This document shows positions 1-64,000 of a stretch of 64,000 nucleotides of DNA, piece after piece. Within the stretch, counting starts at the first letter, position 1. Each line of letters begins with the position of its first letter. Made by a program: the position numbers and the translations under genes. The notes beneath the pieces are model-generated. The model was not told the DNA's origin. It searched no databases and saw only the letters and a list, made by a program, of their open reading frames with translations. This DNA comes from Gemmatimonadales bacterium (GTDB lineage: Bacteria; Gemmatimonadota; Gemmatimonadetes; Gemmatimonadales; GWC2-71-9), in contig DATIYM010000018.1 of the NCBI GenBank assembly GCA_035517615.1, positions 45,822 through 109,821 on the forward strand. Reading direction: 5' to 3'.

Positions 1-1106
1 CCGGCATTGCGCCGCGCCGCCACTTGCCGCACGCACGCAATGAGCCGCTCGAGCCGCGCGGCCGCGACGGCGTCGGGAACGGACTCCTGAAGGCGCGTGG
101 CGGGCGTCCCCTCGCGGGGCGAAAACCGGAACGTGTAGGCGTCGTCGAAATCGACTTCCTGAACCAGCGAAACCGTTTGCTCGAAATCGCTATCGGTTTC
201 GCCCGGGAACCCGACGATGAGATCGGTCGTGAGCGCGATGGTCGGGATCGCCTGCCGCAGCGCCCGTACGACGTCCAGGTACCGCGCCCGGTCGTAGCGC
301 CGCAGCATGCGCTTGAGGGTGCGATCGCTGCCGCTCTGCGCCGGCAGATGCACGTGCTCGCACACCGCGGGCGTATCGGCCATCGCAGCCACGACCCGCT
401 CGGTGAAATCCGTGGGGTAAGGCGAGGTGAACCGGACCCGCCGAATTCCCGGCACGGCCCCGACCGCACGCAACAGGTCGGCGAAGTCGTGACTGCCGTC
501 GTGATAGCTGTTGACCGTCTGCCCAAGCAGCGTGACCTCCGTGGTACCGCGCTCCACGAGCGTGTGGATTTCGCGTACCACGTCGGACAACATGCGACTC
601 CGCTCCGGTCCTCGTGTCATCGGAACGATGCAGAACGTGCACCGATAATCGCAGCCCCGCTGCACCGTCACGAACGCGGAGACCGGATCGCCGCGCACCG
701 GCGGCACATCCTCGTAGTGCTCCCAGGCGCGGAATTCCACTTCGGCGGCCCGCTCGCCATGCCGCGCCCGCTCGATCAGCTCGGGCAGCGTGCGGTAGCC
801 GTCCGGCCCGACCACCAGGTCGACCTGAGGCACGCGCTCGAGCAGCCGTGCGCCGAGCCGCTGGGCCATGCAACCCACCACCCCGAGCACGTCGCCGGGC
901 CGCTTGTGGCGCTGTAGATCGCCGACACGACCGAGCACACGCTGCTCGGCGTGGTCGCGGACCGCGCAAGTGTTCACGAGCAGCACGTCGGCCAGGGCAG
1001 GATCATCGGTACGCGAATATCCCTCCCGCTCGAGAATTCCGAACATCAGCTCGGAATCCGAGACGTTCATCTGGCAGCCGTACGTTTCGATATACAGGCG
1101 TGGCAT
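1..1106 (-). CDS. miaB: tRNA-i6A37 methylthiotransferase MiaB (radical SAM), 3' end cut by the window edge
   Basis: Not in the ORF track because it is open-ended. My minus-strand translation from ATG 1106 gives MPRLYIETYGCQMNVSDSELMFGILEREG, the MiaB UPF0004 N-terminus. A CDYRCTFC radical-SAM CxxxCxxC motif lies near 630-660. Confidence 0.85.
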   Translation of the reverse strand, partial: MPRLYIETYGCQMNVSDSELMFGILEREGYSRTDDPALADVLLVNTCAVRDHAEQRVLGRVGDLQRHKRPGDVLGVVGCMAQRLGARLLERVPQVDLVVGPDGYRTLPELIERARHGERAAEVEFRAWEHYEDVPPVRGDPVSAFVTVQRGCDYRCTFCIVPMTRGPERSRMLSDVVREIHTLVERGTTEVTLLGQTVNSYHDGSHDFADLLRAVGAVPGIRRVRFTSPYPTDFTERVVAAMADTPAVCEHVHLPAQSGSDRTLKRMLRRYDRARYLDVVRALRQAIPTIALTTDLIVGFPGETDSDFEQTVSLVQEVDFDDAYTFRFSPREGTPATRLQESVPDAVAAARLERLIACVRQVAARRNA

Positions 1107-1109
1107 CGA

Positions 1110-2321
1110 TCAGGTGATCGTCACGGGAAATCGGAGCTCGCCGCTCCACGCATCGAGCGGCAGCTGCACGGAAAGATAATCCTCGGTGAGCGCCTCGACG
1201 CACCCGCCGCCGTGTCCGCCGGCCACCGCGTCCGCACGCCGTCCCCGCTGGCTCACGCGATACGCGCGCGCGCGCGTCTCGCCCAGCTCCCGCAGCTCGG
1301 CGGCGCGTCGGTGCACCACTGCCGGCGCCAGTGCGTCGCCCAAGCGCGTGGCCGCGGCGTCGGGCCGGGCGCTGAAGGGAAAGACGTGCAGGTACGTGAA
1401 TGGCAGCGTCCGGACGAGCTCGATCGTGGCGTGATGGTCTTCCTCGGTCTCGCCGGGGAACCCCGCGATGATGTCGGCGCCGAGTCCGAACACCGGCACC
1501 CGATCGGCTAGCCATTCGATACGGGCGCGATACGAGCCTGCCGTGTACCAATTCCGCCCCATGCGTCGCAACACGCGATCCGAGCCTGATTGCAGTGGCG
1601 CATGGACGTGGGGCGCGAGCTGTCGCGGGGCTTCGATCATGAGCGCCGCCAGACGATCGTCGACTTCCGTCGCCTCGATCGACGACAGACGAAACCGCAC
1701 CGAGGGCACCGCGTCGACCAGTGCCTCGACGAGCGCGCCAATGGAGCGCCCGTCCCAGTCTTTCCCATAGGTGCCGATGTGGACGCCGGTGAGAACGATC
1801 TCCGCGTGGTGTTCTGCGAGCGCGCGCGCCTCTGCGATCAGGTCCGCCACCGGCCGGGACCGGTTGGCGCCACGCGCCAGCGTGGTCGCGCAGAAGGTGC
1901 AGTGCTCATCACATCCGTCCTGAATCTTGAGCCACGCGCGCGCGTGCGTCGTGAAACGACGCAGCACGGGCGAGACCCGCGCGCCATCGAGCCCCGCCGC
2001 GTCGAGCACGGACGCGGGATCGGCGCCGGGAAGCACGCGCGTGACTGACGGCAGGCGCGCGATCGTTCCGTCGTCTAACGCCGCGGCGCACCCCATCACG
2101 ACCGTCGCGAGATTCGCGCGGCCCGCGCGAGCCAGGCGCCGGATATAGCGCCGCATCTTGGCTTCGCTCTCTTCCGTGACGGTGCAGGAGTTCACGACGG
2201 CAATGTCGGCGGACTCGGGGGTCGCGACGATCGTCGCTCCCTGATCGACGAACGCCTGACGCACGACTTCGGTATCGTACTGATTGGCACGGCAACCGAA
2301 CGTGTGGAGAAAGACGTTCAC
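1110..2321 (-). CDS. mtaB: MiaB-like radical SAM methylthiotransferase, MtaB family
   Basis: Track ORF 1110..2651 trimmed to GTG 2321 (VNVFLHTFGCRANQYDTE). It has CDEHCTFC radical-SAM cysteines and a TRAM-like C-terminus. The GTGA overlaps the upstream stop. It ends 3 nt before the miaB ATG. Confidence 0.7.
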   Translation of the reverse strand: MNVFLHTFGCRANQYDTEVVRQAFVDQGATIVATPESADIAVVNSCTVTEESEAKMRRYIRRLARAGRANLATVVMGCAAALDDGTIARLPSVTRVLPGADPASVLDAAGLDGARVSPVLRRFTTHARAWLKIQDGCDEHCTFCATTLARGANRSRPVADLIAEARALAEHHAEIVLTGVHIGTYGKDWDGRSIGALVEALVDAVPSVRFRLSSIEATEVDDRLAALMIEAPRQLAPHVHAPLQSGSDRVLRRMGRNWYTAGSYRARIEWLADRVPVFGLGADIIAGFPGETEEDHHATIELVRTLPFTYLHVFPFSARPDAAATRLGDALAPAVVHRRAAELRELGETRARAYRVSQRGRRADAVAGGHGGGCVEALTEDYLSVQLPLDAWSGELRFPVTIT

Positions 2322-3421
2322 GGCCGCACGGACAATCCGAAGAACACGGACCACACTTGCTCGGTGAGTCCCACCCCGGTGCGCTCGAGACGCTCGATGC
2401 CGAGATCGAACGCGCCATGGCCCCGGGCGAACTGGCGCGCCGTTCCGAGCGAGACTGCCCACTCGGTGGGCGTGGTTCCGTTCGGACCGAATGGCAGCTG
2501 CCCGCCTCGAACGCCGAATCGCACCGGCGACGTCCGGCCGATCTCCGCGCCTGCCGACCAATTCAATGTATTGCTCGCGGTGCTGATTGCATCGCCCCAC
2601 GTGGTCATGGTCGCCGAACCCGCGAACCGGACCTTGCTGCTGGGCCGCCACATGATCCCGGCGCCGACCGTGTTGGGAAGATTGGTCGAGTTGGTGAGCG
2701 TGTCGCCGACGTATTGGTTCAGGTGCGAATCGTCGCGGCCATACACGGAGATCGAAAGCGCCCGCCCCAGGTTGAGCAGCGCGCTCACCGAGAGCCCATA
2801 GCCTTCGTAGCGCACTTGGGCAATCTGATGCACCGGCGAGAACGTCGTCGTGTCATCGAAGGTGCGGGTGGCGCTCTCTTTCGTCGATCCGGGCAGCAGG
2901 TGGACGCCGAACCCGATGGACAGCGCGCGGCCCAACCGGAACCCAGCCCCCAGATGGACGTCCGACACACCGCCGTCGCTCGTAATCTGGTCGTAGTACG
3001 GCTGCATGGTCCCCCGGAGAATCATGCTGTCGCGGGTGACCACGCTGTAGGTCCGGTCGAGGTAGTTCGAGAAGCCGCCGCCCAAGAATATGCCCGCCAC
3101 GGGGCCGGCGAGCGTGAACGATGGAAACCGCGTGGTCCTGAGCCACGTGTTGAACGTCGGGTACTCGAGATCGCGATTCGACGTGTTGAGTGAAGCCGTG
3201 GCCGTGAGCGAGCCGATAGTCGTGAGCGACGCCTCGGTGAGGAACGACAGCGAATCGAACTGCGCGAACGCACCGCCCGTGCTGCGCGCGCGCACGCTCT
3301 CGGTCCGGCCCGGCGTACCCAGGCCCGTGATGCCGAACTGCGACTCCTGCGCGCGCGCCAGTCCCGGAACGGTCCCGGCCAGGGTGACCAGCCCGATCAC
3401 GATACGGAGGCGCCCGCTCAT
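2318..3421 (-). CDS. predicted outer-membrane beta-barrel protein (hypothetical)
   Basis: 367 aa. Signal peptide MSGRLRIVIGLVTLAGTVPGLARA-QE. Alternating amphipathic G/S/T-rich strands and an aromatic-rich C-terminal strand (WSVFFGLSVRP). No family recognised. Confidence 0.55.
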   Translation of the reverse strand: MSGRLRIVIGLVTLAGTVPGLARAQESQFGITGLGTPGRTESVRARSTGGAFAQFDSLSFLTEASLTTIGSLTATASLNTSNRDLEYPTFNTWLRTTRFPSFTLAGPVAGIFLGGGFSNYLDRTYSVVTRDSMILRGTMQPYYDQITSDGGVSDVHLGAGFRLGRALSIGFGVHLLPGSTKESATRTFDDTTTFSPVHQIAQVRYEGYGLSVSALLNLGRALSISVYGRDDSHLNQYVGDTLTNSTNLPNTVGAGIMWRPSSKVRFAGSATMTTWGDAISTASNTLNWSAGAEIGRTSPVRFGVRGGQLPFGPNGTTPTEWAVSLGTARQFARGHGAFDLGIERLERTGVGLTEQVWSVFFGLSVRP

Positions 3422-4689
3422 GGTTTCCCGAATGGGAACGGGTTGCTGTACGTGAGCCGCAGCAGCGGCCGGTGAGCGGGGTCGCGCGACGAGTAGAACC
3501 GGATCTCGGCGAAATTGCCGCCCTCACCGGTCTGGCGCAGCACCATCGTGTGGGGTGCGAGGCTGTCACCAATCCAGTATCGCATGAGTCGCGTCACCTC
3601 GACCTTGACCGTATCGGTTGTCCCGATTTGCACGCCGGTCGTGTCCACGTGCGTGAGATCGATCGGCGATTTGGCGCCGAAGTCGGTTACCGCCGCGTGC
3701 GCCGCGATCCCGAACGAGTCGGCGGTGATTCCCATGGGAGCAACCGCCGGGACCAGCTCGAGCGTCGCCCGGATGAGCCGCGACGAATCCGAGATAATCT
3801 GCGGAAATACGACGCGCAGCACCGAGCGTGCGGAGGGCACGCCCCCCACCGTAAGGTCACTGTCGAGCGCCGGCGACGGCGGATCGTACACGAAACCGTC
3901 GAATGCCGGAGACCGGGTTTGCAGGCGGTGCGCCGTGGCGATCCCGAGCGAATCGACCCGCAGGTACCAGGAGATCAACGGTCCCGTGCCCACATTCTCC
4001 GACGATCCGATCGCGATGCTCGCCAGCGTGTCGGCGGCCACGCGAATGCCGAGCGCGACCGCGCCCGAGTCCGGCGTGTCGATCGGCAGGTGGGCCGAGT
4101 CTACGGCCATGAGTAGGATGATGCGCTGATTCGTCGTGTCGACCAGCACACTGTCCCCCGCGGCATTGCGCCGTCCCGGGAGCGCGATCACGCTGTCGAC
4201 ATTGACCCGCCTGATCAGGGAATCCGTGAATGGTCCCACCAGCTGCCCGAAAGTCGTGTTGGAGTCGATCGACAGCGGCAGCTTGTACAGCGAGATCGTG
4301 AGGTTATGGGCGGCGCTATCGCGGCGCAGAATCGTCAACCGCAGCCGGATGGAATCGACCCCGTTGACCTGGCTGGTCGTGGTGTCGGCCGACAGCGGCA
4401 GCCGCAGCAGCAGCTGGGTCGTGCGGAAAATGGGACGGCTGTCGCGCAACCCGGGGAGCGCGTCGGCCAGGAGCGTAAGCGAGTTGAACGGATTGACGTA
4501 CCCAACCGGGCGACCGAAGGCGGAATCGCCGTAGACCGCCATCGGCAGCACGGTGTCGACTACGGTGATCATTCCGGTCGGACAATACGCGGGACACTCG
4601 CCGGGGGCGGCAATCTTGTCGGTGCACGCCGCGAACCCGAGCGCCGCAAGCCAGGGCAGCGCCCGTCGCATGCCGTCGCGCCACTTCAT
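3418..4689 (-). CDS. predicted lipoprotein (hypothetical)
   Basis: 423 aa. N-terminus MKWRDGMRRALPWLAALGFAAC has a lipobox-like GFAAC. ATGA overlap with the downstream OMP gene. Confidence 0.55.
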   Translation of the reverse strand: MKWRDGMRRALPWLAALGFAACTDKIAAPGECPAYCPTGMITVVDTVLPMAVYGDSAFGRPVGYVNPFNSLTLLADALPGLRDSRPIFRTTQLLLRLPLSADTTTSQVNGVDSIRLRLTILRRDSAAHNLTISLYKLPLSIDSNTTFGQLVGPFTDSLIRRVNVDSVIALPGRRNAAGDSVLVDTTNQRIILLMAVDSAHLPIDTPDSGAVALGIRVAADTLASIAIGSSENVGTGPLISWYLRVDSLGIATAHRLQTRSPAFDGFVYDPPSPALDSDLTVGGVPSARSVLRVVFPQIISDSSRLIRATLELVPAVAPMGITADSFGIAAHAAVTDFGAKSPIDLTHVDTTGVQIGTTDTVKVEVTRLMRYWIGDSLAPHTMVLRQTGEGGNFAEIRFYSSRDPAHRPLLRLTYSNPFPFGKP

Positions 4690-4810
4690 GTCAGGGACTC
4701 GCCGGTGAATGCATCAGGAAGAAGGGCGATCGCCGCTCCCACCCGGAAATGATTGTACGGCGCATACGCGCGCTGCATCACCGTCCGGGCTTGCCGCACC
4801 AGGTCTCCGC

Positions 4811-5971
4811 TCAGTTCCAGATCTCCTGTAAGAATGACCGGCCGACCGGCAGCGGCGCGGCGTCGAAGTACTCCGCGAGAGTGGCCCCGATATCGGCAAA
4901 CGTGCCGCGCTCGCCCAAATGCGCCGGGCGCGTCCCGAGACCGAATGCCAAGATTGGAACAGCCTCGCGGGAATGATCAGTCGACGCCGTCGTCGGATCG
5001 TTCCCATGATCCGCGGTGACGATCACCAGATCGCCACCGCGAACGCGCTGAACGAGCCGGGGCAGCCACGCATCGAGGGCTTTCAGCCCCTCATGAAACC
5101 CCAGTACGTCGTTTCGGTGCCCCCACGTCTGATCGAACTCGATCACGTTCACGAACACGAGACCCGCGTCGATCGCGTCGAGCGCCGCTTCGATCAGGTC
5201 GAAGGCAGCCTGATTCGTCGCAGTATGGCGGCTCGTGATGTTTCGCCCCGCGAACAGATCGTCGACTTTCCCAATCCCCACCCGCGCTACGCCGCGCGCC
5301 GCGAGCCGGTCCAGCAACGTGTCCCGCATCGGCGCGACGGAAAAATCGCGGCGATTAGCCGTACGCTCGTACGCGCCGGGAGTGCCCCGGAACGGCCGTG
5401 CGATGACCCGGCTGACCCGGTGCGGGCCGTCGAGCAGCGCCCGTGCGATTTCAGAACCACGGTACAGCTCAGCCAGGGGAATGGTCTCTTCATGCGCGGC
5501 GATCTGAAAGACCGAATCGGCGGAGGTATAGACGATCCAGCTTCCGGTGCGCTGGTGCAGCGCCCCCAGCTCGGCGAGGATCGCCGTCCCGGACGCCGGC
5601 CGGTTGCCCAGCACGCCCCGGCCGGTCCGCCGACTGAACTCGGCCAGCAGCTCTTCCGGGAACCCGTGCGGATACGTCGGAAACGGTCGTTCGAGAATGA
5701 GCCCGCAAATCTCCCAATGCCCCGTCGTGCTGTCCTTTCCAGGAGAAGCCGGCAGCGCCACTCCATGTGCCGCGGTGGGAGCACGACACGACATTCCCAG
5801 CAGCGGGCGGCAGCAGCCCAGTCCCAGCCGCTCGAGGTTCGGCAACCGGAATCCGCCCACTGCGCGCGCGACATTGCCGAGCGTGTCGCTCCCCGCGTCA
5901 CCGTACGCCGCCGAATCGGGCGCCGCGCCCATTCCCAGCCCGTCGATGACGATCAATGCCGCGCGCTTCAA
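4811..5971 (-). CDS. deoB: phosphopentomutase
   Basis: 386 aa. MKRAALIVIDGLGMGAAPDSAAYGDAGSDTLGN and C-terminal TADHGNDPT motifs are typical of DeoB. The TTG start overlaps the alr stop (TTGA). Confidence 0.85.
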   Translation of the reverse strand: MKRAALIVIDGLGMGAAPDSAAYGDAGSDTLGNVARAVGGFRLPNLERLGLGCCRPLLGMSCRAPTAAHGVALPASPGKDSTTGHWEICGLILERPFPTYPHGFPEELLAEFSRRTGRGVLGNRPASGTAILAELGALHQRTGSWIVYTSADSVFQIAAHEETIPLAELYRGSEIARALLDGPHRVSRVIARPFRGTPGAYERTANRRDFSVAPMRDTLLDRLAARGVARVGIGKVDDLFAGRNITSRHTATNQAAFDLIEAALDAIDAGLVFVNVIEFDQTWGHRNDVLGFHEGLKALDAWLPRLVQRVRGGDLVIVTADHGNDPTTASTDHSREAVPILAFGLGTRPAHLGERGTFADIGATLAEYFDAAPLPVGRSFLQEIWN

Positions 5972-7092
5972 TCGTATACGCGCGGCAATCGCGAGCCGAA
6001 TGACGTGAGCGCTTCACGCTGCAGCACGTCTGCCGCACTCGCGTATTCATCGAGCGTGATTGCCGCATCACCCGCGTCCGCCCGCCCGATCAGGGTCGCG
6101 GTGTCACCGACTGCAACCGGGAGATCGCCGATATCCACCATGGTCATGTCCATCGTGACCGCGCCGACCAGCGGGCAGCGCCGTCCGGCAACCAGCGCGA
6201 CCCCGCGGCCCGAAAGCGAGCGCCGCACGCCGTCCGCATAGCCGATCCCGAGCGTGGCGACGCGGGTCGGAGCCCGCGCGGTCCAGAGTGCCCCATAACT
6301 GACGCTTTCCCCGGCGCTAAGGTCGCGCAGGGCCACGACCCGCGCCTCGAGCCGAATGACGGCGCGGGGCATCTCGAGCCCCGGTCCCGGAGAGCCGCCA
6401 TACAGGAACACACCGGGTCGGATCAGATCGAGCGCGTAGCGACGGCCGCGCACCGCCGCGGCGCTGTTCGCCACGTGCAGAAGCTGGGGGCGCCGCGCCA
6501 GACCGCCGACACTCTGCATGAAGCGCTCGAGCTGCACATCGATGGTGCTGTCCGCACGATCCGCCGAATAGAACTGCGTGTAGCACCCCTCGAGCGCCGC
6601 GGTGTCGAGCACGGAACGGGCGCTCGCGATTTCGTCCCACCGCAGTCCCGAGCGCCCCATCCCCGTGTCGATCTCGAGGTGAAAAGGCTGCGGGCTGCGG
6701 GCAGTCCAGGCGCGAATCGCCGCCACGTCGCCCAACGCGGGGGTCAGGTGGAACCGCTCGCAATCCGCGAACTGGCTCGGCTGCACCGGCATGAATACGA
6801 CAACCGATCGGCTGATCCCTGAGGCCCGGAGCTCTGCTCCCTCTTCGACCGTCGCCACGCCATAGCCCCATGGCTCGATCGACTCCAAGGCCCTAGATAC
6901 AGCGACGGCTCCGATCCCGTAGGCGTTAGCCTTCACCATCGGGAGGAGCCGCGTGCCGGCGATCCGTGCGGCAGTGCGGGCATTTTCCACCAGGGCGGCG
7001 AGATCGATTGCGATCCACGCGCGGCTGTACCGCCCGCTCGATGACACGTTCACAGGCGCGGGTATGATACCCGGCCCGGAGGCTAAATGCAA
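5968..7092 (-). CDS. alr: alanine racemase
   Basis: PLP-lysine motif MVKANAYGIGAV and a C-terminal beta domain. The longest ORF starts at TTG 7092, which overlaps the divergent mazG start by 6 nt. GTG 7053 or 7047 (VNVSSSGRYSRAWIAIDL) are equally plausible starts. Confidence 0.85.
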   Translation of the reverse strand: MHLASGPGIIPAPVNVSSSGRYSRAWIAIDLAALVENARTAARIAGTRLLPMVKANAYGIGAVAVSRALESIEPWGYGVATVEEGAELRASGISRSVVVFMPVQPSQFADCERFHLTPALGDVAAIRAWTARSPQPFHLEIDTGMGRSGLRWDEIASARSVLDTAALEGCYTQFYSADRADSTIDVQLERFMQSVGGLARRPQLLHVANSAAAVRGRRYALDLIRPGVFLYGGSPGPGLEMPRAVIRLEARVVALRDLSAGESVSYGALWTARAPTRVATLGIGYADGVRRSLSGRGVALVAGRRCPLVGAVTMDMTMVDIGDLPVAVGDTATLIGRADAGDAAITLDEYASAADVLQREALTSFGSRLPRVYD

Positions 7093-7869
7093 GGCGATTC
7101 AGCGCTTGGACGCGCGCTCGACGTCGTGCGCGACCTGCGCGCCCGCTGCCCGTGGGATCGGGCCCAAACCCGCGCGAGCTTACGTCCCTACCTCGTCGAA
7201 GAAGCGCTCGAGCTCGATCAAGCGCTCCGACGCGAGGACCCGGTCGAGTTGCAGGACGAACTCGGCGACCTGCTGCTGCACCTCGCCTTTCAGATCGTGA
7301 TCGCCGAGGAGCGGCACGAGTTCGATGCGGAAGCGGTAACGCGCGGCCTCGAGGCCAAGATGCGGCGTCGGCATCCGCACCTGTACGGCGAAGGAGAGAA
7401 ACCCCAGTCGTGGGAATTGGGGAAGCGGGAAGGGGGAAGCGGGAAGGGCAAGACCCTGCGTGGACTACCCCCGACCATGCCGCCGCTACTGATGGCCTAC
7501 CGGCTTCAGGAACGGGCGGCCGGAGTGGGGTTCGACTGGCCGGACGCGCTCGGGCCCATGGCGAAAGTGAAGGAAGAGATCGACGAGATCGAGCGGGAAA
7601 CGGGAAGCGACAAGCGGGAAGCGTTGGAAGCGGAGATCGGCGACCTGCTGTTTTCGGTCGTGAATCTCGCGCGCAAGCTGTCGATCGATCCCCGTGCGGC
7701 GCTCGAGCGCGCCAACGACAAATTCGTGCGCCGGTTCGGAGCGGTGGAGGACCTGGCGGCGTCCCGGGGCGTGAAACTCGGGCGGGTAGGCCTCGAGGCG
7801 CTGGACGAACTTTGGGAAGAAGTTAAGAAGTCGGAAAGGGACGGAAAGGGACGGAACGAGACCGACTAA
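7087..7869 (+). CDS. mazG: nucleoside triphosphate pyrophosphohydrolase MazG (two MazG domains)
   Basis: 260 aa. CPWDRAQT, EEALEL, ELGDLLL, RRHPHLYG, then a second domain GFDWPD...EEIDE...EIGDLLFSVVNLAR. The linker and tail are encoded by short tandem repeats (see repeat features). Confidence 0.85.
   Translation: MQGDSALGRALDVVRDLRARCPWDRAQTRASLRPYLVEEALELDQALRREDPVELQDELGDLLLHLAFQIVIAEERHEFDAEAVTRGLEAKMRRRHPHLYGEGEKPQSWELGKREGGSGKGKTLRGLPPTMPPLLMAYRLQERAAGVGFDWPDALGPMAKVKEEIDEIERETGSDKREALEAEIGDLLFSVVNLARKLSIDPRAALERANDKFVRRFGAVEDLAASRGVKLGRVGLEALDELWEEVKKSERDGKGRNETD
7420..7447 (+). repeat. tandem heptamer array GGGAAGC/GGGAAGG x4 inside mazG (encodes GKREGGSGKG)
   Basis: Read directly as gggaagc gggaagg gggaagc gggaagg. 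It is on the sense strand. The same 13-mer GGGAAGCGGGAAG recurs at 15013-15068 and 52285-52340 on the other strand. Confidence 0.8.
7595..7631 (+). repeat. degenerate heptamer array (GGGAAAC GGGAAGC GACAAGC GGGAAGC ...) inside mazG
   Basis: Read directly. It encodes RETGSDKREALEA and belongs to the same motif family as 7420-7447. Confidence 0.6.
7832..7861 (+). repeat. 10-nt tandem repeat CGGAAAGGGA x2 plus CGGAACGAGA, forming the mazG C-terminal tail
   Basis: Read directly. It encodes ...SERDGKGRNETD just before the stop at 7867-7869. Confidence 0.65.
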
Positions 7870-7894
7870 CCGCCGCCCGGTTCCGTCTCTTCGC

Positions 7895-9193
7895 TCAGGG
7901 CCACAGCTTGTACAGCGTCCGCGGAAACGCGATCGCCTCCCGCACGTGCGGAATGCCGCAGATCCATGCAACCGTGCGCTCGATGCCCAGTCCGAACCCG
8001 GCGTGGACGAACGTGCCGTATTTTCTGAGATCGAGATACCAGCTGTATGACTCCACCGGCAGCCCCTCGGCTTGAATCCGCGCGAGCAGCTTGTCGTAGT
8101 CGTCTTCGCGCTGGCTCCCGCCGATGATTTCGCCGTAGCCCTCGGGCGCCAGCATGTCGTTGTTCAACACGGTGCGCGGATCGTCCGGATTCTCCTTCAT
8201 GTAAAACGCTTTGACGTGCTTGGGGTAGTTGTACACGATCACCGGACGGTCGAATTGCTGCGCGAGCAGGGTCTCGTCCTCGCCTCCCAGGTCTACGCCC
8301 CACTGCATGTCGCTGCCCAGGGTTCTCAAACGTTCCACGGCGTCCGTGTAGGAGATGCGGGGAAAGGGAGGTTGCACGCGCTCGAGCGGTGTCGTATCTC
8401 GCTCGAGCTCCGCGAGCTCGGCCTTGCGGCGCTCGAGACTGCGGCCGACGACATAGCTCACGAATTCTTCCTGCAGCCTCTGGTTTGCCGCGGAGTCGTT
8501 CCACGCGACCTCGGGCTCCACCATCCAGAATTCGGTCAGATGCCGCCGCGTTTTCGATTTCTCGGCGCGAAACGTCGGCCCGAAACAGTAGACCTTTCCG
8601 AGGGCCGCAGCCGCCGCCTCCACGTACAGCTGGCCGGTTTGGGCGAGATAGGCGGTTCCCAGATCGAAGTACTCGGTCGCGAACAGATTGCCCGCCGCTT
8701 CGCCGATCGAACCGGTCAGGATCGGCGTGTCGACGAGGACGAAGTTGCGCTCGTAAAAGAAATCCCGAATCGCCTGGATCACTTCGTTTCGCACCCGGGC
8801 GATCGCCACCTGGCGCCGACTGCGCAGCCAGAGATGCCGGTGCTCGAAGAGAAACGCCGTGCCGTGTTCCTTGGGGGAGATCGGGAAGTCGGGACTCGGT
8901 CCGAGTATCTTGAAATCGGAGGCTTGCAGCTCCACACCGCCGGGGGCGCGCGCATCGGCGCGGACTGCGCCCGTGACTTCGATCGAAGTCTCCTGGCTCA
9001 CCCGCTCAAACGCTTCCCACGCGGTTTGCGGGACGTCTTTCTTGGAGAGTACGGCTTGCAGGTATCCGGTTCCGTCCCGGAGCGTCACGAACGCGATCTT
9101 GCCGCTCGACCGGGTGGTCATCACCCAGGCGCGAAGCGTGGCCGTTTCGCCAACGTGCTGAGGCAACGCCTCGATGCGCAGCGCCTCGGACAT
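7895..9193 (-). CDS. asnS: asparagine--tRNA ligase
   Basis: 432 aa. N-terminal OB fold, then class II motifs FRAEKSKTRRHLTEFWMVEPE and GFGLGIER. Length and C-terminus fit the short AsnRS type. Confidence 0.9.
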   Translation of the reverse strand: MSEALRIEALPQHVGETATLRAWVMTTRSSGKIAFVTLRDGTGYLQAVLSKKDVPQTAWEAFERVSQETSIEVTGAVRADARAPGGVELQASDFKILGPSPDFPISPKEHGTAFLFEHRHLWLRSRRQVAIARVRNEVIQAIRDFFYERNFVLVDTPILTGSIGEAAGNLFATEYFDLGTAYLAQTGQLYVEAAAAALGKVYCFGPTFRAEKSKTRRHLTEFWMVEPEVAWNDSAANQRLQEEFVSYVVGRSLERRKAELAELERDTTPLERVQPPFPRISYTDAVERLRTLGSDMQWGVDLGGEDETLLAQQFDRPVIVYNYPKHVKAFYMKENPDDPRTVLNNDMLAPEGYGEIIGGSQREDDYDKLLARIQAEGLPVESYSWYLDLRKYGTFVHAGFGLGIERTVAWICGIPHVREAIAFPRTLYKLWP

Positions 9194-9235
9194 AGGCGCG
9201 GCATACTAGCGGCCGTCATTTGTAGTGTCAACGCG

Positions 9236-10348
9236 ATGGCGTGCTCGAGCTACGTGCCGCCGCCGCGCCCCGGGTCGCCGACGTACACCGCTCCCGCCCG
9301 TCAGGAGACGCGCTGGCTCGTCTACCTGGCGACGCCGCAACACGACCCGTCCGCATCCGAGTCGTTGAGCGCCGACCCCCGGCCGTCGTGGCACGTGAGC
9401 GTGGGGCGCGCGGTACGGGGCGCGCCGGCGATCACGGAATCGGTGATCGCGGTGGGGACCGCCGACCGCCAGGTCGCGCTGGTGGACCGCTCGAGCGGTC
9501 AGGTGCTCTGGCGCGCGGGGCTCCACGGAACGATCCATGGCGGCCCGCTCATCGACGGCGATCGCGTGTACGTCGCGACCGAAGCGTCGCCCTCCGGGCG
9601 CGTCTACGCCCTCGGGCTCAAGGATGGCCGCGTGGTATGGAGTACGGAGACGGGGGGCATCGAGGCAGGCCTCGCGATCGAAGGCGATTCGTTGTACGCG
9701 GGCACGGAAACAGGACACATCATGCGGCTCGAGACACGGGAAGGCAAAGTCCAGTGGCAGCGCCAGCTCGCCGGAGCGATTCGGGCGGACCCCGTTCCCG
9801 GTCCCGCGGGCCTCGCCGTGATCACGACCGCCGATACGCTGTATCTCCTGGACGCGGAATCGGGCGCCGTGCGCCGGCGGGTGGCGCTGCCGGGCACAGT
9901 GCTCGCTCCCCCGGCGCTCAGCCAAACGGGCATTCATCTGTTCGCGGGTACGACGGCTGGACATCTCCTCGCGATCAATCTGATCGACGGGACATTCTCC
10001 TGGGATGTGAAGGCCGGCGACGCGGTGCTCGCGGCACCGGTCCTGGTGCGCGACACCGTGTTCTGTCTCACGCGCGACGGGCATCTCTGGCTCGTCCCGC
10101 GCGATCATCCGGACTCGGCCCGCGTCCTGCCCCTCGCGGTCGTCACGATCGCGGGCCCGACACCGCTGAGCGAAGGGGCCGGCACTCTGGTCGCGACGAT
10201 CGCCGGCGAAGTCCTGCTCGTGGAACCGCGGCGCGGCGACATTCTCTGGCGCGCGGAGCTCGACGGTCCCATCGAGCAACCACCGCTGGTCCGCGGTCGG
10301 GAACTGGTCGTGATCGGGGGGCGAGGCGATATTCACGCGTACCGATGA
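9236..10348 (+). CDS. PQQ-like beta-propeller repeat protein, BamB-like
   Basis: This is the C-terminal 370 codons of track ORF 8072..10348; the upstream part is antisense to asnS. It has repeated motifs such as G.V.W......I.GGP.I.GD.VYV. The in-frame GTG at 9155 would add VLRQRLDAQRLGHRRGILAAVICSVNAMAC, a lipoprotein-like signal. Confidence 0.65.
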   Translation: MACSSYVPPPRPGSPTYTAPARQETRWLVYLATPQHDPSASESLSADPRPSWHVSVGRAVRGAPAITESVIAVGTADRQVALVDRSSGQVLWRAGLHGTIHGGPLIDGDRVYVATEASPSGRVYALGLKDGRVVWSTETGGIEAGLAIEGDSLYAGTETGHIMRLETREGKVQWQRQLAGAIRADPVPGPAGLAVITTADTLYLLDAESGAVRRRVALPGTVLAPPALSQTGIHLFAGTTAGHLLAINLIDGTFSWDVKAGDAVLAAPVLVRDTVFCLTRDGHLWLVPRDHPDSARVLPLAVVTIAGPTPLSEGAGTLVATIAGEVLLVEPRRGDILWRAELDGPIEQPPLVRGRELVVIGGRGDIHAYR

Positions 10349-10842
10349 GCACCCGCGCTTTCGCAGTTCTGGCCGGGTTGTTGTGGTGTGCCTCGCTCCG
10401 CGCGCAGCAGCCTGGACTCTCGACCGAAATCAGCCACGAGCATAAGCGCGGCTGGATCACCCATTACGGGAAATGGGTCGCGTTCGCGTTTGCGGGCACA
10501 TTCACGGCGCTCGGCGCCCACGAGCACGAAAACTCGAACCGCGTCTACAATCAGCTGGTCAATGTCTGCCGCGACGACAACAGCGCATGCGCCCTTGGGC
10601 CGGACGGCGCCTACCTGAACCCCGCCACCGAGCAGATCTACCAGACGTCGCTGCATTACGACTCGCGCGCCCGGCTCCGCCTCATTGCCGGCCAGGCGGG
10701 CCTGCTGCTCGCGGGGGCGCTGTTCCTCGCCGATCTCCATCACGGTGACGATCCGGGAAACATTCCCTTCACACCTCCGGCAGAGCTGCTCGTGGCACCC
10801 AAGCCGGACGGGGCAGAGGTCGGAGTTCAGATCCACTTCTAA
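10345..10842 (+). CDS. hypothetical secreted/membrane protein
   Basis: 165 aa. ATGA overlap with the upstream gene. Signal peptide MSTRAFAVLAGLLWCASLRA-QQ and two further hydrophobic segments. No family recognised. Confidence 0.5.
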   Translation: MSTRAFAVLAGLLWCASLRAQQPGLSTEISHEHKRGWITHYGKWVAFAFAGTFTALGAHEHENSNRVYNQLVNVCRDDNSACALGPDGAYLNPATEQIYQTSLHYDSRARLRLIAGQAGLLLAGALFLADLHHGDDPGNIPFTPPAELLVAPKPDGAEVGVQIHF

Positions 10843-10855
10843 ACGCGTTCTGGCG

Positions 10856-12919
10856 TCAACCGACGCGAAACAACTCCAGCCCCCGTTCGTACCGCGCCAG
10901 AATGCGTTCCCGGTACCGCACGTGTCGCTCGAGGGCCGGATCGTGGGCGATGATGTCGGCCGCCGCGCGGCGCGCGGCTTCGACCAGCGGCAGGTCGGTT
11001 TCGAAATTGGCGTACTTGAGCTCCGCGCTGCCCGACTGCCTCGCACCGACCAGCTCTCCCATGCCGCGCTCCTTCAGGTCGAGCTCGGCGATCGCGAACC
11101 CATCGGTGGTCCTGGCGAATGCGGTGAGCCGCCCCGTCGCCTCCGGCACATTGGAGAGCAGGATGCAGTGGCTCTGCGCTTCACCGCGGCCGACGCGCCC
11201 GCGCAGCTGATGTAGCTGGGCGAGTCCGAAGCGCTCGGCGTGCTCGATCAGCATGACGGACGCGTTCGGAACGTCGATCCCCACCTCGATGACCGTCGTT
11301 GCCACAAGAATCTGAATCTGATTGTCGCGGAACTCGCGCATGACACGGTCGCGCTCCTCGGCCGGGAGCCGGCCGTGTACGAGCCCGACCCTGAGCTCGG
11401 GAAACGTGCGCTCGAGCCGGCCGGCCATTGTGGTCGCGGCCTTGAGATCGGCCTTCTCGGATTCATCGATCACCGGATAAATGACGTACGCCTGCCGTCC
11501 CGCACGGGCTTCAGCGCGGAGGAACTCGTAGATCTTCGCGCGCGCCGCGTCGTCGCGGACCGCCGTTTTGACCGCACCGCGCCCCGGAGGACGCTCGCGG
11601 ATTTGGGTGACGTCCAGATCCCCGTACAGCGTCAGCGCCAGCGAGCGTGGAATCGGCGTGGCCGTGAGCAGCAGGACATCCGGCGCGTCGCCCTTTTCGA
11701 CCAGGGCGGCGCGCTGCTCCACGCCGAAGCGGTGCTGCTCGTCGATGACCGCCAGTCCGAGCCGCCCGAACGCCACCTCGTCCTGAATCAGTGCATGCGT
11801 GCCGACCACGATCCGCGAATCGCCCCGAGACAGCCGGTCGCGGGCGGCGATCTTTGCGCCGGCCGAAAGTTTCCCGATCAGGAGATCGGGCGCAACGCCC
11901 AGCGGCTCGAGCAATCGGCCCAACGTGGCGTGGTGCTGCTCCGCGAGCAGCTCGGTCGGCGCCATGAGCGCGGCCTGGTATCCGTTGTCGAGCGCCAACA
12001 GCATGGCAAACAGGGCCACAACGGTCTTGCCCGTTCCCACGTCGCCCATCAACAAGCGGTGCATGCGCTCGGGAGCGGTCATGTCGGCCGCGATCGCCTC
12101 GATCGCGTTCTGCTGATCTCCCGTCAATACGAACGGCAATGATCGCGTGAGTCGCGTTTCGAGGTCATCCGAGTCCTTGCGACGCGCGAACTGAATGCCG
12201 GAACGGCCGCGCTTCGCGAGAAACCGGGCGCGGGCCTGCACCAGCTGCTGGTCGAACAATTCGTCATAGGCGAGGCGGCGGCGCCCTGCCTCCGCGGCGT
12301 CGAGACTCGCGGGCCGGTGCATCGCCTCGAGCGCGCGACCAAGCGGCGGCAATCCCAGCGCCTCGAGGCGCGCGGGGGGATGCGGGTCCTGCGTCAGTGT
12401 GAGCAGCGTATCGAGGTGCTGGTGAACGAGCGCGCGGATCTGCCGGTGCGTGAGCCCTTCGGTGGCCGGGTAGACCGGCAGCACCAGGCCGCGCTCCGGC
12501 TCCTCGCCGTTGTCCGACAACACGAGGAACTCGCGCGGCACGATCTGCCGTCCGTGGTAGTAGCGGACGGGACCGGTCACGAGCAGCAGCTGCCCGGGAA
12601 CGATCTGGCGCTCGAGAAATGGCTGTCCCGGCCAGGCGCACTCGAGCACACCGCTCGCATCGCGCAGCACCGCGTGGAATACTCGCAAACCGCGCCGCGT
12701 CGGCAGCACGCCCGTCGATACCACCCGTCCAACGCTCGTCACCTCGTGACCCACCGTCGCGCGGGCCAATGGGGTCAGCGTGGTGGCGTCGAGATAGCGG
12801 TGTGGCGTGTGATACAACAGATCGCCCACGGTCCGAATGCCGAGGCGGGCCAGGGCCTCGGCACGTTTGGGGCCCACGCCCTTCAGGAATTTGACCGGAG
12901 TCGTGATCTCGAGCGGCAT
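10856..12919 (-). CDS. recG: ATP-dependent DNA helicase RecG
   Basis: 687 aa. Wedge/OB N-terminus and SF2 motifs GDVGTGKT, DEQHRFG, TATPIPRS, QLHQLRGRVGRG. Confidence 0.9.
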   Translation of the reverse strand: MPLEITTPVKFLKGVGPKRAEALARLGIRTVGDLLYHTPHRYLDATTLTPLARATVGHEVTSVGRVVSTGVLPTRRGLRVFHAVLRDASGVLECAWPGQPFLERQIVPGQLLLVTGPVRYYHGRQIVPREFLVLSDNGEEPERGLVLPVYPATEGLTHRQIRALVHQHLDTLLTLTQDPHPPARLEALGLPPLGRALEAMHRPASLDAAEAGRRRLAYDELFDQQLVQARARFLAKRGRSGIQFARRKDSDDLETRLTRSLPFVLTGDQQNAIEAIAADMTAPERMHRLLMGDVGTGKTVVALFAMLLALDNGYQAALMAPTELLAEQHHATLGRLLEPLGVAPDLLIGKLSAGAKIAARDRLSRGDSRIVVGTHALIQDEVAFGRLGLAVIDEQHRFGVEQRAALVEKGDAPDVLLLTATPIPRSLALTLYGDLDVTQIRERPPGRGAVKTAVRDDAARAKIYEFLRAEARAGRQAYVIYPVIDESEKADLKAATTMAGRLERTFPELRVGLVHGRLPAEERDRVMREFRDNQIQILVATTVIEVGIDVPNASVMLIEHAERFGLAQLHQLRGRVGRGEAQSHCILLSNVPEATGRLTAFARTTDGFAIAELDLKERGMGELVGARQSGSAELKYANFETDLPLVEAARRAAADIIAHDPALERHVRYRERILARYERGLELFRVG

Positions 12920-13785
12920 CAGGCGCTCATGATGCGGCGCGCATACTGCTCGGGATCGAACGGCTCCAGGTCGCCAAGCGCCTCCCCGGTGCCGATGAAT
13001 CGTACGGGAACGCTGACCTCCCGTCGCAAGGCGATCACGCTCCCGCCCTTCGCCGTGCCATCGAGCTTGGTCACGATCAGCCCCGTGAGGGGAATCGCGG
13101 CGGCGAACGTCTTGCCCTGCTGCACGGCATTCTGTCCCGTCGTACCGTCGAGCACGAGCAGCGATTCGTGCGGCGCGCCGCTCGCGGGATGCGCTTTGTC
13201 CGCCACCCGCACGACTTTCTTCAATTCCTCGAGCAGTCGTTCATCGGTGTGGAGCCGGCCGGCCGTGTCGACGAGCACGGTGTCCACGCCACGCGCTTTC
13301 GCCGCGCTGATCGCATCGAAGGCGACGGCCGCCGGATCGGAGCGTTCTCCCCCGCTCACACATGGGGCGCCGAGCCGGTCAGCCCAGATGCGCAGCTGAT
13401 CTACGGCGCCGGGGCGAAATGTATCGGCGGCGGCGAGCAGCGTGGGACGCCCTTCGTCGATGAGACGCCTCGCAAGCTTCGCCACCGTGGTCGTCTTGCC
13501 AACCCCGTTCACGCCGAAAACCAGAATGATCGTCGGGGCGCGATCCGCATGAGCAAGCTCACCCGGCGCGCGTCCTCCCGCCGCTGTGCCGTCCGTGAGA
13601 AGGTCCGCGATGGTGCGCTCGAGCGTTTGCTGCAATTCACCGTCCTTGACGCGCGATAGCCGATCCAGGATTTCGGTCGTGGCCGTCACGCCGAAATCGG
13701 CCTCGAGCAGCAGGCGTTCGGCGGCGTCGCGTTCCGCGAGAGTCGCGCGGCCGAACACGCGGCGCATGCGATCCCACAATGACAT
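12919..13785 (-). CDS. ftsY: signal recognition particle receptor FtsY (NG domain only)
   Basis: GVNGVGKTTTVAKLA, DTAGRL, TKLDGTAKGG. I chose ATG 13785 (MSLWDRMRRVFG), which overlaps the upstream stop by 1 nt (TGATG). The track start at 13818 is also possible. Confidence 0.85.
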   Translation of the reverse strand: MSLWDRMRRVFGRATLAERDAAERLLLEADFGVTATTEILDRLSRVKDGELQQTLERTIADLLTDGTAAGGRAPGELAHADRAPTIILVFGVNGVGKTTTVAKLARRLIDEGRPTLLAAADTFRPGAVDQLRIWADRLGAPCVSGGERSDPAAVAFDAISAAKARGVDTVLVDTAGRLHTDERLLEELKKVVRVADKAHPASGAPHESLLVLDGTTGQNAVQQGKTFAAAIPLTGLIVTKLDGTAKGGSVIALRREVSVPVRFIGTGEALGDLEPFDPEQYARRIMSA

Positions 13786-15593
13786 CAGGGCATTCCCTGG
13801 CGCCGTCGCCACGCCCATTCACCCGCGAACGCGCCGAGCGCGAGCGCGAACAACCACCACCGATCGCGCGCGTCCCGCCCCAGGACATCGGTCGCGCCGG
13901 CTCCTGGCTGCGCCCGCAGTACGGGTTCGGCGGGGCGCCACTCGTCGGAATAAGTATCGACCGCGATCATGCCCTGCTCTCCGCCCCCGCCGAGCCGATA
14001 TCGATAGATACCGGGGGGAAGGACCAGCGCGCTTCGGCCGGCGGCATTCCATCGCAGGGTGTCCTGCCGCGCGGTGTCGCCGTTCGTCAATGTCGCGACG
14101 AGGTCTTCCGGCGTTCCCCAGCCGATCCAGCGCCACCCGAGCGGCATGCCGTTCGGAACGACGAGCGCATCGGGAATGGCGCGGGTTTCGGCGCCCTTGC
14201 GATGCTCGGCCAGGAGCCAGTCCGCAAGCGCGGCAACGAGCGCCCGGTACGCCTCCGCGCTTCTGCCGCCGCGAAACACCCAACGATACAATCCCGCCGC
14301 GCCGATCTCCGCTCGCCTGGTTCCGCCAACTTCGGAAAGCACCACGGCCGGGCGTGACAACCCGCGCCGCGCGAGGCGCGCCGTCAGCACGGCCACGCCC
14401 CCGCTGTCGACAGCCGGCGCAGCGAGCGAGACCGCCGGCGGCAGCGAGTCCCAGGAGATCCCGCCTAACGCGGGGGCCGCGGGAGAGATGGGAGGCAGAT
14501 CGAAGTACCAGTCGCCATCCTGACCGCCGCGCGTGGGCCAGCGCAGCAGCGCGGCACGCGCCGGGAAGTGCCCGAAGTTCGCCGGGTCACCGCCCTCAAC
14601 GAGCAGGCGCGCCTGCGAGACCGCTGTGTGCACCTCGGCCTGGGAGACGGGCGTCAGGGACGCGGCATCGATCCAATGCTCGCCGGTACCCGCACCCGCG
14701 GTCCGCGAAAACATTCTGAGCGGCGCGCGCGCGACGTCCGACAGAGTGCGAGCGAGAAAGCGCACATCCCAATCGGGTGGCTCGGCGAGCACGACGATCG
14801 CGGGCGCCGCGCTCACCTCGACCGGGAACAATCGCGCGTCGTCACGAGGTTCGGAATCGTTCACGCCTTCCAGGCGAATCGACAGCGCATGCCAGCCGGC
14901 AGCCGGGAAGCGAGCAGCGGGAAGCGTGAGTTCTGTCGAGACAATCCCGCTGTCGGGGAGCGGGACTCGTTGCGATGCCAGCATCATGCGATCGATGGTG
15001 GCGGTCAATTTCGCTTCCCGCTTCCCGCTGCCCGCTGCCCGCTGCTCGCTTCCCGCTTCCCGCCTCCCTGCCGTTCCGTAACTCACCCTGAGCCGCAGCG
15101 TATCGCTCGCCGTGATGCGATTGGGCCCGTCTACGGCCGCGACAAAGGCATCGAAAAACGAGGCTCGCGGAAGCAGGACAATTTTCGGCAGCCGGAGCAG
15201 GTCGGGAGGGATTGCTGCTCGGTCGGTGATCGCGCCGTCGGTGACGATCGCGACGGGACCCCCGCGGCCGGCGGCGGCGCTCAGCGCGGGCGCAAGCCGG
15301 CTGTCGCCTGCGGTCGGTGGCGACGTGTCGAGCGCCGCTCCCGCCGTCTGTCCCGCGATCTCGGTCCCAAACCGCCAGACGACGCCTCCACGGGCGAGCC
15401 GGCGCGCGCTGTCTGCCGCCACGCTCCACGTCGCCCCGTACCCGCGCATGCTGAGCGAGGCATCGAGCAGCACGAGCGGTGGTTCGCTGGCGGGGAGACG
15501 ATGGGTGGCGACGGGATTCCACAACAGGAGGATCAGCGCGGCAAGACCGACGACGCGGAGAAGCGCGATCCCGAGCGTCAGCCGGCCATGCAT
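13785..15593 (-). CDS. vWA-like membrane protein with N- and C-terminal TM anchors (hypothetical)
   Basis: Track ORF 13785..16013 trimmed to ATG 15593 (MHGRLTLGIALLRVVGLAALILLLWNPV). DxSxS-like LLDASLSM follows the TM segment. C-terminal TM is WWLFALALGAFAGEWAW. It overlaps the hisA stop by 16 nt. Confidence 0.6.
   Translation of the reverse strand: MHGRLTLGIALLRVVGLAALILLLWNPVATHRLPASEPPLVLLDASLSMRGYGATWSVAADSARRLARGGVVWRFGTEIAGQTAGAALDTSPPTAGDSRLAPALSAAAGRGGPVAIVTDGAITDRAAIPPDLLRLPKIVLLPRASFFDAFVAAVDGPNRITASDTLRLRVSYGTAGRREAGSEQRAAGSGKREAKLTATIDRMMLASQRVPLPDSGIVSTELTLPAARFPAAGWHALSIRLEGVNDSEPRDDARLFPVEVSAAPAIVVLAEPPDWDVRFLARTLSDVARAPLRMFSRTAGAGTGEHWIDAASLTPVSQAEVHTAVSQARLLVEGGDPANFGHFPARAALLRWPTRGGQDGDWYFDLPPISPAAPALGGISWDSLPPAVSLAAPAVDSGGVAVLTARLARRGLSRPAVVLSEVGGTRRAEIGAAGLYRWVFRGGRSAEAYRALVAALADWLLAEHRKGAETRAIPDALVVPNGMPLGWRWIGWGTPEDLVATLTNGDTARQDTLRWNAAGRSALVLPPGIYRYRLGGGGEQGMIAVDTYSDEWRPAEPVLRAQPGAGATDVLGRDARDRWWLFALALGAFAGEWAWRRRQGMP
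15013..15068 (-). repeat. 8-unit heptamer array; sense strand reads GGGAGGC GGGAAGC GGGAAGC GAGCAGC GGGCAGC GGGCAGC GGGAAGC GGGAAGC
   Basis: Read directly on the plus strand as gcttccc gcttccc gctgccc gctgccc gctgctc gcttccc gcttccc gcctccc. It encodes GRREAGSEQRAAGSGKREA within the vWA-like CDS. Confidence 0.85.
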
Positions 15594-16291
15594 TGCAGCG
15601 CCTCGACGAGCGTGAACCGGCCCTCGTACAGTGCGCGTCCGACGATGGCGCCCGCGAGACCGGCCGCCCGCACGCCCCGAAGGTCGTCGAGCGACGACAC
15701 TCCACCGGATGCAATGACGTCGAGCCCGTATTGCGCCAGCGCGCTCGCCCCCTTCACGTCCGGACCCGTGAGCATGCCGTCGCGCGCCACGTCGGTGTAG
15801 ATGACAGTCCGCGCGCCCTGCTTGCGAACGCGCTGCGCGAGATCCGCCGTGGTCAAGTCGAAGACTTCCGTCCATCCTCGCACCGCCACCTGTCCCGCCT
15901 TGGCGTCGATGCCGATGGCCAGCCGCTCGGGGCCGTGCCGGGCAAGCAGCGTATCCACGAGCGCGGGATCCGTGGCGGCTTTGGTACCGATCACCACGCG
16001 CGTGGCGCCCCAATCGAGCATCTCCTGGATCGCATCTTCGGTGCGCAGGCCGCCGCCGACCTGCACGGGAATGGTCGCGGCGTTGAGAAAGCGGCGCGCC
16101 AGGTCGCGATTGTCGCCGCGACCGAACGCGCGGTCGAGGTCGACAAAGTGCACCCAGCGGGCGCCATCCCGTGCGAACGATCGCGCGATGGCCAGCGGAT
16201 CGTCGGCGTAGGCCGTCGCCTGGTCCGCCACCCCTTGCCGCAAGCGCACGACGCGCCCGCCCTGGACGTCGACGGCGGGATAGAGCTCCAC
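15578..16291 (-). CDS. hisA: 1-(5-phosphoribosyl)-5-[(5-phosphoribosylamino)methylideneamino]imidazole-4-carboxamide isomerase
   Basis: Track ORF trimmed to GTG 16291 (VELYPAVDVQGGRVVRLRQG). Other motifs are HFVDLDRAF, VQVGGGLR and ASGGVSSLDDL. It stands alone, with no other his genes nearby. Confidence 0.85.
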   Translation of the reverse strand: MELYPAVDVQGGRVVRLRQGVADQATAYADDPLAIARSFARDGARWVHFVDLDRAFGRGDNRDLARRFLNAATIPVQVGGGLRTEDAIQEMLDWGATRVVIGTKAATDPALVDTLLARHGPERLAIGIDAKAGQVAVRGWTEVFDLTTADLAQRVRKQGARTVIYTDVARDGMLTGPDVKGASALAQYGLDVIASGGVSSLDDLRGVRAAGLAGAIVGRALYEGRFTLVEALQCMAG

Positions 16292-16304
16292 AGTTGTCGG
16301 GAAA

Positions 16305-17618
16305 CTAATCGATCGGGGCGCTGGAACTCGACGTGAGAGGCTGGGTCGCGATGGGAATCGGGCCCTCGGGCTCGGCGGTCTCGGCCGTGCTCGAATCGAG
16401 CTCCGTCTGGAGCCGCGAGCGTGCCGAGTCGTACACGGCGCGCAGCGAGCGGGGAATCGCTGAGCCCGTCCCAACGTCCTTGCGTTGCGGATTGGTGGGG
16501 CGGCCATTCACGAGAAACTCATAATGCAGATGAGGGCCCGTGGCCAACCCGGTGGCGCCGACAAAACCAATCGTCTCTCCCTGCTCCACGCGCTTCCCGG
16601 CGTGCAGGCCGTGCGCGAATGCCGACAAATGACCGTAGCGCGTGCGAACCCCGTTGGCATGCCGGATTTCAATCAGATTGCCGTAGCCATCGTCGCGACC
16701 CGCCTCGGTCACGACCCCGTCGGCGGTGGCGCGCACTGGCGTGCCGTAGGGAGCGGCGAAATCGATGCCTTCGTGATTGCGCCAGAGGTGAAGAATGGGA
16801 TGGTAGCGAACTCCGAACCCCGACGAAATGCGCCGGAACTGGAGGGGCGCGCGCAGGAAGGCGCGCTTCAATGATCGGCCCTGATCGTCGTAGTAGGCGC
16901 CGCTCTCGCTCACGTCGGGCGTGAAATAGAACGCATAGCTCGGCCTGCGCGCGGCTTCGACCTCGGCCGCGAGCAGCCGGCCGAACCGGAGCTCGCCTTC
17001 GGGCGATTCGAGGCGCTCGAATAGCACCCGGAAGTGGTCGCCGGGGCGGACGTCACGCGTGAAATCGACCTCCCAGTCGTACACATCTGCCAGTGCCCAC
17101 GCCAGCGAGCGGCGCTCGACGGGCGGCAGCACGGCACCGGAAACGGCGTTGTCGAGGGCGTCGTACAGCGACGTGCTGATCACACCGTCCACGCGCACCC
17201 GGCTGACGGACCACGGGATCGTTTCGGCGGTCTCCGTCCACTGCGCGCCGCTGCGGTCGAGCTGAATGCGCCGCTCGCGCGACACGCGCACGTTCACCCG
17301 GCTCACTTCCGTTTCGGTCTTGAGCCGGCGGAACTGAAATACGACACCGGGCCGGAGCCGGCGTGCCGGCAGATCGCGCGCCGCGGTCAGAAAACTGGAA
17401 TAACTCTGGGAGACGATCCCATTGCGCGCCAGCAGGTGTGAAAGTGTCTCGCGCCGGCCGAGCGTGTCGGCGTATTCGACGTACGCCTCCTGAACCAGGA
17501 TGGGTTGCGCCGTGAGCGGCTGGCGTCCGGACCACGCTTCGCGCGCGCCCCAGGCGAGTGCTCCGAGGGCGAGCGCTGCAGTGGTGATGAAGTGGATCCG
17601 GGTGGGGCGACGGTTCAT
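16305..17618 (-). CDS. M23 family metallopeptidase (MepM/NlpD-like murein endopeptidase)
   Basis: 437 aa. N-terminal TM/signal segment. HEGIDFAAPYGTPVRATADG ... GATGLATGPHLHYEF is the LytM/M23 signature. It sits immediately downstream of ftsZ with a TAATG overlap. Confidence 0.85.
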   Translation of the reverse strand: MNRRPTRIHFITTAALALGALAWGAREAWSGRQPLTAQPILVQEAYVEYADTLGRRETLSHLLARNGIVSQSYSSFLTAARDLPARRLRPGVVFQFRRLKTETEVSRVNVRVSRERRIQLDRSGAQWTETAETIPWSVSRVRVDGVISTSLYDALDNAVSGAVLPPVERRSLAWALADVYDWEVDFTRDVRPGDHFRVLFERLESPEGELRFGRLLAAEVEAARRPSYAFYFTPDVSESGAYYDDQGRSLKRAFLRAPLQFRRISSGFGVRYHPILHLWRNHEGIDFAAPYGTPVRATADGVVTEAGRDDGYGNLIEIRHANGVRTRYGHLSAFAHGLHAGKRVEQGETIGFVGATGLATGPHLHYEFLVNGRPTNPQRKDVGTGSAIPRSLRAVYDSARSRLQTELDSSTAETAEPEGPIPIATQPLTSSSSAPID

Positions 17619-18781
17619 TAGTCCAGTTGCCGTCTGATGAAGGTGGGAATCTCGAGCTCATTCACATCGGCCACGGGCGGCTGTGCGAGTGGTCGTTTGA
17701 CCGGCGGCTCGACCGGCTTCACCACCCCGGGAGCGGGCGGCGTGCCCGGCCGGGTGATACGCTCCCGGAACGGCAGCACCCCGGCCGCCGTCGCGCGCAG
17801 CGCGGCGTCGGTCGCCGCGTTCTGCTTTTCGAAGCCGGTCGCGATCACCGTGACGCGCAGCTCGCCGTGCATGGCGGGATCGTTTACCGTCCCAAAAATG
17901 ATTTCCGCCTCTTCTCCCGCGGCATCCTTGACGACGTCCGAAATCTGCGTGACCTCGCCGAGGGTGAGATCTTCACCACCGGTGATGTTGATCAGCACGC
18001 CCGTCGCCCCCGCGATCGACACGTTGTCGAGCAGCGGGCTCGAGATCGCCTGCTGCACCGCTTCCATCGCGCGATTTTCGCCCCGCCCCGTGCCCGTGCC
18101 CATGATCGCGGAGCCGCCGTTCTGCATCACGGTGCGCACGTCCGCGAAGTCTACGTTCACGATGCCGGTGACGGAGATGAGCGAGGAGATGCCCTGGGTC
18201 GCGTGTAACAGCACGTCGTCCGCCTTCTTGAGCGCATCCTGAAACGGTATGCCCTTCCCGACCACGGCAAGCAGCCGCTCGTTCGGCACGACGACCATCG
18301 TATCGACGTGCCGCTTCATTTCCGCGATGCCCATTTCCGCCTGGCGCATCCGCTTGCGGCCCTCGAACAGAAATGGCTTGGTCACGATCCCGATGGTCAG
18401 CGCGCCCAGATCGCGCGCCGCCTGCGCGATGATCGGCGACGCCCCGGTGCCGGTACCGCCGCCCATCCCGCAGGTGACGAACACGAGATCGGCGCCCTGC
18501 AGTGCATGGAGCACTTCGTCGCGATTTTCTTCGATTGCCTGACGGCCGATTTCGGGCCGGGCACCCGCGCCCAGGCCGCGCGTGAGCTTCTTGCCAATCT
18601 GGACTTTGACGTCGGCCTTGTTGTTGAGCAGCGCCTGCGCGTCGGTGTTGACCGAGATGAATTCGACGCCTGGCAGGCCTTCGTCCACCATGCGGTTCAA
18701 GGCGTTCCCGCCCCCACCGCCCACGCCGACGACCTTCATACGCGCGTTCTGTGAGACAGTCTCTTCAAGCTCGAAGATCAT
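17618..18781 (-). CDS. ftsZ: cell division protein FtsZ
   Basis: Trimmed to ATG 18781 ([31 protein letters not shown]). GGGTGTGA tubulin signature and conserved C-terminal peptide [11 protein letters not shown]. Confidence 0.92.
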
Positions 18782-18800
18782 GGTGTCTCCCGGTCCCCGA

Positions 18801-20066
18801 TCAGAAGAAGTCCTGCAACCATCGTTTGAGCGGCCCGAACCACCGATCCACTCCGCCGGCCCCACCGCCACCGGTCACGAGCAAGCTTCCCGAAGCGCCC
18901 TGCACCGCGCGTCGCGCGGCGTACACCACCAGTCCCGCCGGTACCGCGTAGCGCGGCGCCTGCACGCTGTCGACCAGCCCGGCCAGCCCGTGCTCCGGCG
19001 CGCCGGCCCGGACCGGCAGCGCGAACGCCTCGCGCGCCAGCTCGGCCATGCCCGGAAGGTGCGCCGTACCGCCCGTCAACACGACCCCGGCGGGCAGCTT
19101 CCCCGCCCCATATCCCGCGCGCTCGAGCTCCCGCGCCACGAGGTCGAAGATTTCATCCACCCGATGGTGGATGATGTTGGACAACAGCTCGCGCGAGGCC
19201 TGGCGCGCGCCCTGTCCCGGGGTCGACGGCAGCGTCACCATTTCCTCGGCATCGACGAGCGGCGTGTAGGCGACACCGTGGCGTTCCTTGAGCCGCTCCG
19301 CATCCGCCTGTGTCACGCCGAGGACCTGAACGAGATCCGTGGTGACCTGTCCGCCCGCGTATCGGATCGACGCGAGGTGGCGGATCTTTCCGTCGTGAAA
19401 GATCGACACTCCTGTAGACCCACCGCCCACTTCGACCAGAGCTACTCCCAGCTCTTTCTCGTCCTCGGTCAGCACCGCGTACGACGCCGCCAGCGGTTCG
19501 AGCACGAGATCGGCGATACGGTATTTCGCGCGTTCGACGCTCCTGCGCACGTTCTGGGCCGCAGTCTGCGGCACCGTCACGAGATACATCTCTACCTCGA
19601 GCCGCGTGCCGGTCATTCCGACCGGATCGGAAATCCCGCGCTGCTGGTCGACCACGTACTCCTGCGGGATGTCGTGCAGCAGCTCGTTGTCACGGCCGAT
19701 CGACACGGCGCGCGCCACCTCATTCACCCGGGCGACGTCAGCGGCGGTGATCTCCTCCCCCCTGACCGCGACCACACCCGACGAGGTCCGTGCCGAAACG
19801 TGTTCGCCCGCGACGCCGCAGGTGACGGCCTGCACTTTCGCTCCCGCCATCAGCTCGGCGTCGCGGAGCGCCGCGGAAATCGATTGCGCGGTCTCTTCAA
19901 TATCGCGCACCATCCCGCGCCGCACACCGCCATTCTTCGCGAGCCCCACACCGAGCACCTTCGCCACCGGCTGTCGGGGAATGTCGCCCGTGACTTCCGC
20001 GATCACGGCGCACGTTTTGGTGCTGCCGAGATCGAGCCCCGCGACCAACCGACGCTCGCGCGTCAT
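18801..20066 (-). CDS. ftsA: cell division protein FtsA
   Basis: 421 aa. Actin-like fold: [43 protein letters not shown]. Confidence 0.9.
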
Positions 20067-20797
20067 TCGCCCGTCCTAGTGGGCGACGCAGCCGTCGAGT
20101 GATCGCGTCGCGCCCGCACCACCACCTGACCCGCGAAGCGCGCGTCGAGCTCGGTGTACCGCCGGCGGCGGCGCTTCAGGTCCTGCTGGACGAGCAGCGC
20201 CGCGCGCACGTCCTCGACGCCCGCATCCCGGGCGAACAGCACACGCGAGGTCGTGCAGTCGAGCGCGATGCCCGCTCCCTTGGGGAGCACACGCGCGGTG
20301 ATCACGACCGCCGAAAAATCCGGATCGACCGTCGCGACCAGCGCCAGCACGCGCAGCAATGCGGTATCGCGCGCGGCCGCGACGGGCAGATCGATGCGGG
20401 CGCGCGCCGGATCGAATGGCAGCACAACCCCATGCGCATCGACCGGGGAGAGCTCGCCGCGTGGCCCCGGAATGAACGCCGCCGGCTCCACTTCCTGCAC
20501 GACGATCTCGAGCGTCCCGGGGAAATGCCGCTCGATTGCCGCGTCCGCCACGCCGGCAACGCCCTTCACCCGATCCCGGAGCAGCTGGGCGTCGGTGAAC
20601 ACGCTCGACTCGGACGTGAGCCTGAGCGCGTGGACGATCGAGTCGGGCGCAAGATAACGGATGCCGGCCAGCTCGATTCGCCGGACACGAAATGCCGGCA
20701 TCATGCGGATGGCGCGTGGCGCCCCGATCCAACCCACTACGATGACGGCCGCCGCGGCGGCGACGAACCCCAGGCGGCGTCGATCGCGTCGTTTCAC
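20063..20797 (-). CDS. ftsQ: cell division protein FtsQ (POTRA domain)
   Basis: 244 aa. Basic N-terminus, one TM, then a POTRA-like VRRIELAGIRYLAPDSIV. Its position between murC and ftsA supports the call. GTGA overlap with murC. Confidence 0.75.
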   Translation of the reverse strand: MKRRDRRRLGFVAAAAAVIVVGWIGAPRAIRMMPAFRVRRIELAGIRYLAPDSIVHALRLTSESSVFTDAQLLRDRVKGVAGVADAAIERHFPGTLEIVVQEVEPAAFIPGPRGELSPVDAHGVVLPFDPARARIDLPVAAARDTALLRVLALVATVDPDFSAVVITARVLPKGAGIALDCTTSRVLFARDAGVEDVRAALLVQQDLKRRRRRYTELDARFAGQVVVRARRDHSTAASPTRTGE

Positions 20798-22197
20798 TCG
20801 CGAGCCCCAGGAGACCGCGGGTATCGTCCGGACAGTTCGCGTCCCACCCGCGTGATGTCTCCGGCGCCGAGCGTGAGGACCACGTCGCCACGTCGCATGA
20901 GCGCGGCCACCCGTTCCGTGAGCGCCGGGCGGTCGCGCACAGCCACCGTCGGCGCGCCCGCGCGGGCCGCGCCGCGCGCCACGATCTCCGCGGTGACGCC
21001 CGCGAGCGGCTGTTCCCGGGCGGCGTAGATCGGCGCGATCACGGCGACATCGGCCGCCGCGAGCGAGCGCCCCAGCGCGTCGCCGTGAAGCGCGGTGCGC
21101 GAAAAGAGGTGCGGCTGAAACACCGCCACGAGCCGCCGCCCCGGAAACCGCTGGCGCGCCGCGGCCAGCGTGGCCGCGACTTCGGTGGGATGGTGCGCGT
21201 AGTCATCCACGATGGTCACTCCGTCCACATCCCCGACATACTCGAACCGGCGAGCCACGCCGCTGAACCGCGCCAGTGCCTCGAGCGCCGGGCCGACATC
21301 AGCTCCGAGCGCGCGCACCACGCCCAGCGCCGCCGCGGCGTTCCGCAGGTTGTGCAGCCCTGGCACGCGTAACGATAACTCGACCTCCTCCCGCTCACCG
21401 GGGCCGGATGCGGGGAGCCGCACGCGAGCGCGTGAGGTCCCGACCTCGAGTGTCGGATCGATCAGGCGAATGTCGGCTTCAGGCGCCACCCCGAACGTCC
21501 AGACCGGGTTCGACAGTGCTTCGGCGACACGACGCGCCCCGACATCGTCGGAGCCAACGATTACCCGTGTTGCTCGGCTCGCGAATTCGCGGAACGCGTC
21601 GTCGAGCGCCGCCATCGAGCCATAACACTCGAGATGATCGGCTTCCACGTTGTTCACGACGGCCACCGTCGGCCGGAGCGACAGAAACGCGCGATCGAAC
21701 TCGTCCGCCTCGACCACATACAGCGCCCGGCCGCCGATCCTGGCGTTGCCGCGCCACTGAGCGACACGGCCGCCGGCGAGTCCCGTGGGATTTCGCCCGG
21801 CGGCCGTGAGCGCCTCCGTGACCATCACCGTGGTGGTCGTCTTGCCGTGGGTGCCGGCGACGGCCACCAAGGTCCCGCCGGAAACCACCTCGCCGAGAGC
21901 ATCGGCTCGGCGAATGACGGGAATACCCTGGGCGCGTGCTCGCTCAACCTCCGGGTGCTGCCCCGGAACTGCGGCGGTCACGACCAGCGCACGGGCGCCT
22001 TCGACATGGCTGGGGTCGTGCCCCTGCTGGACGACGACCCCAAGGGCTGCCAAATCGGCGGCACCGGACGGATCGTTATCACAGCCTGTTACGGCGAGAC
22101 CTTGTTGCCTGGCCAACAACGCCAAGCCACTCATCCCCGCCCCGCCTACTCCCATAAAGTGAATCGGGCGGGGATCGCCCGTTCCAAACAAGGTCAT
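20794..22197 (-). CDS. murC: UDP-N-acetylmuramate--L-alanine ligase
   Basis: 467 aa. IHFMGVGGAGMSGLALLA, AVAGTHGKTTTT, DDYAHHPTE. Confidence 0.9.
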   Translation of the reverse strand: MTLFGTGDPRPIHFMGVGGAGMSGLALLARQQGLAVTGCDNDPSGAADLAALGVVVQQGHDPSHVEGARALVVTAAVPGQHPEVERARAQGIPVIRRADALGEVVSGGTLVAVAGTHGKTTTTVMVTEALTAAGRNPTGLAGGRVAQWRGNARIGGRALYVVEADEFDRAFLSLRPTVAVVNNVEADHLECYGSMAALDDAFREFASRATRVIVGSDDVGARRVAEALSNPVWTFGVAPEADIRLIDPTLEVGTSRARVRLPASGPGEREEVELSLRVPGLHNLRNAAAALGVVRALGADVGPALEALARFSGVARRFEYVGDVDGVTIVDDYAHHPTEVAATLAAARQRFPGRRLVAVFQPHLFSRTALHGDALGRSLAAADVAVIAPIYAAREQPLAGVTAEIVARGAARAGAPTVAVRDRPALTERVAALMRRGDVVLTLGAGDITRVGRELSGRYPRSPGARE

Positions 22198-22209
22198 TAG
22201 TGAATGGCT

Positions 22210-22237
22210 AATATAGGAAATCTACGAGACTTGTGAA
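22210..22237 (-). promoter_or_regulatory. candidate sigma70-type promoter upstream of murC (TTCACA-N16-TATATT)
   Basis: The only AT-rich intergenic stretch in the dcw cluster is 22198-22248. The minus strand reads cccgtaaggcTTTCACAagtctcgtagatttccTATATTagccattcactaATG. There is no experimental support. Confidence 0.3.
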
Positions 22238-22248
22238 AGCCTTACGGG

Positions 22249-23343
22249 TCAGAGCGTCAGGATGGCAGCCGCGATTTCGCGCGACGCTTCCGGGTGTCCA
22301 TTCGCCTGCGCCCGCTCCGCCATCGTCGTGAGTCTCGGTCGGTCCCCGCTCATCTCGACCACGGTCTTGGCGAGCGATTCCGCAGTGAGGTCCGGCTCTG
22401 GAAGAAGGATGGCCGCCCCCCGGGCGGCAAGCGCGCGGGCGTTGTAGGTCTGGTGATCAGCCGCCGCGGTCTTGAGCGGGACCAGGACACTCGGCTTTCC
22501 CCACGCGCACAGCTCGGCAATCGTCATTGCACCCGCGCGGGAAACCACGAGATCCGCGGCTCGGTACGCCGGAGCGATGGGATCGAAGAACCCGCGTACC
22601 ACCACGCGCCCGGGAACAGCGCGCGACGCGTAGCGCTGCGCGTGCGCCGGCCCCGTGCCCCACAAGAGACTCACCCCGTCGAGCAACCGCTGTTCGAGCG
22701 CGCCGGCCACAGCCGCATTCAACGTCTGCGATCCCTGGCTGCCACCGAACACAAACACGCACGGTCGCGACGGCTCGAGGCCCATCTCGCGCAACACGGC
22801 GAAGCGATCGGTGCCCTCGGTGCCGTTGGCCGCCGGCGGACGGATCGGATTGCCGAACGTAAAGATCTGCGTCGCGACACCGGTCGAGAGCCGGCCACGA
22901 GCATCGTCGATGCCGAGATAAATGTGGCGTGCGCGCCGGGCGAGCCAGCGGGTCGTGAGGCCGGGAAACGCGTTCTGCTCCTGAAGTGCCGTCGGAATGC
23001 CACGCCGCTGGGCGCGCCACACGACGGGCCCGGCCGCGTATCCCCCGGTGCTCACCACCACGTCCGGACGTTCGGCGTCGAGCAGCCGATCGACGTCGTG
23101 CTTGAGCCTGAGTGCGAGTCGAATCCAGCGCACGTTCCGCCACCACGATCCACGATACAGCGGTTCGGATGGGAGGAGACGATAGGCGTAGGGATACTTC
23201 GGCAAGACGATCTTCTCGATGCCTCGTTCTGAACCGATCAACAGCAGCTGGATATCGGGGCGCTGCTCAGTGAGCGCGGCGGCGATCGCAAGCGCCGGCA
23301 TCAGGTGACCGCCTGTGCCGCCGCCCGCGATGAGAACCTTCAT
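22249..23343 (-). CDS. murG: UDP-N-acetylglucosamine--N-acetylmuramyl-(pentapeptide) pyrophosphoryl-undecaprenol GlcNAc transferase
   Basis: 364 aa. MKVLIAGGGTGGHLMPALAIA and a C-terminal GT28 domain. Confidence 0.9.
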   Translation of the reverse strand: MKVLIAGGGTGGHLMPALAIAAALTEQRPDIQLLLIGSERGIEKIVLPKYPYAYRLLPSEPLYRGSWWRNVRWIRLALRLKHDVDRLLDAERPDVVVSTGGYAAGPVVWRAQRRGIPTALQEQNAFPGLTTRWLARRARHIYLGIDDARGRLSTGVATQIFTFGNPIRPPAANGTEGTDRFAVLREMGLEPSRPCVFVFGGSQGSQTLNAAVAGALEQRLLDGVSLLWGTGPAHAQRYASRAVPGRVVVRGFFDPIAPAYRAADLVVSRAGAMTIAELCAWGKPSVLVPLKTAAADHQTYNARALAARGAAILLPEPDLTAESLAKTVVEMSGDRPRLTTMAERAQANGHPEASREIAAAILTL

Positions 23344-23376
23344 GCGGACCGCACGTCGGGTGCCGCCCCGCCCCGA

Positions 23377-24507
23377 TTACCCACCACCGCTCCGCACGTC
23401 TCTCCTGCTCCCGATGCTAATCAGCGCGCCGATCATCAGCAGCGCCATAAACAGGCTGGATCTGCCGTACGAGATGAACGGCAGCGTCACCCCGGTGGCC
23501 GGGATCAAGGCGAGAGTCACCCCGATGTGCAGCAGGGCGGAGACCGCGATTGATGCGGTGAGCCCGACAGCCAGGAGCTGGCCGAACGAGTCGCGAGCAC
23601 TCGTGGCGATTCGGAAACCGAGCCAGAGCACAGTAGCGAACAGGAGCAGCACCACACTCAATCCGAGGAATCCCCATTCCTCTCCGATGGTCGAGAAAAT
23701 GAAATCGGAGTACGCGTACGGCAGGTACCCGAATTTCTGCTGTCCCATGCCAAGCCCGACGCCCACGAGCTGCCCTGCGCCGATGCCGACCAGTGATTGA
23801 TGCACCTGCCACGTCGCTTCGGAGGGGGCGCTTCCCGGATTGAGGAACGTCAGCACGCGAGCCAGACGATATTGGGCACTGGCGACGGCGCCGAACGCGA
23901 GTGGCGCGCCCACTACCGCGAGTGCGAGGAAATGGCCAATCCGCGCGCCCGCCGCGAACAGGACGACGCCGGCCAGCAGAGCAACGAGCAGCGCCATCGA
24001 AAGGTTGGGCTCGAGGAAGATCAGTGCCACAATGGGCCCCAGCACCAGGACAAACGGCAGGAGGCCGTGCTGAAACGTGCGGATGTGCTCGCCCTTCCGC
24101 GCCGCGAGCATGGCCGTCCAGATCACGACCGCGAACTTCGCCACCTCGGAAGGTTGCAGCGTGAGCGGCCCGAATTGCACCCAGCGCCGAGCGCCGTTGA
24201 CCGCGGGCGCGACGGAGCGCGTAAACGGCAGCACCGGCAAGAGCAGCAGCAGCGCCGTCAGCCCCAGCAACGGCCAGGCCGCGCGCTGCCACAGGCGATA
24301 ATCCACGCGAGCACACACCACGGCCGCGAGCGCCCCGGCTGCGCCGCCCATGAGCTGACGCAGCGCGAATCCCGCACCCACCTCGCCCGATCCCCCCGCG
24401 GCGGTAACGAGACTCGAGGAGCCGTAGACCGCCACGAGTCCGAATACGACGAGCACGGCCACTACGAGCGCCAGCAAGCGCGTTTCCCAGCGCCGCTCGG
24501 CGCTCAC
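23377..24507 (-). CDS. ftsW: SEDS-family peptidoglycan glycosyltransferase FtsW
   Basis: 376 aa polytopic membrane protein. QPSEVAKF, SDFIFSTIGEEWG, PFISYGRSS. dcw context. Confidence 0.85.
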   Translation of the reverse strand: MSAERRWETRLLALVVAVLVVFGLVAVYGSSSLVTAAGGSGEVGAGFALRQLMGGAAGALAAVVCARVDYRLWQRAAWPLLGLTALLLLLPVLPFTRSVAPAVNGARRWVQFGPLTLQPSEVAKFAVVIWTAMLAARKGEHIRTFQHGLLPFVLVLGPIVALIFLEPNLSMALLVALLAGVVLFAAGARIGHFLALAVVGAPLAFGAVASAQYRLARVLTFLNPGSAPSEATWQVHQSLVGIGAGQLVGVGLGMGQQKFGYLPYAYSDFIFSTIGEEWGFLGLSVVLLLFATVLWLGFRIATSARDSFGQLLAVGLTASIAVSALLHIGVTLALIPATGVTLPFISYGRSSLFMALLMIGALISIGSRRDVRSGGG

Positions 24508-25844
24508 GCCGTCTCCGCCAGCGCCCGGAACCGCGCGCCGCGCTCTTCGTAATTGTGGAACATGTCGTAGCTCGAGCAGGCGGGCGACAGCAGAATCACG
24601 TCCCCCGGTTTCGCGGCGCGGCGCGCGCGGGCCACGACGTTCTCGAACGTGGTGCCGCGCTCGAGCGGCACCTGTCCCGCGAGATGCTGCTCGACGAGTG
24701 GTCCCGCCTCGCCGTACGCGATCACCAGCCGGCAGCGTCCGGTCTGGCGCAGCAAGTCGCCCAGCCGGGTATACGGCTCGCCCTTGTGCCGCCCACCGAG
24801 TAGCAGCACGAACGGCCGGGTCATCGCCTCGATGGCCACGACGGTCGAGGCAATGTTCGTGGCCTTCGAATCGTTGACCCAGAGCACGCCCCCCACCTCC
24901 CGCACCGGCTCGAGCCGGTGCGGGAGCGGATGAAACGAGCTCAGGCCGCGCGCGATCGCGTCGGCCGCGACCCCGGCCTCGCGCACTGCAAGCGCGGCGG
25001 CGAGAGCGTTGGCCACATTGTGGTCGCCCAACAGCTTCAGGTCATCGCGGCCGAGCAGCACCTCGTCTCCGAACCGCAATACGTGCCGCGCGCGGTCGTA
25101 CCACGCGTCCGCCCGTCCGCGCAGCGAAAACAACCGCCGCTCGCCCCGTACCGACCTGGCCATGCCGAGGACCGCCCGATCGTCGCCGTTCAAGACCCAT
25201 ACGCTCTTGTCAGCGGCGTTGCGAAACAGGAGTTGTTTGTCCGCATAGTACTCCGCGACACTGGAGTAGCGGTCGAGATGATCGGGCGCGAGGTTCGTCA
25301 TCACGCCCACCGCGGGCGCAAAATGCGGGCTGTCGTGCAGCTGAAACGAAGAGACTTCGACCGCGAGCCAGGAATACCGGTCCGGCGCGAGCGCCACCTC
25401 CGCGAGCGGCCGGCCGATGTTGCCTGCCGCTTCGGATTCGACGCCGCCCTGAATCAGCAGATGTTTGACGAGTGCCGTCGTGGTGGTCTTGCCGTTCGTA
25501 CCCGTGACCGCGATGCAGCGCGTCGCGCGCAAATGCTGAAAGCCGAGATCGAGCTCGGAAATGATCGGAACGCTGGCGGCGCGCGCCGCGGCGAGGGGAG
25601 GTGCCGCCGGAGGCACGCCCGGCGATACCACTACGAGCTCCGACTGTTTGATCCGCGCGAGATCGTGTCCTCCGAGCTGGACCGTAACGTCCCGCAGATC
25701 CCGGAGCGAGTCGAGCGCGACTCCGCTGTGTGCCTCCGGATGAGGATCCGCGTCGCTCGCGTACACCGCCTTCTTGTCTCGCACCAACAGTCGTGTCGCC
25801 GCGATTCCACTCCGGCCCAGCCCGATGACTGCGACTTCGCTCAT
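24504..25844 (-). CDS. murD: UDP-N-acetylmuramoylalanine--D-glutamate ligase
   Basis: Track ORF 24504..26645 trimmed to ATG 25844 (MSEVAVIGLGRSGIAATRLL). ATGA overlap with the mraY stop was checked in the sequence. VTGTNGKTTTT. Confidence 0.9.
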   Translation of the reverse strand: MSEVAVIGLGRSGIAATRLLVRDKKAVYASDADPHPEAHSGVALDSLRDLRDVTVQLGGHDLARIKQSELVVVSPGVPPAAPPLAAARAASVPIISELDLGFQHLRATRCIAVTGTNGKTTTTALVKHLLIQGGVESEAAGNIGRPLAEVALAPDRYSWLAVEVSSFQLHDSPHFAPAVGVMTNLAPDHLDRYSSVAEYYADKQLLFRNAADKSVWVLNGDDRAVLGMARSVRGERRLFSLRGRADAWYDRARHVLRFGDEVLLGRDDLKLLGDHNVANALAAALAVREAGVAADAIARGLSSFHPLPHRLEPVREVGGVLWVNDSKATNIASTVVAIEAMTRPFVLLLGGRHKGEPYTRLGDLLRQTGRCRLVIAYGEAGPLVEQHLAGQVPLERGTTFENVVARARRAAKPGDVILLSPACSSYDMFHNYEERGARFRALAETA

Positions 25845-26962
25845 CGCACCTTCAGCGTCGCCAGCGCTACCGCGGCGCAGAGGACGCCGAGGATGTAGAA
25901 CCGCACGACCACCTGCGGCTCCGCCCAGCCCAGCTTTTCGAAATGGTGGTGTAGCGGCGCCATGCGGAATACCCGGTGGGCGTCGGCGTACTCCTTGCCA
26001 TGCTTTTTCTTGCGCCAGCGGTACGCGCTCGTTTGGATCAGCACCGAGAGGGCTTCCGCGGCAAACACCGCCCCCGCGATGAGCAGCAGGAACTCCGCCT
26101 TGAGCATGATGGCGACGGTGCCGAGCGCGCCGCCAATCGCGAGCGCTCCCGTATCTCCCATGAATACCTGCGCCGGATGGGCATTGAACCAGAGGAATCC
26201 GAGCGCCGCGCCGAGCAGAGCGCCGCAGAACACGGTCAGCTCGCCAGCTCCCGGAAGGAAATACACGCCGAGATACCTCGCGGCGTCGAAGCGTCCGAAG
26301 AGGTATGCGAAGATCGCGAACGCGCCCGCGGTAATCGCCGTGAGCCCGCTCGCGAGCCCGTCCAGACCGTCGGTCAGGTTCACGGCGTTCGAGCTGCCGG
26401 TGAGCACGAATGTCACGAACAGGACATACAGCGGCGGCCAGAACGGGAGCAGGTAGTACTTGAACAGTGGCACCTGCGTGGACGCGGCGTGCAAATTGGG
26501 CGCGAGCGGCCACACCAGCAGAAACACGCCGAGCGCGACGCCGAATGACACCTGGCCCGCGAGCTTCCAGCGCGCGATCAGCCCGCGCGACTCCGCGCGT
26601 ACGATCTTGAGATAGTCGTCGAGAAATCCGATTGCGCCCATCCACAGCGTCGCGACGACGGCCAGCACCACATAGCGGCTATCGAGCCTCGCCCAGAGCA
26701 GGGTCGCGCTCACGCAGGCGAGAATGATGATGAGCCCGCCCATCGTCGGCGTGCCCCGCTTGCCCTGATGACTTGCCGGTCCCTCCGCGCGGATCACCTG
26801 CCCCACCTTGTAGCGCCGCAACGCGTCGATGATCCTCGGCCCGAAGACGAGCGCGACGAGCAGCGCCGTGAGCGTCGCGCCCGCCGCGCGAAACGTGATG
26901 TAGTTGAAGAGATTGAAGAGAATGTGACGCTTGGCGAACGGGGCCAGCAGGTGATACAGCAC
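25841..26962 (-). CDS. mraY: phospho-N-acetylmuramoyl-pentapeptide transferase
   Basis: 373 aa. GTPTMGG, NAVNLTDGLDGLA, FMGDTGALAIGG. Confidence 0.9.
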   Translation of the reverse strand: MLYHLLAPFAKRHILFNLFNYITFRAAGATLTALLVALVFGPRIIDALRRYKVGQVIRAEGPASHQGKRGTPTMGGLIIILACVSATLLWARLDSRYVVLAVVATLWMGAIGFLDDYLKIVRAESRGLIARWKLAGQVSFGVALGVFLLVWPLAPNLHAASTQVPLFKYYLLPFWPPLYVLFVTFVLTGSSNAVNLTDGLDGLASGLTAITAGAFAIFAYLFGRFDAARYLGVYFLPGAGELTVFCGALLGAALGFLWFNAHPAQVFMGDTGALAIGGALGTVAIMLKAEFLLLIAGAVFAAEALSVLIQTSAYRWRKKKHGKEYADAHRVFRMAPLHHHFEKLGWAEPQVVVRFYILGVLCAAVALATLKVR

Positions 26963-26980
26963 GTGGTCGGATCCTTGGAG

Positions 26981-28318
26981 TCAGGTCAGGTGGCGGAGCA
27001 CCCGCTCGAGCGCCACGCCGCGTGACGCCTTCAGCAAGACGACCTCGTCGCCCCGCAGGGCGGCACGCAACCTCGGGCCCAGGCGCTCCGCGTCCTCCGC
27101 CGTCACGAGCCGATCGCGGGCCGTGGGCAACGCATTGAACGCGGGCACGAATTCACCCACGGCGCCGATCAGCGCCGGATCGAAGTCGACGATTTCCCGC
27201 GCCGCCGCGGCGTGCAATCTTGCACTTTCGGCGCCCAATTCCAACATCGACCCGACCACAATCGCGAGCGGCCGGTGTGCCCGCTCGGCCAGAAGGTGCG
27301 CGAAGCGCAGCGCCGAATGAAGCGACCCGGGGTTGGCATTGTAGGTGTCGTCGACCACCGTGAGACCCCGGATGGCGAGCACGGTCCCCCGACCCGAAGG
27401 AAGGCGTACGAGCGCCAGCGCCGCGAGCGCCGGCCCCGGGTCGGCGCCGGCCGCTCGCGCGACCGCCAGCGCGATCATCGCGTTCTCCACCTGATGCTCG
27501 CCGGGCACGGCGAGCCGCGCCTCGTGCTGCATCCATCGGACCGTGGCATATCCGGCATCATCGAGCTGGATGCGTTCCGGCCGCACGTCCGCGCCCGGTG
27601 CCGTTCCCGCCACGATCGTGCGGGTGCGCCGCCGTGCTTCGATCGCCAGCTCCGGAGGATCGGTGCCCACCACTCCCAGCGGCGTTCCCTCGAGGAGCGA
27701 TAGCTTTTCGCGCATCACGCCGGCGAGCGAGCCGAATCCTTCGACATGCGCGTAATTCACGTTGGTCACGACGCCGATCGTCGGCTCCACGATGCGCCGC
27801 AGCTTCGCGATCTCGCCCGGGATGCTCGCGCCCGCTTCGATCACGAGCGCTTCCGTACCTTCCGGCGCCGCCAGCAACGTCAACGGCACACCGATGAGAT
27901 TGTTCAGGTTTCCGGACGTGGCATGGACGCGCCATTTCGAGCCGAGTGCGGCGCGGATCATTTCCTTCGTGCTCGTCTTGCCGCTCGATCCCGTGACGGC
28001 TACGACCGGCTTGTCGGTTCCGAGCGTGCGCCGCCGTGCGCGCCCGAGCAGCCCGAGCGCATCGAGCGTGTCGTCGACCTCGAAACAGGGCAGCCCCTGG
28101 ACCGGAGTGGTCCCGCGCCGGACGACTGCGGCGATCGCCCCGCGAGCCTTCGCCTCGGGCAGGAACGCGTGCGCATCGAACCGCTCGCCCTCGAGCGCCA
28201 CGAACAGCGCGCCGGGCGCGAGCTGGCGCGTGTCGGTGCTCACCCCGCCTCCGAAGGAAAGGCCCGGTGGACCGGGCACGCCCAGCGCGGCAGAGACCGA
28301 GGCGGAGGTCCACATCAC
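26981..28318 (-). CDS. murF: UDP-N-acetylmuramoyl-tripeptide--D-alanyl-D-alanine ligase
   Basis: 445 aa. VAVTGSSGKTSTKEM, DDTYNANP. dcw position. Confidence 0.85.
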   Translation of the reverse strand: MMWTSASVSAALGVPGPPGLSFGGGVSTDTRQLAPGALFVALEGERFDAHAFLPEAKARGAIAAVVRRGTTPVQGLPCFEVDDTLDALGLLGRARRRTLGTDKPVVAVTGSSGKTSTKEMIRAALGSKWRVHATSGNLNNLIGVPLTLLAAPEGTEALVIEAGASIPGEIAKLRRIVEPTIGVVTNVNYAHVEGFGSLAGVMREKLSLLEGTPLGVVGTDPPELAIEARRRTRTIVAGTAPGADVRPERIQLDDAGYATVRWMQHEARLAVPGEHQVENAMIALAVARAAGADPGPALAALALVRLPSGRGTVLAIRGLTVVDDTYNANPGSLHSALRFAHLLAERAHRPLAIVVGSMLELGAESARLHAAAAREIVDFDPALIGAVGEFVPAFNALPTARDRLVTAEDAERLGPRLRAALRGDEVVLLKASRGVALERVLRHLT

Positions 28319-29784
28319 GACGCTCCCAGCTCCTTCACGATCTGACGCTCATCAAAGGGCCGCTTCTCGGTGCCGACAATCTGGTAGGTCTCGTGCCCCT
28401 TGCCCGCGAGCAGGACCACGTCGTCCGGGCGAGCCCGGTTGAGCGCCAGGGCGATGGCCGCGCGGCGATCGGCCACGCGCTCGTGCCGCACTCCGGACAT
28501 TCCTGCTTCCACTTCGTCGAGAATGCGCTCGGGGTCCTCGCGGCGCGGATTATCGGACGTGGCGATCGCGAGATCCGCGAGCCGGGCGGCGATGGCACCC
28601 ATCGGGGCGCGCTTGCCACGGTCGCGCTCGCCGCCCGCGCCGAACACGACGATCACCTTTCCCCGGGTCAGCGCGCGTACCGTCTGCAACGCCCGCTCGA
28701 GCGCGTCGGGCGTGTGGGCGTAGTCCCGCAGGACCACGCACGGGGTGGTCGCGAGACGCTCCATGCGTCCGGGCACCTGTGGCGCGTGTGTCAGGCGCTC
28801 CCCGATGACCGCGAGCGGGACGGCAAGACCAAAGGCGCAGGCGGCGACTCCGAGCGCGTTGCTCACGTTGAACCGGCCGAGCAACGGTAGAGCTACGGCA
28901 ACGGTTCCCGCGGGTGTGATGAGCGTGAAGCGCGACCCGCGCGCGTCGACCTCCACCCCGCGCGCCATGACGTCGGCCGCGGTTTCGCCGAAGCTGATCC
29001 GCCGGCGCCCGTTCGCGAGCGGCAGTGCCGTCCATGCCGGATCATCCGCGTTCACGACGGCAATGCCGTCAGGCGGGGGTGCGAGATACTCGAGCAATCG
29101 GGCTTTCGCCGTGAAGTAGGCCTCGAGCGTCCTGTGATAGTCGAGATGATCCCGCGTCAGGTTCGTGAAAATCGCGGCACGGAACACGAGGCCGTCGATG
29201 CGCCCCTGATCGAGGCTGTGTGACGATGCCTCCATCACCGCTCCGCGCGCGCCGTGCTGGACCAGCGCCGCCAGCGTGGCCTGCAGATCGATCGGACCGG
29301 GCGTCGTGAGGTTGCCCGCCTCGCTCGCGATCTGGTTCCCCGCCCCGTCGAACGCGCCCAGCGTGCCGATCGACCCGGTCGGCTCGATCGCCGAGAGCAC
29401 GTGCCGGCAGAGGGTGACCGAGGTCGTCTTGCCGTTCGTACCGGTGACCGCGATCAGGTGCAGCCGGCTTGCGGGATGCCCGTACCAGGTTTCCGCGGCG
29501 ACGGCCGCCGCGCGCCGCCCATCGCGCACGATGAGTTGCAGCAGCGGCGCCTCCACGGGGGCGTCGACCAGCGCGGCGCTTGCCCCGGCCCGCGCGGCGT
29601 CGGCCACGAAGCGATGGCCGTCCATTGTCGCACCTCGTACGGCGCAGAACAGGGTCCCCGGAATGAGGCGTCTCGTGTCGGCCGTCACCCCGGTGATTTC
29701 CGGCCAGCTGGACCGCTCGCCTGGGGCCGCCACGAGCAATCCCGCCTGCTCCAGTGCCGCGGCGATCGCGACGAGGCGCGTCAT
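28315..29784 (-). CDS. murE: UDP-N-acetylmuramoyl-L-alanyl-D-glutamate--2,6-diaminopimelate ligase
   Basis: Track ORF trimmed to ATG 29784 (MTRLVAIAAALEQ), with ATGA overlap with the ftsI stop. VTGTNGKTTS, DYAHTPDAL and a DNPR motif that indicates the meso-DAP type. Confidence 0.9.
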   Translation of the reverse strand: MTRLVAIAAALEQAGLLVAAPGERSSWPEITGVTADTRRLIPGTLFCAVRGATMDGHRFVADAARAGASAALVDAPVEAPLLQLIVRDGRRAAAVAAETWYGHPASRLHLIAVTGTNGKTTSVTLCRHVLSAIEPTGSIGTLGAFDGAGNQIASEAGNLTTPGPIDLQATLAALVQHGARGAVMEASSHSLDQGRIDGLVFRAAIFTNLTRDHLDYHRTLEAYFTAKARLLEYLAPPPDGIAVVNADDPAWTALPLANGRRRISFGETAADVMARGVEVDARGSRFTLITPAGTVAVALPLLGRFNVSNALGVAACAFGLAVPLAVIGERLTHAPQVPGRMERLATTPCVVLRDYAHTPDALERALQTVRALTRGKVIVVFGAGGERDRGKRAPMGAIAARLADLAIATSDNPRREDPERILDEVEAGMSGVRHERVADRRAAIALALNRARPDDVVLLAGKGHETYQIVGTEKRPFDERQIVKELGAS

Positions 29785-31733
29785 CGCGTGAACAACGTTA
29801 CTGCCGATCCGATCTCGAGCATCTCGCCCGCCGCGGGCATGGTACGATCGGCGATCACTCCGGTCTGCCCCGGCTCGAGGGCGAGCGACCCCCGCAGGAC
29901 CACGCGGAAGCCGCGCGCGTGAAGCACGCGCACGGCGGCGCGCAAATCGCGGCCGCGCACGTCGGGGACGCTCGCTCGCGAGCTGAGCGGCACCGTGTCG
30001 GGCCGATACGGCCAAGGGACGACGTAGGGGACCACACCGCGAGCGACCTCCTGCTCGGCGAGCGAGGCGTTCGGCAGTGTCGCGGCAGTCGAGAGGCGGG
30101 CGCGATCGAGCCCGACGTCGCGTGCGGCCAGCGCCTGCTCGAGCATGGAGCGCGTCACCGGCGCCGCCGTCTGCGCCGCGAAATAGCTCCCGTTGCGCGG
30201 ATCGTCGAGCTTCACCACGAGGACCACCTGTGGATGGTCCGCGGGGAACACGGCGGCGAATGACGCGGTGTACTGCCCCGGCGCATAGCGACCGCGCACC
30301 ACGCGACGGGCGGTCCCAGTCTTGGCGGCGATCGTATAGTGGGCCAGCGCCGCTTCCGCTCCGGTGCCGTGCTCCACCACGGCGACGAGCAGCTGTCGCA
30401 GCGCACTCGCGACCGCGGGCGTCACGACTCGGCGCACCGGCTCCGGCTGGTGGCGGTACATCACACGTCCGTCCGCTGCCCGGATCTCGCGAATCAGCGT
30501 TGGCGCGAGCAGGACCCCATCATTGGCCAGCGCGCCGTACGCGGCGGCGATCTGGATTGGCGTCACGGATACTTCGTAGCCCATCGCGAGACTCGCGGCA
30601 CTGACCCCGGACCAGTTCGCGGGCGGCCGGAGCCGCCCCGCCGCCTCCGCCGGGAATTCGATGCCGGTGAGCGAGCCGAGGCCGAAGTTTCGCAACATAG
30701 TGTACTGCGCGTCGGGGGAGAGGCGGGCCGCGAACTTCACGATGCCGATGTTGCTCGATACCCGAATGGCGTCGGCCAGCGTGAGCGATGCGAGCGGCTC
30801 CTCGTCCGTAATCGTGCGCGCGCCCAGCCGGTAGCGGCCGGCTTCTCCGGAGACACGCTCCGACGGACTAACGAGCTGTTCCGAGAGGAGTGCGGCGGCG
30901 GCGAAGATCTTCGCAATCGAGCCCGGCTCGTAGGTCTCCGTGAATGCGCTCGGCCGGATAGCACGATCGCGCCGGCACGCGGCCAGCGCGAGCACCTCTC
31001 CCGATGCCGGGTCGAGCATCACCACATCGCCGCCGTCCGCCTGCGTGTGCAGGACGGCATCGTCGAGTGCGCGCTGCGCGATGTCCTGCAGCTCGGCATC
31101 GAGTGTGAGCACCACGTCCGCCCCGGCGAGCGGCTCGGCGATGATCCGGGCCGGCGATTCGAATTCATGCCCCGCCCGGTCCTTGAGCACCACCGCCGCG
31201 CCCGCGGTGCCCGCGAGCAAACTATCCAGCTCCAGCTCGAGCCCGGAGGCGCCGCGGCCATCGTCCCCCACGCGGCCGATGATGGGCCGCGCGAGCTCGG
31301 GCCGGGGATAGAAGCGGTTCATCAGCGGCACGAGGTGCACCCCGCGCGTGGCGCGCAGCGGCGCGATCTCGCTCGCGGTGAATGGGCCGGCGAAATAGGC
31401 GTAGCGCTTCCGGAGAGCTTCCTCGAGGTCGGAGGCGGAAAGGTGCAGCTCACGCGCGATCAGGGCCGCGTCGCGCGCGCGGTCCCTCAGCTCATTCGGC
31501 GCGATGCCGACATGGTAGGTCTCCTGGGTCCGCGCCAGCTCCGTGCCATGCCGGTCGAGCAACGCGCCGCGTCGGGCGCCGAGCGTGATGCGCTCGGTCC
31601 GCTGCACGCGCGCTTCATTCGACCAGCGCGCTCCCTGAATGAGCTGGACCTGCGCCGCCCGACCGATCAGCGCGACCAGCGCGAAGGCGACCGCGACCTC
31701 GATCGCCTGCACGCGTGTCGCGAACCGAGCCAT
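29781..31733 (-). CDS. ftsI: penicillin-binding protein, class B transpeptidase (FtsI/PBP3) with a C-terminal PASTA domain
   Basis: Trimmed to ATG 31733 (MARFATRVQAIEVAVAFALVALIG). SxxK-like EPGSIAKIF and KTGTA. The last ~62 aa (VPDVRGRDLRAAVRVLHARGFRVVL...) look like a PASTA domain. Confidence 0.85.
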   Translation of the reverse strand: MARFATRVQAIEVAVAFALVALIGRAAQVQLIQGARWSNEARVQRTERITLGARRGALLDRHGTELARTQETYHVGIAPNELRDRARDAALIARELHLSASDLEEALRKRYAYFAGPFTASEIAPLRATRGVHLVPLMNRFYPRPELARPIIGRVGDDGRGASGLELELDSLLAGTAGAAVVLKDRAGHEFESPARIIAEPLAGADVVLTLDAELQDIAQRALDDAVLHTQADGGDVVMLDPASGEVLALAACRRDRAIRPSAFTETYEPGSIAKIFAAAALLSEQLVSPSERVSGEAGRYRLGARTITDEEPLASLTLADAIRVSSNIGIVKFAARLSPDAQYTMLRNFGLGSLTGIEFPAEAAGRLRPPANWSGVSAASLAMGYEVSVTPIQIAAAYGALANDGVLLAPTLIREIRAADGRVMYRHQPEPVRRVVTPAVASALRQLLVAVVEHGTGAEAALAHYTIAAKTGTARRVVRGRYAPGQYTASFAAVFPADHPQVVLVVKLDDPRNGSYFAAQTAAPVTRSMLEQALAARDVGLDRARLSTAATLPNASLAEQEVARGVVPYVVPWPYRPDTVPLSSRASVPDVRGRDLRAAVRVLHARGFRVVLRGSLALEPGQTGVIADRTMPAAGEMLEIGSAVTLFTR

Positions 31734-31737
31734 GGGA

Positions 31738-32022
31738 TTACCGGCCAGACGGGACGGAAAGCAGGATGATTTCGGTGTCCGCGGGAAGCCGCATGCCAAG
31801 CTGGTCGCGCGCGCGCCGTACGAGCACCGAGCGACTTTCGGCCACGCGGATGCGGTGCTCGAGATCGGCTCGGCGTCCCTCGAGCGCCGCGCGTTGCTCC
31901 CGCACCAGGGCGAGGGCGCGCGCCGTGCGGATCGCCCGCGTCTGGCGCGCAATGACGATCCAGGCGGCGCCGAGAAAGGCGAGCAGCCAGAGCGCCGCCC
32001 AGTGGCGGCCCTTAATCGTCAC
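31738..32022 (-). CDS. ftsL: cell division protein FtsL-like (single TM plus coiled coil)
   Basis: Position between rsmH and ftsI. TM segment WAALWLLAFLGAAWIVIA is followed by a heptad-like region. The start is uncertain: GTG 32022 overlaps rsmH by 11 nt, and the track start at 32076 overlaps by 65 nt. Confidence 0.5.
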   Translation of the reverse strand: MTIKGRHWAALWLLAFLGAAWIVIARQTRAIRTARALALVREQRAALEGRRADLEHRIRVAESRSVLVRRARDQLGMRLPADTEIILLSVPSGR

Positions 32023-32932
32023 CGAATACCTCGAATGCGCGAAAGCTGGCCGAGCGGGCGCGCGGATTTGCGGCAATCTCCGCGGGCGTTGGGCGCACGC
32101 CTTTCCGGGTCAGCACACGGCCCAGCGGCTGTCCCCGGCAGGTGCATACCGGTTGCCGCGGCGGGCAGACGCACGCGCGTGCCCACTCCCGAAAATGGTT
32201 TTTCACGATTCGATCTTCGCCCGAGTGATAGCTGATCACGCCCATCCTGCCGCCGGAAACGAGCGCCGCGCGCAGCGCGGGCAGACCCAGCTCGAGCTGA
32301 TCGAGCTCCTGGTTGACGACGATGCGCACCGCCTGAAACAGCCGAGCAAAATCCGCGGGCCCCGACCGCGGGCCCAGCGTGCCGCGGATCGCGTTCACGA
32401 AATCGTCGCTGGTGGCAAACGGCCCGCGCAAGCGGCGGCGCACGATCGTGGCGGCGAGGCGATGCGCGCGAGCCGGCCGCTCATCCGCGAGCTCGCGAAA
32501 GCACTCCGCCAGCTGCTCCACGGTCCATGTGTTGAGCACGTCGGCCGCCGTCATTCCCCCCGGGCCCATGCGCATATCGAGCGGCGCGCCGGGACGGAAG
32601 GTGAACCCGCGATTCTGCGTATCGAGCTGATGCGAGGACACGCCCAGGTCGAGCAGAATCCGGTCGGGCTTGAAGGTCTGAATCGTGCCGAGCACCTTCC
32701 CCGAGGCGAACGGGCCGGTGGAGTAGCGGACCTCGGTCTCGCCCAGGAGCGCGCGCGCGGCGGCGATCGCGTCCGGGTCCCGGTCCACCGCCAGCACCGT
32801 GGCTCCTGCCTCACGCAACAGGGCGGCGTGCCCTCCCCCGCCTACCGTCGCGTCCACGGCACGCCGTCCGCCGGCGGCCCAGGCGCGAACCGCTTCGGCC
32901 AGAACCGGAACGTGGTACGTGGTCGTGCCCAG
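32012..32932 (-). CDS. rsmH: 16S rRNA (cytosine1402-N4)-methyltransferase RsmH/MraW
   Basis: DATVGGGGHA, LDLGVSSHQLD, ISYHSGEDRIVK. The track start (GTG 32857) cuts off the conserved N-terminal YHVPVLAEAV, which is in frame upstream. The only start-like codon there is CTG 32932, preceded by GAGGAAGG. The 5' end is uncertain. Confidence 0.8.
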   Translation of the reverse strand: MGTTTYHVPVLAEAVRAWAAGGRRAVDATVGGGGHAALLREAGATVLAVDRDPDAIAAARALLGETEVRYSTGPFASGKVLGTIQTFKPDRILLDLGVSSHQLDTQNRGFTFRPGAPLDMRMGPGGMTAADVLNTWTVEQLAECFRELADERPARAHRLAATIVRRRLRGPFATSDDFVNAIRGTLGPRSGPADFARLFQAVRIVVNQELDQLELGLPALRAALVSGGRMGVISYHSGEDRIVKNHFREWARACVCPPRQPVCTCRGQPLGRVLTRKGVRPTPAEIAANPRARSASFRAFEVFGDD

Positions 32933-32955
32933 GTTCCTTCCTCTGTGGAGGTAAA

Positions 32956-32984
32956 CGAAAACCCCGCCTGGTGACAGACGGGGC
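32956..32984 (-). terminator. rho-independent terminator downstream of tRNA-Asp
   Basis: The minus strand reads CCCCGTCTG-tcac-CAGGCGGGG followed by TTTTCGTTT. This is a 9-bp stem (one G-U pair) with a 4-nt loop. Confidence 0.55.
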
Positions 32985-33016
32985 CACAGCTGCTCGTCCC
33001 GCGGCGCGGGTTCAGG

Positions 33017-33090
33017 CGGGGCTGACGGGGCTCGAACCCGCGACCTCCGGTGTGACAGACCGGCGCTCTAACCAGCTGAGCTACAACCCC
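33017..33090 (-). tRNA. tRNA-Asp (anticodon GTC)
   Basis: Hand-folded. Acceptor GGGGTTG/CAGCCCC; D arm GCTC-AGCTGGTTA-GAGC; anticodon arm CCGGT-CTGTCAC-ACCGG; T arm GCGGG-TTCGAGC-CCCGT; discriminator G. CCA is not encoded. Confidence 0.9.
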
Positions 33091-33192
33091 GGATACAGAT
33101 AAGCACATACGCGAGGAAGGCGTCGTAGAGGTGACCTCGCACCATGGTGACCCGGTGTCCTAAACTAGCGACACAGACCCGCTCGCGGTATC

Positions 33193-34989
33193 TCAGAAGT
33201 TCTTGCACTTGAATTGCTTCTTCACCTGCGGCATCACCTGCTCGAATTTCGCCAGGTTCTGCATCATCGTGTTCGTGAATGTGGGCTGGATGCGTGCTCC
33301 CGCGATCAGCGCGTCCTTGGTCCGGTCGATGCGATCCTGGATGGCCTTCGCTTGCTTGCAGTCCTTCGATTTCACCATTTGGGCGTAGGGCCCCGGCAGC
33401 GACGCCACGGACGCGATGCCGAACCAGAAGCTGGCCTGCAGGCGCACTTGTGCGCGCGGTCCCAGGGTATCCGCCGCCGAGTGCGGGGGACCGACGGTTG
33501 TAAGCGTCTGATCGAGCCAATCGTACGAAGCATCGAACGCCTGCGCCTGCGCGAGCTTCGAGCCGCCGGTGAGCAGGATAACCGCGGCCGACAGCCGCTG
33601 GGTCGAATCCGTCGAGGCCATGGCCTTCGCCAGATACGGACGGGCGCTGTCGAGCTGCGCGGCAAACTCCGCGCGCAGGCGATTCAGCTCGGAGGAATCG
33701 TTCTTCGCCCGCTTCGCGGCCACGGTGTCGTACGTGGCCCCGTCGACGATCGCTTTCGCGACCAGCAGACTCGCGTTCACGTCGTTGGGGTTCGCGGACA
33801 ACGCCTGCTTTTGCGCCCACAGCGCGGAGTCGGTGAGCCCGCGCATCGCGTAGGCCGAGCCCAGCACTTTCCAAAAATCAGGCGAATGGGGGAACTTGTG
33901 CACGGCGATGCGTGAGAACCGCAACAGTTGCTGGGTGTCCGGCACCTGTTGCGCCGCGCCGATCGCCGCCTTGAGGAAGCTCGTGTCGGCAAGTCTTGTG
34001 GTGTCGGCGGTCGCCTGTGCCACGAAGCCGTCCAAGGTGCAGCGCCACATCTGACCCTCGACGCAGATCTGGGCCTTGAGGTCGAGCAGCTTCGCGTCAT
34101 CCTGGTTGCGTGTCAAACCCTGATCGATCAGCGCGACGGCCCTTTGATACTGCTTCTCCTGGCGCAGGATTTCCGCCACCGCGGCGCGGAGCTGCGTGTT
34201 CCCCGGTTCACCCGCCAGCTCCTTCGTGAAGGCATCGACGGCGCGGGCCGTGTCGCCCTTGGCGAGATAGGCCCGCGCGATCGTCTCCCACGCGGTCGCG
34301 TTGAGCGAATCCCCGCGCACCGCGCGCGACGCGGCCGCGATCAGGCTGTCCTGCGGCATGTGCTGCATTTCATAGATGAGGGCGACGCACATGTGCGCGC
34401 CCGTCAGATCCGGCTCGATGGCGAACGCCTTCTTCGCCGACTCCAGGGCCGCAGCCGCCTGCCCCTTCTGCCGCTTGTCCTCGCACTCGCGCGCGTATTC
34501 GCCGGCGCGCACCACCGTGTTCAGGCGAGTGGCGATCGCCTCGGAGAGCGCCGCCGGCGTTCCGGGCGGCGGCGCCGTTGCCACGAACGTGAAGGCGAAT
34601 CCGGACGACCCGATGTCCACGATCCGCACCCGCGCGCCCAGCGTCGCGCTCGGGCGGGCGAGCAGCCCCGTCGTATAGGCGTTGACGTTCAGCAGGCGCG
34701 CTAGGAGCTTCGCCTGCGCATCGTCGAGTAGCACGTCGCACGGAAATCCGGAGGCCTTGAGCGCGTCACACAGCTTGGCCTTGGGGACGACGATCACCTT
34801 GTAGCGCGCCAGGGCGGTCAGGCGATCCCGCGCGCCATCCATCACGGCTACGCTCGTGGCCGAATCGCCGGCGGTGGACACGCTCAGCGGGAGAACCAGC
34901 AGTTTCGTCGTGGGTTGTTGAATGGCGAGCTGAGCGTGCGCGGGAGCAGCGACCATCAAGGTGAGTCCGACGAATCGGAGTAGTCTCAC
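33193..34989 (-). CDS. secreted TPR-repeat protein (hypothetical)
   Basis: Track ORF 33193..35505 runs through tRNA-Val. It was trimmed to GTG 34989 (VRLLRFVGLTLMVAAPAHA-QL signal peptide), with a GGAGG 10 nt upstream. TPR-like helical repeats run throughout. Confidence 0.65.
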   Translation of the reverse strand: MRLLRFVGLTLMVAAPAHAQLAIQQPTTKLLVLPLSVSTAGDSATSVAVMDGARDRLTALARYKVIVVPKAKLCDALKASGFPCDVLLDDAQAKLLARLLNVNAYTTGLLARPSATLGARVRIVDIGSSGFAFTFVATAPPPGTPAALSEAIATRLNTVVRAGEYARECEDKRQKGQAAAALESAKKAFAIEPDLTGAHMCVALIYEMQHMPQDSLIAAASRAVRGDSLNATAWETIARAYLAKGDTARAVDAFTKELAGEPGNTQLRAAVAEILRQEKQYQRAVALIDQGLTRNQDDAKLLDLKAQICVEGQMWRCTLDGFVAQATADTTRLADTSFLKAAIGAAQQVPDTQQLLRFSRIAVHKFPHSPDFWKVLGSAYAMRGLTDSALWAQKQALSANPNDVNASLLVAKAIVDGATYDTVAAKRAKNDSSELNRLRAEFAAQLDSARPYLAKAMASTDSTQRLSAAVILLTGGSKLAQAQAFDASYDWLDQTLTTVGPPHSAADTLGPRAQVRLQASFWFGIASVASLPGPYAQMVKSKDCKQAKAIQDRIDRTKDALIAGARIQPTFTNTMMQNLAKFEQVMPQVKKQFKCKNF

Positions 34990-35028
34990 GGCGAGTACGC
35001 CTCCACGGTGGTGGTCTGACGACCTCAA

Positions 35029-35103
35029 TGGGCGAAGAGGGATTCGAACCCCCGACTTCCTGCGTGTAAGGCAGGCGCTCTGGACCAGCTGAGCTATTCG
35101 CCC
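35029..35103 (-). tRNA. tRNA-Val (anticodon TAC)
   Basis: Hand-folded. Acceptor GGGCGAA/TTCGCCC; D arm GCTC-AGCTGGTCCA-GAGC; anticodon arm CCTGC-CTTACAC-GCAGG; T arm CGGGG-GTTCGAATC-CCCTC region; discriminator A. Confidence 0.9.
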
Positions 35104-35135
35104 GTGCATGCGCGCCGGCGCCGGTGCGATTGGGA

Positions 35136-35327
35136 CTAGAGAGCGAGTCCGAAGGGAATGAAGACGCAGTATCCCAACGCCAGCAAGATGGGCGCGGCGG
35201 TCGTGGAGCCGCGAGACAAGAGCCAGTAGCCGGCCGCGAGCGAAACGGCCGCGGCCCCGAGCACTACCGAGTTCCGCTTCCCGATTTGTAGCCTCGAGCC
35301 CGAGCCGCCCCGACCAGGTTCCGACAC
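35136..35327 (-). CDS. small two-TM membrane protein, DUF3098-like
   Basis: 63 aa. IGKRNSVVLGAAAVSLAAGYWLL...TTAAPILLALGYCVFIPFGL matches my recollection of the DUF3098 pattern (FGKKNY..., two TM). No search was run. Confidence 0.45.
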   Translation of the reverse strand: MSEPGRGGSGSRLQIGKRNSVVLGAAAVSLAAGYWLLSRGSTTAAPILLALGYCVFIPFGLAL

Positions 35328-35360
35328 AGGCGCGGAGTCTACCCGCCATCCGCAGTGCCG

Positions 35361-36254
35361 TCAAGAACTTGGCCAATCCTCGGGGATCACCCACCCTTCG
35401 TCGAGCGACGCGCGCCGCGCCCGGTCGCGCCGGCGCCGCACGAACACGAGCCAGACAAGCACGATCGCCAGCACGGTCCAAAACAGCCCTACGGCCGCCA
35501 TCCACGAGAGATATCCGTAGCCCGACGCGACGTCACCTTGCCACCGCGTTTCGAACTCGCTCTCGGTGATGTGGTACGTGCTGCGGAGGGCCGCGTCAAA
35601 ATCCCGCTTGCTGGCCAGGGCATCGATGAGCGGGCGCAAGCCGTCGCGCCCCCCACCCCCCCAGCGGTTCAGCAACGCCACCGCGGTCGTCGCGAGCGCG
35701 TAGGCGGTCTGGGCATCGGGCTCGTCCGACCGGAGCGCGAGGTCGATCTGATCGAGATTCATTTGGACGCCGCGCGCGATCTGCCAGTTCAAGCGCAGCA
35801 CCTCGAGCCGGTCCCATTCACCCGCGGCGAACGCCGCGTACCCCTCGTCGAACCAGAGCGGCGGCGGATACGTGAGCCGCGAATGCAGCGCCAGATGCGC
35901 CAGCTCATGGCGCAGCGCGGCGAAGACGCGATCGGCGGAGCGGGACGAAAGCAGCACGATGCTTCGTTCTTCGGGAAACGCCGCGCCCTCGCTCCACTCG
36001 GGCAGCCGGCCGTGCGTGAGCGAGTCAAACAGCGCGCGATTGGGCGCGAGGAACAGCCGGATCGGCCGGTCTGGAACGGGTCCGAGCCCCGCGAACCACG
36101 TCGTCCGGTCTGCGGTCTCGGCGAGCAGCGTGGCGAGTCGTTCGCCGCCGGGCCAGGAGACCGCGGTCACGCGCCCGATCGTGACGGCTTGCGGGGAGGG
36201 TGAACGGCCAACCTGCAGGGGCATCGCGAGCGCGAGCCATACTGCGAACGGCAT
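35361..36254 (-). CDS. HExxH metallopeptidase-like protein (Peptidase_MA_2-like) with a C-terminal TM anchor
   Basis: Trimmed to ATG 36254 (TGATG overlap). Signal-like N-terminus, RHELAHLALH (HExxH) and PLWFDEGYAAF (downstream Glu). C-terminal TM is YLSWMAAVGLFWTVLAIVLVWLVFV. Confidence 0.6.
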   Translation of the reverse strand: MPFAVWLALAMPLQVGRSPSPQAVTIGRVTAVSWPGGERLATLLAETADRTTWFAGLGPVPDRPIRLFLAPNRALFDSLTHGRLPEWSEGAAFPEERSIVLLSSRSADRVFAALRHELAHLALHSRLTYPPPLWFDEGYAAFAAGEWDRLEVLRLNWQIARGVQMNLDQIDLALRSDEPDAQTAYALATTAVALLNRWGGGGRDGLRPLIDALASKRDFDAALRSTYHITESEFETRWQGDVASGYGYLSWMAAVGLFWTVLAIVLVWLVFVRRRRDRARRASLDEGWVIPEDWPSS

Positions 36255-37114
36255 CAGGGGCGCGGCAGGTCCTGCCCCTTGGCGATCAGCTCGAGCATCT
36301 CCTGACATTTCTTCGCCCATGTGTTGAACTTGTTCGCCTTGAAGCCCTCTTCCCAGGTCCGGCGCGCCGTGTCCTGATTGCCGGCGAACCAGTACGAGCG
36401 GCCCAGCTCGTAATACGCTTCGATCAGGTTCGGTCCGAGCTTCAACGTCTTCTCGAAGAACGTCTGCGCGTCTTCGTACATCTGCCGCTGCAGGTACACG
36501 AGCCCGAGATAGAAATGCGCGTACAGCGTGGCCTTCTTGTCGTTGTCGAGCCGGATCGCCTTCGAGAGATGCTCGATCGCTTCGCCGAAGATCCGCTTCT
36601 TGAGACAGATGTACCCCACATTGATCCGGGCGAGCGAGTTGGCCGGCTCCTTCATCAGCACTTTCTGGAACGTCTGCAGCGCGTCGTCGTATTCCTCGTG
36701 CAGCATCTGCGCCCATCCGAGCAGCGATTCGGCCTGCGTCTCCCCGGGCGACAGCTGCAGCGCGCGCTGGAGCGCCTGGATCGCCCCGGCATGGTCGCCG
36801 AGCGAAATTAGACTCCAGCCTTTTTCGATGAATGTGGAGGCTCCGATGTGATCGGCGTGCACGGCCGGACGCGCGCCGGTGAACTCGGGAGCCGACGCCT
36901 CGGTCGCCGCGGGCGTGAGCTGCTTGTACCGGTCGACCAGCGAGCGCACCGATTCCTTCAACTCCGAGAGCTCCGCGATCATTCCATCGACCTGCTTGAA
37001 ATAGCCGATAATCTCGCGCTTCACCGCTTCGCGCTCGGCGGTGCCGTTGGCGCTGTTGAGCCGCCGCGCGATGGCCTCGTACTCGGCGCGGAGCGCGGGG
37101 AGAGTCGAGTCCAT
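36254..37114 (-). CDS. TPR-repeat protein with an N-terminal coiled coil
   Basis: 286 aa. Several canonical TPRs (A..YLG..Y......A...F.KAL.L.P). 1-nt overlap with the cheW stop. Confidence 0.65.
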   Translation of the reverse strand: MDSTLPALRAEYEAIARRLNSANGTAEREAVKREIIGYFKQVDGMIAELSELKESVRSLVDRYKQLTPAATEASAPEFTGARPAVHADHIGASTFIEKGWSLISLGDHAGAIQALQRALQLSPGETQAESLLGWAQMLHEEYDDALQTFQKVLMKEPANSLARINVGYICLKKRIFGEAIEHLSKAIRLDNDKKATLYAHFYLGLVYLQRQMYEDAQTFFEKTLKLGPNLIEAYYELGRSYWFAGNQDTARRTWEEGFKANKFNTWAKKCQEMLELIAKGQDLPRP

Positions 37115-37632
37115 CAGGACGCCTCCGCGAGCGGACCTGCCGCCGCGAGCACGAGCTGCTCCTGTGAGCTCAACAGCTGTGCCGTGTTGAGCACGATAAT
37201 CGTGCGTCCCTCGCGCGCGATGAGCCCGCCGATGTATTCGGCGGCGAGCCCGCGGACGATCTTCGGCGGCGGCGTGATTTCGTTTGCGCCCAGCTCCAGC
37301 ACTTCCGTGACCGCGTCCACGATCACCCCGATCCGGCCGCCACCCGCCACCGACTCGCCATCGTTGCCGCGGCTCGCGCCCAACTCCCAGTCGAGAATCA
37401 CGGTCCGCGTTTCGTTCTTGACCGGCGCCGGCACTCCGAGCCGCTTCCGGAGATCGATGACCGGCACCACGGTCCCTTGATAGCGGAGCACGCCCTCGAG
37501 AAAGGCAGGCGCCTTGGGCAGCGGCACCGGAGGTTCGTAGCGGAGGATCCGCTCAACGTGAAAGATGTTGAACGCGAAGTCCTGCCCCGCAACCTTGAAC
37601 GAGACGAGCTGGACTTCATCGCCTGTGTTCAT
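37114..37632 (-). CDS. cheW: chemotaxis coupling protein CheW
   Basis: 172 aa. LVSFKVAGQDFAFNIFHVERI...GVLRYQGTVVPVIDLRKRLG...IGVIVDAVTEVL. Confidence 0.85.
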   Translation of the reverse strand: MNTGDEVQLVSFKVAGQDFAFNIFHVERILRYEPPVPLPKAPAFLEGVLRYQGTVVPVIDLRKRLGVPAPVKNETRTVILDWELGASRGNDGESVAGGGRIGVIVDAVTEVLELGANEITPPPKIVRGLAAEYIGGLIAREGRTIIVLNTAQLLSSQEQLVLAAAGPLAEAS

Positions 37633-38054
37633 GCGAACCGCTCCTCCAAAGCCGCGAAATCGAGAATCGGTACGAGTCCCGTCCCCTCCGCGCGATGCGC
37701 CACGCCGCTGGCCCAGGGAAGCGACTCTCCCGGCGGCACCGGGATGGCCCGTACGCGCACCACTTCCTCGGCATCGTCCACTTCGAAAGCGACGTAGCGC
37801 TCCCCCTCACCGATCTGCACCACGACTGTCGTCTGCCCCTGCGCTGCCGGGGGCGTCCGTCCGGCGCCGCCGAGCAGCGCGCCCAGGTGCACGAGCGGCA
37901 CGAGCCGACCGCGCCACGGGGTGAGACCGCGCATCGCATCGAGCGCCCGGGGCACGGACAGCACTTCCGCCCCGTCGTTGACCTCGAGCACCCGCACGAG
38001 CGGCAGGCCATACGGACGGCCTTCCGATCGCACCAGGAGATAGCCCTCGCTCAT
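37629..38054 (-). CDS. CheW-like protein (divergent)
   Basis: 141 aa. [21 protein letters not shown]...[20 protein letters not shown]...[11 protein letters not shown] has CheW topology. ATGA overlaps on both sides. Confidence 0.75.
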
Positions 38055-39145
38055 GGCGGCGCGACGCGTGGGGCTCGCACCAGCTCAACCACGCGTCCGG
38101 CAATGTGTGCCAGCGGCAGCACCGCGTCCGCGCCGCCGCCCTGCGCTGCCGCCACGGGCATGCCAGCGATCACCGACGACTCGCGATCCTGCGCGACGCC
38201 CCTGCCCCCGGCATCATGAATCGCCCGCAGCCCGGCCGCGCCGTCCCGACCCATTCCCGTCAACACGACGCCGACTGCACGGGAACCGAACAGCTCCGCG
38301 ACCGAGCGAAACAGGGGATCGGCGGCCGGGCGAACGCCCCATACCGGAGGGGATTGATCGAGGGCGAGTGCGGGACCGTCGGGCCCTTGGACCACGCGCA
38401 TATGATAATCTCCGGGGGCCACATAGGCGGTGTCCTCCACCACAGGCGCCCCGTGGTCACCCTCAACCACGCGGAGCGGACTCATCGAATCGAGCCGTTC
38501 CGCCAGACTGCGCGTGAATTTGGGCGGCATGTGTTGCGCAATCAGGACCGCCGCCCCAAGGCCGGCAGGCAGTCGGGGAATGAGCTCCGCCAGGGCCCGC
38601 GGCCCGCCCGTCGATGCGGCGATCGCGACGACGGCCCGCGCCCGGGGGCGAAGCTGCATCTCGGCCGGATGACGCACCGCGGCCGGCGGGCGGGCCATCA
38701 CCGAGACGTGCGAGAGGTCGGCGGCCAGCGCGCGCCTCACCGCGGCCACGAGCTCCGGCGCGATGTGCTCGAGCGGCGCCCGGCCGGAATCGGGGGGCTT
38801 GGCGACGATCTCGACGGCACCGAGCTCGAGCGCGCGGATCGCCGCCTGCGTGCCGGGTCCGGCGTGTGCGCTCACGACCACGATGGGGCGCGGGATCTCG
38901 GACATGATGTAGCCGATCGCGGCGAGCCCGTCGAGCTCGGGCATCTCGAGATCCATCGTGATCACGTCCGGCTCGTGCTGATGGACTTTGCGCACCGCGT
39001 CCAGCCCGTCGCGCGCGGTGCCGACGACGTCGAATTCCCCGGAGCCTTGCGGTCCCGCGAGCACGTCCGAAATCACCCGGCGCAGGAATGCGCTGTCGTC
39101 CACCACGAGCACCCGGGCCTTCCGGGCCTGGCGCTCAGATGACAC
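38051..39145 (-). CDS. cheB: protein-glutamate methylesterase/deamidase CheB (REC plus esterase)
   Basis: Trimmed to GTG 39145 ([23 protein letters not shown]). REC Asp in [14 protein letters not shown]. Esterase motifs [22 protein letters not shown]. Confidence 0.85.
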
Positions 39146-39635
39146 GAACGGGACATCCCACGGTACGCACCTCGACGCGGCCGTCCGCCACGAACATGTG
39201 CACCGAGCGGCCCGATCCGCCCCCCACGGCCTCCGCCGTGACCGGGATCGACGCATGGCGCAGCGCCTGCCGGGCCGCGACGATGTTGCGCTCGCCCATC
39301 TGGACCGATCCCGGTTGCATCAGCTGCGCAAACATGCTGGCCCCACCCGCAAGCTTGGCGACGACATGGCGCGGGTCGGCCCCGAGCTCCGCCACTCGTT
39401 CGAGCAGAAACGGCACCGCGGTCTCGGGGAATCGCGCCGGATTCGCGGCGTCGCGCGACAGGCTCCGGGATGGCAGGAGGATGTGCGCCATTGCGCCCAC
39501 TCGAGCCCCCGGATCGTGCAGCATGATTGCGACGCAGGAGCCGAGACCGAGGGTGACGAGCACCGCGTCGCCGCGATCCGCCGCCCATTCCCCCACGCGT
39601 ACCATGTGCTCACGACGCGCATCGGAGCGGTTCAT
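39135..39635 (-). CDS. cheD: chemoreceptor glutamine deamidase CheD
   Basis: Trimmed to ATG 39635 (ATGA with the cheR stop). [12 protein letters not shown]...AHILLP...KLAGGASMF. Confidence 0.85.
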
Positions 39636-40447
39636 TCGAGCCGACGGTAGATCCGCTCCCGCGGCTCCTCCAGCTTGAAGCGCTGCCGGACCTCGCCGAA
39701 CAGCGTCTCGACTTTTCCGAGCACGAGAATGCCGGCGGGAACGAGCGCGTCGGCGAACGCGCCGAACAGCCGCTCCTGGAGCGGCCGCTCGAAGTAGATC
39801 ATCACGTTGCGGCACACGATCAGGTCATACGGCGCCGCGGGCGGCGGCTCGGTCGTGAGATCGTGCCGGCGCACGCGCATCATGGTGCGCAGCCGCTCCA
39901 CGGCCTGGCGGGGCTCTACCGCGCTGAAGTACCGCGCGGCGAGCTCGCCGGGAATTTCTCCGAACGCGCTCGCCGGGAACGCCGCGGATTCCGTGCGCGC
40001 GATACTTTCGCGATCGAGATCCGTGGCATCGATGCGGGGCCGATCGAGCCAGCGTTCCTGTCCCTGGTGCCGCGCGGTCTCGGCGATCGCCACCGCGAGG
40101 CTGTAGGGCTCCTCGCCCGACGCGCAGCCCGCGGACCACACCCGAATCCGTCCTTCCCGCGCGTGCCACAGCTCGCGCAAGTAGACGGCCAGCGCCTCCC
40201 ACGTTTCGGCGTTGCGCCAGAACTTGGTGACATTGATGGTGAGCGTGTCGAGCAGCCGATCGTATTCGGTCGCGTCTTCGTCGAGCAGGCGCGCGTAGGC
40301 ACCGTAGGTATGGACGCCGCGTGCGCGCATGCGCACGGCCAGCCGCCGCCGAAAGCACTTGTGTTTATAGCTCTCGCAGCTGATGCCCCGGGCCAGCGAG
40401 ATCTTGCGGGTCAGCGCGTCGAATTCAGGATCCTGCGATGGAATCAC
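39632..40447 (-). CDS. cheR: chemotaxis protein methyltransferase CheR
   Basis: 271 aa. TINVTKFWRN, RVWSAGCASGEEPYSLA, DLIVCRNVMIYF. Confidence 0.85.
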   Translation of the reverse strand: MIPSQDPEFDALTRKISLARGISCESYKHKCFRRRLAVRMRARGVHTYGAYARLLDEDATEYDRLLDTLTINVTKFWRNAETWEALAVYLRELWHAREGRIRVWSAGCASGEEPYSLAVAIAETARHQGQERWLDRPRIDATDLDRESIARTESAAFPASAFGEIPGELAARYFSAVEPRQAVERLRTMMRVRRHDLTTEPPPAAPYDLIVCRNVMIYFERPLQERLFGAFADALVPAGILVLGKVETLFGEVRQRFKLEEPRERIYRRLE

Positions 40448-42060
40448 GACAGCGCGCTCAGCGTGTCGAGGTTCGCCTTCACGAGCTCATGCTTGGGATT
40501 CAGCTCGAGGGCTCTGCGCCAGAACATGGTGGCGAGGTCCCGGTCGTTCCGCTTGTAGGCGATGTTGCCAAGCTTGAAGTAAACATCGTCGCCCAGGTCG
40601 GGAGCGAGCTCGATGGCGCGGCTGTAGGCTTCCCACGCCTCGTCGTAGCGCGATCCCCGGTACGCGAGATCGCCTTGATTCTTCGAGAGCTGGGGCAGCG
40701 ACGGCTCGCTCTTCTTGGCGGTCTGGATCAATTCCTCGGCTTTTTCCAGATCCCCGGCGAGTTCGTGCAGCACCGCCATGTTGTTCTGCAGCACGGCATG
40801 CGAGGGGTATGCCTCCGCCCCTTCCTCCGCGATCTGATCGGCAAGCTCGAATTCGCCCGCCGAGGCGGCGGCGAGCCCGCGTGCCCAAAACCACACCGGC
40901 GGCGGCACGCCCTGGAACAGCTCGCGCGCGCGATCGAGCCGTCCGGCCGCGCTCGCGAAATCCCCCTGTTTCAGCGCGATGATTCCCCACCCGAGGAACG
41001 TGCGCGGATCGTTCTTCCCGCGCGCCGCGGCCTCGCTGTACGCCGCCTCCGCGTCGGGGAGCCGGCCGAGCTGCTCGTACGCGAGCGCGAGATTGTGCAG
41101 CACCGCGGGCTTGCCGCCGCCTTTCTCCGCGGCGAGCCGCAGCGCGTCCATCGCTTCCCGCCAGCGCGCCTGACGCAACCCCACCAGCCCGAGATAGAAA
41201 TGCGCGTGCGCATCGCCGGGCCGGAGCTCCGTCACCCGGCGGAACTCCCGCGCCGCCTCGTCGAGCATTCCCGTCTTGTAGAACGCGATGCCGAGATTGC
41301 GATGCTCCTCGACCCGCGCCTCCGTGAGCTGGGCATCATCGGACGGGGCGGTGCGTCCCGCCCGGTGCAGAAACCCCGCCGTAATGAGCCCGTACAGCGC
41401 CTTCCCGATCTCGAACTCGCCCAGCCCAGAATCTTCGATGATCTGGTTCACGTCCCGCGTGCCGTCGAGCAGCGGGAGAATTCGCTGCTGCGCGTCGGTC
41501 AGCTTTGCGTCGGAAATCGCGAGCCGGTCTTTGTCCACGATGAAAATCAGATCGAACGCCGGAATCTTCTTCTCGATCAGGCTCCATTCGTCCACGCGGC
41601 GCGCGCCTTCGAGCAGCAGCGACTCGGGATTGATGGAAACCAGGAAATCCTGCCGGTCGGCACGTACGTCGGCCTCGAAGTTGAACGTCCCCTGCGTCCA
41701 CGTGAACAGGTAATAGACGGATTCCTCGATCTGCACGCGCATATAACGCTCGAGATCGTCCTGGGTGATGACGTTCTGGCTGACGAGAATCTGCCCGAGC
41801 TTCTTGTCGCGCTGCTTGGATTGTCGATGGATGCCGGCGTCGAGCTGTTCCTGCGTGATCTTGCCGTGCTTGACGAGGATGTCGCCGAGGCGGTCGCGGC
41901 GGTTGACGATGGAGGCGTAGGAGATCCGCCCCTTCTCGAAGTAGATGTAGCCGAAGTTGGCCCGGTCGGCGATCGAGAGACACCCGGTCTTCTGCCCCAG
42001 CGAGAGCAGCTGCAGGACGTCCGGGAGCGAGGCCTCCTTGAGCGAACCCTTGATGGCCAC
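40444..42060 (-). CDS. DUF4388/PATAN-domain protein with tandem MshEN-like (T2SSE_N) motifs and C-terminal TPRs
   Basis: 538 aa. N-terminus GSLKEASLPDVLQLLSLGQKTGCLSI...GYIYFEKGRISYA is the DUF4388 signature. Then RLGDILVKHGKITQEQLDAGIHRQ-SKQRDK-KLGQILVSQNVITQDDLERYMRVQ, followed by TPRs. The GTG start directly abuts the upstream TAG. Confidence 0.7.
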   Translation of the reverse strand: MAIKGSLKEASLPDVLQLLSLGQKTGCLSIADRANFGYIYFEKGRISYASIVNRRDRLGDILVKHGKITQEQLDAGIHRQSKQRDKKLGQILVSQNVITQDDLERYMRVQIEESVYYLFTWTQGTFNFEADVRADRQDFLVSINPESLLLEGARRVDEWSLIEKKIPAFDLIFIVDKDRLAISDAKLTDAQQRILPLLDGTRDVNQIIEDSGLGEFEIGKALYGLITAGFLHRAGRTAPSDDAQLTEARVEEHRNLGIAFYKTGMLDEAAREFRRVTELRPGDAHAHFYLGLVGLRQARWREAMDALRLAAEKGGGKPAVLHNLALAYEQLGRLPDAEAAYSEAAARGKNDPRTFLGWGIIALKQGDFASAAGRLDRARELFQGVPPPVWFWARGLAAASAGEFELADQIAEEGAEAYPSHAVLQNNMAVLHELAGDLEKAEELIQTAKKSEPSLPQLSKNQGDLAYRGSRYDEAWEAYSRAIELAPDLGDDVYFKLGNIAYKRNDRDLATMFWRRALELNPKHELVKANLDTLSALS

Positions 42061-44004
42061 CTAGTGCAGCTCCTCGATCAATCGATCCGCGGGCGCCGGC
42101 CAGTCCCACACCATTTTTTCGCGGCTGCGGATGCCGCCGAGGCTCGAGACCACGAGCCCGCTCGTCCGGAGCGCGCCGCTCTTCCGATTGGGTTCGCGCT
42201 CGTGCCCCTCGAGCACCGCGCGCGCGAGCCCCACCGAGACGGACTGGTCCTGCGCGGCCGCCGCTCCGATCACGCGCTGCAGCAGTCCCTGCAGACCCCG
42301 CACCGAGTCCACCGGCCGGTCGGCTAAATACTCGAGCAGCGCCGAATCGCGATTCAACTGGTGCGTAACGAAGAGCCGCTCGAGCATCGCGCGACGGATT
42401 TCCCGGTCCGGCTCCATGATCTCGGCCACGAGTCCGCCTCCGAGGCGCGAGATCAGCCGTGCCTCCATTCCAGTGAGCTTGCTGGGATGCACCGGCGCGG
42501 TGAACAGGAGCTGACGTTCCTGATCGAGAAACAGATTGAACAGATTGAACAGCTCTTCCTGTGTCCGATCCTTCCCGGCGACGAGGTGGATGTCGTCGAG
42601 CAGCAGAGCGGTCGCGCGGCGGTAGCGTGCGCGCCACCACTCCACGCGATTCCCATTGATGGATGTGATCAATTCGTCGATGAACGTCTGCGTGGACAGG
42701 CACGCGACGACGGCGCCTGGCTGCTTGGCCAGCTCGAGTCCGACGCCGTGCAGGAGATGCGTTTTCCCCGACCCGCTCTTTCCGATGAACACGAGCGGGT
42801 TATACCGCTTGCCCGGTTGCTCGAGCACGGCGCGCGCGGCCGTGACCGCAACCTGATTCGCCGCCCCGGTGGCGTAATTCGCGAGCGGGAACGCGGCCGA
42901 TGGACCGTGCGGCGGCGCCGAACCGACGAGCACCTGCGACGCGGCCGCTTCCGCTTCGGTCATCCGCTCGGGATCGCGGAACAGGCTCTGGCCCGCGGCC
43001 TGCGGATCGAGCGCCGCCACCTCGTTCTCCAGGGTCCGGAGCCGCTCGACGTCGCGGGCAAATGCCGCGATCTCCGCATCGACCGCCGGCGGGGTGTCGC
43101 GCTCGAGCAGGACCTCGAGTCGATGGGTCCGGTAGCCCTCGCCCTCCCAGCGCAGGATGGCCTCGGCCACGCGAGCGCGCCATGCCTCCACGGCCTTCCC
43201 GACGGTGGCAGTCACGTCATCGAGGAACGATCCAAACTCGTCCGCCGAGCCCGCGACGCGAGCGGCCGCCGGCGGCGCCACCGCTCTCTCGAGTCCGAGC
43301 AGTTGCTTCGCGCCCTCCGCGTTGAGGGGCGTGTCGTTCACCGCCTGGTAGGCGACCATGCGGTTCAACGCGCCCATCAGCTCGCGCACGTTCGGGAATT
43401 CGGCCGTCGCCACCGTTTCGAGCACGCCGGGCTGGAAGTTCGCGCCCCGTTCCTCGGACTTGCGGCGCAGGATCGCTACGCGGGTCTCGTAATCGGGGAC
43501 GCCGATGTCGACCACCAGGCCCCCCGAGAACCGCGAGATGAGCCGCTCGTCGAGATCAGCGATCTCGGCCGGAGGGCGATCGCTCGTCAGCACGATCTGG
43601 TGGCCGCCGGACTGCAGCGCTTCGATCAGCCGCAGCAGCTCCGCCTGCATCTCCTTGCGGTTCGTGAGGAACTGCACATCGTCGATCAGCAGCACGTCGA
43701 CGTTCTGAAACCGGCGGCGAAACGCGTCTCCTTGCCCCGCCGCCACGGCGGCGTGGAACGCCTCGACGTATTCGTCCAGGCTCAGGTACTCGATGTTCAG
43801 ATTCGGAAACAGCTTCTTCGCGCTTTGTCCGATCGCCATCAACAGGTGTGTCTTGCCGAGGCCCGAGACGCTGTAGACGAACAGCGGGTTGTAAACCGTT
43901 CCCGGATTCTCGGCCACGGCGCGTCCCGCCGTTACCGCCAGGCGGTTGGCCGCGCCGACCACGCATGTCTCGAACGACAGCCGGGGATTGAGCGCCGTGG
44001 TCAT
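42061..44004 (-). CDS. tandem DnaA-type AAA+ ATPase (two domain-III modules; no domain I or domain IV)
   Basis: 647 aa. Module 1 (aa ~10-225): [91 protein letters not shown]. Module 2 (aa ~372-600): [86 protein letters not shown] overlap with the mglA stop. Confidence 0.75.
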
Positions 44005-44600
44005 GCGGTGGTCCCGGCGGACAGACGCTTCAGCACCAGCTCCGAGATCGCCTTGAGGGTCTCGAACACACCCCGGCCGTGGAGCGCGTCGGCGGGAAGG
44101 CTCGGGACCGCGCGGAAATTGAGCGCATCATCGAGCTCCGCCGGCTCGAGAATCAGCTCACGCGGCAGGTCCTGCTTGTTGTATTGCATGACGAGGGGGA
44201 GCGTGCGGACGTCGATCCCAAGCTCGAGCAGATTGCTCTGCAGGTTCTGCAGGCTTTCGACGTTCTCGTCGAGCTGCCGGGCCTGACTGTCCCCGACGAA
44301 CACCACGCCGTCCGCGCCCTGGAGCACGAGACGCCGCGTCGCGTTGTAATAGACCTGCCCCGGCACCGTGTACAGCTGGAACCGCGTGCTGAAGCCCGAG
44401 ATCTGACCCAGATCGATGGGGAGAAAATCGAAGAACAGCGTGCGATCGGTTTGCGTCGCGAGCGACACCATCCGTCCGCGCCGGGCCTCGGGGACGCGGC
44501 CGTAGATGTAGTGGAGATTGGTGGTCTTGCCCGATCGTCCGGGTCCGTAGTAGACGATCTTGCAGGTGATCTCGCGGGTCGTGAAGTTGACGAGGGACAC
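44001..44600 (-). CDS. mglA: Ras-like polarity/gliding GTPase MglA
   Basis: 199 aa, colinear with Myxococcus MglA as I recall it. [62 protein letters not shown]. The intrinsic Arg and catalytic Gln positions are conserved. Confidence 0.9.
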
Positions 44601-44603
44601 GTG

Positions 44604-45074
44604 CTATCTCCCGAACAGCGTGTCGAGGCTGTCGCTCAGCTGGCGCTCGAAATCGGCCGCCAGCACCTGCTTCGGGACGCCGGTCTTGGGACTCGCCGCG
44701 TGCAGCTCCGTCCGGAGTTGCTCGAAAAATAACTGCACCAGCCCGATCGATGAAACGTCGAGGTCGTACACCACCAGAACCACCACCATGCCCTGATGGG
44801 TCGGCGCGTTCGCGAGAAAGATTCCGTGACGCTCTCCCTGGTGCGTGAGCGCGGCAAACGGCGGCTCGCCGAGTTGGCGCGCGATCTCGGTGGTCGACGC
44901 CACGATCGCCGAACTGAGTGCGGCCGCCGACATGACGTCGAGCGCGCGCGCGAAGCCATGCTGCGCCAGCACCTGCCCCGCGGGCGTCATCAGCAGCACC
45001 AGCCGCGCCGCAGCCTCCCCGACGAACTGCTTGAGGGGATCGAGCGTCCACGTCTCCACCGCGCGCGTGGTCAT
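44604..45074 (-). CDS. mglB: Roadblock/LC7 protein, MglB-like (putative MglA GAP)
   Basis: Trimmed to ATG 45074 (ATGA overlap). 156 aa. VLLMTPAGQVLAQHG...VVLVVYDLDVSSIGLVQL and a C-terminal acidic tail ...DSLDTLFGR parallel the MglB architecture. It lies directly upstream of mglA. Confidence 0.75.
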   Translation of the reverse strand: MTTRAVETWTLDPLKQFVGEAAARLVLLMTPAGQVLAQHGFARALDVMSAAALSSAIVASTTEIARQLGEPPFAALTHQGERHGIFLANAPTHQGMVVVLVVYDLDVSSIGLVQLFFEQLRTELHAASPKTGVPKQVLAADFERQLSDSLDTLFGR

Positions 45075-45418
45075 CCGACCAGCTCCGCGGCGCGCAGCAG
45101 CTCGAGCCGGACCAGTCCGACATTCACCTCCGTCTCGGCCACGGCCACGATGAGGACTCCCGACGGCGCGGGCACCACGAGCAGGGCACCTTCGGTGCAC
45201 TGCAGATGCCAGAACAGCGCGGCGCCGATGCCCCCCGCGGCCATCGCGCGCGACAGCCGGTTCGCGAGGCTGCCGGCGAGCGCCGCCACGGCAGGACCCT
45301 TGATGCCCTCCATCAGCTGCTCGGCGACCACCAATCCATCCGTTGCGGAGACGAGCATCGCGCCCCGGACGCCCCGGACTCGCGTGACGAGATCGAGCGC
45401 ACGCACATAGCCGCTCAT
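45071..45418 (-). CDS. Roadblock/LC7 domain protein
   Basis: 115 aa. LDLVTRVRGVRGAMLVSATDGLVVA...ALLVVPAPSGVLIVAVAETEVNVGLVRLEL is a canonical Roadblock pattern. Confidence 0.75.
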   Translation of the reverse strand: MSGYVRALDLVTRVRGVRGAMLVSATDGLVVAEQLMEGIKGPAVAALAGSLANRLSRAMAAGGIGAALFWHLQCTEGALLVVPAPSGVLIVAVAETEVNVGLVRLELLRAAELVG

Positions 45419-46302
45419 GCCTGTCGCTCCAGCCAGCGGGCGGCAACCTGTGCCGCGCGCTGCGCGATGATCGCGAGCCGCCCCATGGGCACCGCGCGAT
45501 CGCGGATGATCAGCAGCAACGTTTGCGCGCTCGGTTGGGCCAGATGGACGTGTCCGCTCACACCTTCGGCGGCAAGACCGGTCCAGGTGCCGAGCCCTAC
45601 GAGCTTCGCGGTCCGGGCGGCTTCCTGTGACACGCCGGCCAGGTACGCCGCCACGGGAGCGGTGACGTCGTTTCCCGAGCCATCCCGCAATGCGCCGCCC
45701 AGCACCTGGCCCGAGCCGTCGAGCAGCAGCAATCCTTCCTGCGCGCCCTCGAGCCCCGCGAATACGCGCTGCTCGTCGAGTGGACCAGACGACGCGGCCG
45801 GAGCCGGCGGCGGCGTCGGCGCCGGTGCGGCAGAGCTCGGGGGCGCCGGAGCGGCGGGCACGGCAGCGCTCTCGAATCCCAGTCCCGCCGCCGCCGCCCC
45901 CGCATCGCCGCCCTGCACCATGGCCACGGCCTGCGCGATGGTGGGATCGCTCGGCGAGTGGCGTTGCGCCGCCTCGAGGTGCGCGGCGGCCTGCTCCACG
46001 TCACCGACCTTGAAATACAGAAACGCGAGTCCTTTCAGCGCGCCCACGTGCGTGGGCGCGATCCGGAGCGTCATGTCCCATTCGTCGAACGCGCGCTCGA
46101 AATCGCGCTTGTCGGCCAGGATCCGCGCGTAGAGGTCGTGCGCATCCGCGAGATGCGGGTGCCTCTCGAGCCCCGAGAGAGCCACCCGATGCGCCGCATC
46201 GAGCTGGCCCTTGTGGCGCAGCAGCTCGCCCAAGCGCAGGAACACGAGACTCGTGGGGTCCTGGGCGAGCTGCGCGGACAACGACTTCACGTCCTCAGCC
46301 AT
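45415..46302 (-). CDS. TPR - Pro/Ala linker - Roadblock/LC7 fusion protein
   Basis: ATG 46302 (MAEDVKSL) overlaps the upstream stop by 8 nt. N-terminal TPRs, then a linker AVPAAPAPPSSAAPAPTPPPAPAASS. The C-terminus GLLLLDGSGQVLGG...LLLIIRDRAVPMGRLAII is Roadblock-like. Confidence 0.65.
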   Translation of the reverse strand: MAEDVKSLSAQLAQDPTSLVFLRLGELLRHKGQLDAAHRVALSGLERHPHLADAHDLYARILADKRDFERAFDEWDMTLRIAPTHVGALKGLAFLYFKVGDVEQAAAHLEAAQRHSPSDPTIAQAVAMVQGGDAGAAAAGLGFESAAVPAAPAPPSSAAPAPTPPPAPAASSGPLDEQRVFAGLEGAQEGLLLLDGSGQVLGGALRDGSGNDVTAPVAAYLAGVSQEAARTAKLVGLGTWTGLAAEGVSGHVHLAQPSAQTLLLIIRDRAVPMGRLAIIAQRAAQVAARWLERQA

Positions 46303-47452
46303 GCTGCACCCCCGCACGGCCCAAGGTCAGCGCCGCGGCTTTCGCCTGCTGAACTTCTTCGACGCGAGCCGCCTCCGCGGGGCCATGCGGCGTGAGCCGT
46401 TCCCAATGCTCCCATTGTTCGACGGCTTCACCGAAGCGGCCGATCGCCGCGAGCGCGTGCCCCAGCAGGCGGTGCGCCGCCGCGAGCCGTGGGTCGAGCC
46501 GCACCCCCTGCCGCAGCGCCGTCACGGCCTCCGCCGGCCGTCCCGCCGCGAGCTGGACGCGGCCCAGCAGCAGGTGAATCGCCGCATTCTCGGGGTGCGC
46601 AGCGGCCGCCTGCTCGGCGGCCGCCCGCGCCTCCTGGTGGTCATGGCGTGCCAGCGCCGCCTCGGTGCCCGCCAAGAGCTCCGCGAGCTCGGCGGCCGAC
46701 CCGCCTCCCGGGCGCTCGCGCGCCGCCGCCCCGGGATCGATGAGCAGAATCACGCCGGCGCTCTCGAGTCCGAACAGCGTCTTCGCGACGTCGAAATCCG
46801 AGCGGCCGAGCTGCCGCGCGATGGTGCGCACGTCACGCGTCGAGTCGATCATCGCCAGGACTTCCCATTCCGCCGGAAGCAGATCGAGCGCCGGGCTGGT
46901 GCCCGACGACAGCGCCGCCAGATGCGGCACGACGCCGACGTGCGGAACGCGCTTCTCGATCCGCGACCATTCGTCGATGCGGCGCGCGCCCTCCATGAGG
47001 AGCGCCTCGGTTCGAATCCGCACCACGGCGCGCATCGCCACGTCCGGCCCCGGCTCTTCGCTGAACGAGAAGAACCCCTCGTTCCAGCTCATGACTTCGA
47101 ACACGACTTCCTCGATCTGAAAGCGCACCTGGCGCTCCACGTCGCGCGGCGTGACCGCGCCCATCTCCACGAGGATTTCGCCCAGTCGGCGCGCGTCGCC
47201 TTTCGTCTGCAGCTCGCGCGCGCGCTCGAGGTCCGATTCGGTGATCTTGCCGGTGCGGACGAGCAGTGTGCCGATCTGGTGCGGGTTGCTCCGCATCTCG
47301 GCGAACACCACCGCGCCTTCGTCGAAGTAGATCTTGCCGTCGTTCAACCGCAGATCCGACGTGACGCGCAGCACGCCCGTCTTCCGGCTCAGGTCGAGCA
47401 GCTGGAAGACGTCGTGAATCCCGAGCTCGCGTAGCGGTCCTTCGATCGGCAT
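46295..47452 (-). CDS. DUF4388/PATAN-domain protein with tandem MshEN-like motifs and C-terminal TPRs (paralog of 40444..42060)
   Basis: 385 aa. GPLRELGIHDVFQLLDLSRKTGVLRV...GKIYFDEGAVVFA, then QIGTLLVRTGKITESDLERARELQ-TKGDAR-RLGEILVEMGAVTPRDVERQVRFQ, then Ala-rich TPRs. Confidence 0.7.
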   Translation of the reverse strand: MPIEGPLRELGIHDVFQLLDLSRKTGVLRVTSDLRLNDGKIYFDEGAVVFAEMRSNPHQIGTLLVRTGKITESDLERARELQTKGDARRLGEILVEMGAVTPRDVERQVRFQIEEVVFEVMSWNEGFFSFSEEPGPDVAMRAVVRIRTEALLMEGARRIDEWSRIEKRVPHVGVVPHLAALSSGTSPALDLLPAEWEVLAMIDSTRDVRTIARQLGRSDFDVAKTLFGLESAGVILLIDPGAAARERPGGGSAAELAELLAGTEAALARHDHQEARAAAEQAAAAHPENAAIHLLLGRVQLAAGRPAEAVTALRQGVRLDPRLAAAHRLLGHALAAIGRFGEAVEQWEHWERLTPHGPAEAARVEEVQQAKAAALTLGRAGVQHG

Positions 47453-47455
47453 GCG

Positions 47456-50146
47456 TCAGGCCGCTTCCGAGGTGAAGATGTGCGCCAGGTCGAGCGCGGT
47501 ACGCGCGTGCGCCCGGGCACGCTGCGCGTAGGGGCCGCTGGGATCGAGCCGCGTCACTTTCTCCCACGCCTCGACGGCCTCCGCGTAGCGATGCGCCAGC
47601 GCGAGGGCGACGCCCAGCTGGAACCACGCCTCGACGTGCTCGGCGTCGAACTTGAGCACGCGGCGGAACGCCTCGCGCGCCGCCTCGGCCCGCTTGTCGT
47701 CCAACAGCGCCCGACCCAGCAGCAGCAGCGCCTTCAAATCGTACGGGTCGTCCTCGAGCATGCTCGCGAGGCGCGCGATTGCCTCCCGCAGCCGCCCGAT
47801 GCGGCGCAACAGATCGGCGCGGGCGAGCGCCGCCTCGTAAAATGTCGGCAGGACGTCCAGCGCCCGATCGTACGACCGCTCGGCCTCGCCCCAGTCCTCG
47901 CGCTGCTCGTGCAGCCGGCCCAGCTCGAGCCACACCTGCCCGTATCCCGGATCGAGCTCGAGCGCGGCGCGATAGGCGGCGAGCGCGCCCGTCCGATCTC
48001 CCACCTTCGCGGCGACATCGCCTTGCAGCTTGCGGAGGTCGGCGCGCTGGGGCGCGCGGGTCTGCGCCCGTCCCAGCACCGTGAGCGCGCCGGCGGCATC
48101 GCCACCCGCGGCCCGGCCCTTGGCGACCACGACCAGCGCCTCCACGTCGTCCGGCGTGCGCTCGAGCAGCTGCTCCGCGAGCCCCCGCGCTTCTTCGTCG
48201 CGTCCCAGGCTGAACAGCGCTTTCACCTCGCCGAGCAACGCGTCGCTGCGCGCGCCGTTTGTCGACCGCGCTTCGCGATAGCGCTCGAGCGCCTCGCCGT
48301 GCAGCCCGCGCCGCGCGAAGATCTCGCCCAGGAGCACCGAGGCATCGACGGGATCAGCGCCGCGCTGCACGGCGCGCACGGCCTCGGCGGCCGCGAGATC
48401 CATCAATCCCTTGCTCACGTAGTCGCGCGCGAGCTCGAGCGGGTCGTCCGCGCTCCGCGGGGGCTCAGGCCCGGCCGGCGCAGGCTCGAGCTCCTGGAAG
48501 ATGTTGTCCAGGAGTCGCTGATCGAACGAGAAGTCCTCGCCCAGGGCTTCGGTCTGCACGTCGGCCGAGATTTCGGGAGCGATGCCGATGGTCGTCTTCT
48601 CGAACTGCAAATCGATGCTCAACGCGAACTTCTGCGAGACGTAATACGGATCGATCTCGAGTGCGCGCTTCGTCGCGCGCAACGCGCCCTCGAAGTCGCC
48701 GAGATTCGAGAGCGTGAAGCTCAGGTTGTAGTGCGCGCCCGCGTGCGCCGGGTCGGCTTCCACCGCGCGCACGAAGGCGTTGCGCGCGTCGGTGAACCGC
48801 TTCATCTCGACGAGCACGAGCCCGACGCCATTCCACGCCGGCGCCGATCCCGGCTGATCGGCGAGCATCTGCCGGTACGCTTCGAGCGACAGCTGAAAGC
48901 GCCGCAGCTGGTACAGGAGCAGGGCGAGATTGAGCCGCGCCGCGGCGAATCCGCGCTCGAGCTGCAGCGCTTTGCGAAATGCCTCGATCGCCTGTTCGGT
49001 ATCCGATTGGTGCGTGAGCACCACGCCCAGGTTGTTCCATGCGAGCGCGTAGCGCGCATCGATGTCCACGGCCTGGCGATAGGAGGTGAGCGCGTCGGCC
49101 ATGCGGCCGGCCTGGTGCAGCACGACGCCGTGTTCGTTCCACAGCTTGGGGGAATCGGGAATCTCGCGCAGCAGGGTTTCGTACAGTTCGAGCGCGGCCC
49201 CGAGATCGCGCTTCAGCAGATGCACCTCGGCCATCGCCTGCAGCGTGAGCCGCCGATCCTCGCCGCGGTCCAGCGCGAGGCGATATTCGCGCAGCGCCTC
49301 GTTGTAATAGCCCTTCTGCCGGAACGCGAGCCCGAGGTTGTAGTGCGCCAGCTCCTTGCTCTCGGCCAGCCCCGGCTCCGGAGCGTTCTGCTGGCGCAGC
49401 GCGTCGCTCTTACGCTCGGCGTTGTAGCGCTCGAGCGAGAGATTGGTCTGCGCGCGGGCCAGCGGCGGGTTGAGCTCGATGGCGCGCTTCGATGCCACGC
49501 GCGCGTCCTGGTGCCGCCCCAGGTCGCCCAGGACGAACGCCATCAGGTAGTGCACGTTCGCGTTGTCGGGATTGAGACTCACGGCGCGCTCGAGCGCCGC
49601 GAGTGCGTCGCCGTTCAGCCCGCGGGCGTAATAGACCTCTGCGAGATAGAAATGCACCACGCTCGACTCGGGATCGAGCTCGCAGGCGCGCTGAAACCAG
49701 TCGGTGGCCACATCCATCCGCCCGCGGTTCTTCTCGGCCAGCCCGAGCTGAATGATGGCGGCGACGTCGTCGGGCCGGCGTGCGAGCAGCTCCTCGAACT
49801 CTCCCGCCGCGTCCTCGTGCTGCCCGAGAATCGCGTACGCGCGCCCGAGCTCCCAGCGTGCGTCGCGGTCGTCCGGTGAATGGCGCAGCCGCTCGCCCAG
49901 CTCAGCCACGCGGCGGTCGTAGAACCCCGTGTCATTATGGGCGATCTCGAGGTTGCGCTGAGCGACCTGCATTTTGGGATCGAGCTCGAGCGCGCGCGTG
50001 AATTCCGCGATGGCTTCCGGAACGAGCCCCTTGCGGTAATAGAGGACCCCGAGGTTGTTATGCGCCCCGGCGTCCGACGGATCGATCCGGCGGGCAAACG
50101 ATCGGAGGGCGGCGAGGTCGCGTTCGGAGAGCGCCGGCGCCGTCAT
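47456..50146 (-). CDS. large TPR-repeat protein (896 aa)
   Basis: TPR consensus (W..LG..Y...G....A...Y..AL.LDP) recurs end to end, roughly 20 repeats by eye. No signal peptide or TM segment noticed. Confidence 0.75.
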   Translation of the reverse strand: MTAPALSERDLAALRSFARRIDPSDAGAHNNLGVLYYRKGLVPEAIAEFTRALELDPKMQVAQRNLEIAHNDTGFYDRRVAELGERLRHSPDDRDARWELGRAYAILGQHEDAAGEFEELLARRPDDVAAIIQLGLAEKNRGRMDVATDWFQRACELDPESSVVHFYLAEVYYARGLNGDALAALERAVSLNPDNANVHYLMAFVLGDLGRHQDARVASKRAIELNPPLARAQTNLSLERYNAERKSDALRQQNAPEPGLAESKELAHYNLGLAFRQKGYYNEALREYRLALDRGEDRRLTLQAMAEVHLLKRDLGAALELYETLLREIPDSPKLWNEHGVVLHQAGRMADALTSYRQAVDIDARYALAWNNLGVVLTHQSDTEQAIEAFRKALQLERGFAAARLNLALLLYQLRRFQLSLEAYRQMLADQPGSAPAWNGVGLVLVEMKRFTDARNAFVRAVEADPAHAGAHYNLSFTLSNLGDFEGALRATKRALEIDPYYVSQKFALSIDLQFEKTTIGIAPEISADVQTEALGEDFSFDQRLLDNIFQELEPAPAGPEPPRSADDPLELARDYVSKGLMDLAAAEAVRAVQRGADPVDASVLLGEIFARRGLHGEALERYREARSTNGARSDALLGEVKALFSLGRDEEARGLAEQLLERTPDDVEALVVVAKGRAAGGDAAGALTVLGRAQTRAPQRADLRKLQGDVAAKVGDRTGALAAYRAALELDPGYGQVWLELGRLHEQREDWGEAERSYDRALDVLPTFYEAALARADLLRRIGRLREAIARLASMLEDDPYDLKALLLLGRALLDDKRAEAAREAFRRVLKFDAEHVEAWFQLGVALALAHRYAEAVEAWEKVTRLDPSGPYAQRARAHARTALDLAHIFTSEAA

Positions 50147-50150
50147 GGGA

Positions 50151-50771
50151 TCAGGTCACGCGAATGGCGTCGAAGATCGCCTTAAGAGACGCGAGATCCG
50201 GCAGGAGCAGGAAGTGGCCCCGCAGCCCCTCACCGTTGTCGAACCGGAATTCCGTTTCGACGCAGAAAATGAAATCGCGCTCGTGACCGAAATTGAGATA
50301 GGCCGTCGTGAGGACCGCGCCCGCCACATCGATGACGAGACTCGGCACCGACGGCAGGAGCAGCATGCCCATGAACTCGGAGAGCGCGTTCATGTAGGCG
50401 CCCGCGAGAATATTCCCGGCTTCCTTGAGGCAGGATTGCTCGAGCGTCTCGTAGCTTGCGGTCTGGCCCTTCGGCCGGCGCAGCAGCATGTCGCACAGCC
50501 GCCGGCCGACCGCTTCCGGCAACACGAGCAGCGTTCTCCCGGTGAGATCGCCCAGCATGTGCATGAGCACCGCTGCCACTACCGCCTGCGAATCACCCAA
50601 CAGCTCGGGCACGTCCTCGAGCCGTGTGATGATGATGCGCGGAACCGTGATCATGATGCGCCGATCCGTCATCTGGGACAGCGCGGTCGCTGCGTGCCCC
50701 GCCCCGATGTTCGCCACCTCGCGCAGCGCATCGATCTGCAGCGCTTTCAATTCGCGGACGTCCTGCATCAC
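50151..50771 (-). CDS. cheC: CheY-P phosphatase CheC
   Basis: 206 aa. Both phosphatase motifs ([DS]xxxExxN) are present: DALREVAN and SCLKEAGN. Confidence 0.8.
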   Translation of the reverse strand: MMQDVRELKALQIDALREVANIGAGHAATALSQMTDRRIMITVPRIIITRLEDVPELLGDSQAVVAAVLMHMLGDLTGRTLLVLPEAVGRRLCDMLLRRPKGQTASYETLEQSCLKEAGNILAGAYMNALSEFMGMLLLPSVPSLVIDVAGAVLTTAYLNFGHERDFIFCVETEFRFDNGEGLRGHFLLLPDLASLKAIFDAIRVT

Positions 50772-50785
50772 GTAGGCCGCCCTTC

Positions 50786-52711
50786 CTAGACGAGGCCGCC
50801 GGCGTCGAGAATCAAGGCCGGCACGCCGTCGCCCATGATGGTCGCGCCACTGAAGAGGGGCAGCGTACCCCGGGGCGCATCGAATCCCTTCACCACGATC
50901 TCCTGTTGTCCCAGCATGCTGTCGACTACGAGCCCGGCGCGCCGCTCCCCCATTTCGAGCACGATGATCGGCCGTCGGGGCGGCACGTCGCCATCACCCA
51001 CGGCAAGCAGACGGCGCAGGTGCACGAGCGGCACCACGCGATCGCGCAGCACGATCGCCTCGCGCCCTTCGAGGGTCGTGGTCGGCGCGCTCCCGAGCTC
51101 GATCGTCTCCGAGACGTACGTCAACGGCAGCGCATACCGCTCGCGACCCACGCTCGCGATGAGCGCCCGCACGATGGCGAGCGTGACGGGAAGCCGCAGA
51201 ACGAACGTCGTTCCCCGCCCCTCATCCGAGCGCACTTCGACGCTGCCGCCGAGTGCACGCAGCCGCGTGACGGCGACGTCGATGCCCACGCCCCGGCCGG
51301 AAACGGCGGTGACCGACTCGGTCGTCGTGAACCCCGGCCGCGCGATGATCCGCAGCAGCTGGTCGTCGGTGAGGTTCTCGGCATGCGGGTCGACCAATCC
51401 CTCGCGTTTGGCACGCTCGAGCACCTTGCGGCGGGGAATGCCGCGGCCGTCATCCGAAATCGTGATGATCACGCTCGAGCGCTCGCGCACCGCCGCGAGC
51501 ACGATCTCGCCCTCGGGCTTCTTGCCGGCGCGCCGCCGCTCTTCCGGCGGCTCGATCCCGTGGTCCACCGCGTTGCGGAGCATGTGCACGAGCGGATCGC
51601 CCAGCTCGTCCAGGATCGTGCGGTCCAGCTCGATCTCTTTTCCCTCGACGCGGAACTGCACCTGCTTGCCGAGCTGGCGCGCACTGTCGCGCACCAGCCG
51701 GGGAAACCGGTCGAACACCTGCCACACGGGCGTGAGACGAGCCTGAATGATTTGATCCTGCAGATCACGCGAGAGGCGCGCGACGCCGAGGGCGATGTCG
51801 TCGATCGCCGGGTCGCGGCGCGCCACCGCCAGCTCGTTCAACCGTCCACGCACGATCACGAGCTCGCCGATCAGATCCATCAACGCGTCGAGGCGGCGCA
51901 GGTCGACCCGCAGATGCCGCGCGCGTCCCGCCTCGCTCCCCGGCGCCGCCGTCTGAGATTCGGGTCGCGGCGCCGCGGGCTCGTCCGCGGCCACGTCGAC
52001 GGATTCCACGTCGCCCGCCCGTTCGATTGCCTGCACGACGTCCGCGATGGACGCGGGCGTTTCGAGACGGAAGGCAAAGTGCCCGTCGAAATCTTCGGAT
52101 TCGAACGTTTCGGTCGGCGGTGAGACGGCCCGCACCGTACCGAGCGCGCCCGCATAACGCAGCGCGATCAGCGCCCGGCCACCCTTGAGCGGCGCCGTTT
52201 CGCGCAGCGCGACGCGCACGAGACGCCCGGCGGGCTTGAGGGTCCGCGCTGGTTCTGGTACGCGCGGACTCGGGTCCGCATCTGGCGTGCCGCTTCCCGC
52301 TTCGCGCTTCCCCTTCTCCTCTCCCCCTTTCCCCTTTCCCGACGCGAGGGCGAGGTCGCGCAGCACGGCATCGAGGTCCGCGTCTCGCTCGCGACCGGCA
52401 ACCGCGAGCCCGATGCTCGATTCGAGCGCATCGACCGCGCGGAACAGGAGCTGGAGCACTTCGGGACTGACGGGGGCGGCGCTGCTGCGAATCCCATCCA
52501 GCAGGCTTTCCGCCGTATGCGCGAGCTCGGCCACACGCGCGTATCCCATCGTGGCCGCCATGCCTTTGACCGTATGCATCGCGCGGAAGATGCCGCTCAC
52601 CGGGTCACGCGCCGACGGATCACGCTCGAGCGCGAGCAGCAGCTCGTTGCAGGCGCTCACATGCTCCCGGCTCTCCGCCAGGAACAGGTCCGCGTACTGC
52701 GAAAGATCCAT
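50786..52711 (-). CDS. cheA: chemotaxis histidine kinase CheA
   Basis: 641 aa. HPt FRAMHTVKGMAATMGY, dimerisation domain, HATPase motifs (HMLRNAVDHGIE, DDGRGI, GRGVGIDV) and a C-terminal CheW-like P5. The linker after P1 is encoded by a heptamer array. Confidence 0.9.
   Translation of the reverse strand: MDLSQYADLFLAESREHVSACNELLLALERDPSARDPVSGIFRAMHTVKGMAATMGYARVAELAHTAESLLDGIRSSAAPVSPEVLQLLFRAVDALESSIGLAVAGRERDADLDAVLRDLALASGKGKGGEEKGKREAGSGTPDADPSPRVPEPARTLKPAGRLVRVALRETAPLKGGRALIALRYAGALGTVRAVSPPTETFESEDFDGHFAFRLETPASIADVVQAIERAGDVESVDVAADEPAAPRPESQTAAPGSEAGRARHLRVDLRRLDALMDLIGELVIVRGRLNELAVARRDPAIDDIALGVARLSRDLQDQIIQARLTPVWQVFDRFPRLVRDSARQLGKQVQFRVEGKEIELDRTILDELGDPLVHMLRNAVDHGIEPPEERRRAGKKPEGEIVLAAVRERSSVIITISDDGRGIPRRKVLERAKREGLVDPHAENLTDDQLLRIIARPGFTTTESVTAVSGRGVGIDVAVTRLRALGGSVEVRSDEGRGTTFVLRLPVTLAIVRALIASVGRERYALPLTYVSETIELGSAPTTTLEGREAIVLRDRVVPLVHLRRLLAVGDGDVPPRRPIIVLEMGERRAGLVVDSMLGQQEIVVKGFDAPRGTLPLFSGATIMGDGVPALILDAGGLV
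52285..52340 (-). repeat. heptamer array on the cheA sense strand (GGGAAAG GGGAAAG GGGGAGA GGAGAAG GGGAAGC GCGAAGC GGGAAGC GGCACGC)
   Basis: Read directly. It encodes SGKGKGGEEKGKREAGSGT in the P1-P2 linker of CheA. Confidence 0.8.
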
Positions 52712-52712
52712 G

Positions 52713-53075
52713 TTAGCCGAGCACTCGCTGCACCGCTTCGAGCACCCGTGAAGGTTGGAACGGCTTGACGACGAAGTCCTTGGCGCCGGCCTGAATCGCC
52801 TCGACGACGAGCGCCTGCTGGCCCATGGCGCTGCACATCAGAATCTTGGCGTCGGGATCCTGGCGGACGATTTCGCGCACCGCGTCGATGCCGCCCATAT
52901 CCGGCATGACAATATCCATGGTGACCAGATCGGGTCGGAGCTGGCGGTATTTCTCCACCGCCTGCGCGCCCGTCTCCGCTTCACCAACCACCTCGAACCC
53001 GGCCTGAGCCAGGATATCGCTGATCATCGTCCGCATGAAGATCGCGTCATCGCAGACGAGGACAGTGTGATTCAC
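52713..53075 (-). CDS. cheY: chemotaxis response regulator CheY
   Basis: 120 aa single REC domain. VLVCDDAIFMR, LVTMDIVMPDMGG, conserved Lys in KDFVVKPF. Confidence 0.9.
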   Translation of the reverse strand: MNHTVLVCDDAIFMRTMISDILAQAGFEVVGEAETGAQAVEKYRQLRPDLVTMDIVMPDMGGIDAVREIVRQDPDAKILMCSAMGQQALVVEAIQAGAKDFVVKPFQPSRVLEAVQRVLG

Positions 53076-53084
53076 ACACCCTCC

Positions 53085-53540
53085 CTAGGATGCGAAAACA
53101 GGACCGAGAAGCGCGTCGGTGTCGAGGACGATGAAGAGTCGTCCATCGCGCCGGCCGACCGCCTGGACGAGGGTGGGATCGACCCCGGGCAGAGCCTGCC
53201 GAGGCTCGAGGGCATCTCCACCCACCGCGAGAAGGTCGACCACTTCATCCACCGTGAAACCCACGAGGCGGCGGGCGGGCGCGACGCCGAGCTCGAACAA
53301 CATGGTCGTCGCGGCATCCGTGGATCCGGCGGCGGCCGGCTGGCCCAGGGCCCGCCAACCATCTATCACCGTGATCAGGTTGCCCCGGACATTGACTAGC
53401 CCCCGCACCACCTCCGGTGCACCCGGAATTCGTGTTGCTGGGAACTGCGGCAGGATCTCTCGGACCAGGTCGGCGGGTGCCGCGCAGGCCAACTCGCCCA
53501 CCCGGAAAACGAGCAATCGGACCACCCCGCCGTCACTCAT
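53085..53540 (-). CDS. CheW-like coupling protein
   Basis: Trimmed to ATG 53540, an 8-nt overlap with the rluD stop. LLVFRVGELACAAPADLVREI...GLVNVRGNLITVIDG...VGFTVDEVVDL. Confidence 0.75.
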   Translation of the reverse strand: MSDGGVVRLLVFRVGELACAAPADLVREILPQFPATRIPGAPEVVRGLVNVRGNLITVIDGWRALGQPAAAGSTDAATTMLFELGVAPARRLVGFTVDEVVDLLAVGGDALEPRQALPGVDPTLVQAVGRRDGRLFIVLDTDALLGPVFAS

Positions 53541-54540
53541 CCGATGCGAAGAAGCCAAAATATGACAATGGGTTGGGCTGAGCAAGCAATGTGTCGTCTT
53601 CGGCCGCTCTGGCCAGCGCTTCACGCAAATCGGCAGGCCATTCTGACCGCAATGTGACCCGTACACCGGTCACCGGATGGTCGAACGTGAGCACCGCGGC
53701 GTGTAGGGCCTGGCGGGGCGTTGCGGCTTCGATGCGCTCGGCTTCCCCCCGCAAGGACCCTGTCACCCGGCGGCTCCCACCGAACGCGTACTCCCGATCA
53801 CCCACCACCGGATGCCCCACGTGGGCCAGGTGCACCCGAATCTGGTGGGTCCGGCCCGTCTCGAGCTCGAGGCGGAGCAGATCGACATGAGCAAACCGGG
53901 CGAGCACGGCCGCATGCGTGACGGCGTGACGGCCTCCCGCCAGTACCGTCATGCGTTGACGGTTCGTGGGATGGCGCGTGATCGGCGCTTCGATGCGCAC
54001 CGGACTCCTGGCCAGGTGCCCCCAGGACAGCGCGGCATAGCCGCGTTTCACCTTGCGATACTCGATCGCCCGAGCCAGACGACGATGCGCCCGGTCGGTT
54101 TTCGCAATCAGCAGGAGGCCGGACGTGTCCCGGTCGAGGCGATGCACGATGCCCGGCCGGCCGGCTTCGCTTCCCTCGGACAGCGGCGTGCCCCTCCCTA
54201 CGAGCACGTTGACGAGCGAATCGTTCCAATGACCCGGACCCGGGTGCACCACCAATCCGGCGGGTTTATCGATGACGAGCAGGTGCTCGTCCTCGTATGC
54301 GACGGTGAGATTTCGCTCGGCGGGCTGATAGACGCGGGGAGCGGCTTCGGGCGGGAAGTTGACCGAGACGACGGTGCCGCGCGCGAGACGAGCAGACGCC
54401 CGGAGCGGGCGTCCATCACTTTCGACCCGTTTGTCGGCAATGAGACGCGCGGCCGCGGTTCGGGACAGCGCGAGTTGTTCGGCGAGAAAGCGATCCAGGC
54501 GATCGGACTCGGGTACCGCCACACAAAAGGTGACGGTCAC
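53533..54540 (-). CDS. rluD: 23S rRNA pseudouridine synthase, RluD family
   Basis: 335 aa. S4 domain (RLDRFLAE), HRLDRDTSGLLLIAK, and C-terminal GRTHQIRVHLA. Confidence 0.85.
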   Translation of the reverse strand: MTVTFCVAVPESDRLDRFLAEQLALSRTAAARLIADKRVESDGRPLRASARLARGTVVSVNFPPEAAPRVYQPAERNLTVAYEDEHLLVIDKPAGLVVHPGPGHWNDSLVNVLVGRGTPLSEGSEAGRPGIVHRLDRDTSGLLLIAKTDRAHRRLARAIEYRKVKRGYAALSWGHLARSPVRIEAPITRHPTNRQRMTVLAGGRHAVTHAAVLARFAHVDLLRLELETGRTHQIRVHLAHVGHPVVGDREYAFGGSRRVTGSLRGEAERIEAATPRQALHAAVLTFDHPVTGVRVTLRSEWPADLREALARAAEDDTLLAQPNPLSYFGFFASDE

Positions 54541-55052
54541 GGCTCCGTTGCCTGAGCCTCCTCGTGCCGCTCGTGGGTGCGGCCTTCGAGCCAGAGCGAG
54601 ACGGCGAGTGTGATCGCCCCGACCGTGATCGCGGAGTCAGCCACATTGAAAGTGGGCCAGCGCATCACCCCGACGCCAACATCGACGAAATCCACCACGC
54701 CGAGCGAGCTGCGCAGGCGGTCCAGCACGTTGCCCACCGCGCCCGCCGAAACGAGTGCCAGGGCGATGAGGCGCACGCGGTCGCCCGGTCGCGTCCCGCG
54801 CACCATCGAGCCGAGCACGAACAGGGCCGCAATAGCGAGCCCGAAGAAAATCCAGCGCGAGTACAGGCCCAGACACAGGCCGAACGCGGCGCACTGGTTG
54901 TAGACCAGCCGCAGCTGGACGTAATCGCCCAGTACGGAGACGGGCAGGTGCCGGGCCAGCAGGGCCTCCGCGAGCATCTTCGTGACGAGGTCCAGGACCA
55001 CAACGGCGCCCGCGGTCATCCAGAACAGCCGCCGATCAGCGCCGCTGGTCAT
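54537..55052 (-). CDS. lspA: lipoprotein signal peptidase II
   Basis: 171 aa with four TM segments. VLDLVTK, LVYNQCAAFG, GAVGNVLDR, FNVADSAI. Confidence 0.85.
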   Translation of the reverse strand: MTSGADRRLFWMTAGAVVVLDLVTKMLAEALLARHLPVSVLGDYVQLRLVYNQCAAFGLCLGLYSRWIFFGLAIAALFVLGSMVRGTRPGDRVRLIALALVSAGAVGNVLDRLRSSLGVVDFVDVGVGVMRWPTFNVADSAITVGAITLAVSLWLEGRTHERHEEAQATEP

Positions 55053-55452
55053 CTTCTTCCTTCGCCTTGCACTTGATGCACAGCCGCGCGTGTGGCAGCG
55101 CGTCGAGCCGCTCGAAGCTGATGTCTTCGCCGCACTGCTCGCAGCGTCCGAACTTCTCGGGAGCCTGATACAAGCGGCGCAGCGCCTGATTCACGTGCCA
55201 CAGATAGCGCCCTTCCTGTGACGCGAACAAGAACGCCTTCTCGCGCTCCATGGCATCGGTGCCTTGATCGGCCATGTGGAACGAATAGCTCGAGAGGTCG
55301 CCATCCGACGCCTGCAGGCTCGAATTGAACGACTCGCCGTAGTAGCCCAGCTCCTTCATCACGCGCGAGCGCTCCTCGAGCAATCGCTTCTCGAGATGGG
55401 TGAGCTGCTTCTTGTTCAGGCCCTTTGCCTTCGACTTGGATTTCGTCGGCAT
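55036..55452 (-). CDS. DksA/TraR-family C4 zinc-finger protein
   Basis: 138 aa. Coiled-coil N-terminus and CEQCGEDISFERLDALPHARLCIKC. Confidence 0.75.
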   Translation of the reverse strand: MPTKSKSKAKGLNKKQLTHLEKRLLEERSRVMKELGYYGESFNSSLQASDGDLSSYSFHMADQGTDAMEREKAFLFASQEGRYLWHVNQALRRLYQAPEKFGRCEQCGEDISFERLDALPHARLCIKCKAKEEDDQRR

Positions 55453-58400
55453 TATCGAGTTCCGCCCTTTCGTCCGTCACAGCGCCGCAGGCCAATCGTG
55501 ACGCGGCGCCCTTCGATGTCCACTTCCGAGGTCACGTCTGCCTGCTCGAGGACGGTGCGCAACGCCGTCTTTCGCGCCAGTGTTTCCCCCTCGACGAAGC
55601 CTTGGAACGCCCGTACAGCGGCGACCACTTCCTCGTCGCCCGAGATCGACAGCTCGATGCGCGTCGTGTAGTCGTAACCGGCGTCCTTGCGCAGCCGCTG
55701 CACCCGATTGACGACCTCGCGCGCGAGCCCCTCCTGCACCAGCTCCCGGCTGAGCCGCGGGTCGAGCGCCACGACGTACGGCCCGTCCGCCTGGATCACC
55801 CAATCGCTCGCGACTTCGCGGGCGATCGTGACATCTTCCGGTCCGAACTCGTACTCCCCGTGCCGCACCGTCTCGCCGCGCTCCAGCGCGCGCAGCGCGT
55901 CCGGCCCAAGCTCCGACACGGCGGCTGCCGCTCGGGGAGTCTCCTTGCCGTACCGCTTGCCGAGACTCCGAAAGTTGGCCTTGCCCTTGAGTGTCACGAG
56001 ATCGTGGTCCGATGCCACAACCTCACATGCCTTAGCGTTAACTTCCGCAGCCAAGATATCTAACAGGTCGTGGAAGGCGGGGCCCCTGACCTGGGCGGGG
56101 ACGGCCACCTGGATGCGTGCAACCGGTTGCCGCACACGCAGGTTTCGGGCCTCCCGTGCCGCCCGCGCCAGGGACGCGAGCCGCCGGACCGCGTCCATCG
56201 CTCGGAGCAGCTCCGGCGCGGCCCGCCCGCGGTCCGCCGGAAACGGCGCCAGGTGCACCGATGTGCCGGTGAGCGCCCGGTGCAGCCAATCCGAAATAAA
56301 TGGTGCCACGGGCGCGAGCAGCCGTGCCGCCGCCACCAGGGCCTCGTGCAGCGTTTCGAGCGCCACGGGATCGGTGGCCCGGTCGGGCGCCCAGAACCGT
56401 GGGCGATTCCGCCGGATGTACCAGCGCGACAAGTCTTCGCCCACGAAGTCCATGATCGCGCGCGTTCCCGCGGTCACATCGAACGCCGACCACGCCGCTC
56501 GCACCTGACCCACGACTTCGTCGAGGCGGGCGAGCAGCCAGCGATCGGCAAGCGGACGTGCCTCGAGCGGCGTTGCAGCTTCGGGCTTCCACTGCTGGGC
56601 GTACAACGCGAAAAACCGGTACGTCTCACGCAGCGTAACGAGAAACCCACCGACGAGTTTGGGAATCTCAGTGCGGTCGAACCGCTTCGGCAGCCAGACC
56701 TGGCTCTGTCCCACCAGGTACAGCCGCACCGCATCCGCGCCGTGCTCGCTGATTACCTCCCAGGGGTTCACAACGTTCCCCCGGCTCTTGGACATCTTTT
56801 GCCCCTCGGCATCGAGCACCAGCTCGTTCACGATCACGTTCCGATAGACGGGCGAGTCGAACGCGCCGATGCCGATCGCGAGCAGCGAATAAAACCAGCC
56901 GCGGGTCTGGTCCACCCCCTCGCAGATGAAATCCGCGGGAAAATGCGCGCGGAATTCCGCCTCGTGCTCGAAGGGGAAATGCCACTGCGCGTAGGGCATC
57001 GAGCCGGAATCGAACCAGGCATCGATCACGGGAATGACCCGCCGCATCACGCCGCCGCATTGCGCGCAGGGCCATGTGTACGCGTCGATGAACGGCCGGT
57101 GGGGATCGAAGTCGCTCGGCAGGTCCTTACCCCAATGGGTGCGCAGCTCGGCAAACGACCCCACCACGGTGCGATGCTCGGAATCGCGATCGCACTCCCA
57201 CACATTGAGCGGCGTGCCCCAGTAGCGATCGCGCGACAGCGCCCAATCGACGTTGTTTTCGAGCCACTCGCCAAACCGCCCGCTGCCGACTTCCGGTGGA
57301 TGCCAGCCGACCTGCGCGTTGGCGTCGAGCATGCGTGTCTTCAACGCCGTGGTGCGGATGAACCAGGAATCGCGCGCGTAATAGATCAGCGCCGAATCGC
57401 AACGCCAGCAGAACGGATACGTGTGCTCGATCGGCCGGGTTTCGAGCCAGCGGCCTTCCGCCTTCAGGCGATCGATGATGAGACGATTGGTGTCCTTGTC
57501 GGTGACGAGCCTGCCATTGATGTCGGCCCAGCGCGTGCCCTGAAACGTGCCGTCCGGCGCGACGGGATTGACGAACGCGAGGCCGTTGTCGCGGCCGGCC
57601 TGATAGTCGTCGGCGCCGAATGCCGGCGCCATGTGCACGAGGCCGGTGCCCTCGTCGGCCGACACGAAATCGGCCGCGATCACAATGGCGCGCTCCCCCT
57701 GCTCCGGAAGCGGCACCACGTCGAGCGGACGGGTGTAGCGCTGTCCCACGAGCTCGCGGCCGCGAAACGTCGCGACCCGCTCCGCCTGCGCGAGCGGTCG
57801 GCCGCCGACGTGCAGATCACCGGCCCGCGCGCTGGCCACGATGTAGCGCGTCCGGCCGACGGCGTATTCCCCGTAGTCGAGGTCCGCATCCACCGCCACG
57901 GCGACGTTGGACAGGAGCGTCCAGGGTGTGGTCGTCCAGATCACGAGCTGCCGTCCGGGATCGGAGACCAGCGGAAACGTCACGTAGATGCTGTTGGTCT
58001 GTACGCGCTCGTAGCCCTGCGCCAGCTCGTGCGAAGACAGCGCGGTGCCGCAGCGCGGGCAGTAGGGCAGCACCTTGTGACCGCGGTACAAGAGCCCCTT
58101 CTCGTGCAGTCGCTTGAGCAGCCACCATACGGTCTCGATGTAGCCGTTGGTGTAGGTGATGTAGGGATGTTCGTAATCGAGCCAGTACGCGATGCGCTCC
58201 GAGAGCGCTTCCCAGTCGGCCTTGTACTTGAACACGCTCTCGCGACACAGCCGGTTGAACTTCTCGATTCCGTACGCCTCGATCTGTTTCTTGCCGTTGA
58301 TGCCGAGCGTTCGCTCGACTTCGATTTCCACCGGTAGGCCATGCGTATCCCACCCCGCGATGCGGGTCACGGAATGCCCCAGCATGGTCTGATAGCGGCA

Positions 58401-58607
58401 CACGAGATCCTTGATCGTGCGGGCAAACACGTGGTGAATGCCCGGACGGCCGTTCGCCGTAGGCGGTCCCTCGAAGAATACGAACGGCGTGGCGGTACTC
58501 GAGGCTGTTTCGGTCTGCGCGAACAACCGCTCCCGTTTCCAGGTCGCGAGCAGCTGTTGTTCGAGCGCGTCCGGCGAAAGCTCGGGATCGAGCTGCGGGT
58601 AGGCCAT
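55452..58607 (-). CDS. ileS: isoleucine--tRNA ligase (type 2)
   Basis: Trimmed to ATG 58607 (MAYPQLDPELSPDALEQQLL), with TGATG overlap with punA. PPTANGRPGIHHVFAR (HIGH region) and KMSKSRGN. Confidence 0.9.
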   Translation of the reverse strand: MAYPQLDPELSPDALEQQLLATWKRERLFAQTETASSTATPFVFFEGPPTANGRPGIHHVFARTIKDLVCRYQTMLGHSVTRIAGWDTHGLPVEIEVERTLGINGKKQIEAYGIEKFNRLCRESVFKYKADWEALSERIAYWLDYEHPYITYTNGYIETVWWLLKRLHEKGLLYRGHKVLPYCPRCGTALSSHELAQGYERVQTNSIYVTFPLVSDPGRQLVIWTTTPWTLLSNVAVAVDADLDYGEYAVGRTRYIVASARAGDLHVGGRPLAQAERVATFRGRELVGQRYTRPLDVVPLPEQGERAIVIAADFVSADEGTGLVHMAPAFGADDYQAGRDNGLAFVNPVAPDGTFQGTRWADINGRLVTDKDTNRLIIDRLKAEGRWLETRPIEHTYPFCWRCDSALIYYARDSWFIRTTALKTRMLDANAQVGWHPPEVGSGRFGEWLENNVDWALSRDRYWGTPLNVWECDRDSEHRTVVGSFAELRTHWGKDLPSDFDPHRPFIDAYTWPCAQCGGVMRRVIPVIDAWFDSGSMPYAQWHFPFEHEAEFRAHFPADFICEGVDQTRGWFYSLLAIGIGAFDSPVYRNVIVNELVLDAEGQKMSKSRGNVVNPWEVISEHGADAVRLYLVGQSQVWLPKRFDRTEIPKLVGGFLVTLRETYRFFALYAQQWKPEAATPLEARPLADRWLLARLDEVVGQVRAAWSAFDVTAGTRAIMDFVGEDLSRWYIRRNRPRFWAPDRATDPVALETLHEALVAAARLLAPVAPFISDWLHRALTGTSVHLAPFPADRGRAAPELLRAMDAVRRLASLARAAREARNLRVRQPVARIQVAVPAQVRGPAFHDLLDILAAEVNAKACEVVASDHDLVTLKGKANFRSLGKRYGKETPRAAAAVSELGPDALRALERGETVRHGEYEFGPEDVTIAREVASDWVIQADGPYVVALDPRLSRELVQEGLAREVVNRVQRLRKDAGYDYTTRIELSISGDEEVVAAVRAFQGFVEGETLARKTALRTVLEQADVTSEVDIEGRRVTIGLRRCDGRKGGTR

Positions 58608-59416
58608 CAGTCGAGTCGGTCCAGCACGCCCTGAATCAAGGCCGTCAGGTGCGGCTCCGCGTCGCGCGCCACGGCGATGATGCGTTCCACCGTCGTGGGC
58701 GCGAGCGCGTCCGGCAGACACTGGTCGGTGATGATCGACACGCCGAGCACGCGCATGCCCATGTGGACGGCGGTGATCACTTCGGGAACCGTGCTCATGC
58801 CCACCACGTCGGCGCCGAGCGCGCGCAGCATGCGGTATTCGGCGCGCGTCTCGAGATTCGGCCCGGTCACGGCGACGTACACGCCCTCGCGCAGCGTGAA
58901 TCCCCGCTCGCGGGCCACCCGGCGCGCGATCTCGCGGAGCCACGGATCATATGGCTCCGACATATCCGGAAACCGGGGACCGAGCGATTCGTCGTTGGGC
59001 CCGACGAGCGGGTTGTCGCCCAACAGATTGATATGATCGGCGATGAGCATGAGATCGCCGGGACTCCACAGCGGGTGCATGCCGCCGCAGGCATTCGAGA
59101 CGACAAGCAGCCGCGCTCCCAGTGCGCGCAGCACGCGAACGGGAAACGCGATCTGCTGCAGCGTGTACCCCTCGTAGCGGTGAAACCGGCCCTGCATCGC
59201 AACCACCGGCCGCCCCGCCAGTCGGCCCAGCAGCAGCACGCCCGCATGGCTCTCGACCGTGGCGATCGGAAAACCGGGTATCTCGGTGTAGGGAATCCGG
59301 GTGGCGTCGGCGATCTCGGTGGCCAGAGCGCCCAGCCCGGTGCCAAGAATCACGGCCACCTCCGGGGTGAGCGTCGATCTCGCCTGAATGGCGCGGACCG
59401 CGTCCGCGATGATCAT
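58607..59416 (-). CDS. punA: purine nucleoside phosphorylase (PNP-I / PunA type)
   Basis: 269 aa. AVILGTGLG, GFPIATVESHAG, MQGRFHRYEGY, GMSTVPEV. Confidence 0.85.
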   Translation of the reverse strand: MIIADAVRAIQARSTLTPEVAVILGTGLGALATEIADATRIPYTEIPGFPIATVESHAGVLLLGRLAGRPVVAMQGRFHRYEGYTLQQIAFPVRVLRALGARLLVVSNACGGMHPLWSPGDLMLIADHINLLGDNPLVGPNDESLGPRFPDMSEPYDPWLREIARRVARERGFTLREGVYVAVTGPNLETRAEYRMLRALGADVVGMSTVPEVITAVHMGMRVLGVSIITDQCLPDALAPTTVERIIAVARDAEPHLTALIQGVLDRLD

Positions 59417-59994
59417 CCCGCTTGCTTGCCGTCCAGTGCCCGCAGCTCCGCCATTTGTCGGTCGAGAATCGCGCGAAATCCGCCGACGTAGGCCTGGAAC
59501 TGCCGCTCGGCTTCGGCGAGCTGGCGCCGCACGGCGAGCTCCGCCGCGTGCGCCTCGTCCACGATCCGCCGCGCCTCGGCCTCGGCGTCGCGCCGAATCG
59601 CCTGGGCTTCGCGTTCCGCGGCCGTGCGGGTTTCCTCGCGCAGCTGCTGTGCCGTGACGAGTGCCTCGTTCAGCGCACGCTCCCGCTCGCGAAACGAACG
59701 CAGCTGGTCGGTGAGCGCGGCGAGCCGCTCCTCGAGTACCGAGCGCTCGCGCAGAATGCGCTCCAGCTCGTCGGCCACCCGCAGGCGGAAATCCTCGACG
59801 CCGAGCGGCTCGTAGCCGCGCAGCCTCTTGCGAAACTCCTGCTTCCGGATGTCGAGCGGCGTGAGATGAAACCCGCCGTTCGCTACGTCGTCCTCGGACC
59901 GAATAGCGCGGTACCCAACCGAAGCATCGTCGCTCCCTCCTCGACCGCTATGCCGTAGTCCGCGGACATCCCCATCGAGAGCGCTGGAACCCAT
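59413..59994 (-). CDS. divIVA: DivIVA-domain protein
   Basis: LTPLDIRKQEFRKRLRGYEPLGVEDFRLRVADELE is followed by a long coiled coil. The only canonical start in frame is ATG 59994, which overlaps yggS by 112 nt. The true start is uncertain. Confidence 0.7.
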   Translation of the reverse strand: MGSSALDGDVRGLRHSGRGGSDDASVGYRAIRSEDDVANGGFHLTPLDIRKQEFRKRLRGYEPLGVEDFRLRVADELERILRERSVLEERLAALTDQLRSFRERERALNEALVTAQQLREETRTAAEREAQAIRRDAEAEARRIVDEAHAAELAVRRQLAEAERQFQAYVGGFRAILDRQMAELRALDGKQAG

Positions 59995-60584
59995 AGTCCC
60001 TCCTTCTGCAACTCGTCGCGCAGCACGCGCAACGCGCGAAACGTGTTTCGTTGTACCGACAGGTCGTCGGTGAACGGGGCGATGGTCATCAACCCCTCGA
60101 GTTTCAGATGCGGCTGCGCCACCACGGCGCGCGCGACTGCCGGCGCCACAGCCGGCGTGCAGCCGCTTTTCTGCTGCTCCCCTGCCACGTTCACCTGCAC
60201 GAGCACGCGGAGCTTCGACTCTTCCCCACTCTCCCCCGCCCGGCGCTCGAGCTCCGCCGCCAGACTCGCACTCTCCACGGAATGCACCACGGCAAAGCGG
60301 CCCGGAATGAACTTAGCCTTGTTGCGCTGCAGGTGACCGATGAGGTGCCACGTGAGCGGAGCCTCGGCGAGCGCCTCGATTTTCCCCAGCGCCTCCTGGA
60401 CGCGATTTTCGCCGATGTCGGTCAGGCCTGAGGCTTGGGCGGCCCGCACCGCGTCGGGCCCGAACCCCTTGGTCACCGCGACGATGGTCAGGGGATGGCT
60501 CCATCCGGAGAGCGCCTGCCTGCGCGCGATTTCCTGTTGCACCCGGGCGAGCCGCTCGGGCAGATCCCGGAAATCCTGACTCAA
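59883..60584 (-). CDS. yggS: PLP-binding homeostasis protein YggS/YlmE family
   Basis: 233 aa. IVAVTKGF (PLP Lys), WHLIGHLQRNK, LSMGMSADY. Confidence 0.85.
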   Translation of the reverse strand: MSQDFRDLPERLARVQQEIARRQALSGWSHPLTIVAVTKGFGPDAVRAAQASGLTDIGENRVQEALGKIEALAEAPLTWHLIGHLQRNKAKFIPGRFAVVHSVESASLAAELERRAGESGEESKLRVLVQVNVAGEQQKSGCTPAVAPAVARAVVAQPHLKLEGLMTIAPFTDDLSVQRNTFRALRVLRDELQKEGLWVPALSMGMSADYGIAVEEGATMLRLGTALFGPRTT

Positions 60585-60602
60585 GCTAGCGACGGTGCCG
60601 CT

Positions 60603-61403
60603 TCAACCGGTCGCCGCGAGCAACCGCTCACCGCCCTCCAAATGAGAGATCACGCCCGAGAGAAGATCGCGCACCTGCTGCGGGGTGAGTGGACGGTGCA
60701 GCAGTCCGTGGCTCGCGATCGATATCGTCGACGTCTCCTCGGAGACCACGAGCACAGTGGCGTCGGTTTCCTCCGAGAGCCCGAGCGCCGCGCGATGTCT
60801 CGTTCCGAGCGACTTGTCGGCCACCTTGAACTGCGTGAGCGGCAACACGCAGCCGGCGCCGATGATGCGGTCGCCGCGTATCAGCACCGCGCCGTCGTGC
60901 AGCGGCGAATATGGCGTGAAAATCGTCGTCAGCAGATCGGCCGACACCTTGGCCTCCATCGGAACGCCCGAGGAGATGAATTCCTCGAGCCCGATGTCCC
61001 CTTCGACGGCGATGATCGCGCCGGTTCCGGCGCGCGACAGGCGATCCATTGCCTCCGCGATCTCTTCAGCCACCGATTGGCGGTCGCTTTGCGAAAATCG
61101 CCGCATAAACCGTGACTGGCCCAGCCGGGCGAGGGCGTTTCGCAGCTCCGGCTGAAACACCACGACCGCCGCAAAGGCGCCGTAGGTGAACAACAGGCCG
61201 AGCAGGAAGCTGATCATCTGAAACTTCGCGAGCACCGCGGCAAAATAGGCGACCGAAAGGATCATCACCCCGATCACGATCTGCATGGCGCGGGTGCCGA
61301 CGAGGAACAGCAGAAAGCGATAGATGACGAACGCGACGAGCAAAATCTCGACGACGTCAGGCCACAAACGGGGAATCAGGAAACGGTAGGAGTCGAAGCT
61401 CAC
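60603..61403 (-). CDS. cdaA: diadenylate cyclase CdaA (three TM segments plus DAC domain)
   Basis: Trimmed to GTG 61403 (GTGA overlap with the folP stop). GAIIAVEG, PLHDGAVLI, GTRHRAALGLSEETDA. Confidence 0.85.
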   Translation of the reverse strand: MSFDSYRFLIPRLWPDVVEILLVAFVIYRFLLFLVGTRAMQIVIGVMILSVAYFAAVLAKFQMISFLLGLLFTYGAFAAVVVFQPELRNALARLGQSRFMRRFSQSDRQSVAEEIAEAMDRLSRAGTGAIIAVEGDIGLEEFISSGVPMEAKVSADLLTTIFTPYSPLHDGAVLIRGDRIIGAGCVLPLTQFKVADKSLGTRHRAALGLSEETDATVLVVSEETSTISIASHGLLHRPLTPQQVRDLLSGVISHLEGGERLLAATG

Positions 61404-62572
61404 GTTCGAGGTGTCGTGGTCGTTGCGCTTGCCACGTTCAGGGCCTCCCGCGCGAGGCTCACGTCGTGGACTCGGAAGAGCCGCGCGCCCCGCTCCCAGG
61501 CGAGGGCACAGGCAAGCGCGCTGGCGCGGTCGCGGTCCTGAACCGGGCGGCCCGTCGCGGCACCAAGAAATCGCTTGCGCGAGGGACCAACGGCTACAGG
61601 ATAGCCCAACCCCACCACGGACGCCAGTTCGTCGAGCAATCGAAAATTCTGCTCGACGGTCTTCGCAAACCCAAACCCGGGGTCGAGCACGATGCGGTCG
61701 CGCGTCACGCCGGCCGCGAGCGCCTGCCCCGCGCAATCGGCCAGCTCGCCGGCCACGTCGGCCGCCACGTGGTGATAGGTCGCGAGCCCGTCCATCGTTT
61801 CCGGCGTCCCGCGGGAATGCATCAGGATCACGCCCACGCGGGCACCGGCCGCGACGCCGAGCAGCGCGGGGTCGAACCGCCCCCCCGAGATGTCGTTGAT
61901 CGCGGCCGCCCCCGCGGCGAGCGCTGCCCGGGCCACCTCACTCTTCCGCGTGTCCACCGACACCGGCCCGAGTCCGCGGCTCACAATCGCATCGACCACG
62001 GGAATCACGCGCGCCAGCTCATCTGCTACCGCCACGGCGGTCGCTCCCGGTCGCGTAGACTCGCCACCGACGTCGATGACTCGGCAGCCGTCGGCCTTGA
62101 GCCGTTCGGCGCGCACCACGGCGGCCTCCGCGCCCATGAAGCTGCCGCCGTCGGAAAACGAATCGGGAGTGACGTTGAGTACCCCGATCAGCACCGGCGC
62201 ATCGAGCGCAATGGATTCTCCCGCAATGCTCCAGCTCCGGGGCGGGTCGGCATAGGTCGCGAGAAACCGCGCCAGCGTTTCGCCGACGCGCTCGAGCCCT
62301 GGCGGCACACGATCGGCACGGGCGAGCGGCGCGAGGCGGCTCGCGGCCGCCGCGACGAGCGCCCAACCTTCTCCCGTGAGCAGGTCCGCGCCCGTGCGCG
62401 TACTCCAGCGCAGGAGCGCCTCCCGTTCAGATTCGGAGATGTCGTCGAGAACGAGCGACAGGGGCTGAACGCCCGTCGCGGCCAGCCACGCCGGCTGGGC
62501 TTCCCATCCACGCGCCGCGAGCGCCGCGCGCACCGCCTCCGGGGTGTGCGCGGCGAGCGCGGTAAGCTTCAC
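61400..62572 (-). CDS. folP: dihydropteroate synthase with an N-terminal extension of ~125 aa
   Basis: The DHPS core starts at about aa 126: [50 protein letters not shown] could not assign the N-terminal domain. Confidence 0.85.
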
Positions 62573-64000
62573 GCGCCGGCGGGCTCGGGCGGAGGACTGC
62601 CGAGCACCGGCCCGCGGGACGGTGCTTTTTCCTTCGCCGGCTCCACCGCGGACGCGGTCGGTGCCGCCGGCGGCGGAGTGGGCGGCACGAGCGGCGGCAG
62701 CGGCCGCCCGGTCAGAATCAGATCGACCTGATCGCGGTCGAGGGTTTCGCGCTCGAGCAGTGCGTTGGCCAGGGCGTCGAGCTGCCCGCGATTCTCGGTC
62801 AGAATCGAGCGGGCCCGCTCGTAGGCTTCTCCCAGTAGACGCTTGAGCTCGGTATCGACGAGCTCCGCGGTCCGCTCCGACACTTCGCGCCGCTGTACGA
62901 CCTCACGGCCGAGGAAGATCTCGGCCTCGCGATCGCCCACGGCGATCGGTCCTACCGCGTCGCTCATCCCGAACTGGGTCACCATCCGGCGGGCCAGCTC
63001 CGTGGCCTGCTGGATGTCCGAGTACGCACCCGTGGTCACCTTGTCGGCGCCGAATACCAGCTCTTCGGCGACCCGGCCCCCGTACGACATCGCGAGCTGC
63101 CCCACGAGCCACTGCTTGGTCACGTTGCGCCGATCCTTTTCGGGCAGGAAGAACGTGATCCCCAAGGCGCGGCCCCGTGGCACGATCGTGACCTTGTGAA
63201 TCGGATCGACCCCCGGCACCGACAGGCCGACGAGCGCATGACCGGCCTCGTGATACGCGGTGAGCTTCCGCTCTTCTTCGGTCAGGACCATGCTCTTCCG
63301 CTCGAGCCCGAGCATGACTTTGTCTTTCGCGTCCTCGAGGTCGGCGTTATCGACGCTCGGCTTGTTGCGCCGCGCCGCGAGCAGCGCCGCCTCATTCACG
63401 ATATTCGACAGCTCGGCGCCGGACAGACCGGGAGTCCCCTTCGCGATACGCTCGAGGTTCACGTTCGTGGCAAGCGGAATCTTGCGCGTGTGCACGCGCA
63501 GGATTTGCTCGCGACCTTTCACGTCGGGCATATCGACCACGATCTGCCGGTCGAACCGTCCGGGGCGCAACAGCGCCGGATCGAGAATGTCCGGCCGGTT
63601 CGTTGCGGCAAGCAGAATGACGCCATCGTTCGACTCGAACCCATCCATTTCCACGAGCAGCTGGTTCAACGTTTGCTCGCGCTCATCGTGGCCGCCGCCA
63701 AGCCCCGCCCCACGGTGCCGTCCGACGGCGTCGATTTCGTCGATGAAAATGATGCACGGGGCGTGCGCCTTGCCCTGCTCGAACAGATCGCGGACGCGCG
63801 ACGCACCGACGCCCACGAACATCTCGACGAAGTCCGATCCCGACATCGAGAAGAACGGGCGGCCCGCCTCCCCGGCGACGGCCTTCGCCAGCAGCGTCTT
63901 ACCCGTGCCCGGCGGCCCGACGAGCAGCGCGCCCTTGGGCAGGCGGCCACCCAGCCGCTGGAATTTTTGCGGGTCCTTGAGGAAATCGATGATCTCCTCG
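62569..64000 (-). CDS. ftsH: ATP-dependent zinc metalloprotease FtsH, 5' end beyond the window edge
   Basis: The frame stays open past the track start. My translation of 63847-64000 gives ...[42 protein letters not shown] (Walker A). Downstream are the SRH, then HEAGHAL (HExxH). Confidence 0.9.

Follow-up and report, generated by a model that had tools for sequence, protein, structure and literature searches.

That bacteria carry an excess of heptamer repeats has been recognized since 2007, and the excess is still without explanation. The closest known relatives of the arrays reported here are the GGGAATC heptamer repeats of Xanthomonas, which belong, with the GGGGA(C/T)T repeats of Nostoc, to the G-rich heptameric simple sequence repeats described by Rehm et al. 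2015 (PMC4692102). Such arrays contain 2 to 26 units, most often about 4; a G-quadruplex role has been proposed for those of Xanthomonas, and X. campestris carries 70 convergent inverted heptamer pairs able to form stem-loops (PMC4692102). The TAACTGA direct repeats of Beggiatoaceae, Cyanobacteria, and Bacteroidetes are mostly intergenic and lie just upstream of start codons (MacGregor 2015, PMC4679880). In Borg elements, nucleotide-level tandem repeats create disordered protein regions, and the direct repeats are described as rapidly evolving and recently formed (PMC9879509). A literature search turned up no account of heptamer arrays in Gemmatimonadetes. The Gemmatimonadales arrays resemble the repeats of Rehm et al. 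2015 in their 7-nt unit opening with a tract of at least three G residues (here GGGAAGC, GGGCAGC, and GGGAGGC), in the over-representation of period 7 (here in 1.41 Mb of syntenic loci, not whole genomes), in the frequency of convergent inverted pairs, and in a length and sequence that vary among relatives at conserved sites.

The window (the whole 64-kb stretch of DNA analyzed) contains two such arrays within a single gene, which sits downstream of the dcw/ftsZ cluster in a syntenic neighborhood. The features of this gene are as follows.

Positions 13788 to 15593, minus strand: host gene, encoding a 602-aa conserved Gemmatimonadales membrane protein, between hisA and ftsY.
Positions 15013 to 15068, minus strand: arm 1, eight GGGAAGC-type heptamer units on the sense strand, from reading of the sequence and Tandem Repeats Finder.
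Positions 14927 to 15012, minus strand: spacer between the arms, about 86 nt, encoding conserved beta-strands (KLTATIDRMMLASQRVPLPDSGIVSTELT); it would be the loop of a predicted long-range stem.
Positions 14899 to 14926, minus strand: arm 2, a complementary GCTTCCC-type array, from Tandem Repeats Finder (periods 7 and 14) and an inverted-repeat search.

A Pfam search of the 602-aa host protein gave no match. In structural comparison the protein best matches a CARDB-like beta-sandwich, within which both arms fall; the vWA-like label given to this protein in the original prediction was not confirmed. The eight-unit array itself is present as first described. On the minus strand, which is the sense strand of the gene, its units read GGGAGGC GGGAAGC GGGAAGC GAGCAGC GGGCAGC GGGCAGC GGGAAGC GGGAAGC, and Tandem Repeats Finder assigns it a period of 7 with 8.1 copies, 90% matches, and a score of 79. 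Arm 1 translates as GRREAGSEQRAAGSGKREAK, at residues ~176 to 195 of the open reading frame. The proposals that the heptamer array encodes a frame-independent heptapeptide and that arm 1 lies in a flexible segment both held, the latter on the strength of an AlphaFold model in which the arm 1 loop is disordered (pLDDT below 50 at residues 181 to 189).

The unit also recurs in two other genes of the window, at the following sites.

Positions 7420 to 7446, plus strand: mazG array 1, sense-strand (GGGAAGC/GGGAAGG)x4, located in the linker that follows the first MazG domain.
Positions 7592 to 7633, plus strand: mazG array 2, degenerate, GGGAAAC GGGAAGC GACAAGC GGGAAGC on the sense strand, encoding ERETGSDKREA.
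Positions 52290 to 52340, minus strand: arrays in the cheA P1-P2 linker, on the sense strand (GGGAAAG GGGAAAG ... GGGAAGC GCGAAGC GGGAAGC), from Tandem Repeats Finder and 13-mer matches.

Allowing at most one mismatch, the 13-mer GGGAAGCGGGAAG has 10 matches in the 64-kb window, compared with 0.13 expected from dinucleotide shuffles, and none of 100 shuffles reached this count. Its plus-strand matches are at 7420 to 7446 and 7595, and its minus-strand matches are at 15014 to 15068 and 52293 to 52312. Dispersal of the 13-mer beyond chance among arm 1, mazG, and cheA, as originally claimed, is therefore supported, and the excess of period 7 extends to the clade sample described below. The further claim that the repeat is always on the coding strand fails within the host gene, where arm 2 is antisense because the G-rich strand there is the plus strand.

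Arm 2 lies 85 to 86 nt downstream of arm 1 in the same gene, reads GCTTCCC GCTGCTC GCTTCCC in the gene sense, and encodes LPAARFPAAG. The inverted-repeat pairs that join the two arms (I1, I5, and I9) are 23 to 33 nt long and 85 to 88% complementary, and the arm pair is the longest and strongest close inverted repeat of the window. Even the odd GAGCAGC unit of arm 1 has its mirror, GCTGCTC, in arm 2. The RNA fold of the arm pair gives a predicted stem of ~25 bp (z = -4.2), the DNA fold gives z = -3.7, and the predicted folds of orthologous arm pairs give z = -5.1 and -2.9. A search of the window against Rfam 15 returned only two tRNAs at or above gathering score, and no family matched the arm pair. 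The original prediction had overlooked this inverted partner and the concerted change of both arms, which are the main feature of the locus.

Both arms occupy the same codons in ~65 Gemmatimonadales orthologs, and their units (GGGAAGC, GGGATGC, GGGAAAC, GGGAAGA, GGGACGA, GGGGACG, and GGGGAAG) differ between lineages yet agree between arms. The dominant unit is the same in arm 1 and arm 2 at 31 of 66 loci, compared with an average of 5 and at most 13 in permuted pairings, controls that take no account of phylogeny; the loci are syntenic neighborhoods from metagenome-assembled genomes and form a biased sample. At loci where both arms are clear arrays, units match in 29 of 52, compared with 5.4 expected. 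This agreement is confined to the pair: between arm 1 and the mazG arrays of the same genome, unit matches number 3 of 13 and 4 of 21, no more than chance would give (the comparison covered arm 1, arm 2, and the mazG arrays, with a third in-gene array left out). Each array site thus has its own unit, and a unit shared genome-wide, as a trans-acting factor or a mobile family would produce, was rejected on these counts.

Base by base, the complementary arms change together as well. In 26 orthologs aligned without gaps, the arms pair in 93.2% of cells, compared with 87.5% after shuffling, and 44 cells have changed on both sides, compared with 18.6 expected; neither value was reached in 500 shuffles. 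When the partner was slid by 1 to 3 columns as a control, only 36 to 58% of cells paired. Double changes are seen at eight arm 1/arm 2 base pairs; at columns 38/144, for instance, 10 sequences have AU, 8 have UA, and 4 have CG. In these alignments the arm pair has the character of a conserved covarying stem, whether at the RNA or the DNA level. Pairing is not obligatory: at least one close relative (L085) has lost it, with arm 1 degenerate and arm 2 retained. In another lineage (L003), 6 of 7 positions per unit remain paired, but only with G.U wobble. Counting of independent unit switches on a neighbor-joining tree was dropped, as the tree was too poorly resolved.

The repeat is constrained at the nucleotide level. 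In arm 1, GGC accounts for 7% of Gly codons, compared with 43% in the rest of the gene, while GAA stands at 58% compared with 23% and AGR at 39% compared with 5%; in arm 2, CTT reaches 59%, compared with 4% in the rest of the gene. The best pairing between arms falls from 20.8 of 24 positions to 16.6 of 24 after synonymous resampling. Among orthologs, Lys-to-Met, Glu-to-Asp, and Phe-to-Ile changes coincide as one base change in the unit. Orthologs therefore keep a nucleotide repeat with strongly atypical codons, and the original description of the array as a DNA-level microsatellite rather than ordinary low-complexity protein sequence was borne out.

The arm pair is best explained as a member of a class of period-7 tandem arrays that extends across the clade. 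Over 1.41 Mb of Gemmatimonadales syntenic loci (not whole genomes), we found 223 period-7 arrays, compared with 12 in shuffled sequence (~18-fold). Neighboring periods in the same sample showed little or a much weaker excess (11 compared with 3 for period 8 and 171 compared with 166 for period 5). Arm 1 and many other arrays inside open reading frames are G-rich on the sense strand. Many members of the class have only GG or no G run at all (for example GGAATGC, GCTGATA, and GTCTGAT). Intergenic heptamer arrays often stand in convergent inverted pairs that could fold into stems of 20 to 30 bp. Further pairs of this kind lie at ftsW|murG and downstream of recG; their units match between arms and are specific to the site. 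The ftsW|murG pair lies inside the operon, just upstream of the murG start, and has no U-tract. An inverted copy has also arisen de novo: one mazG ortholog (L017) has gained a C-rich inverted copy of a neighboring (GGGGAGC)n array, with 17 extra residues.

Compared with the 82%- and 78%-identical orthologs of its two closest relatives, the window's arm 1 carries an expansion of 21 nt, or three units, so that its own gain in length is in whole codons. A copy templated from arm 2 is a plausible origin for these 21 nt, because GAGCAGC is mirrored in arm 2, but this is not provable from the sequences, because a GAGCAG unit is also present in arm 1 of the 78%-identical relative.

Given these observations, we consider it probable that arm 1 is the 5′ arm of an intragenic, hairpin-capable inverted pair of translated heptamer microsatellites that evolves by in-frame slippage and arm-to-arm homogenization. 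The arrays would turn over by replication slippage, and within coding sequence only steps of three units would survive. Likeness between the arms may be kept by arm-to-arm templated repair or gene conversion (template switching of the quasipalindrome type), by selection on the stem, or by a combination of these. In that case, both the G-rich-on-sense bias and the GKREAGS peptide would be by-products: G-rich arrays give Gly/Lys/Arg/Glu loops that proteins tolerate, and for this reason G-rich-on-sense copies would persist in genes. Simple slippage poorly accounts for the homogenization, which is hard to explain when arrays of 3 to 5 units in a coding segment of fixed length must change with the frame intact.

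A selected mRNA stem-loop in the coding sequence is compatible with this explanation and is possible, though we hold it well short of probable. Under this hypothesis, a duplex of 22 to 28 bp would serve as an RNase III site, a decay barrier, or a translation pause, compensatory evolution would preserve it, and intergenic heptamer pairs would do the same job in operons. The covariation of the stem across orthologs is consistent with such a role, as is its retention in most of ~55 array-bearing lineages at 50 to 60% protein identity. The wobble-only pairing retained in L003 and the intra-operon position of the ftsW|murG pair, just before the murG start and lacking a U-tract, also fit. Tests of strand asymmetry, which should separate RNA from DNA, conflict. 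Whole-arm duplex energies are more stable for the sense RNA at 48 of 66 loci, compared with 18 the other way, which favors a selected mRNA stem. However, G.U and A.C mismatches between arms are near parity when registers are chosen without bias (37 compared with 31), the better-folding strand of intergenic pairs shows no sense/antisense difference (10 compared with 8), and a transcription-coupled C-to-T mutation bias could imitate a G.U excess. The lack of an Rfam match and the loss of pairing in L085 likewise argue against it. More broadly, and as tentatively, paired-heptamer hairpins may be a general cis-acting device of Gemmatimonadales, placed within operons and even inside coding sequence, with the present pair a selected stem that drifts by concerted evolution. 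If this is true, a functional structure and two translated protein loops share the same bases.

It is improbable that the sense G-rich arrays are G-quadruplex elements (GGG-N4, at least four times) acting on the mRNA or the nontemplate DNA strand. All three window arrays do have at least four GGG tracts, arm 1 most often has 4 to 5 among orthologs, and related heptamers form G-quadruplexes in vitro (PMC4692102). However, the window shows no excess of putative quadruplex sequences (6, compared with 4.1 +/- 1.9 in shuffles), and in many arrays of this class the unit has no more than GG, or lacks a G run altogether. Moreover, a quadruplex would conserve the G tracts and would explain neither the identical loop bases across units nor the complementary arm.

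Less likely still is that the arrays are bound by a protein recognizing 7-bp iterations. Heptad arrays are the targets of ribbon-helix-helix proteins, for example omega of pSM19035, and the strict 7-bp period and the occurrence of arrays as both direct and inverted copies would suit such a protein. Against this, units vary from site to site in one genome, with agreement at the level of chance, and no single sequence-specific reader could recognize all of them; no candidate protein was identified.

The potential for phase variation raised in the original prediction was not borne out. A contingency locus, in which gain or loss of a single unit would turn the gene off or on, has some logic here, as the array is long enough for slippage and a single-unit change would shift the frame because 7 is not divisible by 3. 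However, length did not vary in any of the 11 population sequences: the host protein has 602 aa in 7 of 7 full-length sequences of this species and 595 aa in 4 of 4 sequences of a sister species, and the difference between the species is exactly 21 nt. Spacing of the arms between orthologs likewise varies in whole codons only, and the array sits at codons 176 to 195 of a conserved syntenic gene by the division cluster rather than at the 5′ end of a surface antigen gene. A 201-aa sequence (P0126) was rejected as a frameshift allele, being a C-terminal fragment at a contig end. A metagenome scan with the array flanks and a variable gap returned zero matches and so says nothing on unit number. 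We regard phase variation at this locus as scarcely credible.

We give equally little credence to a mobile in-frame insertion, of the type of Rickettsia palindromic elements (RPE) or MITEs, that has spread to several genes. The GGGAAGC unit does occur in three unrelated genes of this genome, and the inverted arms look like terminal inverted repeats. Nevertheless, the arrays are not insertions, since orthologs without arrays have segments of equal length at both arms of the host gene and in one mazG loop. In the host gene, array-less orthologs have GPRPAGTARRA where the window has GKRETGNGKRTA; in mazG, the loop of array 2 is a constant 35 aa whether arrays are present or absent. Array 1, which encodes GKREGGSGKGK between both MazG domains, is replaced in orthologs by other heptamer units or none, in a segment of similar length in most and longer in a few. 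In cheA, the array codes for GKGKGGEEKGKREAGSG in the stretch joining the Hpt and P2 domains and is lineage specific, lying in a hypervariable linker for which orthologs of at most 59% identity have Ala/Pro-rich linkers instead. Furthermore, the 86-nt spacer between the arms is conserved protein-coding sequence, and the unit is peculiar to each site, within-genome agreement being at chance, so that there is no mobile consensus. The RPE-like insertion originally suggested is thus contradicted by the ortholog alignment.

Finally, ordinary low-complexity protein, or protein-level coevolution of both loops with an incidental DNA periodicity, has in its favor that arm 1 is a disordered Gly/Lys/Arg/Glu loop and that both arms share one beta-sandwich domain, but it is already refuted at the level tested and has next to no likelihood, as arm codons lie far from the gene norm and are precisely those that the heptamer demands, synonymous resampling destroys the pairing, and three kinds of residue change arise together through a single base change in the unit.

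As a pair of translated microsatellites that probably slip in frame and are homogenized arm to arm, this locus represents an unusually clean natural experiment, with two arrays at fixed codons in dozens of species and at least seven units that match between arms. It makes testable whether homogenization proceeds by templated DNA repair or by selection on the stem, whether the 7-nt periodicity has its source in the replication machinery, and how far protein loops tolerate a sequence set by DNA-level processes. It also carries a warning for annotation, namely that Gly/Lys/Arg/Glu "linkers" of these genomes are written by a nucleotide repeat and not by residue-wise choice.

Comparison with known systems sets the locus apart from each. 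It shares with Haemophilus and Neisseria contingency loci an in-gene tandem repeat with a unit length not divisible by 3, but differs in having no unit-number polymorphism (7 + 4 sequences), a frame-preserving 21-nt gain, a mid-gene position, and a housekeeping-type neighborhood. Like Rickettsia palindromic elements and in-frame MITE-like insertions, it is a palindromic, hairpin-capable sequence translated in a gene; unlike them, it shows no insertion, its interior is conserved coding sequence, and there is no element consensus across sites. Borg repeats are similar as in-ORF tandem repeats that add intrinsically disordered loops (PMC9879509), whereas the present arrays have a 7-nt unit, keep their place in orthologs, and come with an inverted copy. 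The intergenic heptamer pairs, such as that at ftsW|murG, recall REP/BIME as stable predicted intra-operon hairpins without U-tracts; however, REP elements are not tandem heptamers, share a genome-wide consensus, and are extragenic by definition.

Tandem heptanucleotide arrays scattered through the genome are also a trait of cyanobacterial STRR heptanucleotides and TAACTGA repeats (PMC4679880), and some of the present Gemmatimonadales intergenic arrays (TAGCTGA, TGTCTGA, and TGACTGA) resemble TAACTGA. In contrast to the arrays in the host gene, STRR and TAACTGA arrays are AT-rich, contain stop codons, are not translated, and are not known as covarying pairs. As for the G-quadruplex trait of the repeats of Rehm et al. 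2015, the sequence motif alone is present here, and quadruplex sequences are not enriched in the window. Relative to Xanthomonas, the closest known case, three differences stand out. Xanthomonas has one genome-wide consensus unit, whereas units here are site specific (3 of 13 and 4 of 21 matches between arm 1 and the mazG arrays of one genome, as by chance). The Xanthomonas repeats are mostly intergenic and under-represented on the coding strand of ORFs, whereas many G-rich sense-strand arrays lie inside ORFs here. Lastly, both arms of the present pair are translated in a conserved gene, with units that change together across orthologs.

We reread positions 15013-15068 on the minus strand and found eight 7-nt units, a period that Tandem Repeats Finder also reports (period 7, 8.1 copies, 90% matches). 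Position and unit structure are therefore as in the original prediction, and the heptapeptide reading GRREAGSEQRAAGSGKREAK holds as well. With at most one mismatch, the 13-mer GGGAAGCGGGAAG occurs 10 times in the 64-kb window against 0.13 expected from dinucleotide shuffles, bearing out the predicted recurrence beyond chance. The arrays and the gene holding the longest one are as follows.

15013-15068, minus strand: arm 1, GGGAGGC GGGAAGC GGGAAGC GAGCAGC GGGCAGC GGGCAGC GGGAAGC GGGAAGC (sequence read)
14899-14926, G-rich on the plus strand: arm 2, with the sense-strand sequence GCTTCCC GCTGCTC GCTTCCC, 85-86 nt downstream of arm 1
13788-15593, minus strand: 602-aa ORF (host gene) with an array (13-mer matches)
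7420-7446, plus strand: mazG array (13-mer matches)
7592-7633, plus strand: second, weaker mazG array
52290-52340, minus strand: cheA array in the Hpt-P2 linker (13-mer matches)

Two tandem repeats of other periods were also noted, a 21-nt unit (x2.3) at 50626-50673, near the cheA 3' end, and a 24-nt unit (x2.0) at 37222-37271.

Across the 64-kb window, no other inverted repeat with copies up to 250 nt apart ranks above these two arms (33 nt, 85% complementary; alternative registers, 23-26 nt, 87-88%), and the atypical arm 1 unit GAGCAGC has its mirror, GCTGCTC, in arm 2. The claim that the repeat always lies on the coding strand fails because this complementary arm, G-rich on the plus strand and hence antisense, sits in the gene with the longest array. 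RNA folding of 14885-15085 gives a long-range stem of ~25 bp with a ~95-nt loop (-101.4 kcal/mol, z = -4.2), and DNA folding gives z = -3.7. As evidence for a stem at the RNA or the DNA level, the comparisons are mixed: whole-arm duplexes favor the sense RNA (48 versus 18), G·U versus A·C mismatches number 37 versus 31 when registers are chosen without bias, and intergenic heptamer pairs fold equally well on either strand (10 versus 8). An Rfam search returned no family match. The window shows no enrichment of putative quadruplex motifs (6 versus 4.1 ± 1.9), and G runs are absent from many arrays of the period-7 class.

We fetched orthologous loci in sets of 3, 80, and 2, of which 66 yielded both arm regions. 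In most of these, the heptamer of arm 1 equals the reverse complement of that of arm 2, the unit being GGGATGC, GGGAAAC, GGGAAGC, GGGAAGA, GGGACGA, GGGGACG, GGGGAAG, or GCGAGAT according to lineage. The arm peptides follow mechanically from the heptamer, as in the pairs (arm 1 with arm 2) GKREAGS with ASRFPLP, GMRDAGS with ASRIPHP, GKRETGN with VSRFPSP, and GTGDGGR with SPVPRP. The dominant unit is the same in both arms at 31 of 66 loci (mean 5.1 and maximum 13 in 2000 permuted pairings), and where both arms are clear arrays, units are identical at 29 of 52 loci versus 5.4 expected. Arm 1 matches the two mazG arrays of its own genome at chance level (3/13 and 4/21 identical), so the match belongs to the pair rather than to a genome-wide preference for one unit; units are site specific. 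In an ungapped alignment of 26 orthologs, eight pairs of the consensus stem stay paired through two-sided changes (in one, AU n = 10, UA n = 8, and CG n = 4). In shuffles that ignore relatedness, the 93.2% of cells paired (87.5% shuffled) and the 44 double-change cells (18.6 expected) were each reached by 0 of 500, and sliding the partner by 1-3 columns lowers pairing to 36-58%. A neighbor-joining tree does not fix the number of independent unit switches, but with eight unit classes, each matched between the arms, coordinated changes must number seven or more. The complementary arms thus change together, and in one close relative (L085) their pairing has decayed. About 20 host-gene orthologs carry a third sense-strand array ~1340 nt from the start (GGGGAGC, GGGAGCA, or GGGGGAA; e.g., L001:11348-11372, L004:11364-11396, L015:11382-11414); it has no inverted partner and is absent from the window, where GGGGEQG is encoded.

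We asked at which level the repeats are constrained. Orthologs encoding one peptide with unrelated codons, the mark of ordinary low-complexity protein, were not seen, and codon choice in the arms is atypical for the gene. In arm 1, Gly GGC stands at 7% (43% in the rest of the gene), Glu GAA at 58% (23%), Arg AGG+AGA at 39% (5%), and Asp GAT at 70% (28%); in arm 2, Leu CTT stands at 59% (4%), Ala GCT+GCA at 75% (11%), and Arg CGT at 53% (9%). When synonymous codons are redrawn at the frequencies of the gene itself, the best 24-nt pairing falls from 20.8 to 16.6, and only 5% of resamples attain the observed value; for the window alone, resamples average 17.4 and peak at 20, against 22 observed. 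The repeats are constrained at the nucleotide level, not the protein level.

Two further readings in the original prediction, in-frame insertion and phase variation, were not borne out. Distant orthologs (48-51% identity; L045-47, L055-58, L067, L069) have neither arrays nor arm complementarity and keep arm-site segments of equal length, such as GPRPAGTARRA, which argues against insertion. Both mazG arrays lie in loops of near-constant length among orthologs, with various units or none (35 aa for the second loop in almost every ortholog), and the cheA array is lineage specific, in a hypervariable linker that is Ala/Pro-rich in orthologs at ≤59% identity. Unit number does change in frame: compared with relatives at 82% and 78% identity, arm 1 of the window has three additional units (exactly 21 nt, seven residues), with no change in arm 2 against the former. 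Within each sequence cluster length is constant, at 602 aa in 7 of 7 full-length sequences of this species' 90% cluster and 595 aa in 4 of 4 of the sister cluster, which speaks against a switch. The only within-array variation in cluster sequences is at codon 187 (window 15031-15033), where one unit reads GGGCAGC with Ala (GCA, 3/7 full-length members) and GGGAAGC with Glu (GAA, 4/7). Metagenomes scanned with the array's flanks as anchors gave no arrays of other lengths. The predicted interpretation holds in part: the nucleotide-level repeat stands, and the coding-strand rule, the insertion, and the switch do not.

The host gene stands between hisA and ftsY in a conserved gene order: a mur/fts division cluster (ftsW, murG, ftsA, ftsZ), an M23 peptidase gene, hisA, the host gene, ftsY, recG, asnS, mazG, and alr. 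Its protein, identical to HUK21059.1 from a Gemmatimonadales metagenome-assembled genome, has homologs among hypothetical proteins of Gemmatimonadales (582-611 aa). The label "vWA-like" was not confirmed, as no Pfam domain was found and the best PDB match of the beta-sandwich domains is a CARDB domain. The AlphaFold model (mean pLDDT 78.6) has transmembrane helices at both the N- and C-terminal ends and a small alpha/beta domain with a DASLS motif besides the beta-sandwiches. Arm 1 encodes a low-confidence loop (pLDDT <50, residues 181-189) joining two strands of a CARDB-like sandwich, and arm 2 an ordered turn. The host gene begins (ATG at 15593) within the upstream hisA-like ORF, which stops at 15578; this 16-nt overlap (15578-15593) is called identically in orthologous loci and suggests translational coupling.

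Across the window and 83 loci (1.41 Mb; at least three units, 13/14 matches at a given lag; poly-G runs at contig ends or beside Ns left out), observed versus shuffled arrays numbered 171 versus 166 at period 5, 95 versus 34 at period 6, 223 versus 12 at period 7, 11 versus 3 at period 8, and 16 versus 3 at period 9. The host gene itself holds ~70 of the 223. In other genes the sense strand is nearly always the G-rich one, the exceptions being partner arms; this fits a protein-tolerance filter, as G-rich arrays encode Gly/Lys/Arg/Glu. The excluded poly-G runs, which come from several metagenome-assembled genomes (L014:1-35, L048:1-53, L073:11873-11914, L011:4621-4642), are probably sequencing or assembly artifacts. 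Inverted heptamer pairs also occur between ftsW and murG (GGAATGC, GGAACGC, GGATTGC, or GGAGTGC by lineage, arms always matched) and downstream of recG (GGGTGCC, GGTGCGC, GGTGTCA, GTCTGAT, or GCTGATA, the last with up to 17 units in L055).

L001:2235-2330: ftsW-murG inverted pair; also at ~2050-2380 in L005, L009, L010, L013, L015, L018, L019, L025, L034, L042, and L076
L055:14682-14843, L046:14675-14767, L069:12314-12399, L045:14685-14726, L080:11767-11828: AT-richer arrays downstream of recG

The L001 pair, immediately upstream of the murG start, forms a ~30-bp stem (z = -5.8) without a U-tract; its counterpart in the window (23657-23844) is merely a degenerate inverted repeat. The AT-richer arrays, which are intergenic (GCTGATA, GTCTGAT, GATGACT, GGCTGAC) and often form inverted pairs, are present even in genomes without host-gene arrays. 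In several genomes recG opens with a (GGGGAAA/G)n array (L002:11808-11831, L005:12690-12713, L016:12565-12588).

Slippage may drive array turnover, with only three-unit steps surviving in coding sequence, and the arms may be kept alike by repair or gene conversion in which one inverted repeat serves as template for the other, by selection favoring a stem, or by both. In L017, mazG (16442-16673) carries a sense-strand (GGGGAGC)n array, and a C-rich inverted copy 152-183 nt away that adds 17 residues (GTAPRSLLPSLHTAPRSPLP). The C-rich copy seems to have arisen de novo by inverted duplication of the adjacent array, an event that would show such copies can form anew.

No description of heptamer arrays in Gemmatimonadetes was found in the literature searched. 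The closest described system is that of the G-rich heptamers GGGAATC of Xanthomonas and GGGGA(C/T)T of Nostoc, which occur in excess, most often as arrays of four units, fold into G-quadruplexes in vitro, and are of unknown function; X. campestris has 70 convergent inverted pairs (PMC4692102). That paper also cites an excess of heptamers among bacterial repeats, noted in 2007, and a proposed slippage bias set by the polymerase footprint. Some intergenic arrays of outgroup genomes resemble the TAACTGA-type heptamers (PMC4679880); rotated, the AT-richer arrays downstream of recG read T-N-N-CTGA, like the TAACTGA direct repeats of Beggiatoaceae and cyanobacteria. Compared with the Xanthomonas and Nostoc heptamers, the arrays described here belong to another phylum, have site-specific units in place of one consensus, and include a pair that is translated, keeps its codon positions among orthologs, and has co-changing arms. 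It is unusual for two translated microsatellites to build a covarying stem, and this one makes the puzzle of heptamer repeats testable.

Follow-up and report, generated by a model that had tools for sequence, protein, structure and literature searches.

The locus analysed here raises the question of what a chemosensory pathway controls when its genes stand on both sides of the genes for a small-GTPase polarity switch. The host is a soil Gemmatimonadales bacterium, and the window (the whole 64-kb stretch of DNA that was analysed) carries a block of 19 genes on the minus strand at 35361-53540. The occurrence of che, MglA, MglB, PATAN and AAA2 genes in one tight block suggests that sensing and the choice of a cell pole are wired together. 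With moderate confidence, we propose from the sequence that a single operon links a CheA-CheY pathway with an MglA/MglB polarity switch, with type IV pili as the probable output.

Organization of the block

The 5' part (cheW-cheY-cheA-cheC) is followed by a middle part running from TPR896 to the second PATAN-TPR gene, and by a 3' part comprising cheR-cheD-cheB-cheW-cheW and the genes for TPR286 and an HExxH membrane peptidase. In order of transcription, the features are:

53085..53540, minus strand, cheW, first gene of the block (Pfam CheW, E = 8e-25; identical call on the source contig)
52713..53075, minus strand, cheY, single-domain response regulator (Pfam Response_reg, E = 1.6e-31)
50786..52711, minus strand, cheA, histidine kinase with Hpt, P2, dimerisation, HATPase and CheW domains and no receiver domain (Pfam)
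50151..50768, minus strand, cheC, CheY-P phosphatase (Pfam CheC)
47456..50146, minus strand, TPR896, 896-aa all-TPR protein (Pfam TPR families)
46295..47452, minus strand, first PATAN (DUF4388)-TPR protein (Pfam DUF4388, E = 2.8e-32)
45415..46302, minus strand, TPR protein with a C-terminal Roadblock-like domain (Pfam TPR)
45071..45418, minus strand, 115-aa Roadblock/LC7 protein (Pfam Robl_LC7, 28.9 bits, cut-off 23)
44604..45074, minus strand, mglB, Roadblock-fold protein, putative GAP for MglA (Pfam Robl_LC7, 30.2 bits)
44001..44600, minus strand, mglA, group-1 Ras-like GTPase (PDB 5ymx, 6h17 and 3t12, E = 1e-69 to 1e-72)
42061..44004, minus strand, AAA2, tandem DnaA-domain-III AAA+ protein of 647 aa (Pfam Bac_DnaA twice)
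40444..42060, minus strand, second PATAN (DUF4388)-TPR protein (Pfam DUF4388, E = 1e-39)
39632..40447, minus strand, cheR, methyltransferase (Pfam CheR and CheR_N)
39135..39635, minus strand, cheD, deamidase (Pfam CheD; top NCBIfam model CheD_Thtga)
38051..39112, alternative GTG start at 39145, minus strand, cheB, methylesterase with REC and CheB_methylest domains (Pfam)
37629..38054, minus strand, second cheW (Pfam CheW, E = 2.5e-17)
37114..37632, minus strand, third cheW (Pfam CheW, E = 2.6e-30)
36254..37114, minus strand, TPR286, 286-aa TPR protein (Pfam TPR)
35361..36254, minus strand, HExxH (Peptidase_MA_2) protein, last gene of the block (Pfam Peptidase_MA_2, E = 2e-10)
35029..35103, minus strand, tRNA-Val (ARAGORN)

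This gene list and its domain calls, first drawn up in the original prediction, were obtained again with Pfam and when the source contig (ENA ERZ27256617 k141_3003692) was annotated by an independent gene caller; in the TPR-Roadblock protein, the Roadblock domain falls below the cut-off and is supported by profile comparison. With the gene caller's starts the junctions range from -8 to +22 nt, and with the alternative starts of cheB and cheC from -11 to +14 nt, which is the range that had been predicted (an 11-nt overlap to a 14-nt gap). Genes overlap or abut at 12 of the 18 internal junctions (ATGA, GTGA and TGATG types), so the tight packing that had been described holds, and it is probably accompanied by translational coupling. 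Neither terminator-like sites (5 in the block against 8.0 +/- 2.7 expected) nor promoter-like sites (1 against 1.3) exceed chance. We infer that the block is a single, conserved transcription unit of Gemmatimonadota. At its 5' boundary, the stop of rluD and the start of the first cheW share 8 nt, and the transcript may therefore begin further upstream in this genome, where rluD is preceded by divIVA, ileS and lspA. The 3' boundary is a 371-nt gap that contains the tRNA-Val gene. No chemoreceptor (MCP) gene lies in the block.

Assignment of the encoded proteins

MglA is 57% identical to M. xanthus MglA (PDB 5ymx, E = 3.5e-72) and has the TVPGQ motif, the TDRT arginine and all other group-1 hallmarks, by which it is classed as a true group-1 MglA. 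MglB matches the PDB MglB chains 6izw_B and 6h5b_B (E = 2-4e-8), C-terminal helix included, and the 115-aa Roadblock protein matches the Roadblock protein of PDB 7f8m (E = 6e-4). In the TPR-Roadblock protein, Robl_LC7 scored 18.6 bits, below the Pfam cut-off of 23; the domain is nevertheless supported, since its profile matches that of the adjacent Roadblock gene's orthologues (hhalign profile-profile, 93% probability, E = 2.9e-7). The block thus encodes three Roadblock-type domains.

Both PATAN-TPR proteins exceed the cut-off of NCBIfam NF053729 (38 bits), with 44.5 bits for the first and 54.3 for the second. The first carries an MshEN-type c-di-GMP motif, RLGEILVEMGAVTPRDVERQVRFQ, at residue 89 in a helical insert, which is kept in 56 of 66 orthologues, and the second has conserved tandem MshEN-type motifs at residues 57 and 87. 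In the HExxH protein the sequence shows a HELAH motif, a signal-like segment at the N terminus and a TM helix at the C terminus.

The two halves of AAA2 (AF2 model, mean pLDDT 82.7) are 35% identical to one another and are joined by a conserved helical domain of about 110 residues, and the C-terminal tail has a conserved motif. The N half superposes on domain III of B. subtilis DnaA (TM 0.95, rmsd 1.3 A) at 44% sequence identity, with Walker A and B, the box VII arginines and sensor II all retained.

CheY shares 65% identity with the motor-binding CheY of T. maritima (1tmy, E = 6e-51), and the likeness includes the alpha4-beta5-alpha5 face. CheA is matched over its full length by E. coli CheA (6s1k), and its P3-P5 part by the CheA chain 1b3q. 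The top NCBIfam model for CheC is CheC_Thtogales (PDB 1xkr, E = 2e-28), and CheB scored 355 bits with NCBIfam CheB, above the cut-off. Judged by these matches, the Che proteins are of the Thermotoga/Bacillus-like type with CheC and CheD, and not Frz-like.

Conservation of the block

The gene neighbourhood comparison named in the original prediction gave a uniform picture: collinearity with the window holds in each of the 80 Gemmatimonadota species genomes retrieved. Many of these loci come from several MAG series that, by our own reading of the names, we take to be soil-derived. The whole block is spanned in 36 of the 80, over 17.6-18.5 kb (15.9 kb in one). Both che halves and mglA are spanned in 46, and in none of these are the che genes and mglA apart; therefore the linkage is not an accident. 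CheY is 83-96% identical across Gemmatimonadota loci and TPR286 62-83% in the orthologous clusters, while AAA2 goes from 74% down to 45%. The second cheW is the least conserved gene, undetected in 7 of the 36 full-span clusters. The block lies directly upstream of the dcw division cluster in all closest relatives, and downstream of rluD in most. The divergent loci L090 and L092 keep MglB-MglA-AAA2-PATAN-cheR-...-cheB-cheW-HExxH, with the HExxH gene again at the cluster end, even away from dcw.

A lineage labelled Cloacimonadota has cheW-cheY-cheA-...-cheC-TPR-PATAN-AAA2, a cluster from which MglA, MglB and Roadblock genes are absent. TPR896 homologues adjoin those of AAA2 in L088, L089, L091 and L092, and a TPR896-like/AAA2-like pair is also found by itself, one paralogous pair adjoining bactofilin genes. 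From the MglA-less lineage and the stand-alone pair it follows that the che genes are the proper company of TPR, PATAN and AAA+, and, as the former has che, TPR, PATAN and AAA2 without MglA and MglB, these make up the older core. The GTPase/Roadblock set looks like a later, lineage-specific addition rather than an insertion that cut an operon apart, and the first proposal, of an MglA module splitting a che operon, is not the best description. Moreover, the presence of the TPR-PATAN-AAA2 module without MglA in the sister lineage points to an MglA-independent role.

A possible route from CheA to the cell pole

From gene content, order, conservation and conserved motifs, we infer the following protein-protein steps and output. 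The block would join a complete CheA-CheW-CheY pathway to a small-GTPase polarity switch, with CheC, CheD, CheR and CheB providing signal termination and adaptation. CheA would be controlled by receptors encoded elsewhere, and CheY~P would target the co-encoded PATAN-TPR and Roadblock proteins, not solely a flagellar motor. These may control which nucleotide MglA binds, or at which pole it sits, via MglB and the two extra Roadblock proteins, and MglA-GTP would then decide at which pole a motility machine is active, with type IV pili the likeliest candidate. A c-di-GMP input could enter through the MshEN-type inserts of both PATAN proteins, and TPR896 and AAA2 may form an ATP-dependent scaffold that predates the link to MglA.

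In Myxococcus, polarity likewise involves several Roadblock proteins (MglB and MglC; PMC4719450), and PATAN-REC regulators of Synechocystis bind the pilus motor PilB1 (PMC9090330). Among about 400 Gemmatimonadota MAGs, a set separate from the loci used here, type IV pilus genes occurred in every environment but marine, and flagellar genes in only 1-2 soil genomes (PMC10581226).

Several observations run against the polarity-coupling reading, namely the likeness of CheY to a motor-binding CheY, the flagellar-type CheC and CheD, the MglA-less sister lineage and the window itself, which contains no pilus, gliding or flagellar gene in its 64 kb. In addition, RomR/RomX-type partners were not seen.

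Alternative explanations

The block could be an ordinary flagellar chemotaxis operon in which TPR896, the PATAN proteins, AAA2, MglA, MglB and the Roadblock proteins are a co-transcribed placement system and not an output of CheY; we consider this possible, if rather unlikely. The embedded genes would then position the receptor array or the flagellum at a pole, much like ParC/ParP or FlhF/FlhG in other bacteria. Since CheY is motor-type and CheC/CheD are a flagellar-type accessory set, the che half may simply be a flagellar chemotaxis pathway in flagellated members, which is also consistent with the standard P2-bearing CheA. Gemmatimonas in culture has flagella, with expression of che and fli genes (PMC9862903; PMC10581226). 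The TPR-PATAN-AAA2 module occurs with che genes where MglA is absent, and the extra CheW copies, together with an AAA_22 ATPase and a long CheW carried by relatives, point to functions in array architecture. However, the cluster is in every fetched locus, many of them presumably from soil, where flagella seem rare in the above survey, and the window contains no flagellar gene. Moreover, we know of no array- or flagellum-placement system that uses MglA, Roadblock, PATAN or DnaA-type proteins.

Coupling to polarity in motility is also to be preferred over a chemosensory-like pathway for the cell cycle, division or budding polarity, in which AAA2 would communicate with DnaA or the nucleoid, and the pole where the cell grows or buds would be labelled by MglA. 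That role seems improbable. It would fit the position upstream of dcw and, in the window, after divIVA, ileS, lspA and rluD, the DnaA likeness of the AAA2 N half with its retained ATPase motifs, and the bactofilin genes beside the paralogous pair; Gemmatimonas is, besides, reportedly a budding organism. However, L092 and the sister lineage (L088, L091) keep the cluster without having dcw beside it, Pfam finds neither domain I nor domain IV of DnaA in AAA2, no clamp-binding motif was seen on reading its N terminus, and the full CheR/CheB/CheD adaptation set is more typical of taxis than of control of the cell cycle.

Finally, it is quite unlikely that the che and mglA/PATAN operons are mere neighbours, co-expressed and functionally uncoupled in a frozen housekeeping region: the stretch from ileS-lspA-rluD to dcw is indeed highly syntenic core genome and conserved superoperons of unrelated functions exist, but here che genes flank the GTPase block on both sides with overlapping stop and start codons, the arrangement outlasts relocation from the dcw region (L092) and divergence to 45% identity, and TPR-PATAN-AAA2 is linked to che with different flanks in another phylum-level lineage.

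Comparison with known systems

The original prediction did not recognise the architecture as a described system, and we likewise found no published description in the literature searched, save a supplementary-table entry for Gemmatimonas aurantiaca. Among known operons, the actinobacterial conservons (CvnA-D) also combine a histidine kinase with a Roadblock protein of MglB type and a GTPase of the MglA family (PMC4316618; PMC13343842); they differ in having a membrane sensor kinase, a group-2 MglA and four genes, with no Che, PATAN or AAA+ protein. Thermotoga/Bacillus-type operons have the identical set of CheA, CheW, CheY, CheC, CheD, CheR and CheB, with high similarity, whereas the block has eight non-che genes interleaved and two appended, three cheW copies, and no receptor or flagellar genes near it. 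Both AAA2 halves share fold and motifs of DnaA domain III with the DnaA/Hda/DnaC/IstB clade of AAA+ proteins; in contrast to that clade, AAA2 has two copies in one chain, the helical linker and the C-terminal tail, lacks domain I and the DNA-binding domain IV, and is encoded in a signalling operon and not at a replication locus.

Myxococcus xanthus, with Frz and MglA/MglB/RomR/MglC, shares a CheA-type pathway, a group-1 MglA, a Roadblock-fold MglB and more than one Roadblock protein, and it too has TPR effectors of MglA (SgmX). There, Frz and mglBA are unlinked (PMC4316618), whereas che and mgl form one block here, so the contrast drawn in the original prediction stands; its use of Frz as paradigm does not extend to orthology of the che genes, and thus the analogy is functional at most. 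The block has no CheA-CheY fusion, FrzCD receptor or FrzZ/FrzX, and no RomR/RomX was seen; what it has instead is CheC and CheD, with PATAN-TPR proteins and a tandem DnaA-type ATPase besides.

In the cyanobacterial Tax/Pix systems, PATAN is encoded along with a CheA-like kinase and a CheY-type receiver, as in the block, and their PATAN-REC proteins (PixG, PixE, TaxP) bind the pilus ATPase PilB1. Their output, the choice of pole for type IV pili, is a further likeness. The block differs in its MglA/MglB switch and AAA+ protein, in having no photoreceptor or MCP, and in that PATAN is fused to TPR repeats instead of a receiver, with CheY a separate protein. In the proposed signal flow, PATAN-TPR and the separate CheY would correspond to a cyanobacterial PATAN-REC regulator divided between two proteins.

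Gene content and surroundings of the block

Pfam identified 19 open reading frames on the minus strand of the window between 35361 and 53540, reproducing exactly all 19 gene assignments of the original prediction, and the same genes were obtained by an independent gene caller on the source contig (ENA ERZ27256617, k141_3003692, 120,945 bp). The block lies in a housekeeping region.

Features of the che/mglA block and its surroundings (block assignments by Pfam)
53533-63846, minus: upstream genes for FtsH, CdaA (c-di-AMP synthase), DivIVA, ileS, a DksA/TraR-type zinc-finger protein, lspA and rluD
35361-53540, minus: che/mglA block, 19 genes
Block part 1, minus: cheW, cheY, cheA (Hpt-P2-dimerisation-HATPase-CheW), cheC
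Block part 2, minus: TPR896 (896-aa all-TPR protein, 47456-50146), PATAN(DUF4388)-TPR (46295-47452), TPR protein with a Roadblock-like C-terminal domain, 115-aa Roadblock protein
Block part 2, continued, minus: MglB, MglA, AAA2 (647 aa, two DnaA-type AAA+ modules, 42061-44004), second PATAN-TPR (40444-42060)
Block part 3, minus: cheR, cheD, cheB, cheW, cheW
Block part 4, minus: TPR286 (286-aa TPR protein, 36254-37114), Peptidase_MA_2/HExxH protein with a C-terminal transmembrane helix
35029-35103, minus: tRNA-Val(TAC), flanking the 598-aa TPR gene
33193-34989, minus: 598-aa TPR gene between the block and dcw, in the same place in close relatives
33015-33090, minus: tRNA-Asp(GTC), flanking the 598-aa TPR gene
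16305-32797, minus: complete dcw cluster, following the block immediately downstream on that strand (rsmH, ftsL-like, ftsI, murE, murF, mraY, murD, ftsW, murG, murC, ftsQ, ftsA, ftsZ, M23 peptidase)

Neighbouring genes of the block overlap by up to 8 nt or are separated by up to 22 nt, and 12 of the 18 internal junctions overlap or abut. Terminator-like and promoter-like matches inside the block showed no excess over shuffled sequence; these scans were uninformative. At the 5' end the start of the first cheW is overlapped by 8 nt by the rluD stop, and at the 3' end tRNA-Val sits inside a 371-nt gap. No receptor (MCP) gene occurs among the 19 genes, and the 64-kb window contains no genes for pili, gliding or flagella. 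The order divIVA-ileS-lspA-rluD upstream is similar to that of Firmicutes. The FtsH reading frame (62569-63846, minus) looks truncated at its N terminus, since its residue 1 already aligns with position 29 of the AAA profile; this could stem from a frameshift or from misassembly. No mraZ was seen before rsmH in the dcw cluster, and four sizeable reading frames of the window (367, 423, 376 and 602 aa; 2318-4689, 9206-10336 and ~13785-15593, minus) have no Pfam match.

Conservation of the linkage in Gemmatimonadota

When one genome per species (GTDB) was scanned with an AAA2 alignment, at least 600 stretches matched, 570 of them encoding a relative. Because a narrower AAA2 alignment (A3) was used for the locus search, the loci kept, the best 80 of at least 570 AAA2 relatives, are the closest ones; cultured Gemmatimonas genomes are not among these 80. 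All window proteins were mapped onto the best 80 of at least 570 loci by tblastn, and every one of the 80 was collinear with the window. The whole span from cheW to the HExxH gene was present in 36 of these best 80 (17.6-18.5 kb, with one of 15.9 kb), and both che halves together with mglA in 46. Unlinked che and mglA genes, which were looked for in these relatives as the arrangement that would speak against the predicted linkage, did not occur: the two were never apart in the informative loci among the best 80. Identity across the same best 80 of at least 570 loci was 45-74% for AAA2, 72-92% for MglA and 83-96% for CheY.

By their labels, 78 of the best 80 of at least 570 loci belong to Gemmatimonadota, one to Myxococcales and one to Solirubrobacterales; the last two are probably due to binning contamination in public assemblies. 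Their AAA2 proteins are 73% (Myxococcales label) and 54% (Solirubrobacterales label) identical to that of the window. Close AAA2 homologues carrying a source name come from Gemmatimonadales or Gemmatimonadetes, and in ten divergent AAA2 clusters every named member is from Gemmatimonadota. The core is kept, with variations, in more divergent members of the phylum. One of these loci (L090) reads MglB-MglA-AAA2-PATAN-cheR-cheD-cheB, followed by an AAA_22 ATPase, a long CheW, cheW, TPR and HExxH, and another (L092) reads TPR-PATAN-TPR/Roadblock-Roadblock-MglB-MglA-AAA2-PATAN-cheR-cheB-cheW-HExxH and is not next to dcw.

An arrangement without MglA outside the phylum

Two contigs were examined outside Gemmatimonadota, one from Candidatus Cloacimonetes bacterium 4572_55 (FCB group) and the other from GCA_964404765.1. 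Both carry cheW-cheY-cheA-AAA_22-long cheW-cheC-TPR (810-826 aa)-PATAN (241-251 aa)-AAA2 (687-705 aa), with a CheY 67% identical to that of the window, and at the che-AAA2 locus of neither were MglA, MglB, Roadblock or cheR/D/B genes found. Moreover, a Gemmatimonadetes MAG (GCA_003697105.1, locus L089, 7373-12094) has a paralogous pair of a TPR896-like (867 aa) and an AAA2-like (697 aa) protein adjoining two bactofilin genes and then several genes without a Pfam match. No che or mglA genes lie beside this pair, which suggests that TPR and AAA2 form a module in their own right. Thus, the oldest recurring unit is a large TPR protein with AAA2, which che genes and PATAN usually accompany, whereas MglA, MglB and the Roadblock proteins look like an addition within Gemmatimonadota. 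The original prediction of a che operon split in two by an MglA module is therefore only partly right: the che genes do bracket the module, but it does not look like an insertion into a pure che operon, since TPR, PATAN and AAA2 already follow the che genes without MglA outside the phylum.

Within the che part, the genes for the AAA_22-type ATPase (266-272 aa) and the long CheW-domain protein (284-343 aa) stand side by side as a pair in two loci from outside the phylum (L088, 3743-5493; L091, 4339-6011) and in the divergent L090 (7074-8902), where the pair takes the position of the window's second cheW.

Che proteins

The Che proteins of the block are, judged by sequence, of the Thermotoga/Bacillus kind and not Frz orthologues. 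Over 117 residues CheY shares 65% identity with its T. maritima counterpart. The best NCBIfam models for CheC and CheD are CheC_Thtogales and CheD_Thtga, both with scores under the equivalog cut-offs, and CheC is also matched by the structure of its T. maritima counterpart. E. coli CheA (6s1k) matches the block's CheA over the full length, and chain 1b3q matches the P3-P5 part. Like class F1-like systems, the block combines CheC and CheD with a CheA that has a P2 domain (Pfam). The Frz system has a FrzE-type CheA with a fused receiver, whereas the block's CheA has no receiver, its only domains being Hpt, P2, dimerisation, HATPase and CheW. Likewise, Frz has the FrzCD receptor and FrzZ/FrzX-type outputs in its cluster, whereas neither an MCP nor a dual-receiver protein is present among the 19 genes.

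MglA, MglB and Roadblock proteins

By its sequence, the MglA of the window is a genuine member of group 1. It matches M. xanthus MglA with E = 3.5e-72 and 57% identity, and has the motifs GPGRSGKT, TDRT (arginine finger) and TVPGQ. As in group 1 (Wuichet and Sogaard-Andersen 2014, PMC4316618), TVPGQ replaces DxxGQ at G3, with YTVPGQ aligned to M. xanthus MglA; the intrinsic arginine finger by the G2 threonine (TDRTLFFDF) aligns identically to M. xanthus and T. thermophilus MglA; and mglA adjoins mglB, whose end lies 3 nt ahead of the mglA start. MglB is a Roadblock/LC7-fold protein, as supported by its fold, and a putative GAP for MglA. It matches solved PDB MglB chains with E = 2e-8, C-terminal helix included, and the Roadblock/LC7 model of Pfam with 30.2 bits (cut-off 23), and scores 40 bits, far under the cut-off of 200, with the MglB equivalog of NCBIfam. 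The Roadblock domain of the TPR-Roadblock protein is under the Pfam cut-off, but a profile-profile comparison with the adjacent 115-aa Roadblock protein gives a match at 93% probability, and so the block is counted as having three Roadblock-type domains.

PATAN-TPR proteins

Both PATAN-TPR proteins have a PATAN domain (PF14332) with an alpha-helical insert (E = 2.8e-32 and 1e-39). PATAN regulators of the PatA/PixG type end in a REC domain, whereas these two have TPR repeats instead and no Response_reg match. The insert contains 24-residue repeats, kept among orthologues, that conform to the tandem MshEN motif RLGxx(L/V/I)(L/V/I)xxG(L/V/I)(L/V/I)xxxxLxxxLxxQ, and both proteins exceed the curated cut-off of 38 bits for NF053729, the NCBIfam model of an MshE-related c-di-GMP motif, the first PATAN-TPR protein with 44.5 and the second with 54.3 bits. 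Thus, we infer that the PATAN proteins may bind c-di-GMP via these MshEN-type repeats. The names that NCBIfam offers for the TPR proteins (PilW, Tgl, GltE, MamA etc.) were rejected as generic repeat matches, below cut-off or non-specific.

AAA2, a protein family of DnaA ancestry

AAA2 is an internally duplicated DnaA domain III. Its halves are 35% identical to each other, and the N half is 44% identical to domain III of B. subtilis DnaA (TM 0.95). The DnaA replication initiator also has domains I and IV, whereas in AAA2 both are absent (including the DnaA-box binding PF08299), with Bac_DnaA (domain III) found twice only and the alignment with TIGR00362 limited to profile positions 102-335. Walker A and B and the box VII arginines are conserved in both halves throughout the family, and the N half has kept sensor II as well; a conserved helical domain lies between the halves (residues ~256-361). 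In a fold search with the AAA2 model DnaA was the only match, except that the arrangement of two modules also matched p97-type proteins, which superposed poorly; the model has a pTM of 0.46, and the relative placement of the modules in it is unreliable. Hda differs as a single domain of ~230 aa with an N-terminal clamp-binding motif; its model covers only residues 374-599 of AAA2 with 165.7 bits, below the cut-off of 194.8, and no QL[SP]LPL-type motif was seen in AAA2 [12 protein letters not shown] when the sequence was read by eye. With a profile of divergent AAA2 members (A4), matches beyond the first ~30 were mostly ordinary DnaA.

After a low-confidence linker AAA2 ends in a tail, EK.VW[DE]WP....R.IE[ED].R (window 42061-42170), kept in essentially all orthologues, even where the remainder is only 45% identical. 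The tail may serve as a ligand of one of the block's TPR proteins. Its end is an acidic IEE-type motif, which recalls the EEVD-type TPR ligands of chaperones. After its transmembrane helix the HExxH protein (C terminus at window 35361-35480) has a cytoplasmic RRRRD..ALDEGW in most orthologues, replaced by LLDELEI.E in one subgroup. A 'DWP' ligand motif shared by this tail and that of AAA2 was considered and rejected, as it is conserved in AAA2 but not in the HExxH orthologues.

Proposed function

Judged by its components, the block could encode a pathway that leads from CheA and CheY to a GTPase controlling polarity. The Frz system of Myxococcus uses response regulators to act on MglA/MglB, with the involvement of several Roadblock proteins. 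Here, CheY~P would act in trans on the PATAN-TPR and Roadblock proteins, which would reset MglA via MglB, and MglA in turn would choose the active pole for type IV pili; c-di-GMP would be a second input, and TPR896 with AAA2 an ATP-dependent scaffold. All of these interactions and the output are inferred, and we consider the chances for and against the pathway as a whole to be about even. In Synechocystis, the pilus ATPase PilB1 is bound by PATAN-REC regulators, which sets the direction of movement (PMC9090330).

A more far-reaching reading, which we put forward tentatively, is that AAA2 with its TPR and PATAN partners could be a new kind of chemosensory output device, an ATP-driven oligomeric switch derived from a replication initiator, through which CheY~P and c-di-GMP would act on a Ras-like GTPase and hence on the cell pole. 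If so, the block would define a previously undescribed class of Che-to-GTPase pathway, with a possible link to the nucleoid or the cell cycle.

Alternatively, the block could be an operon for flagellar chemotaxis that includes a placement module transcribed along with the che genes. In favour of this reading are CheY, CheC and CheD, which are strongly Thermotoga-like, the flagella of cultured Gemmatimonas (PMC9862903) and the MglA-free arrangement in the sister lineage. Judging by the names of their MAG series, we take many of the fetched loci to be soil-derived. Among more than 400 Gemmatimonadota MAGs flagellar genes were present in only one or two soil genomes, and type IV pilus genes were found in every environment except marine (PMC10581226). 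With so few flagellar soil genomes and loci taken to be from soil, most carriers seem unlikely to have an output that is flagellar alone, and for this reason the pilus-pole model is favoured and the flagellar one regarded as rather improbable. A role in cell cycle, division or budding would fit the descent of AAA2 from DnaA and the proximity of dcw, but this proximity is lost in divergent clusters, so we have downgraded it as a functional clue and hold this role to be quite unlikely. It is equally hard to believe that the modules are neighbours without functional coupling, given che genes on both sides, overlapping codons and an arrangement that persists after relocation.

Comparison with known systems

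In the mainly open-access literature on MglA in Gemmatimonadetes, on PATAN, chemosensory and Roadblock proteins and on DnaA-like proteins with MglA, we found no description of this architecture, in agreement with the original prediction, which had not recognised it as a described system. Wang et al. 2016 make no mention of PATAN. The only trace is in a supplementary table in which G. aurantiaca GAU_1409 is entered as 'PATAN>MglA>-PATAN>' and GAU_1115 as 'MglB>MglA>'; the same study observed that PATAN genes are sometimes located close to mglA genes of groups 1 and 5 (PMC4316618). Chemosensory control of an MglA switch is already known in kind. The AAA2 family has no described counterpart in this literature and consists of DnaA paralogues that apparently work outside replication. 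The block offers a candidate list of parts for passing a phosphorelay signal to a small GTPase: extra Roadblock proteins, PATAN-TPR adaptors with a c-di-GMP motif, a large TPR protein and a double ATPase of DnaA origin. It is also a first handle on the control of motility and polarity in Gemmatimonadota. The link from Frz to MglA/MglB in Myxococcus was worked out genetically, which was necessary because the genes are scattered. In Myxococcus and Bdellovibrio mglA lies away from its signalling partners (PMC4316618). In Gemmatimonadota, the proposed wiring would be held in a single operon, kept across the whole of a phylum that is abundant in soil and poorly studied.

Follow-up and report, generated by a model that had tools for sequence, protein, structure and literature searches.

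The locus examined here raises the question of whether a PATAN domain can act as a receptor for c-di-GMP. The analyzed stretch, a 64,000-nucleotide segment of a Gemmatimonadales genome (referred to here as the window), encodes a 538-amino-acid protein with a GTG start at positions 40444 to 42060 of the minus strand. This protein, PATAN-TPR protein 1 (PATAN-TPR1), combines a PATAN/DUF4388 domain, interrupted by an α-clip insertion, with a winged-helix-like region and a TPR array, and its MAIKGS N terminus is the common start of its homologs. The protein scored 135.8 bits on the Pfam model PF14332 (gathering score, 25; E value, 1e-39). The match falls in two stretches because the model contains one hairpin alone, at profile positions ∼50 to 75. 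The N-terminal half of the PATAN core (41902 to 42060, minus strand; residues 1 to 53) covers profile positions 1 to ∼49 and is predicted by AF2, with a pLDDT of ∼90, to consist of a strand (residues 3 to 6), a helix (12 to 21), and three further strands (26 to 32, 35 to 42, and 45 to 51). The C-terminal half (41566 to 41730, minus strand; residues 111 to 165) corresponds to the second PF14332 stretch, and in the AF2 model it begins with the end of helix α4, which extends to residue 119, followed by a strand (125 to 130) and then helices. The winged-helix-like region (41350 to 41505, minus strand; residues 186 to 237) was delineated with AF2, Foldseek, and Pfam. Its predicted elements are helix 189 to 197, strand 199 to 203, helices 204 to 211 and 215 to 227, and strand 231 to 236; the Foldseek match is the winged helix 2yu3, and the Pfam match, to a PKMT winged helix, is weak. 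The TPR array (40462 to 41313, minus strand; residues 250 to 533) is supported by Pfam TPR_2, TPR_1, and TPR_16 at 1e-22 to 1e-28, with TPR family matches spanning residues 250 to 530, as well as by TPR matches in the PDB.

Between the two halves of the PATAN core lies the segment of interest. Residues 57 to 110 read RLGDILVKHGKITQEQLDAGIHRQ - SKQRDK - KLGQILVSQNVITQDDLERYMRVQ and map exactly to positions 41731 to 41892, for which the plus-strand translation is meaningless. Copy 1 of the motif (41821 to 41892, minus strand; residues 57 to 80) forms helices α1 and α2, the spacer SKQRDK (41803 to 41820, minus strand) spans the six residues 81 to 86, and copy 2 (41731 to 41802, minus strand; residues 87 to 110) forms helices α3 and α4. 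The sequence-only reading of this DNA had described the same residues as two MshEN-type motifs, and ORF translation and homolog alignment confirmed both the 24-residue length of each motif and the 6-residue spacer. That reading correctly named K at position 11 of copy 1 and K1, N10, and M21 of copy 2 as deviations from the consensus, and it overlooked that position 21 of copy 1 is I rather than L. K67 (copy 1, position 11) and N96 (copy 2, position 10) keep each copy from matching the relaxed search pattern of Wang et al. exactly. When the window was translated in all six frames, a tight version of the motif was counted 3 times, against 0.003 expected from shuffles, and all 3 occurrences fall within the window's two PATAN proteins. 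Rather than being a special fusion, this segment corresponds to the α-clip, an insertion already known from the PATAN/DUF4388 domain and found across the family.

Several profile and sequence searches bear on the origin of this segment. NF053729 ("c-di-GMP_motif, MshE-related"), a curated 53-position NCBIfam model with a cutoff of 38 bits, matched residues 57 to 110 across its whole length (positions 1 to 53 of 53) at 54.3 bits (E value, 8.7e-15). Among the controls, Vibrio cholerae MshE (VcMshE) scored 86.5 bits and PilF GSPII-C, a measured c-di-GMP binder (PMC11731258), scored 54.3 bits, the same as the PATAN-TPR1 α-clip. A phmmer search of the PDB with the N-terminal 244 amino acids returned only MshEN-type domains over residues 54 to 110 (3e-6 to 2e-3). 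A profile of the insertion likewise returned only MshEN-type chains, with PilF at 2.7e-33, PilB at 2.5e-16, VcMshE at 2.9e-14, and the next match at 0.023; these E values are inflated because the underlying alignment (A2) was built by motif-regex selection. The sequence-only reading had made recovery of T2SSE_N (PF05157) by profile search a touchstone of the resemblance, and on this point it failed formally: the whole protein, the N-terminal 244 amino acids, and the isolated insertion all gave no PF05157 match at E values up to 10. This miss is uninformative and not a valid refutation, because genuine MshEN_N fragments (from VcMshE, Geobacter metallireducens PilB, and PilF) also miss PF05157 when isolated, and match PF14332. 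PF05157 includes the α/β subdomain MshEN_C (T2SSE_N1), and the 2016 version of the model starts in the middle of motif 2. PATAN-TPR1, which does not have a full MshEN domain, thus falls into the "MshEN_N only" class in Supplemental Table 4 of Wang 2016. The likeness to the published MshEN/T2SSE_N motif is supported by NF053729, the PDB searches, the predicted fold, and the contact residues, and sequence, predicted fold, and ligand-contact residues alike mark residues 57 to 110 as a genuine homolog of the MshEN_N module that binds c-di-GMP.

The AF2 model of the protein (pLDDT, 88; pTM, 0.79) bears out the anticipated fold of two helical hairpins, with helices at residues 58 to 64, 70 to 82, 88 to 94, and 100 to 119. 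They follow the strands of residues 3 to 51 and precede the strand of residues 125 to 130, such that α4 returns straight into the PATAN core. Foldseek superimposed the modeled α-clip on 5HTL (MshE; 5HTL_B) at 1.4 Å over 56 columns, with 32% identity, and on 8PDK (PilF; 8PDK_A) at 1.1 Å over 54 columns; both are c-di-GMP-bound structures. Fourteen key positions were compared across the two motifs, namely (R/K/L)-L-G at positions 1 to 3, Gly 10, L17, L21, and Q24 of each. Eleven are identical to those in VcMshE, two show conservative changes (L to I and L to M), and a third changes R to K. By the definition of Wang 2016, the retained contact residues are R57, L58, G59, D60, G66, L73, Q80, L88, G89, L103, and Q110, with conservative changes at the contact positions I77 and M107. 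The R-to-K change is K87, at position 1 of copy 2, and lies within the extended consensus shown for motif I of PilF GSPII-B, where lysine in the first position stacks with guanine and increases affinity, as leucine also does. Position 10 of copy 2 is N96, at which VcMshE has the turn Gly. By alignment, the binder PilF GSPII-C likewise has a K at position 11; among validated binders, its spacer is 7 residues long, and those of MshE and GSPII-B are 5. The fold alone does not demand the contact residues, because the nonbinder XpsE keeps the fold after their loss. The replacement of the turn Gly by N96 and the inexact fit to the relaxed pattern speak against binding, and the changes at the key positions may lower affinity.

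The same residues stand out in homologs. Both motif copies are retained in 118 of 120 close homologs; R57, G59, and Q80 are invariant in all 118, and G89, L103, and Q110 are also invariant among close homologs. Of 135 diverse representatives, 116 have the α-clip insertion and 5 lack it. Within those 116, the copy 1 residues are R in 89 (with K in 7 more), G in 112, and Q in 92, and Q110 is retained in 108. Asparagine at position 96, in place of the copy 2 turn Gly, is rare (5 of 116). The spacer is 6 residues long in 114 of the 118 close homologs and 5 to 7 in the representatives. Overall, the homolog alignments show conserved ligand-contact residues and variable neighboring surface positions. 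In a library clustered at 50% identity, 14,767 cluster representatives match the N terminus of PATAN-TPR1.

The genes around PATAN-TPR1 provide a context for its function. Upstream in the operon, at 42061 to 44004 on the minus strand, is a gene for a protein with two DnaA-type AAA+ modules (PF00308 twice, with TIGR00362 and Hda models) and without the DNA-binding domain. It is followed by an MglA-like small GTPase gene (44001 to 44600, minus strand), assigned from weak Arf and small_GTP matches and conserved synteny, and, upstream of that, Roadblock/MglB-like genes (44604 to 46317; MglB model NF052242 and Pfam Robl_LC7). Beyond these is a second PATAN protein, PATAN-TPR2 (gene, 46295 to 47452), in which the α-clip (47117 to 47278, minus strand; residues 59 to 112) reads QIGTLLVRTGKITESDLERARELQ-TKGDAR-RLGEILVEMGAVTPRDVERQVRFQ. 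Copy 1 of this α-clip is degenerate at positions 1 (Q) and 21 (R), and the α-clip scores 44.5 bits on NF053729 against the cutoff of 38. Downstream of PATAN-TPR1, the block from 38051 to 40447 contains, by Pfam, cheR (39632 to 40447), cheD (39135 to 39815), and cheB (38051 to 39256), all on the minus strand, with the cheR start overlapping the PATAN-TPR1 stop by 4 nucleotides. The order PATAN-TPR, CheR, CheD, and (CheB) is retained in the loci L001, L037, and L040, and a DnaA-like protein occupies the same position in the first two. The order mglA, DnaA-like ATPase, PATAN-TPR, cheR, cheD, and cheB persists down to 38% identity, and it is this conserved gene order that suggests a link of PATAN-TPR1 to MglA and Che. 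No gene for c-di-GMP synthesis or hydrolysis (GGDEF, EAL, or HD-GYP) was found among the ∼38 window ORFs scanned, a set that leaves out ∼15 smaller ORFs.

We consider it fairly likely, from the sequence and the model, that the α-clip of PATAN-TPR1 is an MshEN_N-homologous four-helix bundle with c-di-GMP-contacting residues and a candidate c-di-GMP sensor. The motif, the homology, the predicted fold, the residue conservation, and the conserved gene order are established here; with so well preserved a module, PATAN-TPR1 probably senses c-di-GMP, although the binding itself is a prediction. In the proposed mechanism, the two helical hairpins of residues 57 to 110, inserted between the fifth strand and the remaining PATAN fold, would hold a single extended c-di-GMP across both hairpins. 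Each guanine would be sandwiched between R57 or K87 and a hydrophobic triangle, made up of L58 or L88 with L103/M107 or L73/I77. The guanine Hoogsteen edges would be read by the backbone NH groups of G59-D60 and G89-Q90, and Q80 and Q110 would hold the ribose and phosphate. The bundle is connected to the PATAN core at both ends, through the beginning of α1 and the end of α4, so binding at this junction could be relayed to the PATAN surface and on to the winged-helix and TPR scaffold. The effect of the ligand would presumably be an altered engagement of partners in the putatively cotranscribed MglA/MglB-like polarity switch and Che pathway; how the signal would travel allosterically and which partners are involved are both matters of speculation.

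Three other explanations were weighed. A chance low-complexity helical repeat, unrelated to MshEN, was ruled out as the source of the resemblance, and its probability is negligible. The failure to recover PF05157 even at E values up to 10 would fit such a repeat, but the control fails on genuine MshEN_N fragments as well, and a repeat would have to account for the excess of motifs over the shuffles, the NF053729 E value, PDB matches exclusively to MshEN-type domains, and superposition at 1.1 to 1.4 Å. A different matter is whether a homologous module must bind the ligand. The α-clip could be a ligand-independent protein-protein module resembling the PilB/GspE N terminus, which would share or compete for a pilus or secretion motor partner, or for MglA/MglB, and in which the motif residues would be retained for the interface and the helix bundle rather than for c-di-GMP. 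We regard this as unlikely, though deserving of serious attention. Han et al. proposed a PilB-like interaction module for the PatA-type regulators of cyanobacteria, which are binding partners of PilB1 and PilC, and a c-di-GMP census cited in the ComFB paper gives only 3 MshEN proteins in Synechocystis despite six PATAN regulators; many α-clips are therefore not regarded as binders. The degenerate first half-site of PATAN-TPR2 and the lack of GGDEF, EAL, or HD-GYP among the scanned ORFs point the same way. However, R57, G59, Q80, G89, and Q110 are ligand contacts in MshE and not core residues, and they are nearly invariant here, whereas the nonbinders XpsE and PilF GSPII-A are without these residues and retain the fold. 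The score on the c-di-GMP-specific NF053729 equals that of a proven binder, and interaction and ligand roles are not exclusive.

If the α-clip does bind a nucleotide, its physiological ligand could be another cyclic dinucleotide, such as 3',3'-cGAMP. Recognition is mostly by hydrophobic stacking and backbone contacts, and Wang 2016 reports cGAMP binding by MshEN too. Yet MshEN is also described as c-di-GMP specific among the nucleotides tested, all structures retrieved are c-di-GMP complexes, and the sequence has no sign of altered specificity, making a different ligand quite improbable.

With c-di-GMP sensing by PATAN-TPR1 as the preferred reading, a wider implication is possible, though we advance it with considerable reserve: the "DUF4388" label may conceal a large class of c-di-GMP receptors, made up of PATAN proteins with a complete MshEN signature in the α-clip and seemingly hard-wired to MglA/Roadblock polarity switches and Che pathways in several lineages. 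The direct target of c-di-GMP would then be the small-GTPase polarity module that determines which way cells move on surfaces, by way of the conserved unit of mglA, the DnaA-like ATPase, PATAN-TPR, and cheRDB. Gemmatimonas aurantiaca, of the same phylum, encodes many enzymes that make and break c-di-GMP, no PilZ, and two counted MshEN proteins (Wang 2016, Supplemental Table 5), and genomes such as this would gain additional receptors if the α-clip binds c-di-GMP. An MglA-type polarity switch and a chemosensory pathway would then both lie downstream of c-di-GMP, a connection that work on Myxococcus motility has been looking for. The Pfam annotation "DUF4388 domain-containing protein" masks a probable ligand-binding site that the NCBIfam model NF053729 detects. 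The set of mglA, double DnaA-like ATPase, PATAN-TPR, and cheRDB genes is a defined, conserved module that can be tested.

The α-clip has a considerable history. In the description of Han et al., it consists of two hairpin repeats inserted into the β-domain, and earlier literature had already remarked on its kinship to the N termini of the ATPases of secretion and pilus systems. The sequence-only reading did not recognize the segment as this long-known PATAN element. Wang 2016 lists Myxococcus proteins of the PATAN kind as predicted c-di-GMP binders: Supplemental Table 3 includes MXAN_3211, which a separate study of the MglA/SgmX network names as a PATAN protein, as well as MXAN_4739, MXAN_4438, MXAN_5196, and MXAN_6627, for which the alignments run on into PATAN-like sequence. 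Within the searchable literature, we found no experimental test of the predicted binding by MXAN_4739 or MXAN_3211, and the literature on MshEN with PATAN or DUF4388 contained no outright statement that the PATAN α-clip binds c-di-GMP. The idea thus has precedents: the relation of the α-clip to ATPase N termini and the myxobacterial prediction are already published.

The closest structural comparison is with the MshEN_N domains of Vibrio cholerae MshE (5HTL) and Thermus thermophilus PilF GSPII-B and GSPII-C, which have the same two 24-residue motifs, short spacer, and four-helix bundle, and with which most contact residues are shared. Unlike those proteins, PATAN-TPR1 has neither an MshEN_C/T2SSE_N1 subdomain nor an ATPase, and its bundle sits inside the PATAN β-domain, whereas theirs is at the protein N terminus. 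Its spacer is 6 residues, compared to 5 in MshE, and K87, N96, I77, M107, and K67 deviate from the strict consensus. The PATAN proteins with an α-clip (Makarova et al. 2006; PatA, PixG, and PixE) share the insertion site of the two hairpins and the association with Roadblock/MglB-type genes and Che systems. Their C-terminal partner is a REC domain, whereas that of PATAN-TPR1 is the winged helix and TPR array; the α-clip of PATAN-TPR1 retains a largely intact c-di-GMP signature, and the protein comes from a Gemmatimonadales bacterium, not from a cyanobacterium or a myxobacterium.

Bd2402 of Bdellovibrio bacteriovorus is cited in Wang 2016 as a reported tight c-di-GMP binder, with the binding site assigned by motif. 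A homolog search with the published Bd2402 fragment gave no match, and the Bd2402 locus was recovered from genome contigs. The protein, drawn in Wang 2016 as REC - MshEN_N - UNK, matches PATAN-TPR1 colinearly from the PATAN start through the α-clip and winged helix to a TPR-like tail, and its sequence suggests the domain order REC, PATAN with α-clip, winged helix, and TPR-like region. The assignment is supported by PF14332 at 1e-4, a colinear BLASTP match at 1e-3, and an hhalign E value of 4.7e-5 over 261 columns. The link to PATAN is of moderate strength, as the PF14332 score of 22.7 bits is just under the gathering score of 25 and the hhalign probability is 68%. Bd2402 differs from PATAN-TPR1 in its N-terminal receiver domain, in having only ∼20% identity, and in a poorer motif (32 bits, under the NF053729 cutoff). 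Myxococcus xanthus MXAN_4739 and MXAN_3211 belong to a different phylum from the Gemmatimonadales host; their tandem motif starts at about residue 50, as in PATAN-TPR1, and in MXAN_4739 it is followed by the PATAN-like sequence ...LYRLFT.KSGTYEF.

The protein PATAN-TPR1 (538 amino acids, GTG start) is encoded at 40444-42060 on the minus strand. Its gene contains the segment 41731-41892, whose plus-strand translation is meaningless. The minus-strand translation gives residues 57 to 110 exactly as claimed in the sequence-only reading, which saw a tandem motif there: RLGDILVKHGKITQEQLDAGIHRQ (copy 1, residues 57 to 80), the spacer SKQRDK, and KLGQILVSQNVITQDDLERYMRVQ (copy 2, residues 87 to 110). 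Against the strict consensus RLGxx(L/V/I)(L/V/I)xxG(L/V/I)(L/V/I)xxxxLxxxLxxQ, the deviations that it listed are correct (K11 in copy 1; K1, N10, and M21 in copy 2; a spacer of 6), but I21 of copy 1 was overlooked. Even the relaxed pattern that Wang et al. used for PHI-BLAST matches neither copy letter for letter. In a six-frame translation of the window (128,000 residues), a tight form of the motif occurred three times, always within two PATAN proteins, against 0.003 occurrences expected by shuffling, and chance occurrence was rejected on this basis.

Pfam assigned PATAN/DUF4388 (PF14332) to PATAN-TPR1 at 1e-39, in two stretches, and TPR repeats across residues 250 to 530. The insertion at residues 57 to 110 is the α-clip of the PATAN domain. 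PF05157 (T2SSE_N/MshEN) was not found up to an E value of 10, either with the whole protein or with segment 57-110 alone. Such a failure had been proposed as grounds for refutation, and that test is unsound, because isolated genuine MshEN_N fragments (V. cholerae MshE, G. metallireducens PilB, and T. thermophilus PilF) give no PF05157 match either and instead match PF14332 positions 49 to 75. In the supplementary alignment of Wang et al., the PF05157 model begins in the middle of motif 2. The PF14332 model holds a single hairpin motif, at about positions 50 to 75, so tandem α-clips match it in split form. This is an annotation trap for censuses of c-di-GMP receptors, since N-terminal fragments of MshE, PilB, and PilF fall to PF14332 instead of PF05157.

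The curated NCBIfam model NF053729 (53 positions, cutoff 38 bits) describes exactly this module and matched residues 57 to 110 end to end (54.3 bits, E 8.7e-15); on comparison proteins it scored 86.5 (VcMshE), 54.3 (PilF GSPII-C), and 32.0 (Bd2402). The Pfam label DUF4388 thus hides a module that NF053729 detects, an example of an annotation gap. When the N-terminal 244 amino acids were searched by phmmer against all PDB sequences, only MshEN-type chains were recovered over residues 54 to 110 (PilF 3e-6, PilB 9e-4, MshE 1e-3). A profile built on the insertions of 55 members of the family likewise found only MshEN-type chains (PilF 2.7e-33, PilB 2.5e-16, MshE 5HTL 2.9e-14, M. xanthus PilB 1.8e-11, PilF GSPII-B 2e-9; next match 0.023), with E values inflated by selection because the alignment was assembled by motif regex; the single-sequence phmmer and NCBIfam results are free of that bias.

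An AlphaFold2 model of residues 1 to 244, built from 51 sequences (pLDDT 88.4, pTM 0.79), has a β-rich PATAN core (strands 3-6, 26-32, 35-42, and 45-51, with helix 12-21), followed by four helices (58-64, 70-82, 88-94, and 100-119), a strand at 125-130, further helices, and a winged-helix-like unit at 189-236. The model thus has the helical arrangement expected of MshEN: Foldseek placed the four helices on c-di-GMP-bound MshE (5HTL_B, 1.4 Å over 56 columns, 32% identity, probability 1.0) and c-di-GMP-bound PilF GSPII-B (8PDK_A, 1.1 Å over 54 columns); the sole reason for the weak E values is that the aligned piece covers little of the model.

According to Wang et al., the first Arg of the MshEN motif stacks on one guanine, and beneath the second guanine Leu2 forms a hydrophobic triangle with L17 and L21 of the other motif. 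The Hoogsteen edge is read by backbone NH groups, those of Gly3 and of the residue after it; Gly10 provides the interhelical turn, and Gln24 contacts ribose and phosphate. The equivalents are R57, L58, G59-D60, G66, L73, I77, and Q80 in copy 1 and K87, L88, G89-Q90, N96, L103, M107, and Q110 in copy 2. Work on PilF published in 2024 (PMC11731258) showed that a Lys or Leu in the first position stacks on guanine with higher affinity than Arg, reported a Kd of 6 nM for c-di-GMP with GSPII-B, and widened the consensus to (R/K/L)LG....; there, GSPII-C binds with an affinity like that of MshEN, and no binding is seen for the degenerate GSPII-A. In the PDB search alignment, position 11 of GSPII-C is K, its second motif starts with P, and its spacer is 7 residues long. 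By this comparison, therefore, four deviations of PATAN-TPR1 (K11, K1, the length of the spacer, and a hydrophobic residue other than Leu where the motif has Leu) are precedented in experiments or allowed by the extended consensus. For N96, which replaces the turn Gly in copy 2, no precedent was documented among the binders compared.

R57, G59, Q80, G89, L103, and Q110 are invariant across 118 close homologs (66 to 89% identity, annotated Gemmatimonadales), and motif positions 9-11, 14-15, 18-19, and 22 vary. In a library clustered at 50% identity, 14,767 proteins match at E values up to 1e-3. Among 116 representatives in an unbiased MAFFT alignment, copy 1 retains R in 89 (K in 7 more), G3 in 112, G10 in 96, L17 in 98, and Q24 in 92, and copy 2 retains R in 64 (K in 15 more), G3 in 97, G10 in 90, L17 in 95, and Q24 in 108; the insertion is absent in only 5 of 135 sequences. 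Judged from these alignments, the MshEN signature in the PATAN insertion is family-wide. Three representatives (P0136, P0139, and P0144) are giant proteins of about 1,450 to 1,490 amino acids, matched by PATAN-TPR1 in 5 to 6 separate stretches. P0139 and P0144 hold 6 to 7 MshEN-type motif copies, and the regex used picks out two in P0136; apparently, PATAN/α-clip units are concatenated in these proteins.

The MshEN-like interpretation of residues 57 to 110 is thus borne out by NF053729, the PDB profile matches, the predicted fold, and the conservation of contact residues. We think it reasonably probable that the α-clip of PATAN-TPR1 binds one extended c-di-GMP in the MshEN_N manner. The main rival, which we consider rather unlikely, sees in the α-clip an interaction module that works without a ligand and mimics the PilB N terminus, a mimicry already proposed for cyanobacterial PATAN regulators. 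XpsE keeps the fold, has lost the contact residues, and does not bind c-di-GMP; retention of those residues here therefore argues for selection on the predicted ligand site and not merely on the helical bundle. The ligand-binding and PilB-mimic readings are mutually compatible. The first RLG and the last LxxxMxxQ both adjoin the PATAN core, so that one predicted half-site lies at the junction of insert and core, similar to MshE, where the MshEN_C subdomain abuts the site. Binding could alter the PATAN surface and the winged-helix/TPR scaffold and, more speculatively, might modulate contacts with the MglA/MglB-like switch, the DnaA-like ATPase, or Che proteins.

The second protein, PATAN-TPR2, has its α-clip at 47117-47278 on the minus strand (residues 59 to 112; NF053729, 44.5 bits). 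In its copy 1, position 1 is Q and position 21 is R. The R is a change of the L29R type seen in the nonbinder XpsE, and PATAN-TPR2 may therefore be a poorer binder or a nonbinder. The paralogs may differ in c-di-GMP responsiveness.

The PATAN-TPR1 gene lies in a minus-strand, operon-like run with junctions of 0 to 4 nucleotides. The order is CheY, CheA, CheC/X, a TPR protein (896 amino acids), PATAN-TPR2 (46295-47452, 385 amino acids), a TPR-Roadblock protein, Roadblock/MglB-like genes, an MglA-like GTPase, a protein of two DnaA-type AAA+ modules (42061-44004, 647 amino acids), PATAN-TPR1, CheR, CheD, CheB, and two CheW genes followed by TPR proteins. This che-mglA cluster (33193-54555) directly abuts a dcw cell-wall and division cluster containing mraW (32012-32857), ftsI, murE, murF, mraY, ftsW, and murG. 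The scanned window open reading frames (ORFs) included no GGDEF, EAL, or HD-GYP gene, and those of the che-mglA cluster and its flanks no recognizable MCP. The relative Gemmatimonas aurantiaca is listed with 22 GGDEF/EAL/HD-GYP proteins and two MshEN proteins, and it lacks PilZ domains (Wang et al., Supplementary Table 5).

The gene order is the same in a 72%-identical relative (L001, 3.3-Mb contig). A 38% relative (L037), of visibly different amino acid composition, keeps MglA, the DnaA-like ATPase, PATAN-TPR, CheR, CheD, and CheB; a 42% relative (L040) keeps PATAN-TPR, CheR, and CheD; and in a 40% relative the PATAN-TPR gene follows three Roadblock genes. In L037, a 362-amino-acid PilT-like T2SSE ATPase (3235-4323, plus strand) lies three genes upstream of the conserved unit, and its proximity hints at type IV pilus motility as the module output. 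The DnaA-type gene separates the mglA-like gene from PATAN-TPR1, with junctions of 0 to 4 nucleotides. Its product matches PF00308 twice and TIGR00362 (480 bits over DnaA positions 102 to 335), with an Hda-like second half; it lacks both the N-terminal and the DNA-binding domain of DnaA. Matches occupy the same place in L001 (72%, 643 amino acids, PF00308 twice) and L037 (38%, 579 amino acids), making this ATPase a fixed partner of the MglA module by gene position. A 280-amino-acid ORF (44604-45446, minus strand) is probably overextended: its Roadblock/MglB match is limited to residues 138 to 279, and a 115-amino-acid Roadblock-like ORF (45071-45418, minus strand) overlaps its 5' portion in a different frame. 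At the equivalent position, L001 carries three Roadblock genes (115 to 171 amino acids).

PatA-type regulators were reportedly defined by Makarova et al. in 2006. Wang et al. (2016) counted 22 MshEN genes in M. xanthus and listed MXAN_3211, MXAN_4739, MXAN_4438, MXAN_5196, and MXAN_6627 as predicted binders (Supplementary Table 3). In those alignments the motifs start at an internal residue and continue into PATAN-like sequence such as ...TETLYRLFT.KSGTYEF, and a study of the MglA/SgmX network assigns MXAN_3211 a PATAN domain. A literature search for MshEN with PATAN/DUF4388 found no outright statement that the PATAN α-clip binds c-di-GMP. The feature is an MshEN_N/α-clip module within PATAN, a kind already described, and the c-di-GMP idea is a sound rediscovery applied to a new protein, because the kinship of the α-clip to the N termini of pilus and secretion ATPases and the MXAN predictions precede it. 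Its practical value is that a link between c-di-GMP and an MglA-Che polarity module can be put to the test.

Wang et al. cite Bd2402 as a tight c-di-GMP binder with the architecture "REC - MshEN_N - UNK." The gene in a B. bacteriovorus genome is 100% identical to the published 77-amino-acid fragment, and Pfam gives REC, PF14332 over residues 164 to 287 (E 1e-4; 22.7 bits, just below the gathering score of 25), and weak TPRs. BLASTP aligned PATAN-TPR1 colinearly with Bd2402 (residues 6-264 versus 159-429, E 1e-3), and hhalign matched the two family alignments (E 4.7e-5, probability 68%, 261 columns). The "UNK" is therefore probably a PATAN core, a winged helix, and a TPR-like tail, as in PATAN-TPR1 with an additional receiver domain. 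With its binding as cited by Wang et al., Bd2402 is probably an experimental precedent for c-di-GMP binding by such an architecture.
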